Origin: Nemertoderma westbladi | Taxonomy: Eukaryota > Animalia > Xenacoelomorpha | Reading direction: 5' to 3' | Assembly: GCA_032718475.1 (NCBI GenBank) | Contig: JAUCBJ010008071.1 | Coordinates: 1-64,000, forward strand | Length of the DNA stretch: 64,000 nucleotides | Shown: in pieces, positions 1-64,000 of the stretch | Numbering within the stretch: the first letter of the stretch is position 1 | Layout of the letters: each line of letters begins with the position of its first letter | Position numbers and translations under genes: made by a program | The notes under the pieces: model-generated | Databases searched by the model: none | The model's input: only the letters and a program-made list of their open reading frames with translations | What the model was told of the DNA's origin: nothing

Positions 1-385
1 AAAACGTACGCTTCTTAACTAATAAACTAAAACAATACTTTTATTGATTATAAATTAGTTCGTATTAAATGAAATTAAAGAATAATTAAATACATTTATT
101 ACGCAAAAATGTAATAAATAATTTGCAAAAAATAAATAGATACTGCTGGAATCGGACTCGAGACTATGTTAAGTGAGTATCCAGGATTGGCGTAGCGACA
201 TAAAAAGGTGAAATTGTGAAAAAAGTGACAAACGATTCCAAAAATTCTTTGGGTAGATAAAATCTTAAAACTTAAAGTAAATAATTATTTAGACTAATAC
301 TAATAATTTGTGTAACAATGACAATATTTTTAACGATATAATATTCACACTTTGAAATATATACTTATTGTTTCTGCAAGTCACC

Positions 386-680
386 ATGGCAGCAGTTTTG
401 GAGGGTGTATCAAACCACCAACAACAACACTTTCCTTTGACACCGGAATTAAATGACGCAGATAAACTCGCTATTTGGAATAGTGTTTGCGAGTTTATTC
501 GCAAACAGATGAACTTTCACAAAGGAGTAAATATCAATGGTTTCGGTATATTTACCTTCTGTTACAAGAAACTCGAATCTTCAGGCAACAATGTCTACGA
601 AATTAAACGACCGGTTTTTATATTATCTGAGAAATTCGCTTTAATGTATGGACTAGAAGGGAGCAAACACTTCACTACAG
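386..680 (+). CDS. CCDC81: CCDC81 coding exon 1
   Basis: Kozak-like caccATGG at 386; ends ACAG|gtgagt (phase 1). Confidence 0.88.
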
Positions 681-3600
681 GTGAGTGACCTGATTCAAAA
701 ATTATAATTCCATTTTATATAGGCCTATCATTGATTGTAACTATCCCTTTCTTTCCAACTATACAGTGAGTTACGAATTATGTTTATTCATTTGTCAATA
801 ACGTTAAGTAAAAACCTTACGGGTAGGTATGTCAGTACCAAAGTATGTAAAAAAATAAAAAGCAACAAGACCTAGACGTTGCAAACAATCAGTGATGAGC
901 TGACAGCAGTCAGCTGATTGGTAGGTTTCGCCCCCCAGCTGAAGGTATTCTCAGGAGGCCAAGCCAGGAAATGTAGAGATAAATTCACAAAGGGAGACGG
1001 AACTGGCATTGAAATGATACATGTAATGATAATTGAATTATATAAATTAGCGCAAGTTTGTGGTGCTGCTTCCAAGTGGTTTACCTACATACCTCTCTCT
1101 TCATTTCAATACCCGTTCCGTCTCCCTTTGTGAATTTTTCACTACATTTCCTGGCTTGACCTCCTGAGATTGCCTTCAGCTGTGGGGCGAAACCTACCAA
1201 TCAGCTGGCTGCCGTCAGCTGAACACTGATAGCATACAACGCCTAGGTCCTGTTGCTTTTTAGTTTTTTACATACTTTGGTACTAACACACCTACCGGTA
1301 AGGTGTTTTACTTAACGTGCTTGACTGTTGATGATGATAGGTTGATCAAGCTTCTACTTCTACAGTTAGTTAAGTTCAAAATTGTTGCCAATACAACAAC
1401 AACTGTATGTTTGGTATAAGAAGCCACATTTGCCATTGTGTACCAATTTAACGCCACCCCCCCCCCCCCTCCCGTCCTCAGGTGATGTACCAATGTACCC
1501 CCCTCCCCTCAGGTGATGTACCAATTAATTTACCCCTCCCCTCAGGTGATGTACCAATTGACCTCCAATCGGGTGATGTACCAATTGCCCCCCCCCCCAC
1601 CCTACCTTCCCTTCAGGTGATGTACCAATTCCCCCCCCCCCTCTCAGGTGATGTACCAATTTACCTCCCCTCAGGTGATGTACCAATTTACCCCCCCCCC
1701 CCTTAACAGGTGATGTACCAATTTACCTCCCCTGAGGGGATGTACCAATTTACCCATCCCCTCAGGTGATGTTCCAATTTACCCCTCCCCTCAGGTGATG
1801 TACCAATTTCCCTCCCTCGGGTGATGTACCAATTTACCCCCCTCCCCCCTTCCCTCAGGCGATGTTCTAATTTACCCCACCAACCCCCCCCCCCCCCCCT
1901 CTCTCAGATGATGTACCAATTTAGCCCCTCCCCCCTTCCCTCAAGGCGATGTTCTAATTTACCCCACCCCCCACCACCACCCCCCCTCTCTCAGGTGATG
2001 TACCAATTACCCCCCCCCCCCCTCTCTCAGGCGATGTTCTAATTTACCCCCCCCCCCCCCCCCCCTCTCTCAGGTGATGTACCAATTGTCCCACTGAATT
2101 ACTCCGAGATCGCAAACACTGGACCCTACGCCAGATCCACCGTTATGGACTCCGTTAAAGAATTGTTGCTTACTATGGCGCGTTCGGTGCAGCAAGGAAG
2201 ACCTGTCGAGATCAACCTAGAAGGAATCGGTAGATTCTCTGTCAGAGATTCTAAATCTAAAATGAAGTTTTATAAACATTTCGTTATGGAAGTATCAGAG
2301 AACGAGAATGCTATTACTGTTAGTTTTTATACTTATACTGACATTAGATAGAGATACATTGGTGTGTGCATTAATTGTTTAGGTTAACATATCGTTTGGT
2401 TCATTTTCCAGCAGTCAAGAGCCAAATCCTAGCTGGTCAATAGAAAACTTCTGTACCTACTGTACACGTGTACAGTAGTGTGTGTCTCTAGACCTCCGGC
2501 TAGACATGGTCTGCGAAAAGCTTACTAATAGTATGCAGGATGCAGCTCCTGATAGGTACCGGTACTTAGCGGCAGAGGATATCATGTAGGCCTTCAGAGA
2601 ATAACCGTAAAATATTTAGAGGAAGAATTACAAGCTACTGCAGGAGATTTAGATGGGGAAAAAAAGAGGCGAAATCACGAGTGGAACTGAGAGAGTTTGT
2701 CCGGGTTCAGGTTCTATCCAAAAAGGTAGGCCTATTAATTGCAACCGGACCAGATTGTAAAGGTGACCACTATTGTAAATGGGGACTATATCTCTTTACT
2801 GCAACTTACAAATGATTCTCAATCGTTCAGACAAAAGGAAGGCTGGGATCTCGATTTTTTGTGGTTTATGTTTTGTTATAGATAAACATTCAATTGTTGT
2901 TTTCTAACTACTGAAATTATAGTTGTGTACCAAATCAACTACTATTTAAACCTCTTGGTTTACTGCATGTAACCAAACCATGTTAGAAGATTATATTGGT
3001 TATTTCATATATTTTGTTACCTAGGTGATGCAGAAACGACCGTGGACGTCGGATTCCGTGATGACATGCAGATCGGAATTCCGACCGGAAACTAGAACGC
3101 TTCTGCTCCCTCTTACGGGTGGATTGGGAACTGATGCTAAGATGCCAGACATTGAGGAGGAGGCGGCAGTTATTGAGGAGAAAGGTGGTAGGGTTGAGTT
3201 TAATGAAGATATTGATGTGAGGTTGGATGTGGAGGATAACATCGACGAAGAGATTGAAACATATAAAAGAGACGTTCAAGATATAACTTATAGGTAAATT
3301 TGTTGTAAATATATACGGTACACTAATTTACTTAAATAAAATTGATTCCTTCCACAAAGTTGTCTTTTTTTTAACTGATTTCTAACCGACTTCTCATAAA
3401 TACATTTCTACTTCTTGACTAAATAAATGAATTGAAATGAAAGAAAGGGAACTTACTGTACGTTTAATATTTCTAAAAATTTTGGACACGTGCGTTCAAA
3501 AACAGTGGTTGGTTAATACAACAGCATAGCAGCTGTCTGTTTTCATAAAAATGTAGGACATTCAAGGACTTGTACACCTGAGTGTACTACGGGAAATTTG

Positions 3601-6600
3601 ATTTCCGACAAAAGTGGTTCGATTGAATTTTACCTTTGCGAGTTTATTAGAAGCCCTCACTATGAGTTATATGGAGCTCCACAGACTTTACAGGTAACAG
3701 CCAAGAGAGAGGATCTGTCGGTGCCTCCGATTGAACGTTTACCAAAAACTTAAATTTAAGTTTACTGAGGTGATTAATACTGAAGTGTAAAACAGAATGA
3801 CTGTACAGCATTAAAATAAACTTTTAAGTGTTTAGCGTGATTTCATTGAATTTGAAATTTCAGTTTAAACCGGAAAATTGTTGGTGTGACACAACAATAT
3901 CTGGTGGACACAACTGATTTTCGATATTTTAACCAATTTACTGTAATCTAATCATTTAATCTTTAAACCAATTTATCCCGGAATATGAATCAATATGAAA
4001 ATGACTATGAAGTAGAATTAATTAGCCAATTCCATTTGGTTTTCACTGCTTTGCTACAGGTCTACTACTCACTCACATTACAAAGACCCACACGAAACAG
4101 AACGGCCGCATTCTGCTGACGTCACACCGCTAATTAGCAAAGTAAATGAAAAGACCACGGATAAACCTATGTCAGCTTGTTCACATACGCAAAGGTAAAT
4201 ATATATTTATACCATGTTGATAAACTAATTAATAATAAAATTGAAACGTCATGTGTAATACAGTACCGGTAACAAGAATAATATTGACACAAATACAATC
4301 TTGGCGAATTTATATTAGTGAATTGTTAAATATCTATTACAGATAGCAGCAGAGGTTACAATGGCATGTCATTATATAATCAAAACAATAAACGAAATCA
4401 ATATCGCAGGTTAACGTATAAATTTAGCTGCTGGTGTAACAGCAACAGGCTGATATAACTCCCCAACAAATATGACTTCCCAGTGTTCTCAGCCTAGGCT
4501 GAGAACACTCCCCAGTGTTTTATCCCTAGATCTCTTAATTAACTGAAAGGAGCAGGTTACAGTGGCGGGCTTTTGTAACCAAAACAATAAACGTTATCTC
4601 AATAACATAGGTTGCAGTTTTATTTTTGCAATATACGAAAATAACACAGGCACGGATATGAATTATAACTCAATTAGGGGAGTCATCTCAGCCTAGGCCG
4701 AGATAACTGTGGAGTGTTCTCAGCCTAGGCTGAGATAACTTTGGAGTGTTCTCAGCTTAGGCTGAGATCACTGGGGAGTCATTTCAAGAGAGAGTTATCT
4801 CGGCCTTGTACACCTGTATTCAGCAGTTTATTCCGCTTATGTTCCCATTGCCATGGATCAATTTTTATTTTCCCTTATCTGGTAATAATAATTATTTATT
4901 ACTTGGGAAAAAGTATAACTTTTTTCACTATTCTCGCGTTATTTTGTTTTTTACCGAGCGCCTGAACGTGGTTAATAAAGGGCCGAGAGAATATTGAATA
5001 AAAAGGTTATTAAGGAAAAAAAAAAAGGTCCACACATTTTCCAATGTGTGGTTAGAATTCATCGAGGATTAGCTGCATTAAGGCCTATTAATATTTAAAT
5101 TATTAGAATTGACAGATCGATAGACTCATAGTTTATGTTGAGATAGTGGTACCAGTATGAGAGGTTCGCTTACTTGCGTGGCTCGCCCCACACATTCTAC
5201 GAGGTGCCGGTTTTTAGTCCGGGGCGCATCATTCCGAGGAGTGCCCGAGGAGTGCCCGATGAATGCCCCCCGATGAATGCCCGAGGAATGCCCGAGGAGT
5301 GTCCGTGGAGTGCCCGAGGAGTGCCCGATGAATGCCCGATGAATGGCCGAGGAGTGCCCGAGGAGTGCCCGAGGAGTGCCCCCCGATGAATGTCCGAGGA
5401 GTGCCCGAGGAGTGCCCGATGAATGCCCCCCGATGAATTCTCGGATGAATGCCCGATGAATGCCCGAGGAGTGCCCGAAGAGTGTCCGAGGAGTGCCCGA
5501 GGAGTGCCCGATGAATGCCCGAGGAGTGCCCGAGGAGTGTCCGTGGAGTGCCCGAGGAGTGCCCGAGGAGTGCCCGAGGAGTGCCCGATGAATGCCCGAG
5601 GAGTGCCCGAGGAGTGTCCGTGGAGTGCCCGAGGAGTGCCCGAGGAGTGTCCGAGGAGTGCCCGATGAATGCCCGAGGAGTGTCCGTGGAGTGCCCGAGG
5701 AGTGCCCGAGGAGTGCCCGATGAATGCCCGAGGAGTGCCCGAGGAGTGTCCGTGGAGTGCCCGAGGAGTGCCCGAGGAGTGTCCGAGAAGTGCCCGAGGA
5801 GTGCCCGAGGAGTGTCCGAAGAGTGTCCGAGGAGTGCCCGAGGAGTGTCCGAAGAGTGCCCGAGGAGTGCCCATACGGGCCGATTTTACTTTATCGGTGT
5901 CCTTTAGGTTTTATTGCTAGAAGATATAATATCAATTATTGAAGGTACAGACAGTCTAATGATATTTATACCATCAACATCAATAACCCTTTTTGGGACA
6001 GGGGGGGGGGGGGGGCTTGACGCTAATCGGCGAATTATCCGTCCTCAATATTATATTATAAATTTAGGGATAGGAGCTGGTTACAGTAAAACTTTATTCT
6101 AACCAAAACAATAAACGAAATTCAATAGAACAAACAGGTTACAGTTTTATTTTTGCGAGTAATCAGCTGTTACTTGCGTTGGATTTTGTCCCCATCTATC
6201 TGATCTGCCCATTTTATATTATCTTTGCAGAGCTGGTCAGGAGTTGTGCTATTGCTGTTACCAAAGGCAGAATAGGAATGTGGCTGTTGACTTCCGAGCT
6301 ATAAGAGAGGCCAAGTTAGCCGAAGACGACGCCCTATTGGATAAATACGCGTTGCTAAGAGATTCAGAAGCCATGTTAGCAACAGAGGAAAAATTACAGG
6401 AAAATAGAAATGAAAATCAAAAGGTTTGTGAGTCATTAATTAAGCCATGATGGAAGCCATGGTGATGAAGGACAAAGACAATAACTGTTGTGCTTGAATA
6501 GGAGTTTCTTAATCTACTTTCATTCAAAGAAATTCTATTCTAAAGACATTCTAGAACTTTCATTCAAAAATTAGAATGATTGATTTTGTGTAAGAATAAG

Positions 6601-9600
6601 GATGTCGCTGTTCATTAAATTTCGATGGGAGATGTGCTTTCATATTTCTTGAGCTGAAAAATTTAGAATGTATTTCTTTTTCACCAACTCATTGTTCAAT
6701 CCTTTACGTTTGGTTTGCATTGTGTGAAAATTTTTGATATTTTGCAAAGTGTTTTCTAAGTTGACAATCTACGGCTAAATCCTACAGTCAACTCTACCAA
6801 AATTATATTTACTTTAAAATGATTGTCATGCTGTTTTTGATCAGGTCTCTGAAATTTTTTTAATTGTTTTATCTTTTCAATAAATTAGTCGTCAGTAAAA
6901 TGTTTAAACCTATATAGGTTTTATAAGTAATTTATTAAACAACGTAGTATAAGAGTCTGTAGTACAGTACTGTAGTACTGTACTGTTTAAAGCTCATCCC
7001 ATCATAGTAGACATGTACCGAACAACAAGAGTCCCACAAGAAATGAAAACAAATAAGTTGGTGCCAGTTCCCAAGAAGGGCAACCTAACACTCTATGGTT
7101 CTTTTCGGGGAATCTCATTGATCTCGATTGCTGCAAAGCTATACAATAGGATTCTATTAAATCGCATCAGGGATCCCATTGAGAGACTGCTCCGTGGAAA
7201 TCAGAATGGGTTCCGTAAAGGTCGTGGGACCATGGAGCCCATTTTGGCACTTAGAAGGATAATTGAAGAGTTATCAAAAAAGAAAGACAGGCATCTGGCT
7301 GTTATCTTTGTTGACTTCTTCAAGGCCTTTGATTCAGTATCTCGCTCACGTATGTTCAGCATACTTTCATTATATGGGATTCCTGATGAAAATATTGCAG
7401 CAATCAGATCAGTATACGATGGTTCGACAACATTTGTGTCTACTGTTGACGGTGACACAGAACCATTTGAAGTGTTATGGGGCGTCCTCCAAGGAGACAC
7501 ACTGGCACCATTCTTGTTCATTATTGTGGTTGACTATGTTCTAGGCATGTCTTTAGATCATTATAATGATGATGGGGTGATGATAACTCCACCTACTGGC
7601 TCCAGAAGTCGAGGAAATCCTGCCAAGTACCTAACTGATCTAGACTTTGCTGATGACTTAGGAGTACTCTCAGAATCACTAGAGGGAGCCCAACGGCTCC
7701 TCAGCTCATTAGAACATGCTGCTTCTAGTGTTGGTCTTTTTATTAACTCTAGAAAGACCAAAATTCTGACAGTTAACTTTGAAAGTCCTCAGCAAGTCTC
7801 TGATCGGATGAGCATAAGCTCAAAGGATGGTATGCTTGAGCATGTGGACGACTTCTGTTACCTGGGATCATGGATCCGGAAGTCAGGTGAGGACCTTCGA
7901 ATACGTAAGGGAAAGGCATGGGCAGCCTTTAATAGGCTTTCCAGGATTTGCAAGTCACCGAGAATTAATCGGAAACTTAAGGTCCGATTATTTAGAGCAG
8001 CAGTAGTTCCAGTACTCCTCTACGGGAGTCCATGCTGGGTTCTAACTGCTGAGGACACCAAATCTCTGGATGGCACATTCACAAGAATGCTACGCCGTGT
8101 TCATTGTGTCAAGTACAATGCACACATCTCCAACCAGACACTATATAACATTGGAGATGTCTCATTGGTTCCCCCAAGCTTGACACTAGAACAAAATCGC
8201 CTCCGCTTTGCAGGACATTGCTTTCGCCGTGAGGACCAGCCAGTGCATAATCTTGTACTTTGGCAGCCTCATGGAGTGAATAAGCATGGTGGACAGCCCA
8301 TGACTTTCTTGAGACGCATCTTAAAGGACACTGGCCTTAAAGATGCGGATGATCTAGCAAATGTCATGGGTGATAGGGAGTTGTGGCGGTGCAATTTTGT
8401 TGACAAGCCGGCACAGCATTCTTAAAAATGCAGCTGCAATGCAGCATGCCGATCCTAGTAGTAGTAGTACTGTACTGTAGTACTGTACTGTAGTACTGTA
8501 CTGTAGTACTGTACTGTAGTACTGTACTGTAGTACTGTACTGTAGTACTGTACTGTAGTACTGTACTGTAGTACTGTACTGTAGTACTGTACTGTAGTAC
8601 TGTACTGTAGTACTGTACTGTAGTACTGTACTGTAGTACTGTACTGTAGTACTGTACTGTAGTACTGTACTGTAGTACTGTACTGTAGTACTGTACTGTA
8701 GTACTGTACTGTAGTACTGTACTGTAGTACTGTACTGTAGTACTGTACTGTAGTACTGTACTGTAGTACTGTACTGTACATTATAAGATATCCCAGTAAG
8801 GAAATTACAATATGCAGATAGCGGCATTCAACCAAGGTGTAGCCGAAGCACTTCGTGAGAAACGGAACGAGAAAGATATTGGATTCTATCGGTCGTTCCT
8901 TATGCCTAAACGACCGTGGACGCCGCCAAAAGACGAGGTTTATAAGAAATATTACGCAGAATTGGAGAGAATGACACAGTCCAGAGAGGAGAAACAAAGG
9001 AAGCGAAGGGAGAATAAAGTTAGTTAGAATTTAATAAAGTGGAGGATATACTGTATATGGTTAAGTAGATAAAGTGGTAGTATAAAGATGTTTAAGTAAA
9101 TAAAGTGGAGAACAAAGTTAGTTAAGTAGATAAAGTGGATGATACAAATAAAGTAAATAAATTTATAATTATAAGTAGATACATAAATTTATAATTAATT
9201 TATAATTCAAAAATAAAATTAAAGTAGATGTTGTTGAAATTGAGAAAAAAGTTAATTATAAGAATAATATAGAAATAAAGTGAGGTATAAATAGATAAAG
9301 TGGATAAATGGTAGTTAAAGTAGATAAAGGGATTTAGTTAACTTAGTTAATTTAGTTAACTAGTCAAATTTTAGTTAATTCAAATTTTTATGCAGCTCGA
9401 GTATAAATAATACTGTATATATGTACTATTTACATCTCATAATTATACTTTGTGTTTTAGGAATTTCTAGAACGTTTGGAACAATCTCAATTAGCAGAAG
9501 ATATTTTAAATTCTGAAGAAAAAGTTGCAAGAGAGAGTGCCGAACAGAAAGCTGCTTTGCAAAGAGCCTTACATATGCAGGTAGAGGTCAAAGGTCAAAA

Positions 9601-12600
9601 TAATATTCAGTTTTTATGATTTTACATTTAGGATTGATTATTGCTTAACCTATGATCAAATTATTACTCAGACATATTTAAATACATCAATGAGTGTGTA
9701 ATTAATTTGCAGATTCAAACGAAAGCTGCCCAGATACCGGCAAAACAGCCTGCACCGACAGAGCCAATATTTGGGGCCAATGATGCGGGAAACGAGGATA
9801 AGAAAGTCGAAGCGAGACAGAGAGCTGACAAGGTACAGACTAGTGTTCAATCGGGATCTAGATATGGTACAAAATACAGACTAGTGTTCAATCGGGATCC
9901 AGATATGGTACAGACAAGTGTTCAATCGGGATCCCAATAAGGTACAGACTAGTGTTCAATCGGGATCCAGATATGGTATAGACTGGTGTTCAATCGGGAT
10001 CCCAATATGGTTCAGACTGGTGTTTAATCGGGATCCCAATATGGTACAGACTTGTGTTCAATAGGGATCCCAATATGGTTCAGACTAGTGTTCAATTTGG
10101 GATCCCAATATGGTACAGACTAGTGTTCAATCGGGATTCCAATAGGCCTATGGTACAAAATAGAAACTAGTGTTCAATATAGATCCCAATATGGTACAGA
10201 CTAGTGTTCAATCGGGATCCCAATATGGTACAGACTAGTGTTCAATCGGGATCCCAATATGGTACAGACTAGTGTTCAATCGGGATCCCAATTTGGTACA
10301 GACTAGTATTCAATCGGGATCCCAATAAGGTACAGACTAGTGTTCAATCGGGATCCCAATATGGTACAGACTAGTGTTCAATCGGGATCCCAATATGGTA
10401 CAAAATACAAACTAATGTTCAATTGGGATCCCAATATGGTACGAACACGTATTCAATCGGGATCCTAATGGTACACACTTAGTGTTCAATTGGGATCCCG
10501 ATATGATACAAGCTAGTATTCAATCACGATCCCGAAAGTTACAGGTATGAATAGAATACAACGAAATATCATGTTGATAATTTTGAAAGCTTTTGCCGAT
10601 TGATCTCGACAATAACGATCATACTTAAGATCTGAGCTTATTGTGATACCTAAATCTCTACAATTTGTCTCAGCACCCAGTAGTTCTTTGCAGCACTAGA
10701 CGATAACAACTAGGATAGTAGCCTTGTCATCGCCTAGTTAACATTACCTAAACAATAAATAATATTCTTAATACTGAATTAATGTATTTTAATCCTTTAT
10801 TAGCTAAACCGCGGTAGAATAATAAGCGATTAAATTAACGCCAAACATTTAATTTCAGGTGCAGGACGATTTAGCAAAAGAGATAGCCAATAAGCGTCGA
10901 GAGCAAGTATTGCGAGAGCTTGTGGAGCAACGAGAATCCCAACAGATGTTAACAAAACTGAACCAAGATATGAGAGAAGAGAGACTGAGGAGGCAGAATA
11001 AACTGCTGAATCTAAGAAGGTAAGAAGTTAAGGCAAATATTATTATATAAAACGAATACAGTAATCATTTATAATAATGTAGAATATATACCAGAAAGGT
11101 TTCCAGTACAAGGTGCGATAACCTCCCTGATCCTCCAGGAGAGATACAGTAATCATTTATAATAATGTAGAATATATACCAGAAAGGTTTCCAGTACAAG
11201 GTACGATAACCTCCCTGATCCTCCAGGAGAGATACAGTAATCATTTATAATAATGTAGAATATATACCAGAAAGGTTTCCAGTACAAGGTGCGATAACCT
11301 CCCTGATCCTCCAGGAGAGATACAGTCATCATTTATAGTACTGTAGAATATATACCAGAAAAGTTTCCAGTACAAGGTACGATAACCTCCCTGATCCTCC
11401 AGGAGAGATACAGTCATCATTTATAGTACTGTAGAATATATACCAGAAAAGTTTCCAGTACAAGGTACGATAACCTCCCTGATCCTCCAGGAGAGATACA
11501 GTCATCATTTATAGTACTGTAGAATATATACCAGAAAAGTTTCCAGTACAAGGTACGATAACCTCCCTGATCCCCCAGGAGAGATACAGTCATCATTTAT
11601 AGTACTGTAGAATATATACCAGAAAAGTTTCCAGTACAAGGTACGATAACCTCCCTGATCCTCCAGGAGAGATACAGTCATCATTTATAGTACTGTAGAA
11701 TATATACCAGAAAAGTTTCCAGTACAAGGTGCGATAACCTCCCTGATCCTCCAGGAGAGATACAGTCATCATTTATAGTACTGTAGAATATATACCAGAA
11801 AGGTTTCCAGTACAAGGTACGATAACCTCCCTGATCCACCAGGAGAGATACAGTCATCATTTATAGTACTGTAGAATATATACCAGAAAAGTTTCCAGTA
11901 CGAGGTGCGATAACCTCCCTGATCCTCCAGGAGAGATACAGTAATCATTTATAATAATGTAGAATATATACCAGAAAGGTTTCCAGTACAAGGTTCGATA
12001 ACCTCCCTGATCCTCCAGGAGAGATACAGTAATCATTTATAATACTGTAGAATATATACCAGAAAGGTTTCCAGTACAAGGTGCGATAACCTCCCTGATC
12101 CTCCAGGAGAGATACAGTCATCATTTATAATACTGTAGAATATATACCAGAAAGGTTTCCAGTACAAGGTGCGATAACCTCCCTGATCCTCCAGGAGAGA
12201 TACAATCATCATTAATAATACTGTAAAATATATACCAGAAAGGTTTCCAGTACAAGGTGCGATAACCTCCCTGATCCTCCAGGAGAGATACAGTAATCAT
12301 TTATAATAATGTAGAATATATACCAGAAAGGTTTCCAGTACAAGGTGCGATAACCTCCCTGATCCTCCAGGAGAGATACAGTCATCATTTATAATACTGT
12401 AGAATATATACCAGAAAGGTTTCCAGTACAAGGTGCGATAACCTCCCTGATCCTCCAGGAGAGATACAATCATCATTAATAATACTGTAAAATATATACC
12501 AGAAAGGTTTCCAGTACAAGGTGCGATAACCTCCCTGATCCTCCAGGAGAGATACAGTAATCATTTATAATACTGTAGAATACTGTATATACCAGAAAGG

Positions 12601-15600
12601 TTTCCAGTACAAGGTGCGATAACCTCCCTGATCCTCCAGGAGAGATACAATCATCATTAATAATACTGTAAAATATATACCAGAAAGGTTTCCAGTACAA
12701 GGTGCGATAACCTCCCTGATCCTCCAGGAGAGATACAATCATCATTAATAATACTGTAAAATATATACTAGAAAGGTTTCCAGTACAAGGTGCGATAACC
12801 TCCCTGATCCTCCAGGAGAGATACAATCATCATTAATAATACTGTAAAATATATACCAGAAAGGTTTCCAGTACAAGGTGCGATAACCTCCCTGATCCTC
12901 CAGGAGAGATACAGTAATCATTTTTAATAATGTAGAATATATACCAGAAAGGTTTCCAGTACAAGGTGCGATAACCTCCCTGATCCTCCAGGAGAGATAC
13001 AATCATCATTAATAATACTGTAAAATATATACCAGAAAGGTTTCCAGTACAAGGTGCGATAACCTCCCTGATCCTCCAGGAGAGATACAGTAATCATTTT
13101 TAATAATGTAGAATATATACCAGAAAGGTTTCCAGTAAAAGGTGCGATAACCTCCCTGATCCTCCAGGAGAGATACAATCATCATTAATAATACTGTAAA
13201 ATATATACCAGAAAGGTTTCCAGTACAAGGTGCGATAACCTCCCTGATCCTCCAGGAGAGATACAGTCATCATTAATAATACTGTAAAATATATACCAGA
13301 AAGGTTTCCAGTACAAGGTGCGATAACCTCCCTGATCCTCCAGGAGAGATACAATCATCATTAATAATACTGTAAAATATATAACAGAAAGGTTTCCAGT
13401 ACAAGGTGCGATAACCTCCCTGATCCTCCAGGAGAGATACAATCATCATTAATAATACTGTAAAATATATACCAGAAAGGTTTCCAGTACAAGGTGCGAT
13501 AACCTCCCTGATCCTCCAGGAGAGATACAGTCATCATTTATAATACTGTAGAATATATACCAGAAAGGTTTCCAGTACAAGGTGCGATAACCTCCCTGAT
13601 CCTCCAGGAGAGATACAATCATCATTAATAATACTGTAAAATATATACCAGAAAGGTTTCCAGTACAAGGTGCGATAACCTCCCTGATCCTCCAGGAGAG
13701 ATACAGTCATCATTAATAATACTGTAAAATATATACCAGAAAGGTTTCCAGTACAAGGTGCGATAACCTCCCTGATCCTCCAGGAGAGATACAATCATCA
13801 TTAATAATACTGTAAAATATATACCAGAAAGGTTTCCAGTACAAGGTGCGATAACCTCCCTGATCCTCCAGGAGAGATACAGTCATCATTTATAATACTG
13901 TAGAATACTGTATATACCAGAAAGGTTTCCAGTACAAGGTGCGATAACCTCCCTGATCCTCCAGGAGAGATACAGTCATCATTAATAATACTGTAAAATA
14001 TATACCAGAAAGGTTTCCAGTACAAGGTGCGATAACCTCCCTGATCCTCCAGGAGAGATACAGTCATCATTTATAATACTGTAGAATACTGTATATACCA
14101 GAAAGGTTTCCAGTACAAGGTGCGATAACCTCCCTGATCCTCCAGGAGAGATACAGTCATCATTAATAATACTGTAAAATATATACCAGAAAGGTTTCCA
14201 GTACAAGGTGCGATAACCTCCCTGATCCTCCAGGAGAGATACAATCATCATTAATAATACTGTAAAATATATACCAGAAAGGTTTCCAGTACAAGGTGCG
14301 ATAACCTCCCTGATCCTCCAGGAGAGATACAGTCATCATTTATAGTACTGTAGAATATATACCAGAAAAGTTTCCAGTACGAGGTGCGATAACCTCCCTG
14401 ATCCTCCAGGAGAGATACAGTCATCATTTATAGTACTGTAGAATATATACCAGAAAAGTTTCCAGTACGAGGTGCGATAACCTCCCTGATCCTCCAGGAG
14501 AGATACAATCATCATTAATAATACTGTAAAATATATTATACCAGAAGGTTTCCAGTACAAGGTGCGATAACCTCTCTGATCCTCCAGGAGAGGGCACTTT
14601 CCGGAAAAACATCGAGTATGCATGCAGGGTGCATCTGGGTTCTTGTAATGAGGTACAAAATACAATAGGATGATGTGGTGCATCTCATTGCTATCGCGTC
14701 ATATCTAAGATTAAATTATATTAATTAATTTATTAACAACAACTTTGGGCAATTTAATGCCCCCGTTGTACAACAAACAACAACACACAACGAATATTAT
14801 ATATTATATATCTGCACAATCAATAAAAAAAAGGCAATTATAAACAAACGATCATATGGTTAACACCAGGTCCCATTGATCATTAAACAATAATAGTAAT
14901 AGTATATGCAGCACCTAACAATTGAAAAAAAAAAAACAAAAAAAACAATAATAATAATAATTTATGTCACCCCGATTTTTAGCTCTCTCACTTTATTCGC
15001 GCAGAATAGGAACATTGCTATTTTAAAAACAAATTTATTATCGGTAGTGGACATCAAGTGGTTGAATTTATACATTGTTGGAAACCGAGAAAATACTTCC
15101 CTAAATTTTTCGCCCGTAAGTCATTGTAATTTTCACATACCAATAAGGAATGATATTCGTCTTCGATGCACCCGTTGCCACAAACAATGCAAATTCGTTG
15201 TTCCCTGGGAATATTATGCCATCTGCCTGATTCTATTGCAAGGGAGTAGTGGGAGCTACATCGGAAGCCTAAGGCTCAAATGATTGTAAAGCAGTTTGAC
15301 GTATGTGGATGTGGTAAACGTCTCCTTTATGTACAGTATTCCTTTCGGGGAGCGGATAATGGACTGCCTCCATGACTGCTTAAATTGGTCCTTAATGCGA
15401 TTAATAACTGCTAGGAGAAACTGGGTTCTTGAATGTACGCACTGATAGGACCAGGCCCAACTAAAGCCCAGATTGTTCAATACGTCTCTGACTTGTGTTG
15501 CCCAGCATTGGAATCCTCTAGCATCATTAAGTAAGCTTTCTTTAATAAACGAGAATCCGGCAATGCAATTATTTTCAACCAATACTTAATAATGCGGAGG

Positions 15601-18600
15601 TGCCTGCTTGTGTATAATGGGAACTGACCAGACTCACCATAAACCATGAAATTTAGGTCTCTTTCTGACGGCACATAGACAACTTTTCAAAAATTTCAAA
15701 TTGACAAGTTCAATGTCAATTGCTTCCTGGAATCCCCATACCTCACCACCATACTCTAATATAGGCTTTATAAATGAATTAAAAAGAAAAATGGCAACAT
15801 CAAATAACAAACACGGATATTTTACAAACAGTTTAAGCAATGAAAAATATGCTTTTTGTGCCATTTCTGAAAGTACCTTCTGCGCAATGTTAAATTTACC
15901 AGACGAAGAGAAAACAATGCCTAAGTATGTATACTGACTAACTACTTTCAGATATGTTGCTTTATAAGTCCACATAATATCTGAGTTACATAACCCACCA
16001 CCATTATTACGAGAAAAAAAACAATATTTGATTTCTAGGGATTTACTGAAAGGCCCCAATACGTACAGTAGTTTTCTAAAATATATAAAGCACTTTGGAG
16101 TTCGATTGCACTATCTGAAATAATAACAATATCGTCTGCAAACAACAACAAATATAATTTGAGCACCCCAATAGATATTCCGCTGAAACCGCCTAGATAG
16201 ATAGATTTATTTATACATTATGTAAAAACAATAACAAATACACCAAACAATGTACCGGTATAAAGGTATTGTCCAACATAACATATAGGATTACCCCTAA
16301 AGCTTTGCAGCTTATTTCCAAGGGGGTCCTTTATGTTACTTGGTTACAAATACAATATTACACTACGCTAACCTAAAACCAATATAAAACGTAATTACAC
16401 TATGTACATGTACAACTTTAAAAAGCCTAGTGAAAGTTCAGCTTCAAGATCAGATAACTGCCCATTTGAGCGCTCACAGGATCTTACTGAACTGTACAAT
16501 ATACCCTTAATGACATTAAGTAATTTTCCACCGACCCCCAAGGCCAACAGTTTAATCCACAATGCACTCCTATCTACACTATCAAAGGCTTTACGCAGAT
16601 CAATAAATGCACAATAAAGTTTACGTTTATTACTATTGCCTGAAAGAAAATGATCGATCAAGGATTTTGAGATTATCATTTTGTCTACAGTGGAGAATCC
16701 TTGTCTAAAACCACCCTGTGACTCCACTATAATGCCAAATGCATCGGCCCACCACTACTGGAGGCGACGGTGTATCTTAGATGTAAACAATTTACCCAGA
16801 ACACTGAGTAAATTAATAGGTCTATATTTACCGGGGTCTAACTTCTCACCTTTTTCAAACAATATTAAAGTAGCTAACATAGCTATCTTAGCTAAGGGAA
16901 TATTAGTTTGTTTATTCCTAGGTAATTTAAATTATGAGGGGGGGGGGGGGTGGTTGGGTGGTTATTGTGCACAAGGCAGGGTATTGTAGTGCATTGTAGT
17001 GAATTGTAGTGCATACTACTACTACTACTAATAGGTCGAGCGAACTCGGACAGTGGAAATGAGATCCTTCCAGGCTTCCCGATTCTCCAACTACTACTAG
17101 GTCGAGCGAACTCGGACAGTGGAAATGAGATCCTTCCAGGCTTCCCGATTCTACAACTACTACTACTAGGTCGAGCGAACTCGGACAGTGGAAATGAGAT
17201 CCTTCCAGGCTTCCCGATTCTCCATAATTGTTGCAATTTCGTTTCTCACAAGTTCAGTATCCCTTTCAAGTTGATCTATATATGTTATGGCCGGTCGTCC
17301 ACGACTACGCTTTCCATGAGTTGGTTGCCAGAGAAGTAGATCTGGTTTGACCTCGTCTTAACTTCGCCAACTGCCCACTGAATCTTAATCTGCGTGGAGG
17401 GTGGTAATTTCACGGAGGGTGGTTGATACAGGTGGTATTGTACCATAAAGCTCGGCGTTTGTTATGTGTTGTCTCCAGCTGATGTTTAGGGCTGCCCTTA
17501 GTAGTCTTGTGTAGCAACCATCAATTCGTTGTTCAAGTGATTTAGTCAGTGTCCAGGTCTCACCCCCGTATAAAAATACACTTTCCACTGTGGCTCGAAA
17601 GAACTTAGTCTTCAGGTGCCTTGAGAGATCTGATTTCCAGATGGTATCTATTTTTGATAGAGCTACCCAATGATCCTAGGCTATCCATGATCCTAGGTAC
17701 TAAAAGTCATCGACCTTCCTTAGTTGATTATTATCAATGGTTGTCAAGTTTCCATCAACATTAAAGGTCATGAATTCGGTCTTGGTAGCATTTATATGCA
17801 ATACAACCTCCTTAGCAGCCCTCTCCACTTTATTTAGTAGAAGCTGTGCATCTGCTAGCGTATTAGAGAGCAGGGCGATGTCATCCGCAAAGTCGGTGTC
17901 TGTGACTGTATTTGCCGGATATCTACTACTTCTGCGTTCTTGAAGTGTGAATCCCAGATCTTCACCGTTGTAGTGCATTGTAGTGCATTATAGTGCATTG
18001 TATTACATTGTAGTGCATTGCGGTGAATTGTAGTGTATTGTAGTACATGTTAGTGCATTGTAATGCATTGTAGTGCATTGTAGTGTATTGTAGTACATTG
18101 TAGTACATTGTTGTACATTGTAGAGTATTGTAGTGCATTGTAGTACATTGCAATGCATTGTAGTGCACTGCAGCGCATTGTATTACATTGTAGTGTATTT
18201 TGTATTGTAGTGCATTGTAGTACATTGTAGTGCATTGTAGTGCACTACAGTGCATTGTATTAAATTGTACTGCATTGCGGTGAATTGTAGTGAATTGTAG
18301 TGTATTGTAGTGCATTGTAGTACATTGCAATGCATTGTAGTGCACTGCAGTGCATTGTATTACATTGTAGTGTATTTTGTATTGTAGTGCATTGTAGTAC
18401 ATTGTAGTGCATTGTAGTGCACTACAGTGCATTGTATTAAATTGTACTGCATTGCGGTGAATTTTAGTGCATTGTAGTACATTGTAGTGCACTGCAGTGC
18501 ATTGTATTACATTGTAGTGCACTGCAGTGCATTGTATTACATTGTAGTGCATTGCGGTGAATTGTAGTGTATTGTAGTACATGTTAGTGCATTGTAATGC

Positions 18601-19188
18601 ATTGTAGTGCATTGTAGTGTATTGTAGTACATTGTAGTACATTGTTGTACATTGTAGAGTATTGTAGTGCATTGTAGTACATTGCAATGCATTGTAGTGC
18701 ACTGCAGCGCATTGTATTACATTGTAGTGTATTTTGTATTGTAGTGCATTGTAGTACATTGTAGTGCATTGTAGTGCACTACAGTGCATTGTATTACATT
18801 GTAGTGCAATGCGGTGAATTGTAGTGCATTGTAGTGTATTGTAGTGCATTGTTGTGCATTGTGGTGCATTGCTGTGAATTGTAATGCATTCTAGTGCATT
18901 TTAGTGCTGCATTGTAGTGCAATCGGTGAATTTTAGTGCATTATGTGCATTGTAGTGTATTGTAATTTTTCTAGGTCTCTGGATGTGAGTTGGACGGATG
19001 CGGGTAAACGGAAGCGTGAACGCGAAGCAGACCAACGGGTGTTCGAAGCGACGCGAAGTATTCCGGTACACGAACAATGCGATAGATACCACCGCTGCAG
19101 ACAGTGCCAGCGTAAACTCCTTAACCAAGGACACACTAATGTCTGGCTCGAATCAAGATACATTCCGGGTTCTAGAATAATGACGTGA
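386..19188 (+). CDS. CCDC81: Coiled-coil domain-containing protein 81 (CCDC81), complete spliced gene, 10 coding exons, ~650 aa
   Basis: Exons chain in frame with GT-AG introns: 386-680, 2074-2318, 3025-3293, 4060-4194, 6231-6423, 8818-9018, 9461-9580, 9713-9832, 10859-11019, 18975-19188 (sum 1953 nt). Two N-terminal HU-like segments (KGVNINGFGIFTF; GDVPIVPLNY...INLEGIGRF), ACSHTQRAGQELCYCCYQR, coiled coil, and C-terminus EQCDRYHRCRQCQR...TNVW...YIPGSRIM match CCDC81 as I recall it. Confidence 0.92.
793..1325. mobile_element. Foldback/MITE-like element with ~220 bp imperfect inverted arms
   Basis: acgttaagtaaaaacc...cattgaaatga (801-~1018) is the reverse complement of tcatttcaat...ggtgttttacttaacgt (~1101-1318), with a ~80 bp spacer. 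Confidence 0.8.
1455..2092 (+). repeat. Tandem array of duplicated splice acceptor plus exon-2 start (C-tract + caggtgatgtaccaatt)
   Basis: ~17 variable-length copies immediately upstream of the real exon 2 start cag|GTGATGTACCAATT at 2074. Confidence 0.9.
2074..2318 (+). CDS. CCDC81: CCDC81 coding exon 2
   Basis: cag|GT GAT GTA CCA ATT GTC CCA CTG (GDVPIVPL); ends ACT|gttagt. Confidence 0.85.
3025..3293 (+). CDS. CCDC81: CCDC81 coding exon 3
   Basis: ctag|GTG ATG CAG AAA CGA CCG TGG; ends AG|gtaaat. Confidence 0.82.
4060..4194 (+). CDS. CCDC81: CCDC81 coding exon 4
   Basis: acag|G TCT ACT...ATG TCA GCT TGT TCA CAT ACG CAA AG|gtaaat; phases fit both neighbours. Confidence 0.8.
4330..4790. 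repeat. Dispersed repeat family (caggttaca...aaccaaaacaataaacg) plus palindromic ctcagcctaggctgag units
   Basis: Related segments recur at ~6080-6180, ~23820-23870, ~24070-24120 and ~62060-62160; palindromic unit occurs 4 times. Confidence 0.6.
5232..5872. repeat. GC-rich 11-bp minisatellite (gaggagtgccc and variants)
   Basis: Direct tandem repetition; explains the overlapping spurious repetitive ORFs on both strands. Confidence 0.95.
6231..6423 (+). CDS. CCDC81: CCDC81 coding exon 5
   Basis: tgcag|A GCT GGT CAG GAG TTG TGC (RAGQELCYCCYQR); ends AAG|gtttgt. Confidence 0.88.
6987..8468 (+). mobile_element. 5'-truncated RTE-clade LINE (family A), RT ORF 7013-8425, (TAG)n tail
   Basis: RT motifs RGISL, NQNGFR, FVDFFKAFDS, GVLQGDTLAPFLF, DFADD, YLGS and RTE-type C-terminus RLRFAGHCFR; ends cctagtagtagtag; no endonuclease domain. 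Confidence 0.92.
8464..8778. repeat. 13-bp minisatellite (tagtactgtactg)n, ~24 copies
   Basis: Near-perfect tandem array fused to the RTE tail, ending ~40 bp before exon 6. Confidence 0.95.
8818..9018 (+). CDS. CCDC81: CCDC81 coding exon 6
   Basis: tgcag|ATA GCG GCA TTC AAC (IAAFNQGVAEA...YRSFLMPKRPWTPP); ends AAA|gttagt. Confidence 0.85.
9461..9580 (+). CDS. CCDC81: CCDC81 coding exon 7
   Basis: tttag|GAA TTT CTA GAA CGT TTG GAA CAA; ends CAG|gtagag. Confidence 0.85.
9713..9832 (+). CDS. CCDC81: CCDC81 coding exon 8
   Basis: tgcag|ATT CAA ACG AAA (IQTKAAQIP...EPIFG); ends AAG|gtacag. Confidence 0.85.
9832..10530 (+). repeat. 34-bp minisatellite starting at the exon-8 splice donor (ggtacagactagtgttcaatcgggatcccaatat)
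   Basis: ~20 copies, degenerating distally. Confidence 0.92.
10859..11019 (+). CDS. CCDC81: CCDC81 coding exon 9
   Basis: ttcag|GTG CAG GAC GAT TTA; coiled-coil sequence; ends AG|gtaaga. Confidence 0.85.
11057..14593. repeat. 88-bp satellite, ~40 copies, in CCDC81 intron 9
   Basis: Period measured from ccagaaagg at 11091 and 11179; homogeneous units with a few clustered variants. Confidence 0.97.
14830..16900 (-). mobile_element. Degenerate non-LTR retrotransposon (RTEX-like) RT plus C-terminal CCHC, fragmented
   Basis: Minus-strand pieces: QGGFRQGFST, AFIDLRKAFDSV, LFADD (~16140), YTYLGIVFS, PILEYGGEVWG, VYGESGQFPL, KYWLKI, RICIVCG..IEDEYH..VC; many frameshifts; interrupted at ~16195-16430 by another repeat. 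Clade assignment is tentative. Confidence 0.8.
16195..16430 (-). repeat. Retroposon 3'-end fragment with (TATC)n tail; second copy at ~30233-30305
   Basis: tagatagatagatttatttatacattatgtaaaaacaataacaaatacacc shared between the two loci. Confidence 0.6.
17014..17968 (-). mobile_element. 5'-truncated RTE LINE (family B, same as 34244-37787) with triplicated 3' end
   Basis: Near-identical to 36955-37787 in reverse (GEDLGFTLQERRSS...DFADD...ESVFLYGGETWTLTK); small deletions; three tandem 3' termini, each with a (CTA)n tail. Confidence 0.93.
17968..18965. repeat. 10-bp satellite (tgtagtgcat)n with a 534-bp higher-order duplication
   Basis: Identical spurious ORFs at 18050-18235 and 18584-18769 show the 534-bp period; array ends ~10 bp before the last CCDC81 exon. 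Confidence 0.93.
18975..19188 (+). CDS. CCDC81: CCDC81 last coding exon
   Basis: tctag|G TCT CTG GAT...EQCDRYHRCRQCQRKL...SRYIPGSRIMT*. Confidence 0.9.
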
Positions 19189-19236
19189 ATACTGATGTAT
19201 TAGGCCTACTTAAGTATATACTGAATGATATATTTA

Positions 19237-19866
19237 TTTGACCTGGTTTTTTGACATAATTGTGTCACAAACTGCCTAATGAATGAACATTGATTTAGAC
19301 TTTAAAAATAATGTATTCCGTTTATTTGATAACTGTGAGGAGTGGCTCTGTTCCAGACAATGAGAGGGTGGGGGACTTTCAGCGCATTCAAAATTTATCT
19401 GTAATTTGGGTAATTTGTAACTCATGTACTTTGGACCCTTATAATTCCCGAACCACGAGTCTAAATAAAAAACAGATTTCGGATTCCGAATCAGCACACT
19501 CTAGTTACTTTATAAAAATATTTTCAAAAAAATTCTGATAGAGTTTGGTGTTTATCAAAAAATTTAAAAAATTGTTTAACATTTTTAATAAAATATGTGT
19601 AATATTTTAAATCGCGTTTTCGACCATGAAGGATTCACTTTATTGAAAAAGTTTAAAAGTCAAAAATGTTTAGAATCACCGATAATAGGGGAGGGGGGGG
19701 GGGGGGGGGGGGGTAAACAAAATATCGAAATCTACCTTATTCGACCTGGGTTTTGACTTTTGTGTCACAAACTGCCGTAATGAATTAACATTGAGTTAGA
19801 CTTTTAAGTTTAAAAGAATGTATTCCGTTTATTTGATAACTGTGAGGAGTGTCTCTGTTCCAGACA
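19237..19866. repeat. ~125-bp direct repeat pair (19237-19360 and 19741-19866)
   Basis: gacctgg...tgtgtcacaaactgcc...aatgtattccgtttatttgataactgtgaggagtg...ctctgttccagaca occurs twice. Confidence 0.75.
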
Positions 19867-20479
19867 GGGGGGGGGGGGTGGGGGGGGGGACTTTCGACGC
19901 TTTCAAAATGTATCCCTTTCCAGGGGAATAACAGCTGGTTAACAGTTGATGAACAGGAGACACCTCGAGTTTATAGAGGATTCAAGTTTGAATATATGTA
20001 TTGAATTGTATACATTCTTGTGTCTTTGGCTAGTTCTTATGATTTTCATGGAAAAAATTCAAATTTTCCTCCAATTATATTTTCGTGTGATTTAATTTCA
20101 GGAGATAAACGTGAGCTACAGCACGTTCTACCTAGACCATCTACCTAGCAAGTTAGATGGTCTCAATTAGACAGTCTATGTAGATGATCTCACTTGGTGT
20201 TAATAACAACTAGAACGTGCTAGGGTGGAACGTTCTACTTTGAGACCATCAATGTAAGCACGCTATTTGGCTATCAGACTAGGCTAGCGTGCTACTTACG
20301 TTGTCAGGGTTATATTCCTATTTAAGAATAATTCATATTTAATAAAACAATAAGATAACGTTTTAATTAATTGGCTAAAATATTTGTTAATTGTAGAGAA
20401 TGTATTACTTCATCATTTTAATGCCTTCTCTTACAATTATTTATAGGTGAACGCATTAATTGCTAAAATGATAATGACA

Positions 20480-21744
20480 TTTGACAGTGTGGGGCGAGCC
20501 ACGAAGTTGGCGGAGCCTTAGCGAATTGACACTGTTAGGGGGTGGGTCAATTTATGCAAATAGTTGTCGTCGTCGTCGTCGTCGTCGTTGTCGTCGTCGT
20601 CGTTGTCGTCGTCGTTACGATTTTGACATGCTAATAACTTTGTCGGATTTAAAGCTGCCAAGTTGAAAATTTGTAGGTATCAATATGAGCAAAAGTTGAG
20701 ATTTTTGAGAGACTTTCAGACACCATCAGTGCAATGGTCTCCCGCTAGAGGGCCACATGTCTAAACATTAAATGGCCACCCATTTCTTTGCTTTTAATCC
20801 GTTTAAGCTGAAACTTGGGAAGTATGTACTAGACCATTAGCTGTAATTTCAAAGGAGGCTAATCTGTCTGCAGTTCTCCAGTCTGCCGCTAGAGGGCGAA
20901 ATGTCCCGAATGTGAAATTATTCTTCCATTTAGTTGTTTATGATCTGATTACGCTGAAACTTGTCATATATGTACTAGATGACATCCTGAGTCTTTGTGT
21001 GGATTGTAATCGGTCCGAAGTTTTCCAGTCTCCCGCTAGAGGGCCACATGTCTAAACATTAAATGGCCACCCATTTCTTTGCTTTTAATCCGTTTAAGCT
21101 GAAACTTGGGAAGTTGTACTAGACCATTAGCTGTATATTTCAAAGGAGGCTAATCTGTCTGCAGTTCTCCAGTTTGCCGCTAGAGGGCGAAATGTCCAGA
21201 ATGTGAAATTATTCTTCCATTTAGTTGTTTATGATCTGATTACGCTGAAACTTGTCATATATGTACTAGAAGACATCCTAAGTCTTTGTGTGGACAGTAA
21301 TCGGTCCGGAGTTTTCGAGTCTGCCGCTAGAGGGCGAAATGTAGGAAAGTGATAACCTTCGCGAATTCCTTGATCTTAATCTATTTAAGCTGAATTTTGG
21401 AATATACAGTACCGGTATGTACTAGACCACATGCCTCGTCTTTGTGAGGAAGGTGATCGATCCGTAGTTCTTTAATATGCCGCTAGAGGGCTAAATGTAT
21501 GAAAGTGAAAACCTTCCAACATTTCGTTATTTATGATCCGTCAATCGGAAACTTGGTAGATATGTAATAGACCATAGGCTGTGGCTTTGTAGGGAAACTA
21601 ATCCTTCCTTCTTCAGTTACCCAGTCTCCCGCTAGAGGGTTAACGTTTTCCGGGAAAATCTTCTCCTATGTTTTTATAATCCTTTCGAGTTGATACTTAG
21701 CATTAACTCATTTCACGTGCTGCGCGAAGGCCCCACTTCGTGTA
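20480..21744 (+). mobile_element. Helentron-associated/DINE-1-like non-autonomous element with internal ~145-bp tandem units
   Basis: Sub-terminal inverted repeat gtggggc...gccccac, (GTC)n microsatellite near the 5' end, central tandem units each with aaacttg and ccgctagaggg. Confidence 0.7.
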
Positions 21745-23051
21745 TGTATATATATCGGGTTAACTCCTCCGAAACTATAGCTCGTCCGTCAAAGGAAAGT
21801 TATATCAATCGACGCATCTCAACCCCAGGAAGTGAAAAAAAGTTTCGAAAAAAAATATTCAAGTGTCTTTTTTTTATTTCGAAAAATGTCCCCATAAAAC
21901 GATAATTGCTATAGACTCAATTATAGAAACACCAGCTGCTGGTGCTCATGGGGGCCTAATAATGGGACTACTATTGATTGAATGGATAGGCCTACACTGC
22001 AGAGAAGTATATTACTTGCCAAATTATATTACTTTCTCACTCTATTCCGCAAAAGTAATTAATGTATTACCCCGCCAGCTGAATAGCTCTTCACAGTGAA
22101 TCCTATGGGAATATCTATATGGTTACTCACTGCTATGTTAGGTGGGGGGTCAGCTGATTGAATTTTAAGCGCTGGTCCGTTCAAATGTTTTATAGGTTAA
22201 TAATAATGACATGTAGCAGCTGGTATTACTTTCTCTCAGACTGTAAGTTGGGACACAACTACACTACGTTTGTCTATGGACGGTCTTCTTATAGCCAGCT
22301 TGCTAGCTTTTCTAGTTCTTTCAGTATTATGGCACCGAATTCTACTGTAACGCTGAGGAATTAAGATCTGTACCGGTACCACACCGCGGACAGGACTGGT
22401 GTCACTCATTCTGTAGCTGCAGGCCTGCACATATAGGCCCAGTATTTCACTTGCAGGCTCTTCTCGCAGGCATATTTCACTCACTCACTTATACTCTTTC
22501 GTGGAATTATTCCTACTCGCGCCAGCGTGAAGTACCTATAGCTACTTTATTTAAATAGAAATTATAATATAAAATATAAAATATATACAAAAAATATAAA
22601 ATGTAAAATAAATAAATTATAAACAATTTTTACTGAAATAAATATCAATAATATATAGGCCTACACCATGTCCAGGAGTGTAGAGTATTTGCTTAGGTAC
22701 TTAGTCCCCCCAATTGGCAATTATAAGTATTTGGCGTATCACGTTTTACTAATAAATTTATTGCATCATTCAAGATAATTAATAAGAAATTCAGTTTCTT
22801 TCACCTAAACAAGCGTAGCTATTAATCCTCGTTTACAATTCAAAAACTAGAACTAGTTGGCAATCTCCGTTAATGACAGAGTTGAAGTCATACAGGTTTT
22901 TATAGAACAAATATTTGTTGTGAGTGCGGATAAATTGTTCTTGGATAGGTGGTTGCAGATATTGATGAGTCAATCATTAACTAATACTACTCAACTACCG
23001 GTACTTATATTATATTAACTATTATACTCAATGTATCAAATCGTAGATAAG

Positions 23052-23346
23052 TCAGCGGTTTTCACACTCGTTACAACTCAATACATCGACGTGGTTTAAA
23101 GGAAACCTCCCATTGTTTTCGGGGTTGCCATGACAGTATCCAAACGCCCAATCATTATCTATTATTTCAACAATAACAATGTCGTCACCGGAAGAAAATG
23201 TTAATTCATCAATATCGCCAATAAATTCAAACTTAGCAACGGCTCTCCCTATCGCTTTGATCGCTTCATATTCATTAGATTTTAAATTTGTTTTCTGCGT
23301 TTCCTGCGAAAATAATACGATAAATAAATTAGTAAAGATGTCAATA

Positions 23347-23378
<32 letters not shown>

Positions 23379-26300
23379 GGGTGAGAATGATAGTATAATA
23401 ACATAGTTGATACAATGGATTTCAAATTGCACTATTACACCCTATCACCAAATCTGATTTATACAATGAGGTACAGTGATACGGATGTAAGGGGGAAATT
23501 CAAAACAGTTGGTTGTTTATGTTGTAGGCCTACTGGTCAGCTATTGTAGGCCTGTACGACTGCGCTGTACTACCAGGCTACGGCTCAGTGTCGGCGTTGT
23601 CCAACCGAATGGAGGCATCAGACACTGGACAATGAACCGGCCGTTTAGAGGCTGACCTACAACCTCGAAAGTCAATACTCGAAGATGTCAATACTAATAT
23701 TTATACTAATTTACTAATAGTTATTTGCTTACTTTTCGCAAAACCAGTGGAGACAGGAGGAGGAGGGGGGGGGGGGGGACTTGACGCATATCCTATCTCG
23801 TATAATATCTTGTATCAATACAGTCTTGTTATTGTGGAACGATATTCTAACCAAAACAATAATCTAACCCCCGCACCACGAAAACAAATTAACTTGTAAG
23901 GCATTATGAAAATTAAACAACTTTTCACGAACTCACAATGTTGTGAACTATTCAATGATTAATGAGTCACAGAGTAGCTTCATCGGAAAAACTGACTAGT
24001 GCGAAGTATACCAGACTTTCTGCTGTCATATCTCACTTTGCAGTTTACCATCATGTGTAGAATATCAAAGGTTACAGAAAACAATAACCAAAACTATTGT
24101 AACCAAAACAAAAAAGGAATTAGTATCCGTACCGCTACAGATTATGAGAATTAAATGGGCGCCTTAAAACCTTTAACGAGGATAAATTCATAACAATACA
24201 GATTCTTCATATGGAATTTTATATGAAATTCCAATTAAATTTGAACGAAAAGTGAAAACCTGGTAATCTTCAATCGAGTGGAAAATTATTAATTCGCGAA
24301 ATTAAGTTTGAATCGAGTAAATTTTGGCCGATATATATTAGATTGGAGTTAAAATGATTATCATTGTCATTGGTTATTCAGTCCATAATTTAAAAACCGA
24401 AATTGTTAGATTATTTACTATAGTTACCATAGTTACATCAACGAATGAAGTTGGGAATATTCCGACTGCATCACCAATACAGCCTCTAATCCAATCAGAA
24501 TTGACATATTCTATAAAAGTTATGACGTCACCAGCATTAAATGAAAGATCGCCAGGAGTTTCAGAGTTGTAATCGAATGTCGCAGTTATTGTTGTAGAAC
24601 ATTGTTCCATTTCATTGGTAGCATCGTTCGGCGGGAAATTCAAATCCTAAATTGCATATAAACTTACAATAATATATTTGTACATAATAATATTGTATAA
24701 TTGATAATTGTAATATATTCATAATATTATAGTGTGAGTATGCAACATGGGAGGAATGTTGCGAGATGCTTTAATTGTAGGGAAATACATCCGTGATGTA
24801 TCCAGTACTTCCTTTTATATTATATTAGCTGTGCTTTATACTGTACTTCATGTACTTGTATTTTTTTTATTACAATTCTTAATTGAACAATGTATGAAAT
24901 GATATAAATAAACAGAAAGTTTAAATAATAATAAGTTTGACTATTATGGGTACTACACTACATAAATGAAATTCAGCCAACGAAGTTAAGCCACGCCATG
25001 CCATGTTTTACTTCTAATTTATTAAATAAATTCTCAGAAATATTATTTTTATTTCACTGTTCCTCACCTGAGAAAAGGAACCACACACTTCTGAGTGAGT
25101 TTCTTCCAAAGCATTAGTTGGTAATTGACCTGACGTGTAATTATCATTGGTATATTCCGGTGTTCCAAGGTAGGTCCGATCAACCATACGGTCATTCGGG
25201 ATATCTGCATCTTTGATTTCATTGCCGGATTCAAGTAAATCTGTATAGCTTTCTGTTCCAATGTAGGCTGTTGGTCCTAAGAGATCATTCGGAGAGTCAC
25301 TCTCCAGTCTGTCCTCGGGTACATGTTGCTCCAATATATCCCCAAAATCACCCAATAAACATTTGTCATTGCGGATTTGACAATCACTGTTTCCCCACCC
25401 ACTATCACCAACATCAACTCTCTCATATACCTTGGGGGTAAGACGATCTGCGATATCATCAACACGTACTTCTGCATCATCTGAATTATCAATTAAGTCA
25501 AAGTTTCGAGTTTCGGTATTACTAATAATATTATTAGTATGATTGAATTCTTTAGCAGCAACCATACCGCAGTTAGTTATATCAGCATTATCACGATTAA
25601 CATTATCATTATCAGCGTTTTTAACTGCGTATTTGGCCTCACCGATAGTAGGTCTACTTGTGTAACTGTCGTCAGTAAATTCAGCTTCTTCAAAGGTATT
25701 CATATTTTCTTCCACATCTATGGGATTGAAATTGGAGATACCCGTAGAAAAATCGTTCAAATTGTCATTTATAAAATATGTTACATCATCATTAATTGAA
25801 TATTTATCACTATTAACACCATCAATATAGGAATTTATTTGTACAGAACTATCAGCACTTTTTTCAGATCTGGCATTAGTCGTATTTTCTTCATTTAAAA
25901 TTACAGAAGATACATTATTTGTAAATGTTTTATCTTTGGGTAACCATTCAGTAGTATCTTTGTTAACATCATGGTAGCCATCTTGTTGTATTGAGGTAAA
26001 ACCTTTTAGATTATCTACAATGTCTTTAATAAGATCAATTTCATATTCTTTACAATCCATTGCACCAATACTGTTAGTAGACCTTTGTGTATGTTTGTCA
26101 GATAGATTAACTTGGGTTGGTAACTTTTCAAGATCGGAATCAATCATAGATATTCCATCACATTTAGCGTTTGTGTGTGACTCTTGTATAATTGAATGCG
26201 ACAATATTTGCTGTTTCTGCGGTTTTGGAAGTATTTTAGGTTTATTTTGTTTTTTGTATTCAGGGCTGAGTTTGCAATCACTGGTGATTGGCTCCTTGTA

Positions 26301-26900
26301 TTCAGCGACAGGTTTTCTCTCATATGTTATTGGTTTATTATATTCTGTAGCAGGTTTAGCCTCGCAGCTGATTGATCTATTGTATTGCTCGAGTGCACCC
26401 TCGTTGCTGATTGGTTTAAAATATTCCATAACAGGTGCGCCCTCAATGTCGTTATTGTACTCCGCAGAGAGCCCCTCGGAGCTGATTGGTTTACTAAATT
26501 CTGTGCTTAGTTTGTCCTCACTACTCATTGGTTTCTTGTATTCCGTATTGGGTATGCTCTTATCACTTATTTGTGTATTGAATTCGTCAGTGAGTTTGGC
26601 ATGATCATTGCTTTTAGGGTTATTATATTTTTCATTGCACAATTTATGTTGATTCGAAATTGTTTCATGGTGGTAATCCGTATTATACTGGGTTTTACTA
26701 ATTTGCTTCTGGGCCGCTGATCTTATTATATGCGGTCTTGCGGTACAGTTGGAATCAGTCAAAGTGGACTCCGTTGTTGAAGGTAATGGAATATAGAATA
26801 TCGATCTACATTGGTCAATACGTCCGCTTGTTTGTGGGTTTGTCTGTCCTTCTGTCTGTTTCTCTGCGGTTCCATTTCCTTGGCTATCAATAAATAGGTC
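23052..26900 (-). CDS. 3' part of a protein with a long low-complexity region and two C-terminal SH3 domains (SH3D19-like architecture, orthology unresolved)
   Basis: Exons ~26900-25068 (open frame, CAG|gtgagg), 24646-24428 (ATFDYNSETPGDLSFNAGDVI...DWIRG...GIFPTSFV) and 23303-23052 (AKFEFIGDIDELTFSSGDDI...DWAFG...GRFPLNHV...*), phase-0 junctions; 5' end not found. Confidence 0.8.
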
Positions 26901-26901
26901 A

Positions 26902-27467
26902 GCTAGAGGGCGAAATGTCCCGAATGTGAAATTATTCTTCCATTTAGTTGTTTATGATCTGATTACGCTGAAACTTGTCATATATGTACTAGAAGACATC
27001 CTAAGTCTTTGTGTGGACAGTAATCGGTCCGGAGTTTTCGAGTCTGCCGCTAGAGGGCGAAATGTAGGAAAGTGATAACCTTTGCGAATTCCTTGATCTT
27101 AATCTATTTAAGCTGAATTTTGGAATATACAGTACCGGTATGTACTAGACCACATGCCTCGTCTTTGTGAGGAAGGTGATCGATCCGTAGTTCTTTAATA
27201 TGCCGCTAGAGGGCTAAATGTATGAAAGTGAAAACCTTCCAACATTTCGTTATTTATGATCCGTCAATCGGAAACTTGGTAGATATGTAATAGACCATAG
27301 GATGTGGCTTTGTAGGGAAACTAATCCTTCCTTCTTCAGTTACCCAGTCTCCCGCTAGAGGGTTAACGTTTTCCGGGAAAATCTTCTCCTATGTTTTTAT
27401 AATCCTTTCGAGTTGATACTTAGCATTAACTCATTTCACGTGCTGCGCGAAGGCCCCACTTCGTGTA
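26902..27467 (+). mobile_element. 5'-truncated second copy of the 20480-21744 element
   Basis: Near-identical to 21180-21744 including the cgtgctgcgcgaaggccccacttcgtgt end. Confidence 0.9.
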
Positions 27468-27739
27468 TTCTGTGTTCAGCATTACATATTGATATATATA
27501 TTACTACTATACATACTATATAGATATTATACACACTACATATTAAATTTCCTGGTTACTTGCAATATTTTTAATAGGATTTTGTTGAATTATACAATAT
27601 TGTAGTAATTTATATATTAATTTGGTTAACATTCAATACAGCTCCTACTTTAGGCTTAGTCAATTTATTATCTGATGATACAAACATGAATTAATTATTT
27701 CAAAGTGGTCTTAAGTCTTTCACCACGGGCACTCAGGGA

Positions 27740-28190
27740 AATGCCGGGGTCTGGGGCGATAACCCCCAAGAAAAGAAGCGGGGGTTTGGGGGCGGCAGCC
27801 CCCAATAAAAGAAGCGGGGGTTTGGGGGCGGTAGCCCCCAACAAAAGAAGCGGGGGTTTGGGGGCGGCAGCCCCCAATTAAAAGAAATTAAAAGAATTAA
27901 ATGAATTAAAAGAAAAACGAACAAAAGTTGACTATAAAAATGTTTCTTTTATAATTTTGAAAAACTTGTCTAGATACAACTCTTGTCCTGCAACCATCTT
28001 TAACTTTTGTTTATTGCTTTGATGCACCCAGATTAATTTTAACACTTTAACTGGGGGGGGGGGGGGGGGGGTGTCCGGGGGGAAGTGTCCGGGGGGGAAG
28101 TGTCCTACTTGGGCGGGGGGGAAGTGTCCGGGGGGGGGGGGAAGTGTCCGGGGGGGGGGGGAAGTGTCCGGGGGGGAAGTGTCCTAGATC
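27740..28190. repeat. G-rich tandem repeats: 36-bp unit (aaaagaagcgggggtttgggggcggcagcccc) and ggggggaagtgtcc units
   Basis: Direct tandem copies at 27740-27880 and 28052-28185. Confidence 0.8.
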
Positions 28191-28259
28191 CACTGACAAC
28201 TTATTTCCAGTGCGGTCCCCCCAGAACTTTACTCCCCAGAGGAAACTCCAGTACTCATT

Positions 28260-28410
28260 TAGCTACCACTTAAGGATGCAAGGCAGAGATGCGCCCTGGC
28301 TCTTTGTTCCTGCATTCGTGCTGAAACGAAAACTGCACTGGCCCAAGTCAGGATCGAACCCACGACCTACAGGAGATGTGAATTCAATACGACCACTACA
28401 CCAAGGTGGA
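28260..28410 (-). mobile_element. tRNA-derived SINE-like fragment
   Basis: Minus strand has A-box-like ggtgtagtggt and B-box-like ggttcgatcc at tRNA-like spacing. Confidence 0.45.
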
Positions 28411-28796
28411 ATATATTGTCATACACCAAGAGCCTATATTGTCATGTTACCATTAAAGAAAATTCGAGTGTTATGTATATTTAACTGTGGGTACTATCGG
28501 CGTATTAGTAGCGAGATTGGGCAATGTAACAATATGAGTACTTCGTCCTGAACGTCGCTCATTGTGCGGGATCAGCCATCACCCTCGCTTAACCAGTAGG
28601 TTGTGGGACATAAGTCGTAATACATTTGTACACACTGGACACAAGAGTGAAGGAAAATGAAAACTGTAAGATCCGATGATTGTCGGAACATGTCAACTGA
28701 TGAAATGTACTTCACCTGGGACCCTTTGGTACATTTAGTTGACAGGATTCCACATTCCTAAATGTAGTTGTCTTCCATACAGTCATTCGCATTTAC

Positions 28797-29990
28797 CTTA
28801 AAGAACTGCAGGGTGGAGCCATTTTCCAGTGCTCCATAGGTTATCTTATCGCTCTGGCTTCTAAGATCATCGACGTCTTTGATTGGCGGTGTAATAATCT
28901 CGACGGTGAGGAATGCCACAAGTTTGGCCGTGTAGGAACTCATTAGGATCAATGTAGAAAACCACCAGGCACCAGTGATAATCCGTCCTCCTACTGACCT
29001 ATAGTACATTATTAGTTAGAGATCAGAGGAACCAATCAATATCATTCAGTTATATTTGAATCAATAGACAAGATACCGGGTACCTTATTAGTTACAATTA
29101 TGCAGCAGGAATATTAGTGGAGTGACAACATATATGTAGCCAATCAAATAGCGAATCAAGCAAATCAAATAAATTCTTGCAAAAATGTCATGAAAAATAT
29201 ATGATAAAAATGGATATAAAGACTAAAGTATTAGAGGCATATTTTCAATAAAGTAAGAGTTTTATGAAAAATGCAGTAATAGAGTTTATTATGCTTGAGC
29301 AAATCTGCAAATTTTTATTTTGTTTTTCACCCCAAGGCATCATTGCATATGACTACTACTACTAGGATCGGCATGCTGCATTGCAGCTGCATTTTTAAGA
29401 ATACTGTGCCGGCTTATCGACAAAATTGCACCGCCACAACTCCGTATCACCCATGACATTAGCTAGATCATCCGCATCTTCTAGGCCAGTGTCCTTTAAG
29501 ATGCGTCTCAAGAAAGTCATGGGCTGTCCACCATGCTTATTCACTCCATGAGGCTGCCAAAGTACAAGATTATGCACTGGCTGGTCCTCACGGCGAAAGC
29601 AATGTCCTGCAAAGCTGAGGCGATTTGGTTCGAGTGTCAAGCTTGGGGGAACCAATGAGACACCTCCAATGTTAAATAGTGTCTGACTATATTGTCTGAC
29701 TATATCTGACAATATAGTTGCATATGACAATTAGTTTGGGATCATGGCACACGATACAGTATATACTAAAATATACCCGTAGCATTATTACCTTGGAAAG
29801 AAATCGCTACTTTGTTGGCACAACGCCCCAAAACCAAACCAAAAGCTGTTTTGCAGATTGAAATCGTTTATTTTTCCTTCAAAATCGTCACCATTTACCG
29901 GCAGCATGTTTTCAACTTCTTTATGCCATTCTAGAAGACTGAGTTGACAAGCAATAAACTGGGCTGTTACAATAGCAAGCAGAGAAGCAC
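28797..29990 (-). CDS. Ionotropic glutamate receptor (AMPA/kainate-like), two internal exons covering M1 end, M2, M3 and S2 start; possibly a fragment or pseudogene
   Basis: Exon 29990-29792: ...[26 protein letters not shown]; exon 28998-28797: [33 protein letters not shown]...PIKDVDDL...[16 protein letters not shown]; GT-AG boundaries and compatible phases. Confidence 0.88.
29352..29690 (-). mobile_element. RTE family A 3' fragment in the iGluR intron
   Basis: Near-identical to 8135-8468 in reverse, with a (CTA)n tail. Confidence 0.92.
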
Positions 29991-30584
29991 CTGAATGGAA
30001 TAATAACTATATAAACTACTCTACGACTACTACAATCTGACTGCTACATTGAAACTGCACATTGAGATGCTAGACAGTTTGTCACACTGTTTGTTTTTTG
30101 TTTGTTTTTTCTATCATTTATGTTTTTTTCATGTTTTTTATAATTTTTCATTAAAAAAATGGGCAAATATTATGAAATCAAGAAAACTAGTCGAAATATA
30201 TTAAAGCTTATGAAATTACTAGTTTCAGTTAGTTAGATAGATAGATTTATTTATTTATACATTATGTAAAAACAATAACAAATACACCTTGTCCAACATA
30301 ACATACTGTAGTTTGTATAATGGGAATCATTATAATGTGATAAATTGCACTTGATCTTCACCTAACGACGATTTATTATGATTTATTATGGGGGTAGTGA
30401 CTGTTTGCAATGGCGCCAGTCGAGGCCAAGTACTGTAAAATTATAATAATTTTAAGTAATTGATATTTAATTGATAATTGAATAATAATAAATAAATTTA
30501 ATTAATTGTAAATAATTCACATTTTAGATAACTTAAAATTCATTAATTAACTAACATAATTAACTAATTAACTAAAGCAAACAG

Positions 30585-31592
30585 TCAGCTGTGGCGACCC
30601 CAAGGCTCCTCTTTCAATAGCTGCTACCTGAAGGTAGGGGTGGGCGCCACTCCTATCTGCTACCCGAAGGTAGTGGTGGTCGCTACTCCTATCTGCTACC
30701 CGAAGGTAGGGGTGGTCGCTACTCCTATCTGCTACCCGAAGGTAGTGGTGGTCGCTACTCCTATCTGCTACCCGAAGGTAGGGGTGGGCGCCACTCCTAT
30801 CTGCTACCCGAAGGTAGGGGTGGGCGCCACTCCTATCTGCTACCCGAGGGTAGGTGTGGGCGCTACTCCTATCTGCTACCCGAAGGTAGTGGTGGTCGCT
30901 ACTCCTATCTGCTACCCGAAGGTAGTGGTGGTCGCTACTCCTATCTGCTACCCGAAGGTAGTGGTGGGAGCTACTCCTATCTGCTACCCGAAGGTAGTGG
31001 TGGTCGCTACTCCTATCTGCTACCCGAAGGTAGGGGTGGTCGCTACTCCTATCTGCTACCCGAAGGTAGTGGTGGTCGCTACTCCTATCTGCTACCCGAA
31101 GGTAGTGGTGGGAGCTACTCCTATCTGCTACCCGAAGGTAGTGGTGGTCGCTACTCCTATCTGCTACCCGAAGGTAGGGGTGGTCGCTACTCCTATCTGC
31201 TACCCGAAGGTAGGGGTGGGCGCTACTCCTATCTGCTACCCGAAGGTAGGGGTGGGCGCTACTCCTATCTGCTACCCGAAGGTAGGGGTGGTCGCTACTC
31301 CTATCTGCTACCCGAAGGTAGGGGTGGGCGCTACTCCTATCTGCTACCCGAAGGTAGGGGTGGGCGCTACTCCTATCTGCTACCCGAAGGTAGGGGTGGG
31401 AGCTACTCCTATCTGCTACCCGAGGGTAGGGGTGGGCGCTACTCCTCTCCCTGGTTTTGCTCCCAGTAATTTAACTGGTCCTCATTTTATCGACCCCAGT
31501 GGATGAAAGGCTGAGTGAACTCTGGCGTCGCTGAACCTACAACCAATAGGTTGTGGTACTGCACCGGCACTCAACCAACTGAGGCACACGCC
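30585..31592 (-). mobile_element. tRNA-headed SINE with an internal 33-bp segment amplified to ~25 copies
   Basis: Minus strand: gcctcagttggttgagtgc (A box), ggttca (B-box-like), core tcactcagcctttcatcc...ggggtcgataaaatgag, then the array 30622-31446 and an AT-rich tail. Confidence 0.65.
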
Positions 31593-31664
31593 TTTTTAGC
31601 CTAAATAACATAGACCAGAAATTGATTCGCAGGTATGGGTTTTGCTTCTAAACCTCAACGCCCC

Positions 31665-31701
<37 letters not shown>

Positions 31702-32329
31702 ATGGCTCATAATTTTACAGCTAACAAGCTAATATAATATATGTTTTATTTTCAGTTGAAAACCCAATATTCCTCTCTCAGACCATCGATTGCGCATTAT
31801 ATGGTGACAACTTAATATTTGTTCATTTCTCCTCAGGTATAAAGTTTGATAAACTTTATAACATATAATATGTGTTTATCACAAATAATCTATAACTATT
31901 TAATCTTTGTGAAGGGTGAAAGACTTCAGAGTGGTATGGGTAATATCTACATGTACATCATCTACATATTTACAATATCTACATAAACAGAACGAGCAGG
32001 TGATGGAAATACGTAATTATACAACTCTAGACTAAGGACAACATAAATTTATGAAATTATTTCCTCTGATACATTATATATATATATATACATTTTATAT
32101 ATATTATATGTATTTATTTTTATTTAATTAATAATTATAAATTTATCTATTACTCACTTGTTTCTCGAATAATTTTGGCCAATAAATAATTATACCTTAA
32201 TATAGAAAACATTTACTCATTATACCTTCATGTTACTTTTGTAAAGTTAAATTAGCCCCTGGAGTATGGGTCTGGGGGGCAGGATTAGTGAGGGATCTTC
32301 TGATATTGGCTGTTTATTCTAGAAAGAGA

Positions 32330-32720
32330 ACCGAATTATATAAAAACTTTTTAGATGGGTTGACATCTGTTTTAGAGAATAACATAACACTGATTCTATT
32401 CCCTTCCTGATGCTGTTCTATGATACAAATGCAGATCTTGGTTCACTTCATGGGCCTTGTGTACATCATCCACAACCAACTGCTCAAGGCTTGGATATCT
32501 TTCTTTGTGAAAATGGCCTTCATGCTGCTGATACCCACTCACTCATCTTTCCTGGCCCTAGTGTTACTTTTTATGCTTATGGGAATTTATACTTCGATCA
32601 TAAAACTTAAGGTAAAGTTTCCGCTATAGATGAGTTGAACAATAACTCAGCTCATGTTCCCGTTTCGTGTACTATGCAATTCCCAATTACAAAATCAAAT
32701 ACAATAAGATACTCCAAACA
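32330..32720 (+). pseudogene. Highly decayed LINE APE-endonuclease-like remnant
   Basis: YDTNADLG...FLCENGL..AD...GPSVTFY resembles the GDFNA...TF motifs; broken frames. Confidence 0.35.
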
Positions 32721-33165
32721 ATGTAAAATAAAATGGTGTTATATTTAAAAGCGCTTATCACTGGTTACATCACTTTTGGGGCACTGTCAATCAAATCCTA
32801 GGATGTACAGCAGGCAGTTTTCAACAAAGAATAGTTCCATGCTGGCGGAGTTCAGGTTTGGAGAAGCACTACAAACTGATCTTAGAAAGAGACACAACTG
32901 ATGCAAAGATGCAGCCTTCATTCTTCAAGTTAGATGAGAAGACAAATCTAAGTAACACCAGTTCTGAGCGAATTAACTGTAAAGCGGGCCATCACCAAAA
33001 TACACAAAAGTAAAAGCCCTGATAAAATATGCTTGTGATAGAACATATTTTATTATATAGAACATATTATAGGTATTAATATAGAAGTAGTTTGCTTTTA
33101 GCTGACATCCGATAGAAATAAGATAAATAAAACGATATGTTAGCCAGTTTTCATTAATTATATTA

Positions 33166-33244
33166 TCGAATGCATTTCGCGTTGGCTCTTCAGCTCTTCA
33201 CACAATATTTTTACCGCTGAAGAGCCAACGCGAAATGCATTCGA
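33166..33244. ncRNA. Inverted pair of minimal hammerhead-ribozyme motifs (Penelope-like pLTR remnant)
   Basis: 29-bp perfect inverted arms; each reads CTGAAGA-G-ccaacg-C-GAAA-TGCA-TT. Confidence 0.55.
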
Positions 33245-34243
33245 ACATATTATATAAATAATCACCTGTACAAGGAATCCAGTGATAACATTTCTTGGGA
33301 GTAAAATTACTCCCATCGAATAGGAGGGCTCTCTCTGAATGTGTAAGATTAATAACCATATCGACCTAACTCCACAGCAACTAGATTCCATAGAATCAGA
33401 TGGACAGTTCAGAACTACCCTGTAACAGTCGTCTCCAGATTTTGGAAAGGTTTTGCAGTTCCAGTGCTCTAATATCTTTTATCAAGTTCCACATGTCTGG
33501 GTGCCTCACAGTTGATGAACCCAACTCAATAGAGGTGTACAATGATAATAGTTGGGGTATCTCAGTAATATGGTTGTGGACCATGATAATAGTTGGGGTA
33601 TCTCAGTAATATTGCTGTTGCTGTGATATTCAGCCATGTCCGGGAGAATTTGATAAAGTGGTAAGATAGTTTATGAGATTGCAAATAAACTACACACAGA
33701 ACTAAGCGGGATAATTTAATATCAAAGATTTATGTATCTTTGATATTAATTATAATAAAATGAAATAAGATTGGACTAATTCAATGTTTTAATTTCATAA
33801 TGCAGTCTTAATTAATCAATCTATGTATACTATACTGTAGGCATCCCATTAAATTATTGAATTAGTAAATTATTATAAATTATTTTATTAAATTATGTAT
33901 ATGGTCGCTGTTGTAGAGTAAAGTGGAGAAGCAGCCAGGCCTTTGAGGACGGTGCAGGATTGTTGTGTGGTTGGGTGGTTGGTGGCTGGGTGCAGTAATT
34001 GAAGCAAACAAGCCTCCCCGACCTGTCGGTTAGGCCTACCAACTACTGTACTATTTTTGTTTTTAAATTTCCTACTGTTTTTAATAGTCCTAAAATTTTT
34101 TTTTAAAACATCCATTGCTAAGCAACATATTAAATACTCTTCTGGTGGTGGGAAATATTCGTTTAGTATTTTACCGATATGTATGTATATTGTTTATAAT
34201 AATTATTATAATTAAATTACTAATATCTAAAATATAAATGGAT

Positions 34244-37200
34244 TCAGGTCAGGTCAGGTCCCCAGATCCTGCTACCACTATGGCAGTAATGTGGTACTAC
34301 CTGTAGCTGTCAGCCCAGTAGGGCAGGCCTGATAAGCATAGCCTATTCATTATTTAGTTGATCAAGAGTGGGTTGGTTCAGCCCCGTCAACTAAATAAGT
34401 CATTGAGGGCTATAGCGCCTAGGGCACTATTGAAGGCAAAGGCTTGATACGCATCTGCATTAGAGATGATACAAGCCCCGCCCTGTCTATACTGGATGCT
34501 CCTCTACCTGTGTTAGGTAACCTAACCCAGGAGGCACACTTGGTTCAGGGTGTAACAAATGGACCCCTACAGTCGGCAGCAGGGCTGTAGGCCATGGATA
34601 GGCGGAAGGTAATCAACAAACGGCTAGACATGCTGACAAGGTCGGCGGAAGGTAATCAACCAACGGCGACCTACTGCGAAGACGCTTGTAGGAGTTGCGA
34701 CCACAAGCGGTTTACTCCCGCAACTGAAAGATATGAGTATGAGAACCCTCCAGGAGAAATACCGGCTCGGTCGTCGCCCGGGTCAACAAGGACCGCGTCC
34801 CTCAGTGGTACACCAGGCTGGGGTCGATAAATTGGCTACTGGAACAGAAGACAGAGAAGAAAGAAGAACCAACCTGTTGAAATGTAAAAAGACACTAAAG
34901 ATTGCTACAATGAACGCACGCACGCTGAAAGCACAGAGCAAACAGGGTGACATGGTCGCTCTGGCAATGGAATATAACATCGACATCATCTGCATCCAAG
35001 AACAACGGATTTGTCATGTAGACACTGCCATGAAGTACAATGACATTGGAAATGGATGGACGTTAGTAACAAGCTCAGCAGTAAGAAACTCGGCCAATGC
35101 ATCAATTGGTGGAGTAGGAATTCTGCTAAGCCCATTTGCACTTAAGACCCTAAACAACATCGAATCTATAAATTCCAGGGTTATGATCGCAACATTTGAT
35201 GGGAATCCCAAGACAACAGTTATATGTTGCTACAGTCCAACCAATGCATCAGAGCCAGAACAAGCAGTCAAGTTTTATGAAGAACTGACTGGACTTATTA
35301 AGGACATCCCGAAACACAATGTTAAAGTCATTGCTGGTGACCTGAATGCACAAATTGGCCCAGAAGACATCAAGGGTTACACCTATAACACCAGTTCTAA
35401 CAGAAATGGGTACTTACTCTTAGACCTAATGGAAGAATGTGAATTGATACCAACAAACAACACATTCGAAAAGAGTAAGGGGAAGCTATGGACCTTTCAA
35501 TACCCTAATGGAACCAAAGCACAACTGGATTACATCCTTATAAACAAAAAGTGGAGAAATAGCATGATCAACTGCGAGGCATACAGCTCGTTCAACCTAA
35601 TTGGTTCGGACCACAGAATTGTGACTGTAGAGATCAGACTCAGTTTGAGAGCCAGCAAACCCAGAACAAGCAAGCAAATCAACTATGACTGGGAGAAACT
35701 CAGAACTGACAATGCTGTAAAGGATGCTTATACAGTAGAAGTTCAAAACCGCTTTGAAGCACTTCAGTCAATGGATGAAGACCAATCCACCGATTCAATA
35801 TACCAGAATATAATAACAGCCCACAAGGAATCAGCTAAGAGGCATATCCCCCAGAAACCTAAACGAAAACAGTATGTGCCATGGCAAAACTCTGAGGTTA
35901 CTTGTAAGAGAGAAGATCTTAAGATAGCCTACAAAGTTAAAACCGAACAACCAACAACCGAAAACATTAACAAGGTTGAGAAAGCTAAGGACGATCTTAA
36001 ATTGGCCTACAACATCAGCCAGGAAAAGTACATACAGGATAAAACTGAAGCAATTACAACTGCTCACATACAGCAACAATCAAGACTTACCTGGCAGACT
36101 GTAAATGAGGTATCTGGTCGGAAAAGCTGTGCAAAGGGGCGCCTCAAAGCCGATAGTCCTGAAGAATGTGTTGGGAAGTGGAAAAATCACTTCAGCAACT
36201 TGCTTGGGCAGCCACCAAACATCGAGGTCAGCCCTACAAGGAAAATATATGACAAGACACTACCTATAGAAACAGGGGACTTCACACCTGCCGAACTCCA
36301 AAGAAGCATTAAAAGCATGTCCAATAATAAAGCGAGTGGATTAGATGAAATCCCAGCGGAGGTATGGAAAACCGGAGTGCTAAATAGACCATTATTGAAT
36401 GTTTGCAACCGGATGTTAAAAGGGGAAAAGCCACCACCAATTTGGACTAAAGGTCAACTAAAGCCTCTCCCCAAGAAAGGAGACCTCGGCATACCAACAA
36501 ACTATCGTGGGATCTGTCTGCTTGTGGTAGCTGCCAAAATATACAATAAAATGATTCTATATAGGATTAGGCCTCACATAGAGAAACTACTGCGTAAGAG
36601 CCAAAACGGATTTCGACCAAGTAGATCAACAATAGCTCAGATACTTGCACTACGGAGACTGATTGAAGGAATTAAGTCAAAGAATCTCCCCGCAGTCATG
36701 ACTTTTGTGGACTTCAAGAAGGCATTCGACTCCATCCATAGAGGTAAAATGCTTGAAATCCTAAGAGCTTATGGAATACCAGAAGTAATTGTTGCTGGCA
36801 TTGGATTGTTATATTGTGACACAGAAGCGCAGGTACTCTCACCAGATGGTGAAACTGAGTTTTTCTCAATCCTGGCTGGCGTACTGCAAGGTGACACATT
36901 AGCACCATTACTATTTGTAATTGTGCTGGATTACGCAATGAGGACGGCCACAAAGGGTGAAGATCTGGGATTCACACTTCAAGAACGCAGAAGTAGTAGA
37001 TATCCGGCAACTACAGTCACAGACACCGACTTTGCGGATGACATCGCCCTGCTCTCTAATACGCTAGCTGATGCACAGCTTCTACTAAATAAAGTGGAGA
37101 GGGCTGCTAAGGAGGTTGGATTGCATATAAATGCTACCAAGACCGAATTCATGACCTTTAATGTTGATGGAAACTTGACAACCATTGATAATAATCAACT

Positions 37201-37787
37201 TAGGAAGGTAGATGACTTCCAGTACCTTGGATCGTGGATAGAGAGTAGCAAAAAGGACATAGAAGTTAGGAAAGCAAAGGCTTGGGTAGCTCTATCAAAA
37301 ATGGATACCATCTGGAAATCAGATCTCTCCAGGCACCTGAAGACCAAGTTCTTTCGAGCCACAGTGGAAAGTGTATTTTTATACGGTGGTGAGACCTGGA
37401 CACTGACTAAATCACTTGAACAACGAATTGATGGTTGCTACACAAGACTACTAAGGGCAGCCCTAAACATCAGCGGGAGACAACACATGACAAACGCCGA
37501 GCTTTATGGTACAATACAACCTGTATCAACCACCCTCCGTGAGTGCAGATTAAGATTCAGTGGGCACTGCTGGCGAAGTAAAGACGAGGTCATACCAGAT
37601 CTACTTTTATGGCAACCAACTCATGGAAAGCGTAGTCGTGGACGACCTGCCATAACATATATAGATCAACTTGAAAGGGATACTGAACTTGGGAGAAACG
37701 AAATTGCGACAACTATGGAGAATCGGGAAGCCTGGAAGGATCTAATTTCCACTGTCCGAGTTCGCTCGACCTAGTAGTAGTAGTAGT
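34244..37787 (+). mobile_element. Full-length RTE-clade LINE (family B)
   Basis: ~490-bp structured 5' UTR starting with (caggt)3, single long ORF, essentially no 3' UTR, (TAG)n tail. Confidence 0.93.
34733..37774 (+). CDS. RTE ORF: APE endonuclease plus reverse transcriptase (1013 aa, uninterrupted)
   Basis: ATMNARTL, IICIQE, CYSPT, AGDLNA, QLDYIL, SDHR (APE); NYRGI, QNGFR, FVDFKKAFDS, GVLQGDTLAP, DFADD, YLGS (RT). Confidence 0.96.
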   Translation: MSMRTLQEKYRLGRRPGQQGPRPSVVHQAGVDKLATGTEDREERRTNLLKCKKTLKIATMNARTLKAQSKQGDMVALAMEYNIDIICIQEQRICHVDTAMKYNDIGNGWTLVTSSAVRNSANASIGGVGILLSPFALKTLNNIESINSRVMIATFDGNPKTTVICCYSPTNASEPEQAVKFYEELTGLIKDIPKHNVKVIAGDLNAQIGPEDIKGYTYNTSSNRNGYLLLDLMEECELIPTNNTFEKSKGKLWTFQYPNGTKAQLDYILINKKWRNSMINCEAYSSFNLIGSDHRIVTVEIRLSLRASKPRTSKQINYDWEKLRTDNAVKDAYTVEVQNRFEALQSMDEDQSTDSIYQNIITAHKESAKRHIPQKPKRKQYVPWQNSEVTCKREDLKIAYKVKTEQPTTENINKVEKAKDDLKLAYNISQEKYIQDKTEAITTAHIQQQSRLTWQTVNEVSGRKSCAKGRLKADSPEECVGKWKNHFSNLLGQPPNIEVSPTRKIYDKTLPIETGDFTPAELQRSIKSMSNNKASGLDEIPAEVWKTGVLNRPLLNVCNRMLKGEKPPPIWTKGQLKPLPKKGDLGIPTNYRGICLLVVAAKIYNKMILYRIRPHIEKLLRKSQNGFRPSRSTIAQILALRRLIEGIKSKNLPAVMTFVDFKKAFDSIHRGKMLEILRAYGIPEVIVAGIGLLYCDTEAQVLSPDGETEFFSILAGVLQGDTLAPLLFVIVLDYAMRTATKGEDLGFTLQERRSSRYPATTVTDTDFADDIALLSNTLADAQLLLNKVERAAKEVGLHINATKTEFMTFNVDGNLTTIDNNQLRKVDDFQYLGSWIESSKKDIEVRKAKAWVALSKMDTIWKSDLSRHLKTKFFRATVESVFLYGGETWTLTKSLEQRIDGCYTRLLRAALNISGRQHMTNAELYGTIQPVSTTLRECRLRFSGHCWRSKDEVIPDLLLWQPTHGKRSRGRPAITYIDQLERDTELGRNEIATTMENREAWKDLISTVRVRST

Positions 37788-37789
37788 AA

Positions 37790-37910
37790 ATAATTATACT
37801 GTATAACGGTTAATATATTATACTGCATAACGGTTAATATATTATACTGTATAATGGGCTAATATATTATACTGTATAAAGGCTAATATATTTATACTGT
37901 ATAACACGGA
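37790..37910. repeat. ~24-bp tandem repeat (ttatactgtataacggttaatata) next to the RTE tail
   Basis: 4-5 degenerate copies. Confidence 0.7.
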
Positions 37911-39379
37911 CTAATGTAGGTACAGCGCCATATACCGTAACAAAAGGGGTGCCCCAAAATACCTCTTATGTGCTGTAAACTAAATATTAAACATCTCCTC
38001 AAATTACAAAACTACAGAAATCGTGGAAGTATAAGAATGACTCCTACCGAAAAGTAACCTATAGTAGTCAGTAGCTAGTGGATCTTAAGACGCGCGTGTG
38101 TGTGTGTGTGTTACGAATAAAACAATTTTGGTGTATCGCCGTTATACTAGGTTTTAGTGATTTTAATCAAAATACAATACTCGGGCGCTAGCTACTCGAA
38201 TAAGCTAGTCGCACGCTGTAGGCTCAATACTTACAAACTGACGTCAACACTCATCCTCTCTCTCTCCTTATCCACAACTCAACCGGGCAATTACGGTGTT
38301 AGTAACTACACCCGTGATCGGCACTAAATACCAGATTCTGATTGTGAGATAAGAGAATAGGTGTTAATTACTACCGTACGTTAGCTGATCTGGTATACAA
38401 ATTTATTCTAGAACTTTGTTACTGCGGTGGTTAGCAGTAAATACCTATCAGTACGTGGCAAGGGCGCGGTAGGATGTTAGTAAACCTCCCTAGGCCAAAC
38501 ATGTGCCGGTAGCAGAAAGCTGCCTCTTGCCTGATCAAATATTTTGGACTCAGACAGGTCGGGCAAACTATAAGGCCTACAAAGCTGAACCGGTACCGTA
38601 CTGTCAGTACTGCAAATCACCAAATTATAGAGCATGTGCTATTCGCACCTAAAGTGTACTTGCGCGTACTAACGAACAGCAACAGCTCACACCTGTAGGA
38701 GATACAGGTTGATCCGGGGTTTTTCCTGTCTGAATCTGAGATATTTAATCCTAAATTTTACGGCGTCCCAGGACGGCGTCACGCTTTACCCTGATCTAAG
38801 GTCTTACTGCGGGCAAGGGCGTCAAACAAAGTCTTACCTTCCTCTGAAGTGGGCGCTTTATGGCAAGAGGTCATACTTCGAATGGGCGCGGGCGAAGATA
38901 ATGTGGGCGCTTAATGTGTTGTGGACATCCTTTCCCTGCGTTGCTGAAGCCTAACGGTCTAGGCAGCCATCTCCCAAGCGTTTGGCCGTCCCAAAGGTAG
39001 ATACGTTAAAACTACATGTTCAAGAGTTTGCAGTATATTAACGTAATTACAAAGACTTATCAACTTAAACTTTACAAATAACAAAAGGACTAAACTAAAG
39101 TAAGAGAGATAAGTAACAAATGACAAGGGTTATAGTGATAATGACATTGTGCATTAGTACACTAAGGTGATAACCGAAGGATAAACTGCCCCTTATATAG
39201 CAAATCCTAGGCATGGAATTAACTAGTACATTCGACAACATTCCATGGCCGCACATTGGAGCAATAAGTTATTAAATGACCCTATGATTGGCCCAACCCA
39301 TCGTTCCATGTGTTGTACGCACCTCATTGGCTTACCTAATTTAATGAAACCGAAAATTTAACAGCCAAAATGCAAATTT

Positions 39380-39450
39380 CCCGACCAAGATTCGAACCCC
39401 TGACCTACCTAGAATGTAACCAACGCCTTAACCTATCTGACCACTGCGCC
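39380..39450 (-). pseudogene. tRNA-like sequence (tRNA pseudogene or SINE head)
   Basis: Minus strand ggcgcagtggtcagatagg...ggggttcgaatcttggtcggg: A and B boxes, poor acceptor stem. Confidence 0.5.
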
Positions 39451-39725
39451 AATAGAATCACCAGTGAACTTATAACTACTAATAGGAAGTAGGCATATTA
39501 CAACTACTACAAATCAAGGCAAAATACGTCGGATTTAGAAAGTTTTTACGTGGTACTGTAGATTGCTACTTAACAGTGAAATAATCCAACAGGGGGGGGG
39601 GGGGGTGCAGATTAAAAGGGCTGAACATATACTGTCCCCCTTTCTTTAATTGATTGGTGGTGTGGGTAAATTTCTCAAATACTGATTTTGTGATACAGTC
39701 ACTCAATTTTAATTTGTATCTCATA

Positions 39726-39960
39726 ACTGGGCCTCGTGCTGCGCGAAGGCCCCACGAACGTGTTCTGTTGCTCTGTTGTTCTGTCGATCTGTTGTTCTGT
39801 CGTTCTGTTGTGTCCAATTTTAAACGTTAATAACTCAGCCAAATGTTAATGAAATTTAACCAAACTTGGTACACATGTAGTCTGGCAAAAGTTTAGAAAT
39901 TTTCCAAGTTGAATTTGCGTGGGGTCTTCGTGCAGCATCTGTGTAACTGTCCTACAGTTA
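39726..39960 (+). mobile_element. 5' end of another Helentron/DINE-like element
   Basis: gggcc...cgtgctgcgcgaaggccc hairpin shared with the 21744 end, (ctgtt)n microsatellite, aaacttggtaca motif. Confidence 0.5.
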
Positions 39961-41990
39961 TAATAAATTTATCTACCCAAAAATTATTAGGCTTGGCATC
40001 AGCTGGTTGCTAGGAAACTAAATCGGCTGGGTTTCTGGCAAATTATAAAATTACAGTAATACCATTGTTGGCCTGTCTGCCTGTACTATACTCAATCCCT
40101 GAATCTGGAATCAGACAATACTATCATACTGTATTCGGTGTTTTACGGTACTGGCTGAGTAACCGGTGCAGTGATTATAGATCACGTATACTGGTACAGG
40201 ACAGGCCTAATTCTGTAATTCCAGAATTCTGTAGGCCCTAATTAGCCATGCACTGCAGTGCGGACTGCGGTCCTGAATTAGTTTAGAGGGTCTGTTGGCG
40301 CCGTACCGCCCTACTACTGTCACTGTGAGACTGTACAGTACAACCGGCTGACCGGACCAGTAGCAACTGCCAACTACATAACTACCGGTACGGTACTGAA
40401 CTACGACAACACTACCGCATTTCCATGCTCCTGTCAGCAATGAAAGAAAATTAATTTCTTCGTTTACGGTTTCTGCTCTTGTTAACGGTTTAATATGTTA
40501 ATTAAAGACTATGTATTGGTACGACCGACGGCACCGGCAACTGGCATAATCAGATGTAGATGTACATAACAATCTGCCAATACAACAATAGCAATAGGCC
40601 TACCCCTACCAACCATCCATCGACTCGGCAACTGCAACCATGGAAGGTATGCGGACTACCCAGCTGACCGGCATTCTAAGTTCAGCTACCCACTACCTAG
40701 AGTCTACCCAGCTGCCCAGAGAAGTGTTGGAATTGAAATCAAACAACTCACCACCAAGGCCGCCTCTATGTCTGTTGACCTCGACTTTCGGTATCGCTTC
40801 CGCTATGGGCAAAATAGACTAACCATAACCGAGGATGAAATATTCCGGTTTTTTAATCTCACTCTGCCATCACCCAGTGCCCGGCGGTGTTGAAATTGCC
40901 ACGCATAGTACTAGTAGTGCAAGCTTAATAAATAATTAATATATGGCGATATTTCAGACCATCATGATAAGCGAAGCTCTTATTGTTAATTACATCACGA
41001 TTGAGAGTTGTCACAAATTGAATACCGTAGCAATATCAATATAATTAGACCAAAGACTTGTCACAATACGTTTCCTCTAAAGGAAAACACAATCACCAGA
41101 CTTGAGTCCTTACATAATTAATTAGTCCGACATTTGTTTGTTATACTGTGTTGTCACACCCTCTCGGTACTGTATATCAGTGAAATATAATAGATGATCA
41201 AATACCGTATTAGACTGAGCAAAAATAGAGCAAATCAATACATCGTGGGAGAAAAAGGAGAAACAAATAGATACACTAGAACGGCCTTTGTTGAAGGTAC
41301 ACTACCGCCATTCCCGTTCAATGTATCAGACCGGACATTAGGAGTCATTTCTGTATGTTTTATTAAGTAACCGGACGATGTCAAAAATATACGAAAATTG
41401 AGATTGAAAGAACGTTTTTTATCAAATGCGCTAACAGATCACTACAAAATGTCAGATCTACTGTAGCCTAGGTAGGATACCACCAGCCACTCGGTGGGAT
41501 AAATATTTCTCCATTTGACGCAACACCGCCGCGGCCGCTATGAGGGAGGTGAATACCGCGGCCGCTCCTAAAGCCGCAGGCCATCGCTAACTATATAGGT
41601 TAACTTGGGATTCTGGGGGACTTTTCGATGAAGGAACAGACCAAATTTTTTTATTTTCTCACCAGGGGAGCGGCTCGGAATTCTAAGATATTAGCAACTC
41701 TAACATTATTAAATCTAACCCTTCGACGGACACGGCGGACAAAAATCCGTCATTTTTTCGACAATTTTAAAAAATTTTTTTGGAAAGGCGCTCTACAGTG
41801 GCTCGAAAAAACCCTAGGTTATTGCTTAGCCGACGCCGGGATACGATAGAAGGGATTAATTAGTGAATTCGTTTTGTTTTTCAAAAAAGATTACCACGCC
41901 TTTTTTCCGAAAATGTCCGTCAAAGTTGAAAAAACGGACAAAATGACTTTGCGGGATCCGCTATAACTCGGCTAATATTAATCGTACTCA

Positions 41991-42165
41991 GAATCCAGTC
42001 TCCCGGGTATATCCAGCGGGTGAATGGACGCGCACTAGGCTGGCTTCTGCTAATGTTGTGTTTATTGGTATTAAATATTTGTCAATTTCTAAAGTCTATT
42101 TATAAACCAAAAGACATATAAATTTTGGCAGGTTAAACTGCTAAAGGTCTTCAAAAGCGCGTACA
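41991..42165 (+). repeat. Residual 3' 175 bp of the 5' LTR
   Basis: gaatccagtctcccggg...aaaagcgcgtaca matches 60733-60907. Confidence 0.88.
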
Positions 42166-42229
42166 ATAACAGTTATTGACTTTATTGCAGTAAGCAATAA
42201 AGTTGAAAGTACCGGTCGACCGGTAAACC

Positions 42230-44400
42230 TGAACCGGTACTGCTGTAGGTCTGTAGGCCCAACTGCCAGAATCGGTACTGCTGTAGGTCCGTAGGCCCAA
42301 CTGCCAGAATCGGTACTGCTGTAGGTCCGTAGGCCCAACTGCCAGAATCGGTACTGCTGTAGGTCCGTAGGCCCAACTGCCTGAACCGGTACTGCTGTAG
42401 GTCTGTAGGCCCAACTGTCCTAACCGGTACTTCCAGTATAAGTACATTAGTATTATTCGATTTTGATTATTGTATACCGGTAGGTCTCGATATTAAATCG
42501 GGGACGCCTGGTTTTTATTGGGATTTTACTTAGGTCTATTTCTGTCAGTTTATTTCCTAGTAAGTTAATATTGAGCTGAAGACGTGTAAGTCTGCTCAGA
42601 TTGTTCAGATAATTGTAGGCCGGACTATTGTCGGACTGTTGTTGAGTCTGGAGAGATTGCGGCGTGTGTGGAGTTTGTCCGATAAAGTGCCAGTTAGTAA
42701 GTTGGGGCAGCCAGAGCTGTAAGGTCAATCCCCTCTTAAAGAATAAGTCGTACTACCGTGTTAGAACGCATACTAACTAACCATTTCGGAATCTGCATAT
42801 ACTGTAGTTTATTTAGGCTTGACAGTATTCTACCAGCGTTTTGGCCTGTGTTTGTTTGTGTGGTCTGTTCAGGTACCGTAATAGTTATTACTCAGATATT
42901 TTGTAGGCTGGATTGTTGTCTAGCTATTATTAGGTCTGAAGAGATTGCTGCGTTGTAGAGTTTGTCTGATAAAGTGCCAGTTAGTAAGTTGGGGCAGCCA
43001 GTGCTGTAAGGTCAATCCCCTCTTAAAGAATAAGTCGTACTACCGTGTTAGAACGCATACTAACTAACCATTTTGGAATCTGCACATACTGTAGTTTATT
43101 TAGGCTTGGTGGTAGTCTGCCAGCGTTTGGTTTGTATTTGTTTGAGTATTCTGTACGGGTAGCGTAATATTTATTATTCAGAGTTTATGCGATTATTCGC
43201 AACATTCATGTCCCCAAGTTTATACCTACAGTAATTGTGCTTGTTACACATACCGTTATAGTTAAATTAACCCCGGTACTACACGGGCTGCTTGGCGTAG
43301 GTAAAGACTGGTGACTTTGTGCTCCGGTCACTCCAGCAGATGCCGTGGTTCTTTTAACTGTTCAAGTATATTTAACTACTGATTATTTGTTGTACCAGTA
43401 CTTGTACCTAATTTAGGGTTTAGTGTACAGTGCTTTCTGAAAGTAATTAGTGTGTAGGCAGTATATTTGTGTTGTAAAGTGGTTAATAGGCACGTTGGAT
43501 CTGGTAGTCCGCGGTAATTAACTTCCAGGTAGGAACACTCCGTGATACATAACGTAGTACCTATAGCGATACGGCTATAGGTCGTCAGGCGGTGGTATTT
43601 TTCCTATCTGGACAGTGCAATATATTTACTACTACTTATTATTTTCAAATACCGTAGTACCCTGTCCATTGTAATAATCAGAATCCTAACCCTTTGTTAG
43701 GCTGGTTTGTAGACTTCCTGTAAAATTACCCTAAAAATTTCGTACGTAATATTTTGTTGTGTTTAATTAGAGAATAAATCTCACCCGTATCGTACGTAAT
43801 TTATAGTATTAAGTAACTTAGGTAAATTAGAATTATCTGTTTTAGTGTCCAATAATTAGCACTTCACTGAGAGCGCACAGCTTCTGTGTAGGGACTCCCC
43901 CCAGAAATAATAACATTTATTTCAAATATTGACAAAACCCATTTTAAACGGGTATATAAATATTATAAATCAACTCAAACGATTTATAAATAGTAGGCCT
44001 GCCATACAACAACTAGGTCTCAATATCAGTTGGACTACTGCTTAAATAACGGTAACAAAGTAAGTTAAAGTAACCAAGTAACCCTAAAATATTCAGAAAT
44101 TCAATTATTCTAAAATAATTGACATACCGGTATTTACCATAGGCTTATTATATTTATTTCTATAAATTTGGGCTGAAATCATACCGGTATTCTGTAATTA
44201 ATTCTAGTTCATAATTATACTTATATATACTATAAGTGTAAGCTGTATACCGGTATTCACGATAGGCCTATTATATATTTATATATATTTGTGCTAAAAT
44301 TATATACCGGTACTCTGTGACAAAACTAGTTTACAATACTTATATATATTATAAGTGTATACCGGTATTCTAATACACTGTAATAAATTAACGGTACTAG
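42230..44400. repeat. Tandem repeats in the retrotransposon leader: 37-bp x5-6 (42230-42435), 287-bp duplication (~42640-43140), degenerate ataccggtattc units (44120-44400)
   Basis: Direct repeats read from sequence; gataaagtgcc at 42681 and 42968. Confidence 0.8.
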
Positions 44401-44476
44401 GCCAACGGTCATACTGAATTACTAGACTTGCTTTAACTGTAACTATAGCAGTAGGCATTCAACCGTATAGCTAAAC

Positions 44477-47400
44477 ATGTCTGACACCCAGCAAAACCTG
44501 TCAGACAGTCTAATCGATACAACCATCTGTGACACAGATAGGAGTGTGGAGCGATTAAGAAAGGAGTTCAGCTCACCTCCTACTGAAAGAAAGGTCATCC
44601 CTCCAGTAGTAGTATCAGACCCTAAGCTAATCCAACACCGTAGGTCTATCATCGGCACTCGGGCCCAAGTCAAACGGAACCAGGAAGCAGCTGTCCAACA
44701 GCAGCAACATCCTAGTCAAGAAACTTGTTCCCAGCGATCCGATAGCTCCAGTAGTTCGGATACTGTAGAGCTGACCCCCGAACGCGGAGTGCAGATGGCG
44801 GCTACAGCCTACTCGGATCCCCTTCTCACCCTTCCTGCCGCAGTGCTAACTACTATATTGATTGCGGTGGAGGAACATCAAGCCGATTGGGCGAGAAGTA
44901 AGCGAGCGACCCAAGATAGTTATGCGGGATACGCCAGGGAAGAATTGATGTCTATTGTCGAGTCACAATGGAACTTTCCCGGACCCGGACTCCCGTTAGA
45001 TTTGTCCGAAGCTACTTGGGAAGATATACACAGGATGGGAGTGACTAAAGATACAATGGATCCAGCTGTTTGGAAGAGGTCGGCAGCAGGATATGTGCAG
45101 GGATTCTTCGGCTCCTTAGAGCGATTGGAAGAACAACTGTTTCGACAACCCCAAGGACCTCAAGAGCAGGAAGAGCTGCTATATCAAGTACGCGAAAGAA
45201 CCCTACGCATTAGACTAATCCTATCAGCCTTTGAGGAAACTTCCAAAAGAAGACAGGACACGTCGCTGCAGGTTGCTGTCAAAACTTGGTTCCAGCGGGT
45301 AGGTATCAAAGTACAAGAAACGGCCCAGTGGAAATCCCAGCTGGCTGAGAGACTAACCTATGAAGAACCAACCGATGCCACCCTTTCTCAAGTGGAAAGC
45401 GAAGTGACCGCAGAGAGACCACGAACGAGAGACGCCATCGACATTTATCTGTCCGACTATCAGCGATTCCTAGGAGACGAAGAGTTGAGGAGACGGCTGT
45501 CTGGACTTTCCCCTAATAGTGAAGGAACCCAGCTTGTGTTGGACTCAATCGATGCTGAAATGTTAGCTGCAAACCAAGCTAAATTTGATGAAAAACTTCG
45601 CCTCGCTAGAGTCCAGGAAGAAGAAGTAAAGAAAAGGCGGATAGAGGACCGAAAAGCAGCGGCAATCGCAGAAGCAGAAGCGGAAAGAAAGGAGGCAGCG
45701 GCAATGGCAGAAGCAGAAGCAGAAAGAAAGGCGGCAAAGGCAATCGCAGAAGCAGAAGCGGATAGAAAGGAGGCAGCGGCAATGGCAGAAGCAGAAGCAG
45801 AAAGAAAGGCGGCAAAGGCAGTAGCAGAAGCAGAACGGAGAGCGTCTGAGGAGACCACACAACTGGAGTTGGAAAATCTTCAAGAGACGCAAGACAACAT
45901 AAATAAACAGTTAACTGCTAGTCACATGCAGATGATGAGAAGATCTACTCCCAAACGCCAGGGATACACATCATCGGAGGAAAGCGAAACCACCGATCCT
46001 GAAGGCGGAGGAAATAGATCTCGTCTAAGCAGGCGTAGAAAAACATCTCACCGTCACAAATTGCCTGATTTGCCCCCAGCTGTTAGAAGACAACTAGCTA
46101 GCACAGACTTAAGTAGTATAGAACCTACAGACCAAATTATTAAGATCAAAAAACTCCCTACTATAGTTGATGAGCCTGAAATAATTAGGCCTGTCGTTCC
46201 CAAAGTCACTCCTGTGCTAGAGACCCCTGTACTTCCAGAGCTTAACTCTAAATTCCCTTTACACAGTACTACACTGCCTGTACCCGGTAGAACAGTCCAT
46301 GAGAATATCCCTGTCCTGGAAGCTGAGAGAGAAATCAAAGATTTGTCTCCTGTCGTCCCGCGTCAGCCCGCTACAATGTTGGCGACTCCCGCTTCGGCGG
46401 TCGAGTGGGTAGAGGAGGGACGGCGGGGGATGAATCTCCTGCTCGGACAGATGCAGGAGACTGTCCACCAACTTAAGGGAACCGTAAGGGAAGGTAGGGC
46501 AGAATTGCAAGAAGTGCAGCAAAGTATCGCGCTAGAACGCGACAAATTAGTCAATATACAAAAAGGTATACCAATACCCCCTGTAAAATTGTGTCAACCT
46601 GTTAGGTCTGAAGTATTACATGCGCAAAGTGTGGAGCCTACACGCATCTATACTGCTAGTGAAGTAGAAACTCCTATAGCAAACCCTATTAAGGGTGATT
46701 ATAGACCTGTTGTGGATGATATTCCCTATAGACCTGATAATGATCCGAGAAATTTATATACCGATAATTCGATATTAAATAACACGATGGCCCAAGAAAG
46801 CTTTACGCGTCAGATGGCTAGAACAGAAGCCCGCCAAGCGGTCAAAGTGGGAGAGATCGTCAAATTCAATGGAGATGAGATGAAATGGTTACCTTTCAAC
46901 GAATATTACAAAGACAGCATACAGAACTCTGTGCTATCTAACGGAGAGAAACTTAGGTTCCTCATCAAGTGCTTGGAAGGACCTCCCAAGTTAATGGCGT
47001 TAAAGTTTATTGGACATCCAGAAGGATTAAGACAAGTTTGGGATACATTAAACATCAGGTATGGTAACAAGGATAACATAGCTAAGTATTTGTATGCAAA
47101 ATTAGTAGCCCCCCGAAACTTCCTTAGTAGCGGGATTATAGAGTTTTCCGATGAGATTCAGGAGATTTGTAGACAATTGGACTGGTTAGGTAAGTCTCAT
47201 GAATATCAGAGTTCCATGGTTATTGGAGCAGTAGTCTCTACTTTACCAAAGGGTGGAGTATGTACACGCTGGGACAAGAAAGTGTTGTATATGAGTGAGC
47301 AGCAACGACGAAGCCCTACCATGGCTGATCTCATGTCCTTCTTAGATGGTGAAGTAAAACTACAACTCATCAAGCAGTCCAGAGAGAAAACATCGGAAAA

Positions 47401-48121
47401 TAAGGTAAGTGAGAAACCCGCTTCTAGGAGAAGAGTAACACCAGTGTGTTACACTGACGACGGCGAAAGCCAAGCTTCTCAAGAAGAGGACAGCGGGAAA
47501 GACACTGACAAATTTTACTACGTTAACAAAACCCCAAAAGACGTAAGTAAATACAAGGCTCGAACCAACGTTAGGAGAGAACAGGTTGCCAAGACCCCTC
47601 CTCAGTCTCCTAACAGAATGCACGGAAGAAAGCCCGAAGAAAGAACGAGAGTGCATCAGGTTACCCAAGGTAAAGTGAGTAACATAAAACCTAACTGTGC
47701 GCTGTGCGACGGGACCCACCGTTTGAGTGCGTGTGCTGAATTTCTAAAGAAATCCCTTGTAGACAGACGTGCAGTCGTGTGGGATAAGCGGTTATGCTAT
47801 AATTGCCTCAGACCAGGACACCAACGGCGAACCTGTTACTCCGACGTAAAGTGTGCAAAGTGTAGCGCGAAACATCACATCTTGTTACACAGTGAGTTCG
47901 AACGAGACAACCCGAGTCAGGTAAGTGAGCCCGAACTACATGTCCAATTCAGTGATGTAAACGACACTGATCAAGAATCTGAGATGGAAGGATTCTATAC
48001 TGACGAATTCTCCGACGCCAACGAATCCTGTTATCTAATCAATACCGCAGTGTATCGAGCACTTACTTATGAAAAGGACACCGTTTCAGGAGAACAGCAA
48101 AATAGCAGTGCTAGTGACTAG
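44477..48121 (+). CDS. Bel/Pao Gag-like protein (1214 aa)
   Basis: DUF1759-like KFNGDEMKWLPF...EKLRFLIKCLEG...L..RYG; three Bel-type knuckles CALCDGTHRLSAC, CYNCLRPGHQRRTC, CAKCSAKHHILLH; long coiled-coil N-terminal extension. Confidence 0.9.
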   Translation: MSDTQQNLSDSLIDTTICDTDRSVERLRKEFSSPPTERKVIPPVVVSDPKLIQHRRSIIGTRAQVKRNQEAAVQQQQHPSQETCSQRSDSSSSSDTVELTPERGVQMAATAYSDPLLTLPAAVLTTILIAVEEHQADWARSKRATQDSYAGYAREELMSIVESQWNFPGPGLPLDLSEATWEDIHRMGVTKDTMDPAVWKRSAAGYVQGFFGSLERLEEQLFRQPQGPQEQEELLYQVRERTLRIRLILSAFEETSKRRQDTSLQVAVKTWFQRVGIKVQETAQWKSQLAERLTYEEPTDATLSQVESEVTAERPRTRDAIDIYLSDYQRFLGDEELRRRLSGLSPNSEGTQLVLDSIDAEMLAANQAKFDEKLRLARVQEEEVKKRRIEDRKAAAIAEAEAERKEAAAMAEAEAERKAAKAIAEAEADRKEAAAMAEAEAERKAAKAVAEAERRASEETTQLELENLQETQDNINKQLTASHMQMMRRSTPKRQGYTSSEESETTDPEGGGNRSRLSRRRKTSHRHKLPDLPPAVRRQLASTDLSSIEPTDQIIKIKKLPTIVDEPEIIRPVVPKVTPVLETPVLPELNSKFPLHSTTLPVPGRTVHENIPVLEAEREIKDLSPVVPRQPATMLATPASAVEWVEEGRRGMNLLLGQMQETVHQLKGTVREGRAELQEVQQSIALERDKLVNIQKGIPIPPVKLCQPVRSEVLHAQSVEPTRIYTASEVETPIANPIKGDYRPVVDDIPYRPDNDPRNLYTDNSILNNTMAQESFTRQMARTEARQAVKVGEIVKFNGDEMKWLPFNEYYKDSIQNSVLSNGEKLRFLIKCLEGPPKLMALKFIGHPEGLRQVWDTLNIRYGNKDNIAKYLYAKLVAPRNFLSSGIIEFSDEIQEICRQLDWLGKSHEYQSSMVIGAVVSTLPKGGVCTRWDKKVLYMSEQQRRSPTMADLMSFLDGEVKLQLIKQSREKTSENKVSEKPASRRRVTPVCYTDDGESQASQEEDSGKDTDKFYYVNKTPKDVSKYKARTNVRREQVAKTPPQSPNRMHGRKPEERTRVHQVTQGKVSNIKPNCALCDGTHRLSACAEFLKKSLVDRRAVVWDKRLCYNCLRPGHQRRTCYSDVKCAKCSAKHHILLHSEFERDNPSQVSEPELHVQFSDVNDTDQESEMEGFYTDEFSDANESCYLINTAVYRALTYEKDTVSGEQQNSSASD

Positions 48122-48124
48122 CTG

Positions 48125-49388
48125 TCCACCTGGTGAAATACTGGATATAAATATTGACGTTAGATTTATTATTTACCTTCTTATGTTTATGAGGGGGGGG
48201 GGGGGGGGGGGGGGGGGTAGTGGTGCAAGGACTTGGATTGTGGATTATACTTAAATTATAATTAGATTTAAAATTAGAATGACATAAATACATATTTTTC
48301 GTGCAGAGTGCCAAAGAGACTCACCCGGGTGAGACAAAAAGGAAGCGTGACCCCGCGCCCGGGTGAGACAAAAATGGAGAGTGTCCCCTCGCCGGGTGTG
48401 ACAAAATGAAGCGTGACCCCGCGCCCGGGTGAGACAAAAATTAAGCGTGACCCCGCGCCCGGGTGAGACAAAAAATGAAGCGTGACCCCGCGCCCGGGTG
48501 AGATAAAAATGGAGAGTGACCCCTCGCCGGGTGTGACAAAATGAAGCGTGACCCCGCGCCCGGGTGAGACAAAATGAAGAGTGACCCCTCGCCGGGTGAG
48601 GCAAAAATGAAGCGTGCCCCACGCCCGGGTGAGACAAATAATTAAGCGTGGCCCCGCGCCCGGGTGAGACAAAAGATGAAGCGTGGCCCCGCGCCCGGGT
48701 GAGACAAAAATGGAGAGTGACCCCTCGCCGGGTGAGACAAAAATGAAGCGTGACTCCAAGCCAGGGTGAGACAAACAAATTATGAGTTGTAAGGGACAAA
48801 TATCTATATATAAATATTTCAGTTTAATAAGAACAATTTTAATTTATTTAAAAATAAAGATTTGCTTGTGATTGAACGAAGTTCAGAATTTAGACTGTTC
48901 CACATTAACGATCCTTGAAGAGCCAGTGATTGATGAGCCACATTGAGTCGAACTCTAGGTAACCTATATAAACCTGATGCTGCTGAGCGTGTGTTATGAG
49001 AATGTATATCACTAAATTTTGTAAACAAATGGGATAAAGAACCAGGAACATTATGGTTTATATCATACATTAGTTTACAAACTTGGTATTTATATAACTT
49101 CTCTAGAGGTAACACCTTTAGTTGGCGGTACAGGGGTAGTGAGGATGTACGGTAGTGACTAAATGTAATTACTCGTAAAATTTTATTTATTTTTGTCCTT
49201 ATAGGCTTTAAAATTGAGTCACACGCAGCCCCCCAAACAATTAAGCCATAATTAGTAAGAATTCATAATTATTGAATTCACAATTATAATATGTAATATA
49301 ATAATATATGTATAATATAATATATAATTATAATAATGGAATATATGGAATATTATATATATAATATGAATTCACAATTCATGAATAC
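48125..49388 (-). mobile_element. 5'-truncated L2/Crack-like LINE inserted between gag and protease
   Basis: 48819-49260 minus: LPLEKLYKYQVCKLMY...HSHNTR...QGSLMWNSL...KLKLFLLN*, a typical LINE RT C-terminus; interrupts KIAVLV.../VRVHGP...ALLDSGS. Confidence 0.75.
48320..48775. repeat. ~36-bp minisatellite (cgcccgggtgagacaaaaatgaagcgtgacccc), ~12 copies
   Basis: Direct tandem array within the inserted segment. Confidence 0.92.
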
Positions 49389-49937
49389 GTAAGAGTTCAC
49401 GGTCCTAACAAAAGTTACATAGTGAACGCACTCCTTGACTCCGGCAGCACAGGAACATTCATCGATCAAGAACTAGCCGAAGATATCTTTGCTGGACAAC
49501 CCAAATTCCGGACTAAATTGAACATGTCAGGAATTATGCAGGATTGGAAATCTACCCTAACGGCAGACTACTATGTAGGTGTGTTGTCCACCCCCCCAGG
49601 ATAAATTAGGAGCACAAGGTATAAGGTCGGTAAAAATGGTGGCTATAAAGAACTTCGCTACTACTCAAGCAGACCTTTATAATTGGGACGAGGATGAGAG
49701 CATCCAACATCTTAAGATACCTCGATTCCAGACAGATTATCCTGGAGGTGCAAATACTCATCGGCCAAAATGCGCATGAGGCGCTCGAGACATTGGAGAA
49801 ACGGCCTGCTCAACCGCAGCCACTGCAAACCTATGCGGTAAGAACTAGAGTAGGTTGGTACTTTACTGGCCCTTCCCGCAGAACTCTCGAAGAGAGAATG
49901 CCACAAGAACGAATATAACCAAGTAAACGATGGGGAA
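49389..49937 (+). pseudogene. Bel/Pao aspartyl protease region, frameshifted
   Basis: VRVHGPNKSYIVNALLDSGSTGTFI; ILIGQNAHEAL...AVRTRVGWYFTGP spread over three successive frames. Confidence 0.85.
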
Positions 49938-52900
49938 GTGGAGAGCAGTGAGGTGGACGAACTAACTGAGGGAACACCATACTCCTCAGATAATGACGAC
50001 ATCTACCAACTCTTCGATGAAGAGAACACCATCGACCTACTTACAGAAAACAAAACGTGGAAAAATCAGGTGAACCTATGTCAACTGATTCGCCCATCGG
50101 AACCCATTGATTACAATGACGAACTAAATGACGAGATAGAGCGCTACAACGCTAGAACTCGGGACGAACTAGCCGTACGATTCTTTACTCAAGAACTGGT
50201 AGAGCCCAATTCATACGATAAGGCTCTATCGATAGAAGAAGAAAGAGCCAAGCAAATCCAGGAAACAACTACACGTTTTTTAAAGGACCAAGGTAGATAT
50301 GAAATCAGCCTACCATTTCGAAAACGAGAACCTAGATTTATAAATAACAGACCCTTGGCAGAGAAAAGAATCGCTCAATTACATCGACGCCTTACGGCTA
50401 ATGCTTCAGCTAAAGAAATGTACCAAACTCAGTTGAAGAAATTTATAACAAAGGGATACGCGGAGCGAGTACCGGAAGGAACACCAGTGACTGAGAGAAC
50501 GTATTACTTAACACATCATTACGTTCCCAAACCCGGTAAACCCCATGAAGTACGAGTCGTATTCGATGGCTCTGCTCTATATATGGGCCAATCCCTCAAT
50601 TCCGAGTTGTTACCAGGACCCAACTTACTCCAATCCTTGTTGGGAATACTTTTAAGATTAAGACAATATTCCATCGCGTTCGCCTCCGATATAGAAGGAA
50701 TGTTCTTACAAGTCAAGGCGCTGGATAGAGATAGAGACAGTCTGAGATTTCTGTGGTGGCCTGAAGGAGACCTCAACCAGAAACCGGTAGAGTACTGGAT
50801 GACCATCCAGGCTTTTGGGATCATATCAAGCCCTTCCAACGCCTGCTCCGTGGTGCGAACCACTGCGAATGACAACCGAGACGCCTTCTCCAAAGAGGTG
50901 ATAGACAACATCAAACGTAATATATACATGGACGACAATTTAAGGTCCCTTCCATCAGTAGAAGAAGCCATAGATGTCGCGAAAGGAACGGTAGAGTGTT
51001 TGAAAAGAGGTGGATTTCGACTGACGAAATTCACCAGCAACTCCCGTGAGTTTCTGGAAGCGATACCGGTAGAAGACCGAGGAGCGAAAGACCTAGACTT
51101 AATAAAGGACGATCTTCCTGAAACCAAGACGCTTGGCTTGAAGTGGGACACTGAAAGAGACATCCTGTTTTTTCAGCTAAAACAGCGAGATAATCCAGTT
51201 CGGACCAAACGGATTTGTTTAAGTATCCTGAGCACTTATTTCGACCCATTGGGATTTATTAGCCCAGTTATATTGATTGCTCGGAGTTTAGTACAACAAA
51301 TGTGGCTTGAAAACCACTCATGGGACGATCCGCTTAAGGGAGAACTGTTGAAGAAATGGATGAAATGGGAAGATTCTCTACCGGCCATCGAGAACTTTAT
51401 AATTTCCCGTGCATATTTTGGTCATGTTCTTCCTACGTATTCCTATCAACTCCATGTGTTTGGAGACGCCAGCGACATGGGAATAGGTATAGTAGCATAT
51501 CTGCGAGTCGAAACTCCGGATGGAATCAAAGTCGCCTTGGTTACCTCTAAGGCATTGATTAACAACAAGTTAAAGGTTCCTCGAGCGGAGTTAAAGGCGG
51601 CTTTATACGCTACAGCCATCGGCCGGAACGTAACAGAACAAATCGACTATCCACTGGAGAAAACGGTTTATTGGACCGACGCTTTACTCGTGTTGGAGTA
51701 TCTAACCAATGAAGTCTGTCAGTTCAGCGTTTTTGTTACTAACAGGGTAGCTATTATTCTTAGTCGCACAAAGATAGATCAATGGAGACATTGTCCTGGT
51801 ACGATTAATCCAGCCGATATCGCCTCCAGGGGAGCAACTCCACAGGAACTGATAGATACTCCAGATTGGTTGGGTGGACCCGACTTCCTGAGCAAGGAAG
51901 AGGATGAATGGCCTCCTCACCTTACTACGGCGGAGATTAGACAAGCCAAGGGAGCGGAGACAGTCAAACCTAAAACCCGGGCGAGTAAATCGAAGTTATT
52001 TAAACCGACGATCGATCTATCTGTATTACATACTTCCGGGAATGATGCTTCGGATCCACAATCCCTCGACACAAATAAGTCTGTTGTGGAAATTAGAGAT
52101 AGAGATTGGAAATCTGGAATACCAGACATCTCGCAAGGAATCTCACCCCTGCTGCAGAGAGCAATGCATCACTACAGTTCCTGGAATCGGCTCTGTAAGG
52201 CCGTCACGTATTTAAGGAGATGTTTTCATCATCACTACTCCAGGACGAAGACAATTAGTGATACCGCTCCATTGACATCTGCGCAAGTTCATGTTATTAA
52301 AAATTTACCCAAATATAAGACATCCGACCGGTTTCTAAAGGAGAAAATTAGTCACCAGGAGCATGAAGAAACAAATAAGCAGATACTGAGACTCCTGCAA
52401 TGCTATGAGGATTCCGATAAGTATTTCCTGTTGTTGAGAAATCCGCAGATGCGCTTAAGGGATCGATTCTCTAGCACAATGATAGATGGGTTAATACGTG
52501 TTGGAGGAAGGCTCACCAATGCGCCATTATCCTTTGACACTAAATTCCCTATACTCATTAGAAATCTTGAAGTACAAATCAAGATGATTGTAGATGTTCA
52601 CAGTAAACTTTATCATGCTGGTAGAGAACGAGTTCTTCGTGAAATTCGAACTCGCTATTATTTTGATAAACCCCGTAGAGCTCTGAACCAAGTTCTTAGG
52701 AACTGCATACCCTGTAGGAAAGCATTCAGTAGGCCTTTAACACAGCGAGAGGCAGAATTACGTAGGGAACGAGTAAGCTTCTATGAACCACCTTTTACTA
52801 ATACTGGTGTAGATTTATTTGGCCCTATTGAAGTATATCGTGCTAGGACTATAGTCAAGAGATGGTGTGTCATCTTCGTATGCATGACTTGTAGAGCCAT

Positions 52901-53810
52901 CCATCTCGATATGGTGAACGATCTATCTACCAACAGCTTCGTCTTAAGTTTACGCCGACAGATCGCTCGCTTCGGGACGAGTAATACCATGAGATCGGAT
53001 AAGGGAACGAATTTCATTGGTGCCAATAACGAAATACAGGCTTACGTGAAGGACTGGAACCAAAGACAGGTGGACGATCAGCTAAGGATAACAGCGTCTA
53101 GCTGGACCTTCAACGCCGCCGACGCCCCTTGGTGGGGAGGAAGTTGGGAGAGATTAATTAGAAGTGTCAAGACTGCATTTCACTTTATAGTGCCATGCCG
53201 CGCGTATCTCACCGACGAACTTTTGCGGACATTAATGGAGGAAATAGCTGCCTATCTCAACGAGAGACCGCTTATGCCAGTCTCATCGAGTCCCGATTCC
53301 CTGGAAGCGCTAACACCCGCGCACTTCCTACTGAAGAAACCTGTAGCCATGGTCCCACGATCGGAGATTGCCGACGGAGACGAATACTGCCGCCGAACTT
53401 GGCAACTTATGCAGTTGCTATCCCGTCGTTTCGCTGACCATTTCGAGAAACATTATCTGCCCACGCTACAACTTCGAACTAAGTGGTTTGCGCAGCAAGA
53501 AAACGTCAGCGCCAGAGATATGGTGCTTATTGTAGATTCAGACCTCCCACGTAAATGGTGGCAGACAGGTCGTATCATCGAGACTCACATCTCGGATGAT
53601 GGTTTAGTACGCTCGGTAGAACTCGTCGTCATGCGGCGTAACTTCAAGAAGCCAGGCATAATCTTTGAGACGCAACAACTCAACCGCCCAGTTGGTCGTT
53701 TATGTTTACTGGAAAGAGACAGAGAACTCTCCGGAAACTATGGAAGGCAAGACACTCTTCCCACGATCACCTCCCTAATTCCTCAAATATCTAGGGACTC
53801 CCCAACGTGA
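49938..53810 (+). CDS. Bel/Pao Pol: RT, RNase H (Pao-type) and integrase (1290 aa open frame)
   Basis: YYLTHH, RVVFDGS, SLNSELLPGPNL, DIEGMFLQV, FGIISSP, YMDD, LGLKW, FDPLG, LHVFGDAS, PRAELKAA, WTDA, NPADIASRG, H...CIPC, GVDLFGP, SDKGTNF, GGSWERLI, DGLVR. Confidence 0.96.
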   Translation: MESSEVDELTEGTPYSSDNDDIYQLFDEENTIDLLTENKTWKNQVNLCQLIRPSEPIDYNDELNDEIERYNARTRDELAVRFFTQELVEPNSYDKALSIEEERAKQIQETTTRFLKDQGRYEISLPFRKREPRFINNRPLAEKRIAQLHRRLTANASAKEMYQTQLKKFITKGYAERVPEGTPVTERTYYLTHHYVPKPGKPHEVRVVFDGSALYMGQSLNSELLPGPNLLQSLLGILLRLRQYSIAFASDIEGMFLQVKALDRDRDSLRFLWWPEGDLNQKPVEYWMTIQAFGIISSPSNACSVVRTTANDNRDAFSKEVIDNIKRNIYMDDNLRSLPSVEEAIDVAKGTVECLKRGGFRLTKFTSNSREFLEAIPVEDRGAKDLDLIKDDLPETKTLGLKWDTERDILFFQLKQRDNPVRTKRICLSILSTYFDPLGFISPVILIARSLVQQMWLENHSWDDPLKGELLKKWMKWEDSLPAIENFIISRAYFGHVLPTYSYQLHVFGDASDMGIGIVAYLRVETPDGIKVALVTSKALINNKLKVPRAELKAALYATAIGRNVTEQIDYPLEKTVYWTDALLVLEYLTNEVCQFSVFVTNRVAIILSRTKIDQWRHCPGTINPADIASRGATPQELIDTPDWLGGPDFLSKEEDEWPPHLTTAEIRQAKGAETVKPKTRASKSKLFKPTIDLSVLHTSGNDASDPQSLDTNKSVVEIRDRDWKSGIPDISQGISPLLQRAMHHYSSWNRLCKAVTYLRRCFHHHYSRTKTISDTAPLTSAQVHVIKNLPKYKTSDRFLKEKISHQEHEETNKQILRLLQCYEDSDKYFLLLRNPQMRLRDRFSSTMIDGLIRVGGRLTNAPLSFDTKFPILIRNLEVQIKMIVDVHSKLYHAGRERVLREIRTRYYFDKPRRALNQVLRNCIPCRKAFSRPLTQREAELRRERVSFYEPPFTNTGVDLFGPIEVYRARTIVKRWCVIFVCMTCRAIHLDMVNDLSTNSFVLSLRRQIARFGTSNTMRSDKGTNFIGANNEIQAYVKDWNQRQVDDQLRITASSWTFNAADAPWWGGSWERLIRSVKTAFHFIVPCRAYLTDELLRTLMEEIAAYLNERPLMPVSSSPDSLEALTPAHFLLKKPVAMVPRSEIADGDEYCRRTWQLMQLLSRRFADHFEKHYLPTLQLRTKWFAQQENVSARDMVLIVDSDLPRKWWQTGRIIETHISDDGLVRSVELVVMRRNFKKPGIIFETQQLNRPVGRLCLLERDRELSGNYGRQDTLPTITSLIPQISRDSPT

Positions 53811-54334
53811 TACGTCTGGAGTGGGTGTATGACTATATTGTTTTATCTATTTTTATTATATTTTTATATGCGAACTTTATTATGTACTTTATTATAATCG
53901 TTTTTATTCAATTTTATTTAGTAGAAGGTTATTTTAGATTATTTGGTATATTAGTGCAATATATTAGTGTTTATTACGTAATTACATATATAATATATAT
54001 TTAGTATGACGGCGAGAAATAATTTTTCTCTTTCCTTACTGTCCGTATCATATTATAAATACGTGACTACAGTAAGATGAAATGTCCGTACTTATTAAAG
54101 TACAATAAAGCCACTACTATATTCAAGTATTATTGGTAGGCAGAGTATTAGGAATGCAAAGTTCAGATCCTCGTGTCTCGGCTAAACCAAGCTCTGGGTA
54201 GACCTTGGAAACGACTTGCCTCTTCACACTGACATTGCTTCGTGCGATATTGCTCTTCTACCTTATATTAAATAATACATATAGTAGCGTGATGTCCATA
54301 TAACAGTAGCGTAAAACGCAAATAAATCTGTTAA

Positions 54335-54615
54335 ACCTTTTGACCATCTGTAATTCTAGTCGATTAAGATATCGCGGCACCCACCGATATACTTGAAAGA
54401 CAAATTCTAGAATCAGTGGTTAACGTCCCCAGACAAGTTCTGGAATAAATTGGTGCCCATCTTGAATATTAATTTAATATTTATTAAAATCTGTAAAATT
54501 CAAATCCTTTAAAATTTCTAGTCAATTAAGATATCGCAGCACTTACCGATACTCTTAAAAGACAATTTTATAGAATTAGGGATCCTCAGTCCCCAGACAT
54601 GCTCTGGAATAAAAA
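54335..54615. repeat. ~165-bp direct duplication in the pol-ORF3 spacer
   Basis: ttctagtc.attaagatatcgc.gcac...gtccccagaca.g.tctggaataaa occurs twice. Confidence 0.7.
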
Positions 54616-55437
54616 TTATCATATATATTATTTTAACATCAAATAATAAAATTCACGGGAATAAATTTAAATTCATATTTTAAATGAATTTCATAAATTG
54701 TCGTTTTGTGCAATTTATAACATTCCCAAAATTCCATTAATTAATAGATCATGGGAGCGGAGATTCATCCTATTGAGTGTATTAGAGTGCGAGAATCTCC
54801 AACATATAGTCAATAGCCGATAAAATTAATAAAATCATGCATAAAGAGGATATTGACAATTAAAGAATTACTATTAAATAGCATCCCAGATCTGTATGCA
54901 TGAGAATTACCCTAATTCTACCGCTAGCATTCCATAATGTCACCATAGCAACACCCACGCTAGAATTAGAAGCAAGTTAAGAGAACAATAGAAAGCTTGT
55001 CCCATTGCATAGCATAGAGAATACATAGCACACTGTTAGTATCCAAGGATACACAGTAATAACGTGACATTCTGGAAGGCACTGACTAACGGACAAATGG
55101 CCTGTATGTGTACAATTGGTGACAGTTGTGTGGAATTTGTGCGTTTATAGGTGAATGTTACTGCTAAAGTATGTTTACAGTAGCTAGTCGCAATTGTAAA
55201 AGTAGCCCAACTCTCCTATAGAAAGAACCTCAAGTGGATCCAAGCCTTTGGGACGGACAGTGGAGTGACTTGTGCCGGTTATCGTTGTCGTGCTGTTGCT
55301 ACATGTTGGCGTAAACACCGCGACGACGGTACATCGGCGCTGAGAATCCCACTGTCCGGGGGCAAAGAGAGGTAGGCAGCGACGCCCGCTTGCCTAAACA
55401 TAAACTCATTTGATATTAATAAACTCAGATAGCAGAT

Positions 55438-57690
55438 ATGACGGAGTTGATAGAAGATGATCTTGGTATTAGGGAGCGATATACTCTACCTTTGCAAGCA
55501 TTTGTGGATAGCTTAATACGCGGTGAAGCCGATCCAACCATTACGGAGGACGATGGTCGTTATATCGAACCGCCGATGTCCCAAGAGCAACTTGCGCGTG
55601 AATTGGATTATCGAAAATTCACCGCTCGCTATACGAATCGTAAGGGTACGTATATGGACTTCTTAACTACCGGCCATCCTATCGATTTACATGATACGGA
55701 CGATGTAGATACAGAGAGGGAAATGGTTCTATTTAAATATCATACCCAGCGGAGTCGTAACGATAAACCGAGAATAGATCACGAAAATTCTATTCGTAAT
55801 AGACTGGAAAGAGAAAACGTTGAAGAACCGGATAAACGCATCGACTTCAACGAATACCTAGAATTTTTGAGAGAAACCTATCTCAACATCGCCAGTCAGC
55901 AGAACCTAGAGACTCGATATCCTCAAGGTATACATCATGACCCTGTGGTAGAACTCAAACGGCTCTATTTCACGATGATGTATCTTACCGCCGATCGTCC
56001 ACTACCTGTTATCCCGGATAGTTTTGAACAAATGGAAGAATATTGCAAAACTGGAGAACGATCACCCGCGTTTCCTCTACAGGACGTACGTCTTTGGTAT
56101 TATTGTGACGAATGCCCTAGACCCAACCAACAAACTGAAAGACACAAACAACCGCGGAGACGTTGCGCTAAACACAGCTTTACGCGTTACACTTACGGGA
56201 GTTTCGAGCGAAACCTGTTCGACGTACCACCTACGATCGCTCGTCTTAAACGATCACTGAATAAACCCATGATCAGAGTTCCGGAATACTCGGTCAGGCC
56301 TCCTCATTCCCTAGTGAGACCTCAAACTCTTGATCCTAACAGTATCACTGATCCTCCCGAACTATATTCCCTGTTCAAAGACTTAGTGTTACCCGAACAA
56401 TTAATCGGTGGTGCTCCGGTAGTGGGTTCGTTAGACATTCGCCCATCCTACTTAGCCGGATTGGGACGCGGGCAGCTAATATCGCCCTTTGATCCTTACA
56501 ATCGTCCAGGATTAAACCCGATGCAACCCGCCACGGAAGTCGAGGAGAGCGTTATAAGAAACGCTTTAGACGCTATTCGACAGAAGATCGGAAAGGGAAC
56601 ACAAGATTGTTTAGAGAAACGTAAATTACAACAACAAGTCCAATCGGTGAAGGAGTTAGCCTTGCCACAGTTCGATAGAGAAATCCAAAACCTCGAGGAA
56701 GACATCGAGCTTGGACGCACGTATTCTCTACAAGAATTTTTAGATGAACGCTTACAGAGACAAGCGGAAGAAAATCTACTCGAGGAGAAACACACGAAAA
56801 TGGACGAGAGAGAAGAAGCCGCTTTAGCCCAACCTGAAGCTCAAATCCTTATGACGGACCTCTACTCTCAAACCATTCGTCATCCCTCGATGATTCCACA
56901 TTTCGGAGACAAACTTTTCGCGACGATACAACCTCAACCGGTTGATATCAGTACAGGATCGCAAAATCTTATCGCTGACGCCCCTATGTTACAGCGTCCG
57001 CCGATAGAGGCCGCTCGTGTTGACGGTATACTCGTTGAACCTCCGGACAATCGAGCAGATCTTGTCCGTCGTATGGTACACGATGTCAACATACGCGCTA
57101 GACCTTTACAGAACTCGTTTTATGGGATTAAAGACCACCCTTATTACGTTAATCTGACTCAATATTATATGGTAAAACCAGAAGACCCGACGCATAATTT
57201 AAAGTTTCCACCACTGATAAATCCTCTAGACATTGTCGAACTCGAACAATTGCAGAAACATCTGGATCAGTTAGTAAAAGTAAACTCATTTAGAAAACCA
57301 TATAACATTTCTAGAATCGAGAAAGATATAGAACCCCCTTATAATCTCGATGGATTTATTAAAACTCGATTAGTCCATTGGAATCTAGATGTATTATTTG
57401 AAGAAGAGAAAATACAAAGATATGGAAATGTGGAGTCGTATACCACTCGGCACATGAAGTATAGTGATCTCCCTGACGCTAACCAATGCGCCACCTTGTG
57501 GCATCCAGTAGGGATGACCCTAGAGAACGCCACCAAGGAGTGGAATGAAACTCTTAATGTTATTGAGATGTATGGAGTTGTCACCTACGATAATGAAGGT
57601 AGCGTTCCGGTCGGAGAACTAGGAACTACGCGCATGATCCACATACGCGGATTAGCTGGTTCTACCCACGTGTTTACTCGACGTGATTGA
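55438..57690 (+). CDS. Retrotransposon accessory ORF3 (750 aa), unknown N-terminal region; C-terminus holds the ExoI motif of a DEDDy 3'-5' exonuclease
   Basis: Long intact ORF inside the LTR-bounded unit; CDEC...CAKH motif, coiled coil, C-terminal VVTYDNEG...MIHI; no signal peptide or TM segment visible. Confidence 0.8.
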   Translation: MTELIEDDLGIRERYTLPLQAFVDSLIRGEADPTITEDDGRYIEPPMSQEQLARELDYRKFTARYTNRKGTYMDFLTTGHPIDLHDTDDVDTEREMVLFKYHTQRSRNDKPRIDHENSIRNRLERENVEEPDKRIDFNEYLEFLRETYLNIASQQNLETRYPQGIHHDPVVELKRLYFTMMYLTADRPLPVIPDSFEQMEEYCKTGERSPAFPLQDVRLWYYCDECPRPNQQTERHKQPRRRCAKHSFTRYTYGSFERNLFDVPPTIARLKRSLNKPMIRVPEYSVRPPHSLVRPQTLDPNSITDPPELYSLFKDLVLPEQLIGGAPVVGSLDIRPSYLAGLGRGQLISPFDPYNRPGLNPMQPATEVEESVIRNALDAIRQKIGKGTQDCLEKRKLQQQVQSVKELALPQFDREIQNLEEDIELGRTYSLQEFLDERLQRQAEENLLEEKHTKMDEREEAALAQPEAQILMTDLYSQTIRHPSMIPHFGDKLFATIQPQPVDISTGSQNLIADAPMLQRPPIEAARVDGILVEPPDNRADLVRRMVHDVNIRARPLQNSFYGIKDHPYYVNLTQYYMVKPEDPTHNLKFPPLINPLDIVELEQLQKHLDQLVKVNSFRKPYNISRIEKDIEPPYNLDGFIKTRLVHWNLDVLFEEEKIQRYGNVESYTTRHMKYSDLPDANQCATLWHPVGMTLENATKEWNETLNVIEMYGVVTYDNEGSVPVGELGTTRMIHIRGLAGSTHVFTRRD

Positions 57691-59680
57691 TTATTCCTTT
57701 GAAACTCTCACCGAAACACAAAGGAATCTCCGACATGGACAATTCGAACTCGCGCAGCGTTACGTCATTGACACCGAACGCAAACCGGCCATGGGTATCG
57801 ATGGATCGATGTTACCCCAGCCCGCACTCGAGATGTTGTTCAACGAAAGAATCCTTAAAATCGGCTCAGCTGTTTATGGAGATCTCCAAAACGACTTTCG
57901 GAATATGGAGAACATTCCATACCCTTTCGTTGATACTCAGCTGATTGCTCCCTGGGCAGAAGGTCGAGGTTTCTTCCGCACCATGTATGCTAATACGTCT
58001 AGCAACATTACAAAGGTGCAACGAACTTCCATCGGACATCTTGCCTTTCAGGAATACGGATGGAATTTCAAAGTCGGAAATCCCATTAACTATCAACAAG
58101 TATACGGAGACCATTATTCTCGATTATACTTTGATGGACCATTGACCGCACCTGGCGCCGTGTATAGCTTCATGAGTGTTCCACTCCGTCCCTCCTTAGC
58201 TATATACACGATCTTTGAAAACACCGCACTTGCCGGTTGGCTAGCCGATGTGTGCAGTCGTACTATACGCGCCCATCCATTAATACTTGGGACCAAACTC
58301 GCTAAGCTAGATGAACATAATAAATTCATCCGCTTCGAATGTTTCCGGCGATTTTTAACCCCATTCCGCAACGTGGATAGCCAATTTAAAGACCGCGCTT
58401 TGACCAAGCTCAGCCTAAGAAACTCAGCTGCAGAGAAGTTGGATAGCGCTGGATTCGCCATTTTCAAAGAGATTTGTATATCGAACTTGCACTCCTCTGT
58501 TATACAAAGACCTCGAATCCCCACAGGTTATTCTGTCGTGGAAATTCAGACAATAGGTCCACCTGAAGAGACAGACACGCCCACCTCAGCTATGCACTTG
58601 GAAGACGAACCAATATGTCTAGAATCTGAGGAGATTCAGCCTATCGCGCCCCGGAACAGCGACAATGATTACATCATAGAATGGTATCAAGGTCCACAGT
58701 GTCTCACTGCGTACGATTATCGACATGCCAACTATGTTTCTAGGCAACGTTGTCGGTTATGCGCATCGAGAGACCATGATACGCCCATGGACACAAACGT
58801 CCGCTGTTCCTATTTCCAAGAACAACCGACTATGGAAATTTATTGCGCATATTGCAGACTCAATAACTTGCACATTTTTGCGGTTTGCCCTCAATTTATG
58901 ACTCAATGTCACCATTGTCAACTAAAGGGACACGCCAGTTTCGATTGCCCTTTTAATCGCGATTTGGAAAGCGTAGATGAAATGATCACACTACGTTACA
59001 TCAGAGTTTGGGAAGCGAACGCTGATTTACATTGTGATTCGCGCCATCGTTATTATCCTGGACGCGCTTACGAAGGAGTTTATGCGTTCCATCCTTATCT
59101 ATTCGCTTCTGTCGAACAGAAATCACGCATATCGAGTTACGAGCTACTGAAGCGCGTCGGAGAATGTATTTCAACCAAATTCGTACGCAAATTTCTCAGG
59201 AGTGTTAATCCTAGCGACCTTCATTCCTATAACTTAATCAATTATATCCGTCAGGATCCGGACTATGGAGACTTATTTGTTAACTCACACCCCGAGTTAC
59301 AGGAAGTATATCGACGGCCTTACGAATACCGAGCCCGCGAACGCGAGTTGGAAAGAACCATTAAACCCCGGAGGTTTCTAACTGCCTATGGTCCACCCAC
59401 GGCTCTCGTTCAGACCACTCGTAAAGGACCCGTAAGAGCGGCTGTCTTAAAACGAGCTCTCAAAGCCGTTAGACCCCTCTCCCCCGACGTTGATGTCAAT
59501 CAACCCGGTACTTCGACTGGCGGATACACCGACCATAATCCTACACCCTCTGATGCAATCATATTGCACCCTTCACCCAGGAGTTATAGCCCTCCTTGTA
59601 AAGTGGCTCGCCCCAAAGAGAAAAAGACTCTGGCTAGCTTTAAAAAACTGCGTAAACGCCGTCCGCGCAAGAAAGACTAA
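57683..59680 (+). CDS. Accessory ORF4 (665 aa): rest of the DEDDy exonuclease (ExoII/III), three CCHC-type zinc knuckles, basic tail; probably continuous with ORF3
   Basis: LPQPALEMLFNERILKIGSAVYGD, FVDTQ, SIGHLA, PLRPSLAIYTIFE; CRLCASRDH...C, CAYC...H....C, CHHCQLKGHASFDC; KKLRKRRPRKKD; starts at GTG overlapping the ORF3 end by 8 nt in the +1 frame. Confidence 0.78.
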   Translation: MIDYSFETLTETQRNLRHGQFELAQRYVIDTERKPAMGIDGSMLPQPALEMLFNERILKIGSAVYGDLQNDFRNMENIPYPFVDTQLIAPWAEGRGFFRTMYANTSSNITKVQRTSIGHLAFQEYGWNFKVGNPINYQQVYGDHYSRLYFDGPLTAPGAVYSFMSVPLRPSLAIYTIFENTALAGWLADVCSRTIRAHPLILGTKLAKLDEHNKFIRFECFRRFLTPFRNVDSQFKDRALTKLSLRNSAAEKLDSAGFAIFKEICISNLHSSVIQRPRIPTGYSVVEIQTIGPPEETDTPTSAMHLEDEPICLESEEIQPIAPRNSDNDYIIEWYQGPQCLTAYDYRHANYVSRQRCRLCASRDHDTPMDTNVRCSYFQEQPTMEIYCAYCRLNNLHIFAVCPQFMTQCHHCQLKGHASFDCPFNRDLESVDEMITLRYIRVWEANADLHCDSRHRYYPGRAYEGVYAFHPYLFASVEQKSRISSYELLKRVGECISTKFVRKFLRSVNPSDLHSYNLINYIRQDPDYGDLFVNSHPELQEVYRRPYEYRARERELERTIKPRRFLTAYGPPTALVQTTRKGPVRAAVLKRALKAVRPLSPDVDVNQPGTSTGGYTDHNPTPSDAIILHPSPRSYSPPCKVARPKEKKTLASFKKLRKRRPRKKD

Positions 59681-59758
59681 CTGTTTAGAGTATTTACATA
59701 TATTAGAAACTGTGATTTTTGTATATTTATAAACTTGAATCCCATTTTCTGGGAGCGG

Positions 59759-60907
59759 TGTAAACTTTATAAGTCCCCCTCGTCCGCAAAGTACCGTTAT
59801 AGGTGTTTTAACGGACATAAAAGTCATTCTTCTGTATGTGTGCTTTGGCGGACATGGTAAGGCAAAAAACCCGCAATGCGTCAAATACCCTGGCACAGCT
59901 TAGCCTTGATGATTCAGATTACGACATCTAACAGCTGGTTGCTGACATGGAAACGGCCATTGGACACATGGTTCTTTGTTTAGCTTAACAGCCAATCAGA
60001 GCGATTTTTTCTGTCGATGTGGAGATATTTGGCAGATCATGCTAGGAGTGTTCAGTCTTACTGTTTTTTCTTGATACTGTTTTGTTGTTTCTATCTAGGC
60101 CAGGAACACCGGCTCTAGAGTCAATTCGTTTCAGACTTTAGAAGAAACATTAGTAGGCTTAGATTATAGAGCGTATAACTATTATCTTAACAACTCAATC
60201 GGCACATATATTGTCATATCATATCTTAACCTACCGTCTTAATGCTTTTTACTGTTGTTATTATTTTGTATCAGTTGGTTGAATATTATTTGGAGAACAT
60301 CTATAAAGAACCCAAATTTCCCAATTTTCTTGATACACTACAGGTTAGAGAGACAGGTTACATATAGCGATTGCGACTTATATTATTGTGGTTTGTAGTG
60401 AATTTAATGCTATTTGATAATCACTACATGAGTCAATTGCTGTTCTCTTTATATATGATAAAATTCATTGACAGTCGGCAGATTAGTGTGCATGATTGTG
60501 ACTGATAACTAAGCATTTCCTAAAGAATGCGCCTCATACGTGAATCATAAGCCTTACCGACTTACCGTTGTGTTTAGTATAAGTCATATCTCTGTTTACC
60601 TAGATAGAGCGTCACGTCCTAAAGGAACTGTTAATATTTCCCGAAAGTGAATAATATTGGTCAGAAATTATTTATTAACGATCAATCGAATAATACAGTA
60701 AGCTTACACTGCAATAACAATCTAAGCCCTCCGAATCCAGTCTCCCGGGTATATCCAGCGGGTGAATGGACGCGCACTAGGCTGGCTTCGGCTAATGTTG
60801 TGTTTATTGGTATTAAATACTTGTCATATTCTAAAGTCTATTTATAAACCAAAAGACATATAAATTTTGGCAGGTTAAACTGCTAAAGGTCTTCAAAAGC
60901 GCGTACA
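59759..60907 (+). repeat. Putative complete 3' LTR (~1149 bp), TGTA...TACA
   Basis: Preceded by purine-rich gggagcgg (PPT-like) 70 bp after the ORF4 stop; 4-bp terminal inverted repeat; last 175 bp match the 5' remnant. The left boundary is inferred. Confidence 0.65.
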
Positions 60908-62958
60908 ATTATTGAACTCTGGTATGATTATTGATTATGTGAATTATTGCCTAATACATTGAATTGGGTAAACTAAAAAATAATACATACACATACCAAC
61001 GAACCAACAACATGCATAGAATCTAGTAATTGTTATATTGTTATCAATATTTCAATATTTTTATTATTAATTAAACAAGGAAATGCATTTTTCACATTTT
61101 AAATAAATTTACCCCAAGATCCCGTTGTACCATATATGGAACGTCTCTAAACTGAATGAAGATAATATGAACATTATTTAATTTTCATCTACTAGTTCAT
61201 TTGTATCCCAATTAAGGTATTTTGACAAAAAAATAATTTTATTTACCACAGAAATTAATTCGGGATCGAAAGGGTTAATGAAGTATTAATTGCCATTTAG
61301 TATTAATAACATATAATAAGTTCATTGCAATTTCAAAACATTGAAACTATAATTTTCCGATTTTAAGACAAAATTAGGATGAAACTTTAAGTATCTCTTT
61401 GTGGTCCTATGGAATCTGAACCGGTTATTACGTTACGGTATTTTCGGTAATACGCAATTATTTTTTTCGGAATACAGTAACGTAACGTAATTTGGAAATT
61501 ATTCCGTAACGTAATACCGTAACGTAACGTAACGTAAAACTGTAACTTGCCAATGATACGAGATAAAAGCAGTTAATTATGTTAGTTGCAGTAAAAAAAA
61601 CGGCATTTTCAGCTTTTCCAATATAGTTTCTAATTAATTAAAGTGATTTGCCTTAAGAGATTTGTTTTTTTAAATTGATCTAAACATAATTTACTTAATA
61701 AAATGCCCCTTTTCTCCACCAGGGTTTTTTCTAAATATGTTTTAGAGAAATTTTTAAATGAAAATAGCGATTTCTAAATTTTTTAATTTGTTTAGAAATA
61801 TTTATAAAACTAAAAATTGAAAGTAACAAATTTTTTTACTTTACAGAGTTTGAAATAGAAACACCTATAAATCAGAAATTAATATTACTTAATACATTAG
61901 CCATATTTAATTTTTGTTTGTCACCAAAATCGACCTTGAAACTCTAAATCTAATTCATCATCATCAGTTTCAGTTATACCATGGAAACTGGACGCAATTC
62001 CCGCCTTGGCGAATTAATATCCCGCCTCAATGTTAAATTCTCAAGTTAGGGAAAGAATCAGGTTACAGTGACACGATATTTTAACCTAAACAATAAACTA
62101 AACACAAAGGAACAGGTTACAGTTTTATTTTTAAGAGTAAATCAGCTGTTATTTGCGTCGAATTTCCCCTGGAGAAGGATGAATTTTTATTTCGTCCAGT
62201 TTCCCCCTTATCTGACCATGGAATACTCCATAGTATTCCATGGTTTTACCAATTCCTATAATATCAGATGAACTCATTTGTGGTATTATTTTACGTAGAT
62301 TGACATAGACTGCATACAATCATTACAGTCTAAGAGTGTTTCACTGTCATTCCCGTAATTTAAAGTCTTTTTAGAGCACTTTTAAAGGAAACTTATGAAA
62401 AATAATGGCTGTAGTTGATTAGGTGCAGTTAGCTGAGGCTGTGGGTCGTATCGTTACAGTAGAAAAGGACCAAGTGCGAACGGGAGGTAATTTTACCTGG
62501 AACTTTAGGCATTCAATTTAGGCATTCAACCTGACCTGGGTGAATGAAAACGGCAACATTGGAAGTTTTAAATTACCTTGATAGTTTTGGAAATGCATTT
62601 ACATGCGCTAAATAATGAAACCTGGGTGTTTTTTAATATAGAAATCCGTTTAAATTGAAGCCATCTGTTATTGGTTACGGTATCAATTATGATAAAATAA
62701 CATTACCAATAATCTGCCTACAGAATATATGATACTGAACTAGAGAAGTTAATTGAGCGTTATGATAATAATTTGAACAAATTTCCCCTCCAGTTCTTTA
62801 TGTAACAAAGAAAATATAAGCATTTAATTGAATTTCAACAACAAGAACTTTAAACGTATTTATCTCAAAATTGTTTGTTCCGCGTGGCGAGACCTCTAGT
62901 ATTCACTCAGTTGTTGTTGTTAATTTCTCGTTAGATTTTGGTATTAAGAATTGATGCG

Positions 62959-63029
62959 GCCCCTGTGGCTCAGTTGGCAGAGCGTGGTATTTTGAATCTC
63001 TAGGTACCGGATTCAATCCCCCATTCCGG
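62959..63029 (+). pseudogene. tRNA-derived sequence (Lys-like head; pseudogene or SINE)
   Basis: gcccctgtggctcagttggcagagcgtgg...ggattcaatcc; A box good, B box and acceptor stem degenerate. Confidence 0.5.
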
Positions 63030-63166
63030 TGAATGTTTTTTGTTGTAAGATTGGTAGTAGGATAGAGACAGTTCATGCGTTAGTAAACGCGGACCTTTGT
63101 GAGATTTCTCGCTATTTCTCTTAAAATTACCGGATATACTGTACGTAAAAATAAAGTTGAAAACAA

Positions 63167-63352
63167 GCAATACAGCAGTAATACAGCAGTAATACAGCAG
63201 TAATACAGCAGTAATACAGCAGTAATACAGCAGTAATACAGCAGTAATACAGCAGTAATACAGCAGTAATACAGCAGTAATACAGCAGTAATACAGCAGT
63301 AATACAGCAGTAATACAGCAGTAATACAGCAGTAATACAGCAGTAATACAGC
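63167..63352. repeat. 11-bp minisatellite (aatacagcagt)n, ~17 copies
   Basis: Perfect tandem array. Confidence 0.95.
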
Positions 63353-64000
63353 ATGGCTTGCTTTTCATTTGCACAATTTATTCATTATTTTGGTTTCCTA
63401 AAGATTTATTTTTTAGATTTTCTAAACTTTTTCTGCTCTTTTAGAAACTTTTTCACAGTTTTGCAACAGGATCCCGATCCCGATGGTAAAATATCGGGAT
63501 TTTTCGGGATTTGCTATATCTGAATTGATGTTCCCTGCAGCTTAAAAGTTTGTAAAATTTTCTCAAAATGTACAATTTTTGCCTGTAACAAAACAAACAT
63601 TTTTGTCAAAAAATTTGGGAGGATTTTCAATGGGTGATTGATAAGTTTATTGATATGGATGAGTCAAGATATGTAAGGAAATTTCCTAGACATTTTTCCG
63701 AAAGTTTCCTATTTTATTTTAATATTTAATTTACTGAAATATCCTCATATTAATTATCGCATAAAAATAGTAATACGATTTGAACTAAAATTGTGATTGT
63801 GACTTTGTGTTTTGTCAATTTCATTATTAACTAGATCTTATAAATTGAACGCAATTTCGGAAATTAATACATTTTAACAATTAATCAATTTTAACTCTTT
63901 CACAATTTAATACTTCCTGCTATTTTGCCAGTTTATACACATGTAGAGTAAACACTAGAAACAATGTGATTCCTGCTTAGTTGTGTTGTGGTGATTCGTT

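Follow-up and report, generated by a model that had tools for sequence, protein, structure and literature searches.

The window, the whole 64,000-nucleotide stretch of Nemertoderma westbladi DNA analyzed here, contains a damaged copy of a Bel/Pao retrotransposon of about 18.6 to 19 kb. Its gag, protease, reverse transcriptase (RT), RNase H and integrase regions stand in the order seen in Bel/Pao elements, with the protease broken and parted from gag by an insertion, and two further long frames, ORF3 and ORF4, follow pol on the same strand. The features along the element are as follows.

41987..42165, + strand: probable 3' remnant of the 5' LTR, ending in CA; left part probably lost; 97% identical to 60729-60907
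42168..42181, + strand: candidate primer-binding site, possibly self-priming; 13 of 14 positions (one G:U) pair with 60431-60444
42182..44476, + strand: untranslated leader, 2.3 kb, with tandem repeats of 38, 287 and 123 bp
44477..48121, + strand: gag, with DUF1759, C-terminal zinc knuckles and 13-aa coiled-coil-like repeats
48120..49370, - strand: secondary insertion between gag and protease, with poly-G, a 34-bp array, an antisense 147-aa frame and an AT microsatellite; ends approximate
49371..49853, + strand: aspartic protease region, disrupted here by stops and frame changes
49854..53810, + strand: pol (RT, RNase H, integrase), with YMDD at 50925, Peptidase_A17, H2C2 and DUF5641
53816..53829, + strand: first G-rich tract plus TGTA, directly after pol; a relic LTR start, an internal purine tract or the start of a 7-kb LTR
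53830..55437, + strand: AT-rich spacer, 1.6 kb, with TATAAA at 54054 and a 162-bp duplication
55438..57690, + strand: ORF3, 750 aa, with an orphan N-terminal region of ~700 aa and a tail holding a candidate ExoI D718-x-E720 and strand 2
57656..57690, + strand: ORF3/ORF4 frame overlap, 35 nt, site of the frame change
57656..58280, + strand: N-terminal part of ORF4, predicted DEDDy-like 3'-5' exonuclease core, with ExoII D76, a DTQ motif and an ExoIII-like Y184-x3-E188
58751..58948, + strand: three CCHC-type zinc knuckles (C-x2-C...H...C; ORF4 residues 366-431); the homolog P0001 also has three
58949..59680, + strand: C-terminal part of ORF4, basic tail
59749..59758, + strand: second G-rich tract, likeliest polypurine tract, followed by TGTA, which matches the LTR end TACA in inverted orientation
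59759..60907, + strand: 3' LTR in its likeliest full extent, 1,149 bp; start predicted, end set by the repeat

The Bel/Pao assignment of gag, protease and RT-RNase H-integrase made in the initial annotation holds. The gag open frame (44471-48121) carries DUF1759 (E 2e-12) and the pol frame (49854-53810) carries Peptidase_A17 (E 5e-36), DUF5641 (E 3e-18) and Integrase_H2C2 (E 2e-7); the three Bel/Pao-type domains, DUF1759, Peptidase_A17 and DUF5641, all exceed the Pfam cut-offs, and a protease motif near 49430 matches Asp_protease_2 at E 0.002, under the cut-off. This copy of the element is not intact: ∼1.25 kb of inserted sequence separates gag from a protease region that itself contains stops and frame changes. 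The antisense frame within this insertion, which lacks Pfam support, presumably resembles the tail of a LINE RT.

The element is bounded by a direct repeat, originally reported as 175 bp, that is real and extends to 181 bp (41987-42167 and 60729-60909; 5 differences, 97% identity). Since it has CA at its end without a TG start, and no target-site duplication is readable around its copies, it is probably not a whole LTR; it probably represents what is left of a 5' LTR after truncation, and the DNA before the left copy is unlike the region preceding the right one. The suggestion of a fairly young insertion rests on the 5 differences in 181 bp and fits poorly with the insertion and the broken protease. 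Self-comparison of the window places a common dispersed repeat at 62008-62165. With that repeat and poly-G set aside, the 181-bp repeat is the sole long match of 40001-62500 to the remainder of the window.

Sequence comparison predicts that ORF4 encodes a DEDDy-type 3'-5' exonuclease-like domain together with three CCHC knuckles, bearing out the nuclease and zinc-knuckle motifs noted initially. Among 1.84 billion proteins (limited length classes), the sole ORF4 homolog was P0001 (E 5e-7, 29% identity), a singleton cluster that has the N-terminal domain and the knuckles in common with ORF4. A profile of the two recovered P0001 alone, word-based searches with ORF4 and ORF3 returned nothing, and scans of viral and metagenome contigs with ORF4 and pol found no relative. 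Against a 13-sequence DEDDy profile, the head of ORF4 and P0001 each outscored 1000 of 1000 shuffles, and the ExoII aspartate and DTQ region falls at ORF4 residues 57-102, with none of 1000 shuffles as good. The Atlas places P0001 with PF01612 and zf-CCHC at a score of 0.86 (below 0.9), all 10 of its 10 best family matches belonging to the same family or clan, and the best NCBIfam match of ORF4 is RNase D (E 0.0046, under the curated cut-off); every exonuclease score for ORF4 and P0001 lies under curated cut-offs. The ExoI D-x-E is clear in P0001, where the ExoIII Y-x3-E is also the best block match; in ORF4 the latter site is placed by alignment to P0001, and the block itself ranks another ORF4 site first. 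The ORF4 knuckles match zf-CCHC_3 at E 0.01. PDB sequence searches gave knuckle matches only, for P0001, and a comparison of the P0001 domain with plasmids gave one chance match. Both AlphaFold models are of low confidence (pLDDT ∼35; 35.7 with the two-sequence alignment). Neither ORF3 nor ORF4 contains a predicted membrane helix, in agreement with the initial reading (highest 19-residue hydropathy 1.21 and 1.10, respectively), and on this basis we rejected an env-like ORF.

ORF3 has no homologs in protein, PDB sequence or NCBIfam searches, and the Atlas gave no usable match; a long helical stretch is predicted at residues ∼367-480. Both frames are far longer than expected by chance: ORF3 spans 750 aa from its ATG and ORF4 674 aa from stop to stop (665 from a GTG, with the first ATG at Met46), and the longest ORF in 300 shuffles of the region was 222 aa. 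The long frames and the 1.6-kb spacer before them are as first annotated. They do not appear to be two separate intact genes, as the frames overlap by 35 nt and the ORF4 domain starts upstream of Met46. With reasonable confidence, we read ORF3 and ORF4 as encoding one ∼1,400-aa protein split by a frame change, because the predicted nuclease fold appears to start in the ORF3 tail. Residues 713-737 of ORF3 fit strands 1 and 2 of the fold, with the spacing of 19 found in 12 of 13 references (26 of 2000 shuffles do as well), and the best strand-3 match comes next, in the ORF4 frame. The strand 1 and 2 score is equalled in 23 of 400 shuffles of the whole of ORF3, and a chance site in pol reaches 18.1 against 18.2. 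A rival D-x-E inside ORF4 (VIDTE, residues 34-42) has the best single-block score, the ORF3 tail does not match P0001 significantly (1540 of 5000 shuffles; 224 of 1000 in a second test), and reading across the junction with X lengthened no match.

The frame change may be a lesion of this copy, a reading to which we give slightly less than even weight, and it is rather unlikely to be a frameshift shared by the family. One X5 contig (record 19) crosses the junction, and its net difference in length brings the two frames into register; no junction indel occurs among the 12 of 126 indels listed. Two diverged contigs align without gaps over 57547-57681, which argues against a private lesion there. 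Inspection by eye found neither a standard slippery site nor an in-frame GT-AG intron at the junction.

The family is highly repeated in its host, accessory region included. Contigs matching 49400-61040 numbered 83,169 of 8,938,268 in X1 and 23,157 of 1,581,921 in X3 (two studies), 30 of 30 bins of this interval were covered in X1, X3 and X5, and X3 contigs with depths of 4,562 to 7,329 fall on pol, ORF3 and ORF4 alike; contig depth does not equal copy number, and summed depth was rejected as a measure of it. Listed variants were predominantly synonymous in ORF3 (10 of 15, P = 0.004) and pol (13 of 16, P = 4e-5), against an expected 0.30, and both of the 2 listed in ORF4 were non-synonymous; the test used 33 of 40 listed rows, out of 2,147. 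The accessory gene is thus under apparent purifying selection, as judged from these variants. Contig joints reveal copies with internal ORF3/4 deletions, and among the contigs listed none joins pol to ORF3 in another copy, so we infer the linkage of pol and ORF3/4 in other copies. An intron-containing single-copy host gene was rejected on the uninterrupted frames and the multicopy region. The central proposal of the initial annotation, that this Bel/Pao lineage bears an accessory region that is not env and processes nucleic acids, is supported by a region that is multicopy like pol, a mostly synonymous ORF3, and an ORF4 that is exonuclease-like and bears knuckles.

We consider it an even proposition that this damaged copy of an abundant Bel/Pao family carries a ∼1,400-codon gene for a predicted DEDDy exonuclease with knuckles that weakens small-RNA silencing. 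The spacer is likely the promoter region of the accessory gene; it is not a recognizable second LTR copy, a candidate rejected on a local alignment score of 41 against a shuffle mean of 39.6. Because the accessory gene lies far behind the pol stop, we propose that it would be expressed from a subgenomic RNA whose transcription begins in the LTR-like spacer. The helical part of ORF3 might then place the protein in an RNA granule or particle, where the knuckles would hold single-stranded RNA and the nuclease would trim or destroy 3' ends, potentially those of piRNA precursors or slicing products, so that host silencing of the element by small RNAs would be weakened. Known DEDDy proteins that act in small-RNA pathways include Nibbler/MUT-7 and EXD1. 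A link of DEDDy proteins to these pathways is also raised in the Discussion of a study of rotifer elements (PMC5408684, in part); that study reports no clear selection or copy-number benefit for the rotifer ORF3s.

The same protein could instead be a replication helper that trims the 3' ends of element RNA, primer or cDNA in the particle, with its knuckles serving a very long genome as an additional nucleocapsid, which we regard as possible though unlikely. The P0001 knuckles match HIV nucleocapsid (E 1e-4), a genome of ∼18.6 kb compares with 4.2 to 10 kb for Bel/Pao (PMC8742986), and an auxiliary replication role is favored for the rotifer ORFs (PMC5408684, in part). A self-primer, if used, would also need end processing. 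The pairing of 42168-42181 with 60431-60444 reaches -15.9 kcal/mol; 2 of 100 shuffles match it, yet no fewer than 10 of the 48 control 20-mers attain -16.9. At the LTR end no TGG start was seen of the kind expected for the 18-nt tRNA-Arg/Gly primer-binding site of Bel/Pao, the window contains no tRNA genes, and an Rfam scan of it returned a single chance-level match (U12, E 0.16). However, most Bel/Pao elements, with a median of 7.4 kb (PMC3118150 file S9, in part), replicate without such a gene, and gag has knuckles of its own. The copies with internal ORF3/4 deletions also speak against a replication role, though complementation in trans is possible.

A different placement of the gene depends on where the 3' LTR begins. 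We think it somewhat probable that the accessory gene sits between pol and a 1.15-kb 3' LTR whose 5' twin has been cut to 181 bp, and doubtful that the LTR begins right after pol (53826-60907, 7.1 kb), with the gene in U3 and duplicated in full-length copies. The G-rich tract at 53816 is followed by TGTA 15 nt past the pol stop and ranks in the top two of 367 TG sites for G content, one X7 contig enters unrelated DNA before 53832, and summed depth peaks over the spacer and towards the right end. An equally good tract at 59749 (7 of 10 purines in each), with TGTA 78 nt past the ORF4 stop, nevertheless gives an LTR of normal length, inside the 0.2-1.2 kb expected for Bel/Pao, and the longest BEL/Pao LTR among 7,861 elements is 2,427 bp (PMC3118150 file S9, in part). 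In X3, the deep contigs over pol and those over ORF3/4 have similar rather than 1:2 depths, and the X7 contig is a single one in AT-rich DNA.

It is improbable, in our judgment, that the nuclease domain has lost catalysis and that the protein serves as an RNA-binding adaptor or decoy, in the manner of EXD1, Egalitarian or Maelstrom, to move or shield element RNA. The fourth carboxylate, at the ExoIII position, is Glu in both ORF4 and P0001, ORF4 translated alone would lack a well-placed ExoI, and an EXD1-like cluster is the second Atlas match of P0001 (0.77). P0001 nonetheless retains D62, E64, D130 and E233, the window offers matching candidates if the ORF3 tail is used, and rotifer ORFs, which likewise carry Glu in place of one Asp, were considered possibly active (PMC5408684, in part). 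We give very little credence to a chance juxtaposition of a normal Bel/Pao element, ending at an LTR after pol, with a separate ORF3/4-bearing repeat: the post-pol tract resembles a normal element end and no listed contig bridges pol and ORF3, but the 181-bp repeat links the end of the ORF3/4 region to DNA upstream of gag, where there is no twin of the post-pol spacer, and the first 14 nt of the leader pair with the region downstream of ORF4. Scarcely credible is the combination of a small-RNA-destroying exonuclease as an anti-silencing gene, a conserved ORF3/ORF4 ribosomal frameshift completing its domain, and a gene housed in a 7-kb LTR such that every solo LTR would spread it.

The anti-silencing reading touches the question of retrotransposon-encoded suppressors of piRNA or siRNA silencing in animals. 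With its large exonuclease-knuckle gene, apparently maintained by purifying selection, this abundant family provides a concrete protein to test, P0001 is a naturally unbroken homolog, and the frame change, if shared by the family, would mark a recoding site within the accessory gene.

The element resembles Belpaoviridae (Semotivirus) in its gag, its PR-RT-RH-IN order, its Bel/Pao-specific Pfam domains, a candidate ∼10-nt purine-rich tract and, if the boundary at 59759 is right, its ∼1.15-kb LTR (PMC8742986; PMC3118150, in part). It differs in size, at ∼18.6 kb against the family range (survey median 7,382 bp, maximum 22,762 bp; PMC3118150, in part), in a third gene that is not env-like and in showing no tRNA-type primer site at the LTR end (PMC8742986). 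Burro of planarians and Ogre of plants are likewise large LTR elements with accessory coding capacity, and Ogre LTRs measure 1.9 to 6.5 kb; both belong to another superfamily, gypsy, and their cargo consists of apoptosis or ubiquitin domains or ORFs of unknown function (PMC6431247, in part). Dada DNA transposons also bear a DEDDy 3'-5' exonuclease, which in their case lies inside the DDE transposase and is thought to process cut DNA ends (PMC3706591, in part). Among cellular proteins, MUT-7/Nibbler, EXD1, WRN exonuclease and RNase D share the order and spacing of the core motifs, and only the ExoII region aligns with them significantly.

Among the openly available papers listed, we found no Bel/Pao element with an exonuclease gene and no DEDDy cargo with knuckles and a 700-aa orphan N terminus. 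The closest parallels are the Juno and Vesta LTR retrotransposons and the Terminons of bdelloid rotifers, whose ORF3 encodes a DEDDy exonuclease (PMC5408684, in part). By domain description rather than sequence comparison, both systems have, after pol, a non-env ORF with a DEDDy domain resembling RNase D, one Asp-to-Glu change (apparently at the fourth position here; DEED in the rotifer ORFs), no membrane helix and a predicted function. The rotifer elements are gypsy-type with few copies per family (PMC5408684, in part), whereas the carrier here is a very abundant Bel/Pao family in which three CCHC knuckles, and probably the 700-aa orphan region as well, are attached to the exonuclease. Exonuclease cargo in LTR elements is therefore known from rotifers (PMC5408684, in part), and the Bel/Pao carrier, the knuckles and the orphan region are probably new, which would add Bel/Pao to the rotifer gypsy-type elements as carriers of DEDDy cargo.

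The element at 41987-60909 is assigned to Bel/Pao because of its set of Pfam domains and their order, which bears out the succession of gag, protease and pol in the initial annotation; the long frames 3' of pol and a repeat that closes the unit were likewise recovered.

Features of the window (coordinates, strand, description)
6953-8425, +, LINE reverse transcriptase (RT) fragment, 490 aa
11056-14592, tandem array, 88 bp x 40
17968-18964, tandem array, 10 bp x 100
25014-26951, -, low-complexity frame, 645 aa, without Pfam hit; a large host exon is likely
30621-31446, tandem array, 36 bp x 23
34637-37774, +, uninterrupted LINE ORF, 1,045 aa, endonuclease and RT; presumably RTE-like
41987-60909, +, Bel/Pao element: leader, gag, protease, pol, spacer, ORF3, ORF4, closing repeat
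2.3 kb between left repeat and gag, +, leader
44471-48121, +, gag frame, DUF1759 and two zinc knuckles
between gag and pol, +, protease region, broken
49854-53810, +, pol frame, 1,318 aa, Peptidase_A17, Integrase_H2C2, DUF5641, YMDD
1.6 kb between pol and ORF3, +, spacer
55438-57690, +, ORF3, 750 aa
57656-59680, +, ORF4, 674 aa stop to stop

Frames as long as ORF3 and ORF4 are not attributable to chance, since the longest frame in 300 shuffles was 222 aa. The copy is damaged: gag and the protease lie on either side of roughly 1.25 kb of unrelated DNA, and stops and frame changes break up the protease region. Scans of viral and metagenome contigs recovered no relatives of pol. The window as a whole is very rich in repeats.

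The nuclease and zinc-knuckle character initially read in the two ORFs is supported for ORF4. Among 1.84 billion protein representatives ORF4 has one relative, P0001 (648 aa, E 5e-7), which aligns to the knuckles as well as to the N-terminal domain (29% identity over 171 aa), and the Atlas resource of scored protein clusters groups P0001 with PF01612 3'-5' exonuclease and zf-CCHC proteins at a lead-level score of 0.86. Independently, the top NCBIfam match of ORF4 is RNase D, at an E of 0.0046 and with a score that falls far short of the curated cut-off. We also built a DEDDy exonuclease profile from 13 bacterial RNase D and polymerase-I-type exonucleases, against which the head of ORF4 and the domain of P0001 each outscored 1000/1000 shuffles over the ExoII-DTQ stretch; the candidate ExoIII motif has the form Y-x3-E in both. 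Hydropathy found no membrane helix in ORF3 or ORF4, in agreement with the initial annotation, and the first 700 residues of ORF3 had no relative in any search run (Pfam, NCBIfam, protein, PDB sequence, Atlas). We note that P0001, from a 9,449-nt ENA contig, has an unbroken DEDDy-like domain with three CCHC knuckles, and that the nearest Atlas cluster with the exonuclease and CCHC pair is mostly euglenozoan.

An exonuclease-like accessory region with zinc knuckles is the part of the earlier interpretation that is supported, but its division into two genes is doubtful, and the sequence makes it fairly probable that ORF3 and ORF4 encode one protein. The first ATG of ORF4 (Met46) comes too late for the first strands of the exonuclease domain, and strands 1 and 2, when fitted together, match best within the last 40 residues of ORF3 (713-737), with a D-x-E and a spacing of 19 that is also found in 12/13 reference exonucleases. 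This score was reached by 26/2000 shuffles of the plausible region and 23/400 of whole ORF3; a chance site in pol scores almost the same, and ORF4 contains a rival D-x-E. The ORF4 frame continues with the best match to strand 3, and in one contig from public sequencing run X5, which reads across the junction, a net difference in length brings the two frames into register. On its own, the ORF3 tail gave no significant result in pairwise or profile tests, no match was extended by an ORF3-ORF4 read-through with X at the junction, the best 12 of 126 indels include none at the junction, and two diverged contigs are gap-free over 57547-57681, where both end. Under the one-protein reading, a lesion in this copy is somewhat favored as the source of the frame change over a frameshift common to the family.

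The accessory region is part of a large family. Seven of the eight listed public runs, from 4 studies, contain part of the stretch, the best of them possibly the window's own sample. Contigs matching 49400-61040 numbered 83,169/8,938,268 in run X1, 23,157/1,581,921 in X3, 487/15,198,257 in X5 and 14/10,740,083 in X7, covering 30/30 bins in the first three and 15/30 in X7. In X3, pol, ORF3 and ORF4 are each covered by long contigs with depths of 4,562-7,329, where depth does not equate to copy number. From this pattern and the enclosing repeat we infer that pol and ORF3/4 are linked in other copies; no contig among those displayed bridges pol and ORF3. Among 40 variants shown of 2,147, we used the 33 within ORFs and dropped the 7 outside; synonymous changes (expected fraction 0.30) made up 13/16 in pol (p 4e-5), 10/15 in ORF3 (p 0.004) and 0/2 in ORF4, and the ORF3 count indicates that this frame is maintained as coding sequence. 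Other copies have internal ORF3/4 deletions within 55465-59519, with joints such as 55806-58600, 56368-58802 and 56792-59519.

The terminal repeat does close the unit, with 5 differences between its 181-bp copies, but it is probably not the whole LTR it was taken for, since it ends in CA without starting in TG and the DNA upstream of 41987 does not match that preceding the right copy; a partial LTR is the probable alternative. Five differences over the 181 bp are weak evidence for the proposed young insertion. Between the end of pol and the right repeat copy there are 367 TG sites. The two with the most G-rich upstream tract, at 53826 directly 3' of pol and at 59759 directly 3' of ORF4, have the sequence TGTA, which matches the LTR end in inverted orientation and occurs at 23/367 sites overall (chance for both ~0.004, a post hoc, hand-calculated product). 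The two signals are near-identical (53816-53829 and 59749-59762). A start at 59759 gives a 1,149-bp LTR, within the 0.2-1.2 kb of the family (PMC8742986), and we consider it somewhat probable that the accessory gene lies between pol and a 1.15-kb 3' LTR, the 5' LTR being truncated. A 3' LTR of 7 kb starting directly after pol would draw on the same G-rich, TGTA-type signal at 53826, but is quite unlikely, as its 7,082 bp far exceed the 2,427-bp maximum in a large BEL/Pao survey (PMC3118150, file S9). By eye, 41500-41986, adjoining the left repeat, resembles the interior of another repeat, and this junction may mark a deletion that took the missing part of the 5' LTR. Directly 3' of the left repeat, 42168-42181 pairs at 13/14 positions with 60431-60444, upstream of the right repeat (2/100 shuffles as good; at least 10/48 control 20-mers pair equally strongly), a weak lead to a possible self-priming arrangement and a lead that would fit an LTR longer than 181 bp. 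A look-alike of the pairing motif occurs at 54808 in the post-pol spacer.

Because the accessory gene lies far 3' of the pol stop, it would need an RNA of its own. The spacer starts like an LTR and contains TATAAA at 54054, which suggests an internal promoter there; possibly it is a decayed LTR that serves in this role. Zinc knuckles bind single-stranded nucleic acid, DEDDy domains take nucleotides off 3' ends, and the related cellular enzymes MUT-7/Nibbler and EXD1 are active in small-RNA silencing. We hypothesize, with about even confidence, that the accessory protein would interfere with host small-RNA silencing, a reading favored because replication proceeds without such a gene in most Bel/Pao elements and because the family is very abundant. 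The former point also counts against a replication helper, which is unlikely, and a dead-nuclease adaptor is improbable. A link of DEDDy enzymes to small-RNA silencing is raised in PMC5408684.

The length of the element is unusual, not unique, since the BEL/Pao survey has a median of 7,382 bp and a maximum of 22,762 bp (PMC3118150). No exonuclease gene appears in the mollusc BEL/Pao passages of PMC6238403 or in those on small accessory ORFs of bioRxiv 10.1101/2025.03.14.642691, and literature listings gave no Bel/Pao element with one, though supplementary files may contain such elements. A DEDDy domain lies inside Dada transposases (PMC3706591), and among rotifer elements, Juno, Vesta and the Terminons are known to have DEDDy ORF3s (PMC5408684, PMC6431247, PMC6338049). 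The arrangement described here would work in the same way as that of the rotifer elements, but with a Bel/Pao carrier and a new domain layout.

Follow-up and report, generated by a model that had tools for sequence, protein, structure and literature searches.

The locus described here raises the question of why two overlapping reading frames in a retroelement of Nemertoderma westbladi, ORF3 and ORF4, carry between them the motifs of one 3'-5' exonuclease, and what such an enzyme would do for the element. The window, by which we mean the whole stretch of 64,000 nucleotides that was analysed (contig JAUCBJ010008071.1, positions 1 to 64,000; features are on the forward strand unless stated otherwise), holds ORF3 at 55423..57690, with its first Met at 55438, and ORF4 at 57656..59680. 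The original prediction was that a WRN/Mut-7/EXD-like exonuclease of the DnaQ-like DEDDy family is split across the junction of the two ORFs by a single extra T at about 57673. The reading that we hold, on balance, to be probable is that ORF3 and ORF4 are one broken accessory gene of a BEL/Pao element, and that it encodes a predicted metal-binding DEDDy 3'-5' exonuclease with zinc knuckles, the likely role of which is to shorten RNA at the 3' end to the element's benefit.

The carrier of ORF3 and ORF4 is a high-copy BEL/Pao element of about 19 kb in which both ORFs lie 3' of gag and pol. A 181-bp direct repeat is present at 41983..42167, where it is an LTR or the end part of one, and again at 60729..60909, the two copies being 97% identical. 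The repeats have a TACA end (60904-60907) but no TG start, and their flanks match at 5/6. No TGG-type PBS was found within 300 bases and there are no tRNA genes in the window. The BEL-type domain order of protease, then RT, then RNase H, then integrase is present. A gag of the BEL/Pao type (DUF1759, E 2e-12) occupies 44471..48121 and is separated from the protease by a strandless interruption with approximate boundaries, 48130..49370, in which a 34-bp tandem array occurs together with a frame on the reverse strand resembling a non-LTR 3' end. A 79-aa frame at 49365..49604, separate from the pol frame, has an LLDSGS motif which is presumably aspartic-protease-like. The pol frame at 49854..53810 carries RT (YMDD), the BEL RNase H (Peptidase_A17, E 5e-36), the integrase zinc finger, and DUF5641; PF05380 is the BEL RNase H according to PMC3985635. 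Directly 3' of the pol stop a short purine-rich run is followed by TGTA (53818..53829). It is possible that this is a PPT and the start of a long 3' LTR, but it is a weak lead as it does not pass a strict PPT scan, which found no PPT. This PPT/TG-like junction and the 1.6 kb of non-coding DNA between pol and ORF3 would fit an ORF3/4 unit that is mobile in its own right and merely sits inside the BEL element. We consider this very unlikely because the unit is on the same strand as gag and pol, is similar to them in GC and GC3, and is enclosed by the 97% identical repeats, and no repeats of its own were found.

Whether ORF3 and ORF4 are one gene was examined in sister copies, which were surveyed through contigs from four of the seven sequencing runs. 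With a bridging contig defined as having at least 31 letters on each side of 57,680, all five bridging contigs listed, one from run X4 and four from run X5, have the identical short multi-letter length difference, which explains the frame shift; 31 pieces were listed and there are 1460 shorter ones besides. One bridging contig has just one further difference in 166 bases. In runs X1, X3, and X4 loose contig ends accumulate at 57,679-57,681, and among the rows listed there is none with a one-base indel at the junction. The lesion in the window is a short deletion relative to the sister copies, at 57678..57681, and not the extra T that had been proposed. Substitutions were taken from the best 40 of 1506 and the best 40 of 50 rows, and 3 of 40 rows were left out of the codon-position counts as they fell outside the ORFs. 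Among the best-supported rows listed, 18 of 21 substitutions before the break are in third positions of the ORF3 frame (20 silent), 15 of 19 after the break are in third positions of the ORF4 frame (14 silent), and over the whole of ORF3 the count is 24 of 32. The wide read set after the break, with third positions in two of five listed rows, has no excess. The selected frame changes over at the break and, judged by these substitutions, both sides of it are under purifying selection, each in its own frame. Since the junction is a short deletion and each side is selected in its own frame, it is likely that ORF3 and ORF4 are one accessory gene of ~1,400 residues that is broken in the window copy. 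Thus, of the predicted split gene, the gene stood and the lesion did not. That ORF3 and ORF4 are instead two genes, or are joined solely by programmed frameshifting with the ExoI-like motif arising by chance, is highly improbable and already largely refuted by the one length change common to the bridging contigs, by the near identity of one of these to the window, by the switch of selected frame, and by the lack in ORF4 of a D-x-E at the ExoI distance. What speaks for two genes is that the ExoI match alone is not significant and that the window type of junction could be common among the 1460 shorter pieces.

Membership of the exonuclease family was examined in part through a natural relative, P0003 (E 7.8e-6), which is the only outside relative that was found and has the whole domain together with the same zinc knuckles as ORF4. 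Residues 1-230 of ORF4 align with P0003 with a score of 151, which none of 1000 shuffles reached; the sharing of the exonuclease domain was matched by 0/1000 shuffles and that of the knuckles by 1/1000. When the ExoII region was compared by HH-align with a 30-domain PF01612 profile the probability was 92% (E 6e-7), as against at most 2.3% for 60 column shuffles, the statistical support spanning ~50 columns around ExoII alone. At the level of profiles, we take it as demonstrated that the ExoII region is homologous to enzymes of the RNase D type. With a P0003+ORF4 profile run against 301 bacterial genomes, at least 26 of the best 30 matches were RNase D homologues; the remaining four loci had no RNase D match, and for some of them the longest-frame rule may have picked the wrong frame. 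Some weaker matches were in frames of ~950-1000 aa, the size of Pol I. ORF4 alone matched RNase D TIGR01388 weakly (E 0.018). In Pfam neither ORF3, ORF4, nor the read-through matched any exonuclease family, and the suggested check against PF01612 was therefore negative for the window proteins; P0003 scored 11.9 bits against PF01612, where the gathering cut-off is 23.6. In the ESM Atlas, residues 25-290 of P0003 fell in a PF01612 cluster (score 0.94, features 172/256, family on 34% of members) and the ten best named matches were all of the same family or clan. The predicted DnaQ/RNase H-like fold was seen in one of two models: the single-sequence model (pLDDT 35) gave no usable fold, while the family-guided model of P0003 was confident over about 31-160 and 221-260, fits such a fold, and had solely DEDD-type exonucleases among the PDB matches listed. 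The guided model is not independent evidence because it was built with RNase D-type rows. Its top Foldseek ranks were Egalitarian, EXD2, and EXD1, and since the E values for these, RNase D, Rrp6, NrnC, and WRN are within about 30-fold of one another (5.5e-6 to 1.4e-4), no WRN/Mut-7/EXD subgroup is singled out. The assignment to the DnaQ-like DEDDy family as such is supported by these comparisons.

The residues that had been predicted for the active site were found where they were expected, two of them in the ORF3 frame (D57589, E57595) and three in the ORF4 frame (D57881, Y58205, E58217), all at first codon positions. The ExoI candidate, D57589-x-E57595 (57589..57597), is the sole D-x-E in the window that has a hydrophobic strand before it and a feasible spacing to ExoII. 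In a local alignment of the ORF3 tail with P0003 it is in register with D62-x-E64, which is the ExoI D-x-E of PF01612, yet 435 of 1000 shuffles scored equally; by ungapped placement it ranked 10 of 3823, and first of 115 inside the ORF3 tail. The gap between ExoI and ExoII is ~97 codons in the window, 68 in P0003, and 57-62 in the PF01612 family. VIDTE at 57770 was ruled out as ExoI as it is only 37 codons from ExoII compared to 57-68. The ExoII region (57857..57940) consists of K-x-G-S-x4-D57881 and a DTQ motif, and D57881 corresponds to D130 of P0003. The ExoIII region (58184..58222) has Y58205-x3-E58217, with Y58205 corresponding to Y229 of P0003; its placement was taken from the pairwise alignment with P0003, since the large alignment puts that stretch of ORF4 in the wrong place. 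Of 50 family rows, 48 have D, E, D, and Y in the columns where P0003 has D62, E64, D130, and Y229. As had been predicted, the ExoIII Asp, which is D in 49 of 50 family rows, is replaced by Glu, at 58217 in the window and at E233 in P0003. Since Glu is found in both proteins it is, on this comparison, a trait of the family and not decay. The full residue set is D-E-D-Y-E, the four acidic positions and the Tyr being retained at ~27% identity.

Beyond the exonuclease domain, ORF4 has a basic tail and a Cys/His cluster (58751..58948), common to P0003, of two CCHC-type knuckles (58844-58888 and 58907-58948) and an upstream C-x2-C pair; the knuckles resemble those of nucleocapsid and Air2. Residues 1-650 of ORF3 belong to no known family and gave no score above 0.76 in the ESM Atlas. 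Neither the knuckles nor this N-terminal part figured in the original prediction. Pfam detected no HRDC or helicase domain, and no Lsm or LOTUS-like domains were detected. A role as env was ruled out because a membrane-spanning stretch is missing from ORF3/4, where 19-residue hydropathy peaks at 1.2. A word-index protein search returned nothing for ORF4 or for the two-sequence profile and otherwise only P0003 itself. Two of three matches, P0002 and P0004, are bacterial repeat proteins (SprB, fn3) and were rejected as compositional noise. PDB sequence searches gave no exonuclease match, and glycoprotein Ib (E 0.047) was discarded. Searches of contigs from viruses, metagenomes, and prokaryotes, and of plasmids, gave no related loci.

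The Juno, Vesta, TelKA, and Mag lineages are gypsy-type. It is these that PMC5408684 lists for the rotifers, whereas the carrier here is BEL/Pao. The precedent named for bdelloid rotifers is in print, a DEDDy-exonuclease ORF3 being present in the LTR retrotransposons Juno and Vesta and in Athena/Terminon elements (PMC5408684 and PMC6431247); that named for nematode Cer13 was not found in the literature searched, where, among LTR elements, such an exonuclease gene is described only in the rotifer families. Shared with the rotifer ORF3 are its position as an extra ORF 3' of pol, an RNase D-like DEDDy domain, and an altered acidic motif, and some rotifer ORFs have Cys/His motifs to compare with the knuckles. 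The rotifer motif is changed from DEDD to DEED (PMC5408684) whereas here the fourth residue is altered, giving D-E-D-E. Compared by description and not by sequence, the protein here is also unlike rotifer ORF3 in its ~1,400 residues, its ~650 N-terminal residues of no known family, and its CCHC knuckles. With RNase D, Rrp6, WRN, and EXD2 (PF01612) it shares the ExoII D, DTQ, the ExoIII Y, and, as candidate features, the ExoI D-x-E and the fold predicted by the guided model, but it differs in the ExoIII Glu, in insertions before ExoII and before ExoIII, and in falling below the Pfam cut-off. Cer13 and Atlas are BEL/Pao elements that, as here, have extra coding capacity after pol, but what they encode there is an env resembling that of phleboviruses (PMC9094657).

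As to function, the Glu-bearing site would still bind metal and cut, since all four acidic residues persist along with the Tyr, whereas they are gone from members proven to be dead, EXD1 among them. The substrate would be RNA, as the knuckles are like those of nucleocapsid and Air2, and the protein may trim RNA 3' ends to the advantage of the element. Host silencing RNAs or their precursors are the target that we favour, with a confidence that stops just short of calling it probable; the ends of RNA, primer, or cDNA of the element itself are a possible target, to which we give less confidence, and any other target is doubtful. Taken to its full extent the proposal would be that BEL/Pao elements have a hitherto undescribed family of exonuclease and zinc-knuckle proteins with a working Glu-substituted site, a counter-defence enzyme by which silencing RNAs of the host are destroyed or trimmed, its gene perhaps lying, in the element described here, in a ~7-kb 3' LTR with a 5' counterpart reduced to ~185 bp; as a whole this is doubtful.

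The protein could instead have the exonuclease fold but be weak or dead as an enzyme and serve, as EXD1 and Egalitarian do, as an adaptor that binds RNA; with its knuckles it would hold, shield, or localise element RNA or sequester small RNAs. The ExoIII Glu in both homologues and the PDB structures that rank highest for the guided model agree with this. EXD1 and Egalitarian are host proteins, RNA-binding adaptors with an exonuclease fold in transposon-related RNA pathways: EXD1 has no nuclease activity and is an RNA binder of the piRNA pathway (PMC4712191) and Egalitarian binds RNA without need for its putative catalytic residues (PMC13186709). Yet the Foldseek ranks are separated by small differences and come from a guided model, and dead EXD1 proteins lack the acidic set (SDLN, AELE; PMC4712191) whereas the family of ORF3/4 and P0003 retains D, E, D, and Y and is acidic at the fourth site as well. 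An adaptor is unlikely though not negligible. Action on DNA in the element cycle, by which cDNA ends would be proofread or trimmed ahead of integration or the primer removed, is improbable. WRN and the proofreading domains of Pol I are DNA exonucleases of the same family (PMC5408684) and the Pol I-sized frames among the weaker profile matches point the same way, but the best profile matches are RNase D genes, and the exonuclease domain is encoded separately from pol, in one gene with knuckles of the nucleocapsid/Air type. An RNA-trimming exonuclease remains the reading that we prefer.

These results extend the DEDDy accessory arrangement from rotifer elements to the BEL/Pao family. Purifying selection is now seen on a DEDDy accessory gene in a high-copy family; for the DEDDy ORFs of rotifer retrotransposons the literature searched, as far as its text was available, reports no selection analysis and no assay. 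P0003 is a natural relative that is open to assay. If the protein is active on small RNAs it would be an enzyme of an animal transposon directed against host silencing, and if it is dead it would be an RNA adaptor like EXD1 or Egalitarian that is borne by a transposon.

The exonuclease-like feature shared by ORF3 (55423-57690) and ORF4 (57656-59680) is real, and all five residues named for it in the original prediction, D57589 and E57595 (ExoI), D57881 (ExoII), and Y58205 and E58217 (ExoIII), were found at those positions. The two frames overlap by 35 bases with ORF4 one frame on, and they had been predicted to be one gene broken by a single extra T. Sister copies were examined in the contigs of four sequencing runs, six of the seven listed runs containing the stretch in part, and a contig was taken as bridging when it had at least 31 letters on either side of 57,680; the comparison covers 31 listed pieces, besides which there are 1460 further pieces. 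In these contigs the element family consists of numerous diverged copies and numerous internally deleted forms. Contigs from the same species also include, across 55000-60000, a large number of accessory-gene derivatives with internal deletions, the summed depth being higher at the gene ends. All five listed bridging contigs (one in run X4 and four in X5) differ in length from the window by an identical short stretch of several letters, the size of which accounts for the frame shift, and no one-base indel at the junction was found among the pieces listed. Thus, the single-base lesion is not supported. Loose contig ends cluster at 57,679-57,681 (runs X1, X3, and X4). Since one bridging contig had just one other difference from the window over 166 bases, the deletion in the window copy is either recent or an assembly fault. 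Among the best-supported rows listed, 18 of 21 substitutions upstream of the break (20 silent) fell at third positions of the ORF3 frame (p 1e-6), 15 of 19 downstream (14 silent) fell at third positions of the ORF4 frame (p 6e-5), and over the whole of ORF3 the count was 24 of 32. In the wide contig comparison two of the five rows listed after the break were at third positions, which is uninformative. The listed substitutions point to selection on the protein on both sides of the break. Because the bridging contigs share a frame-restoring length difference and selection follows first the ORF3 and then the ORF4 frame, the gene in intact copies is likely a single frame of about 1,400 codons; the one-gene part of the prediction is supported.

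The Pfam search suggested with the original prediction gave no exonuclease match in ORF3, in ORF4, or in the read-through across the break with X at the break, while NCBIfam matched ORF4 55-100 weakly to RNase D (E 0.018). The read-through had three matches among 1.84 billion representatives, two of which were set aside as bacterial repeat proteins. The third, P0003, is an unnamed protein of 648 aa on one 9.4-kb ENA contig, and no additional relatives were found in protein, viral, metagenome, prokaryote, and plasmid searches. A three-protein comparison aligned 194 residues of ORF4 with P0003 (27%, E 2e-11) and gave a second alignment at a Cys/His cluster, scores equaled by 0 and 1 of 1000 shuffles, respectively; in P0003 this cluster resembles the zinc knuckles of nucleocapsid and Air2. 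Because P0003 shares both parts with ORF4, the exonuclease-like domain plus knuckles is a family architecture. The N-terminal ~650 residues of ORF3 (55438-57400) are under purifying selection and matched no family; they have one C-x2-C pair, at residue 228. No membrane anchor was found in the ORF3/ORF4 product.

In the ESM Atlas, the neighbors of P0003 25-290 include a PF01612 cluster (0.94, 172/256 features, family on 34% of members) and three eukaryotic clusters without names. A two-sequence profile built from P0003 and the head of ORF4 only matched 138 of 301 proteobacterial genomes at E up to 1, mostly through profile positions 56-100, and at least 26 of the best 30 loci were RNase D homologues. 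HH-align of this profile against 30 PF01612 domains gave 92% (E 6e-7, 48 columns), the maximum of 60 shuffles being 2.3%. When aligned with 50 family domains, P0003 D62, E64, D130, and Y229 fell in the D, E, D, and Y columns (48/50 rows), and E233 fell where the family has D in 49/50 rows. By pairwise alignment, D57881, Y58205, and E58217 correspond to P0003 D130, Y229, and E233. The predicted replacement of the ExoIII Asp by Glu is thus supported and, because P0003 also has Glu there, is common to two proteins 27% alike and not decay of the window copy. An Asp-to-Glu change at ExoIII can lower activity. The unguided fold of P0003 failed (pLDDT 35). A model guided by family rows was confident in two stretches, about 31-160 and 221-260, and every PDB match listed for it is of DEDD type (Egalitarian, EXD2, EXD1, RNase D, Rrp6, NrnC, WRN, and Pol I), with viral structure matches consistent with this. 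The guided model is compatible with a DEDD-type fold but is not independent proof. Of the proposed WRN/Mut-7/EXD-like DEDDy label, the DEDDy-like part is borne out by the profile, HH-align, and the aligned columns, but the subfamily is not fixed by the model. Because the ExoIII Asp is absent and the Pfam cut-off is not reached, we file the domain as a putative DEDDy-like variant (D-E-D-E with Tyr), not as a canonical member.

ExoI is the part that falls in the ORF3 tail. The best local alignment with P0003 places VVTYDNE on ILSIDVE, 435 of 1000 shuffles scoring equally well, and the family profiles do not pick up this motif. When the motif is placed without gaps together with the strand and helix before it, it ranks 10th of 3823 and first of 115 within the ORF3 tail. 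Within 200 codons of ExoII, only one other D-x-E comes after a hydrophobic strand, and it is too near, at 37 codons (57-62 in the family, 68 in P0003). ExoI at D57589/E57595 needs an insertion of ~30 residues before ExoII. Position, selection, and frame continuity make this assignment quite likely.

The predicted precedent in bdelloid rotifers holds: passages of PMC5408684 describe DEDDy ORF3s in Juno and Vesta LTR elements and Terminons, with activity unproven, and sections of two reviews (PMC6431247, section 7; PMC5718144) repeat this account. In the rotifer proteins DEDD is changed to DEED, whereas the window domain has D-E-D-E with Tyr. The other supposed precedent, nematode Cer13, was not borne out, the Cer13 passages of PMC11662393, PMC9094657, and PMC3315495 giving only RT, integrase, or phlebovirus-like env. 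Passages of PMC7084138 and PMC13195028 held nothing relevant. No report of a DEDDy exonuclease gene in BEL/Pao elements was found in the openly accessible papers searched, and prior annotation in repeat databases or subscription papers is possible.

A retroelement carries the gene in its 3' half. The gag frame (44471-48121, 1,216 codons) has DUF1759 (E 2e-12) and the pol frame (49854-53810, 1,318 codons) has Peptidase_A17 (E 5e-36), DUF5641 (E 3e-18), and an integrase zinc finger (E 2e-7), which are marks of BEL/Pao; according to PMC3985635, PF05380 is the RNase H of BEL elements. Two copies of a 181-bp direct repeat, 97% identical (41987-42167 and 60729-60909), enclose ~19 kb. Between gag and pol, at about 48130-49370, lie a G run, a 34-bp tandem array, and a reverse-strand fragment that resembles a non-LTR 3' end. 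Because of this interruption, and because the protease-like motif sits in a separate 79-aa frame, the copy is dead for reasons besides the ORF3/ORF4 break. Hairpins immediately follow the 5' repeat (42167-42230), and the 2.3-kb 5' leader (42231-44359) has tandem arrays with periods 38, 287, and 123. No TGG-type primer-binding site was found near the 5' repeat, and priming may be unusual. The 181-bp repeat does not start with TG and no purine tract precedes its 3' copy, while the pol stop is followed by a short purine-rich run and TGTA (53818-53829), the element ends in TACA (60904-60907), and the flanks agree at 5/6 bases (within 41977-41986 and 60904-60913). The gene may accordingly be contained in a 3' LTR of ~7 kb whose 5' partner is truncated or reduced. 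A strict PPT scan from pol to the 3' repeat gave no matches, and because the purine-rich run fails it, we keep this rather doubtful arrangement as a lead. A short inverted pair, TAACCCTT / AAGGGTTAA, at 41716 and 61270 on either side of the element resembles the ends of a TTAA-type DNA transposon that would have received it. The flanks contain LINE-like frames and satellites, from which we take the host to be an animal. Long frames at 34637-37774 and 6953-8425 have motifs that we take to come from non-LTR elements, either endonuclease/RT-like or RT-like, a 645-codon low-complexity frame (25014-26951, minus strand) is possibly a large host exon, and an 88-bp satellite is present in about 40 copies at 10909-14300.

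Downstream of pol, the BEL/Pao element thus has a selected accessory gene whose product combines a DEDDy-like domain with CCHC knuckles. The dead EXD1 proteins read SDLN and AELE in the passages of PMC4712191, whereas here D, E, D, and Y are retained together with a fourth acidic position; we infer from this that the active site binds metal and probably cuts. The main rival to a cutting enzyme is an adaptor role like that of EXD1/Egalitarian (cf. passages of PMC13186709). The zinc knuckles and the affinity to RNase D point to RNA as the probable substrate. Host silencing RNAs would be the favored putative target, and RNA or primer ends of the element itself would come second.
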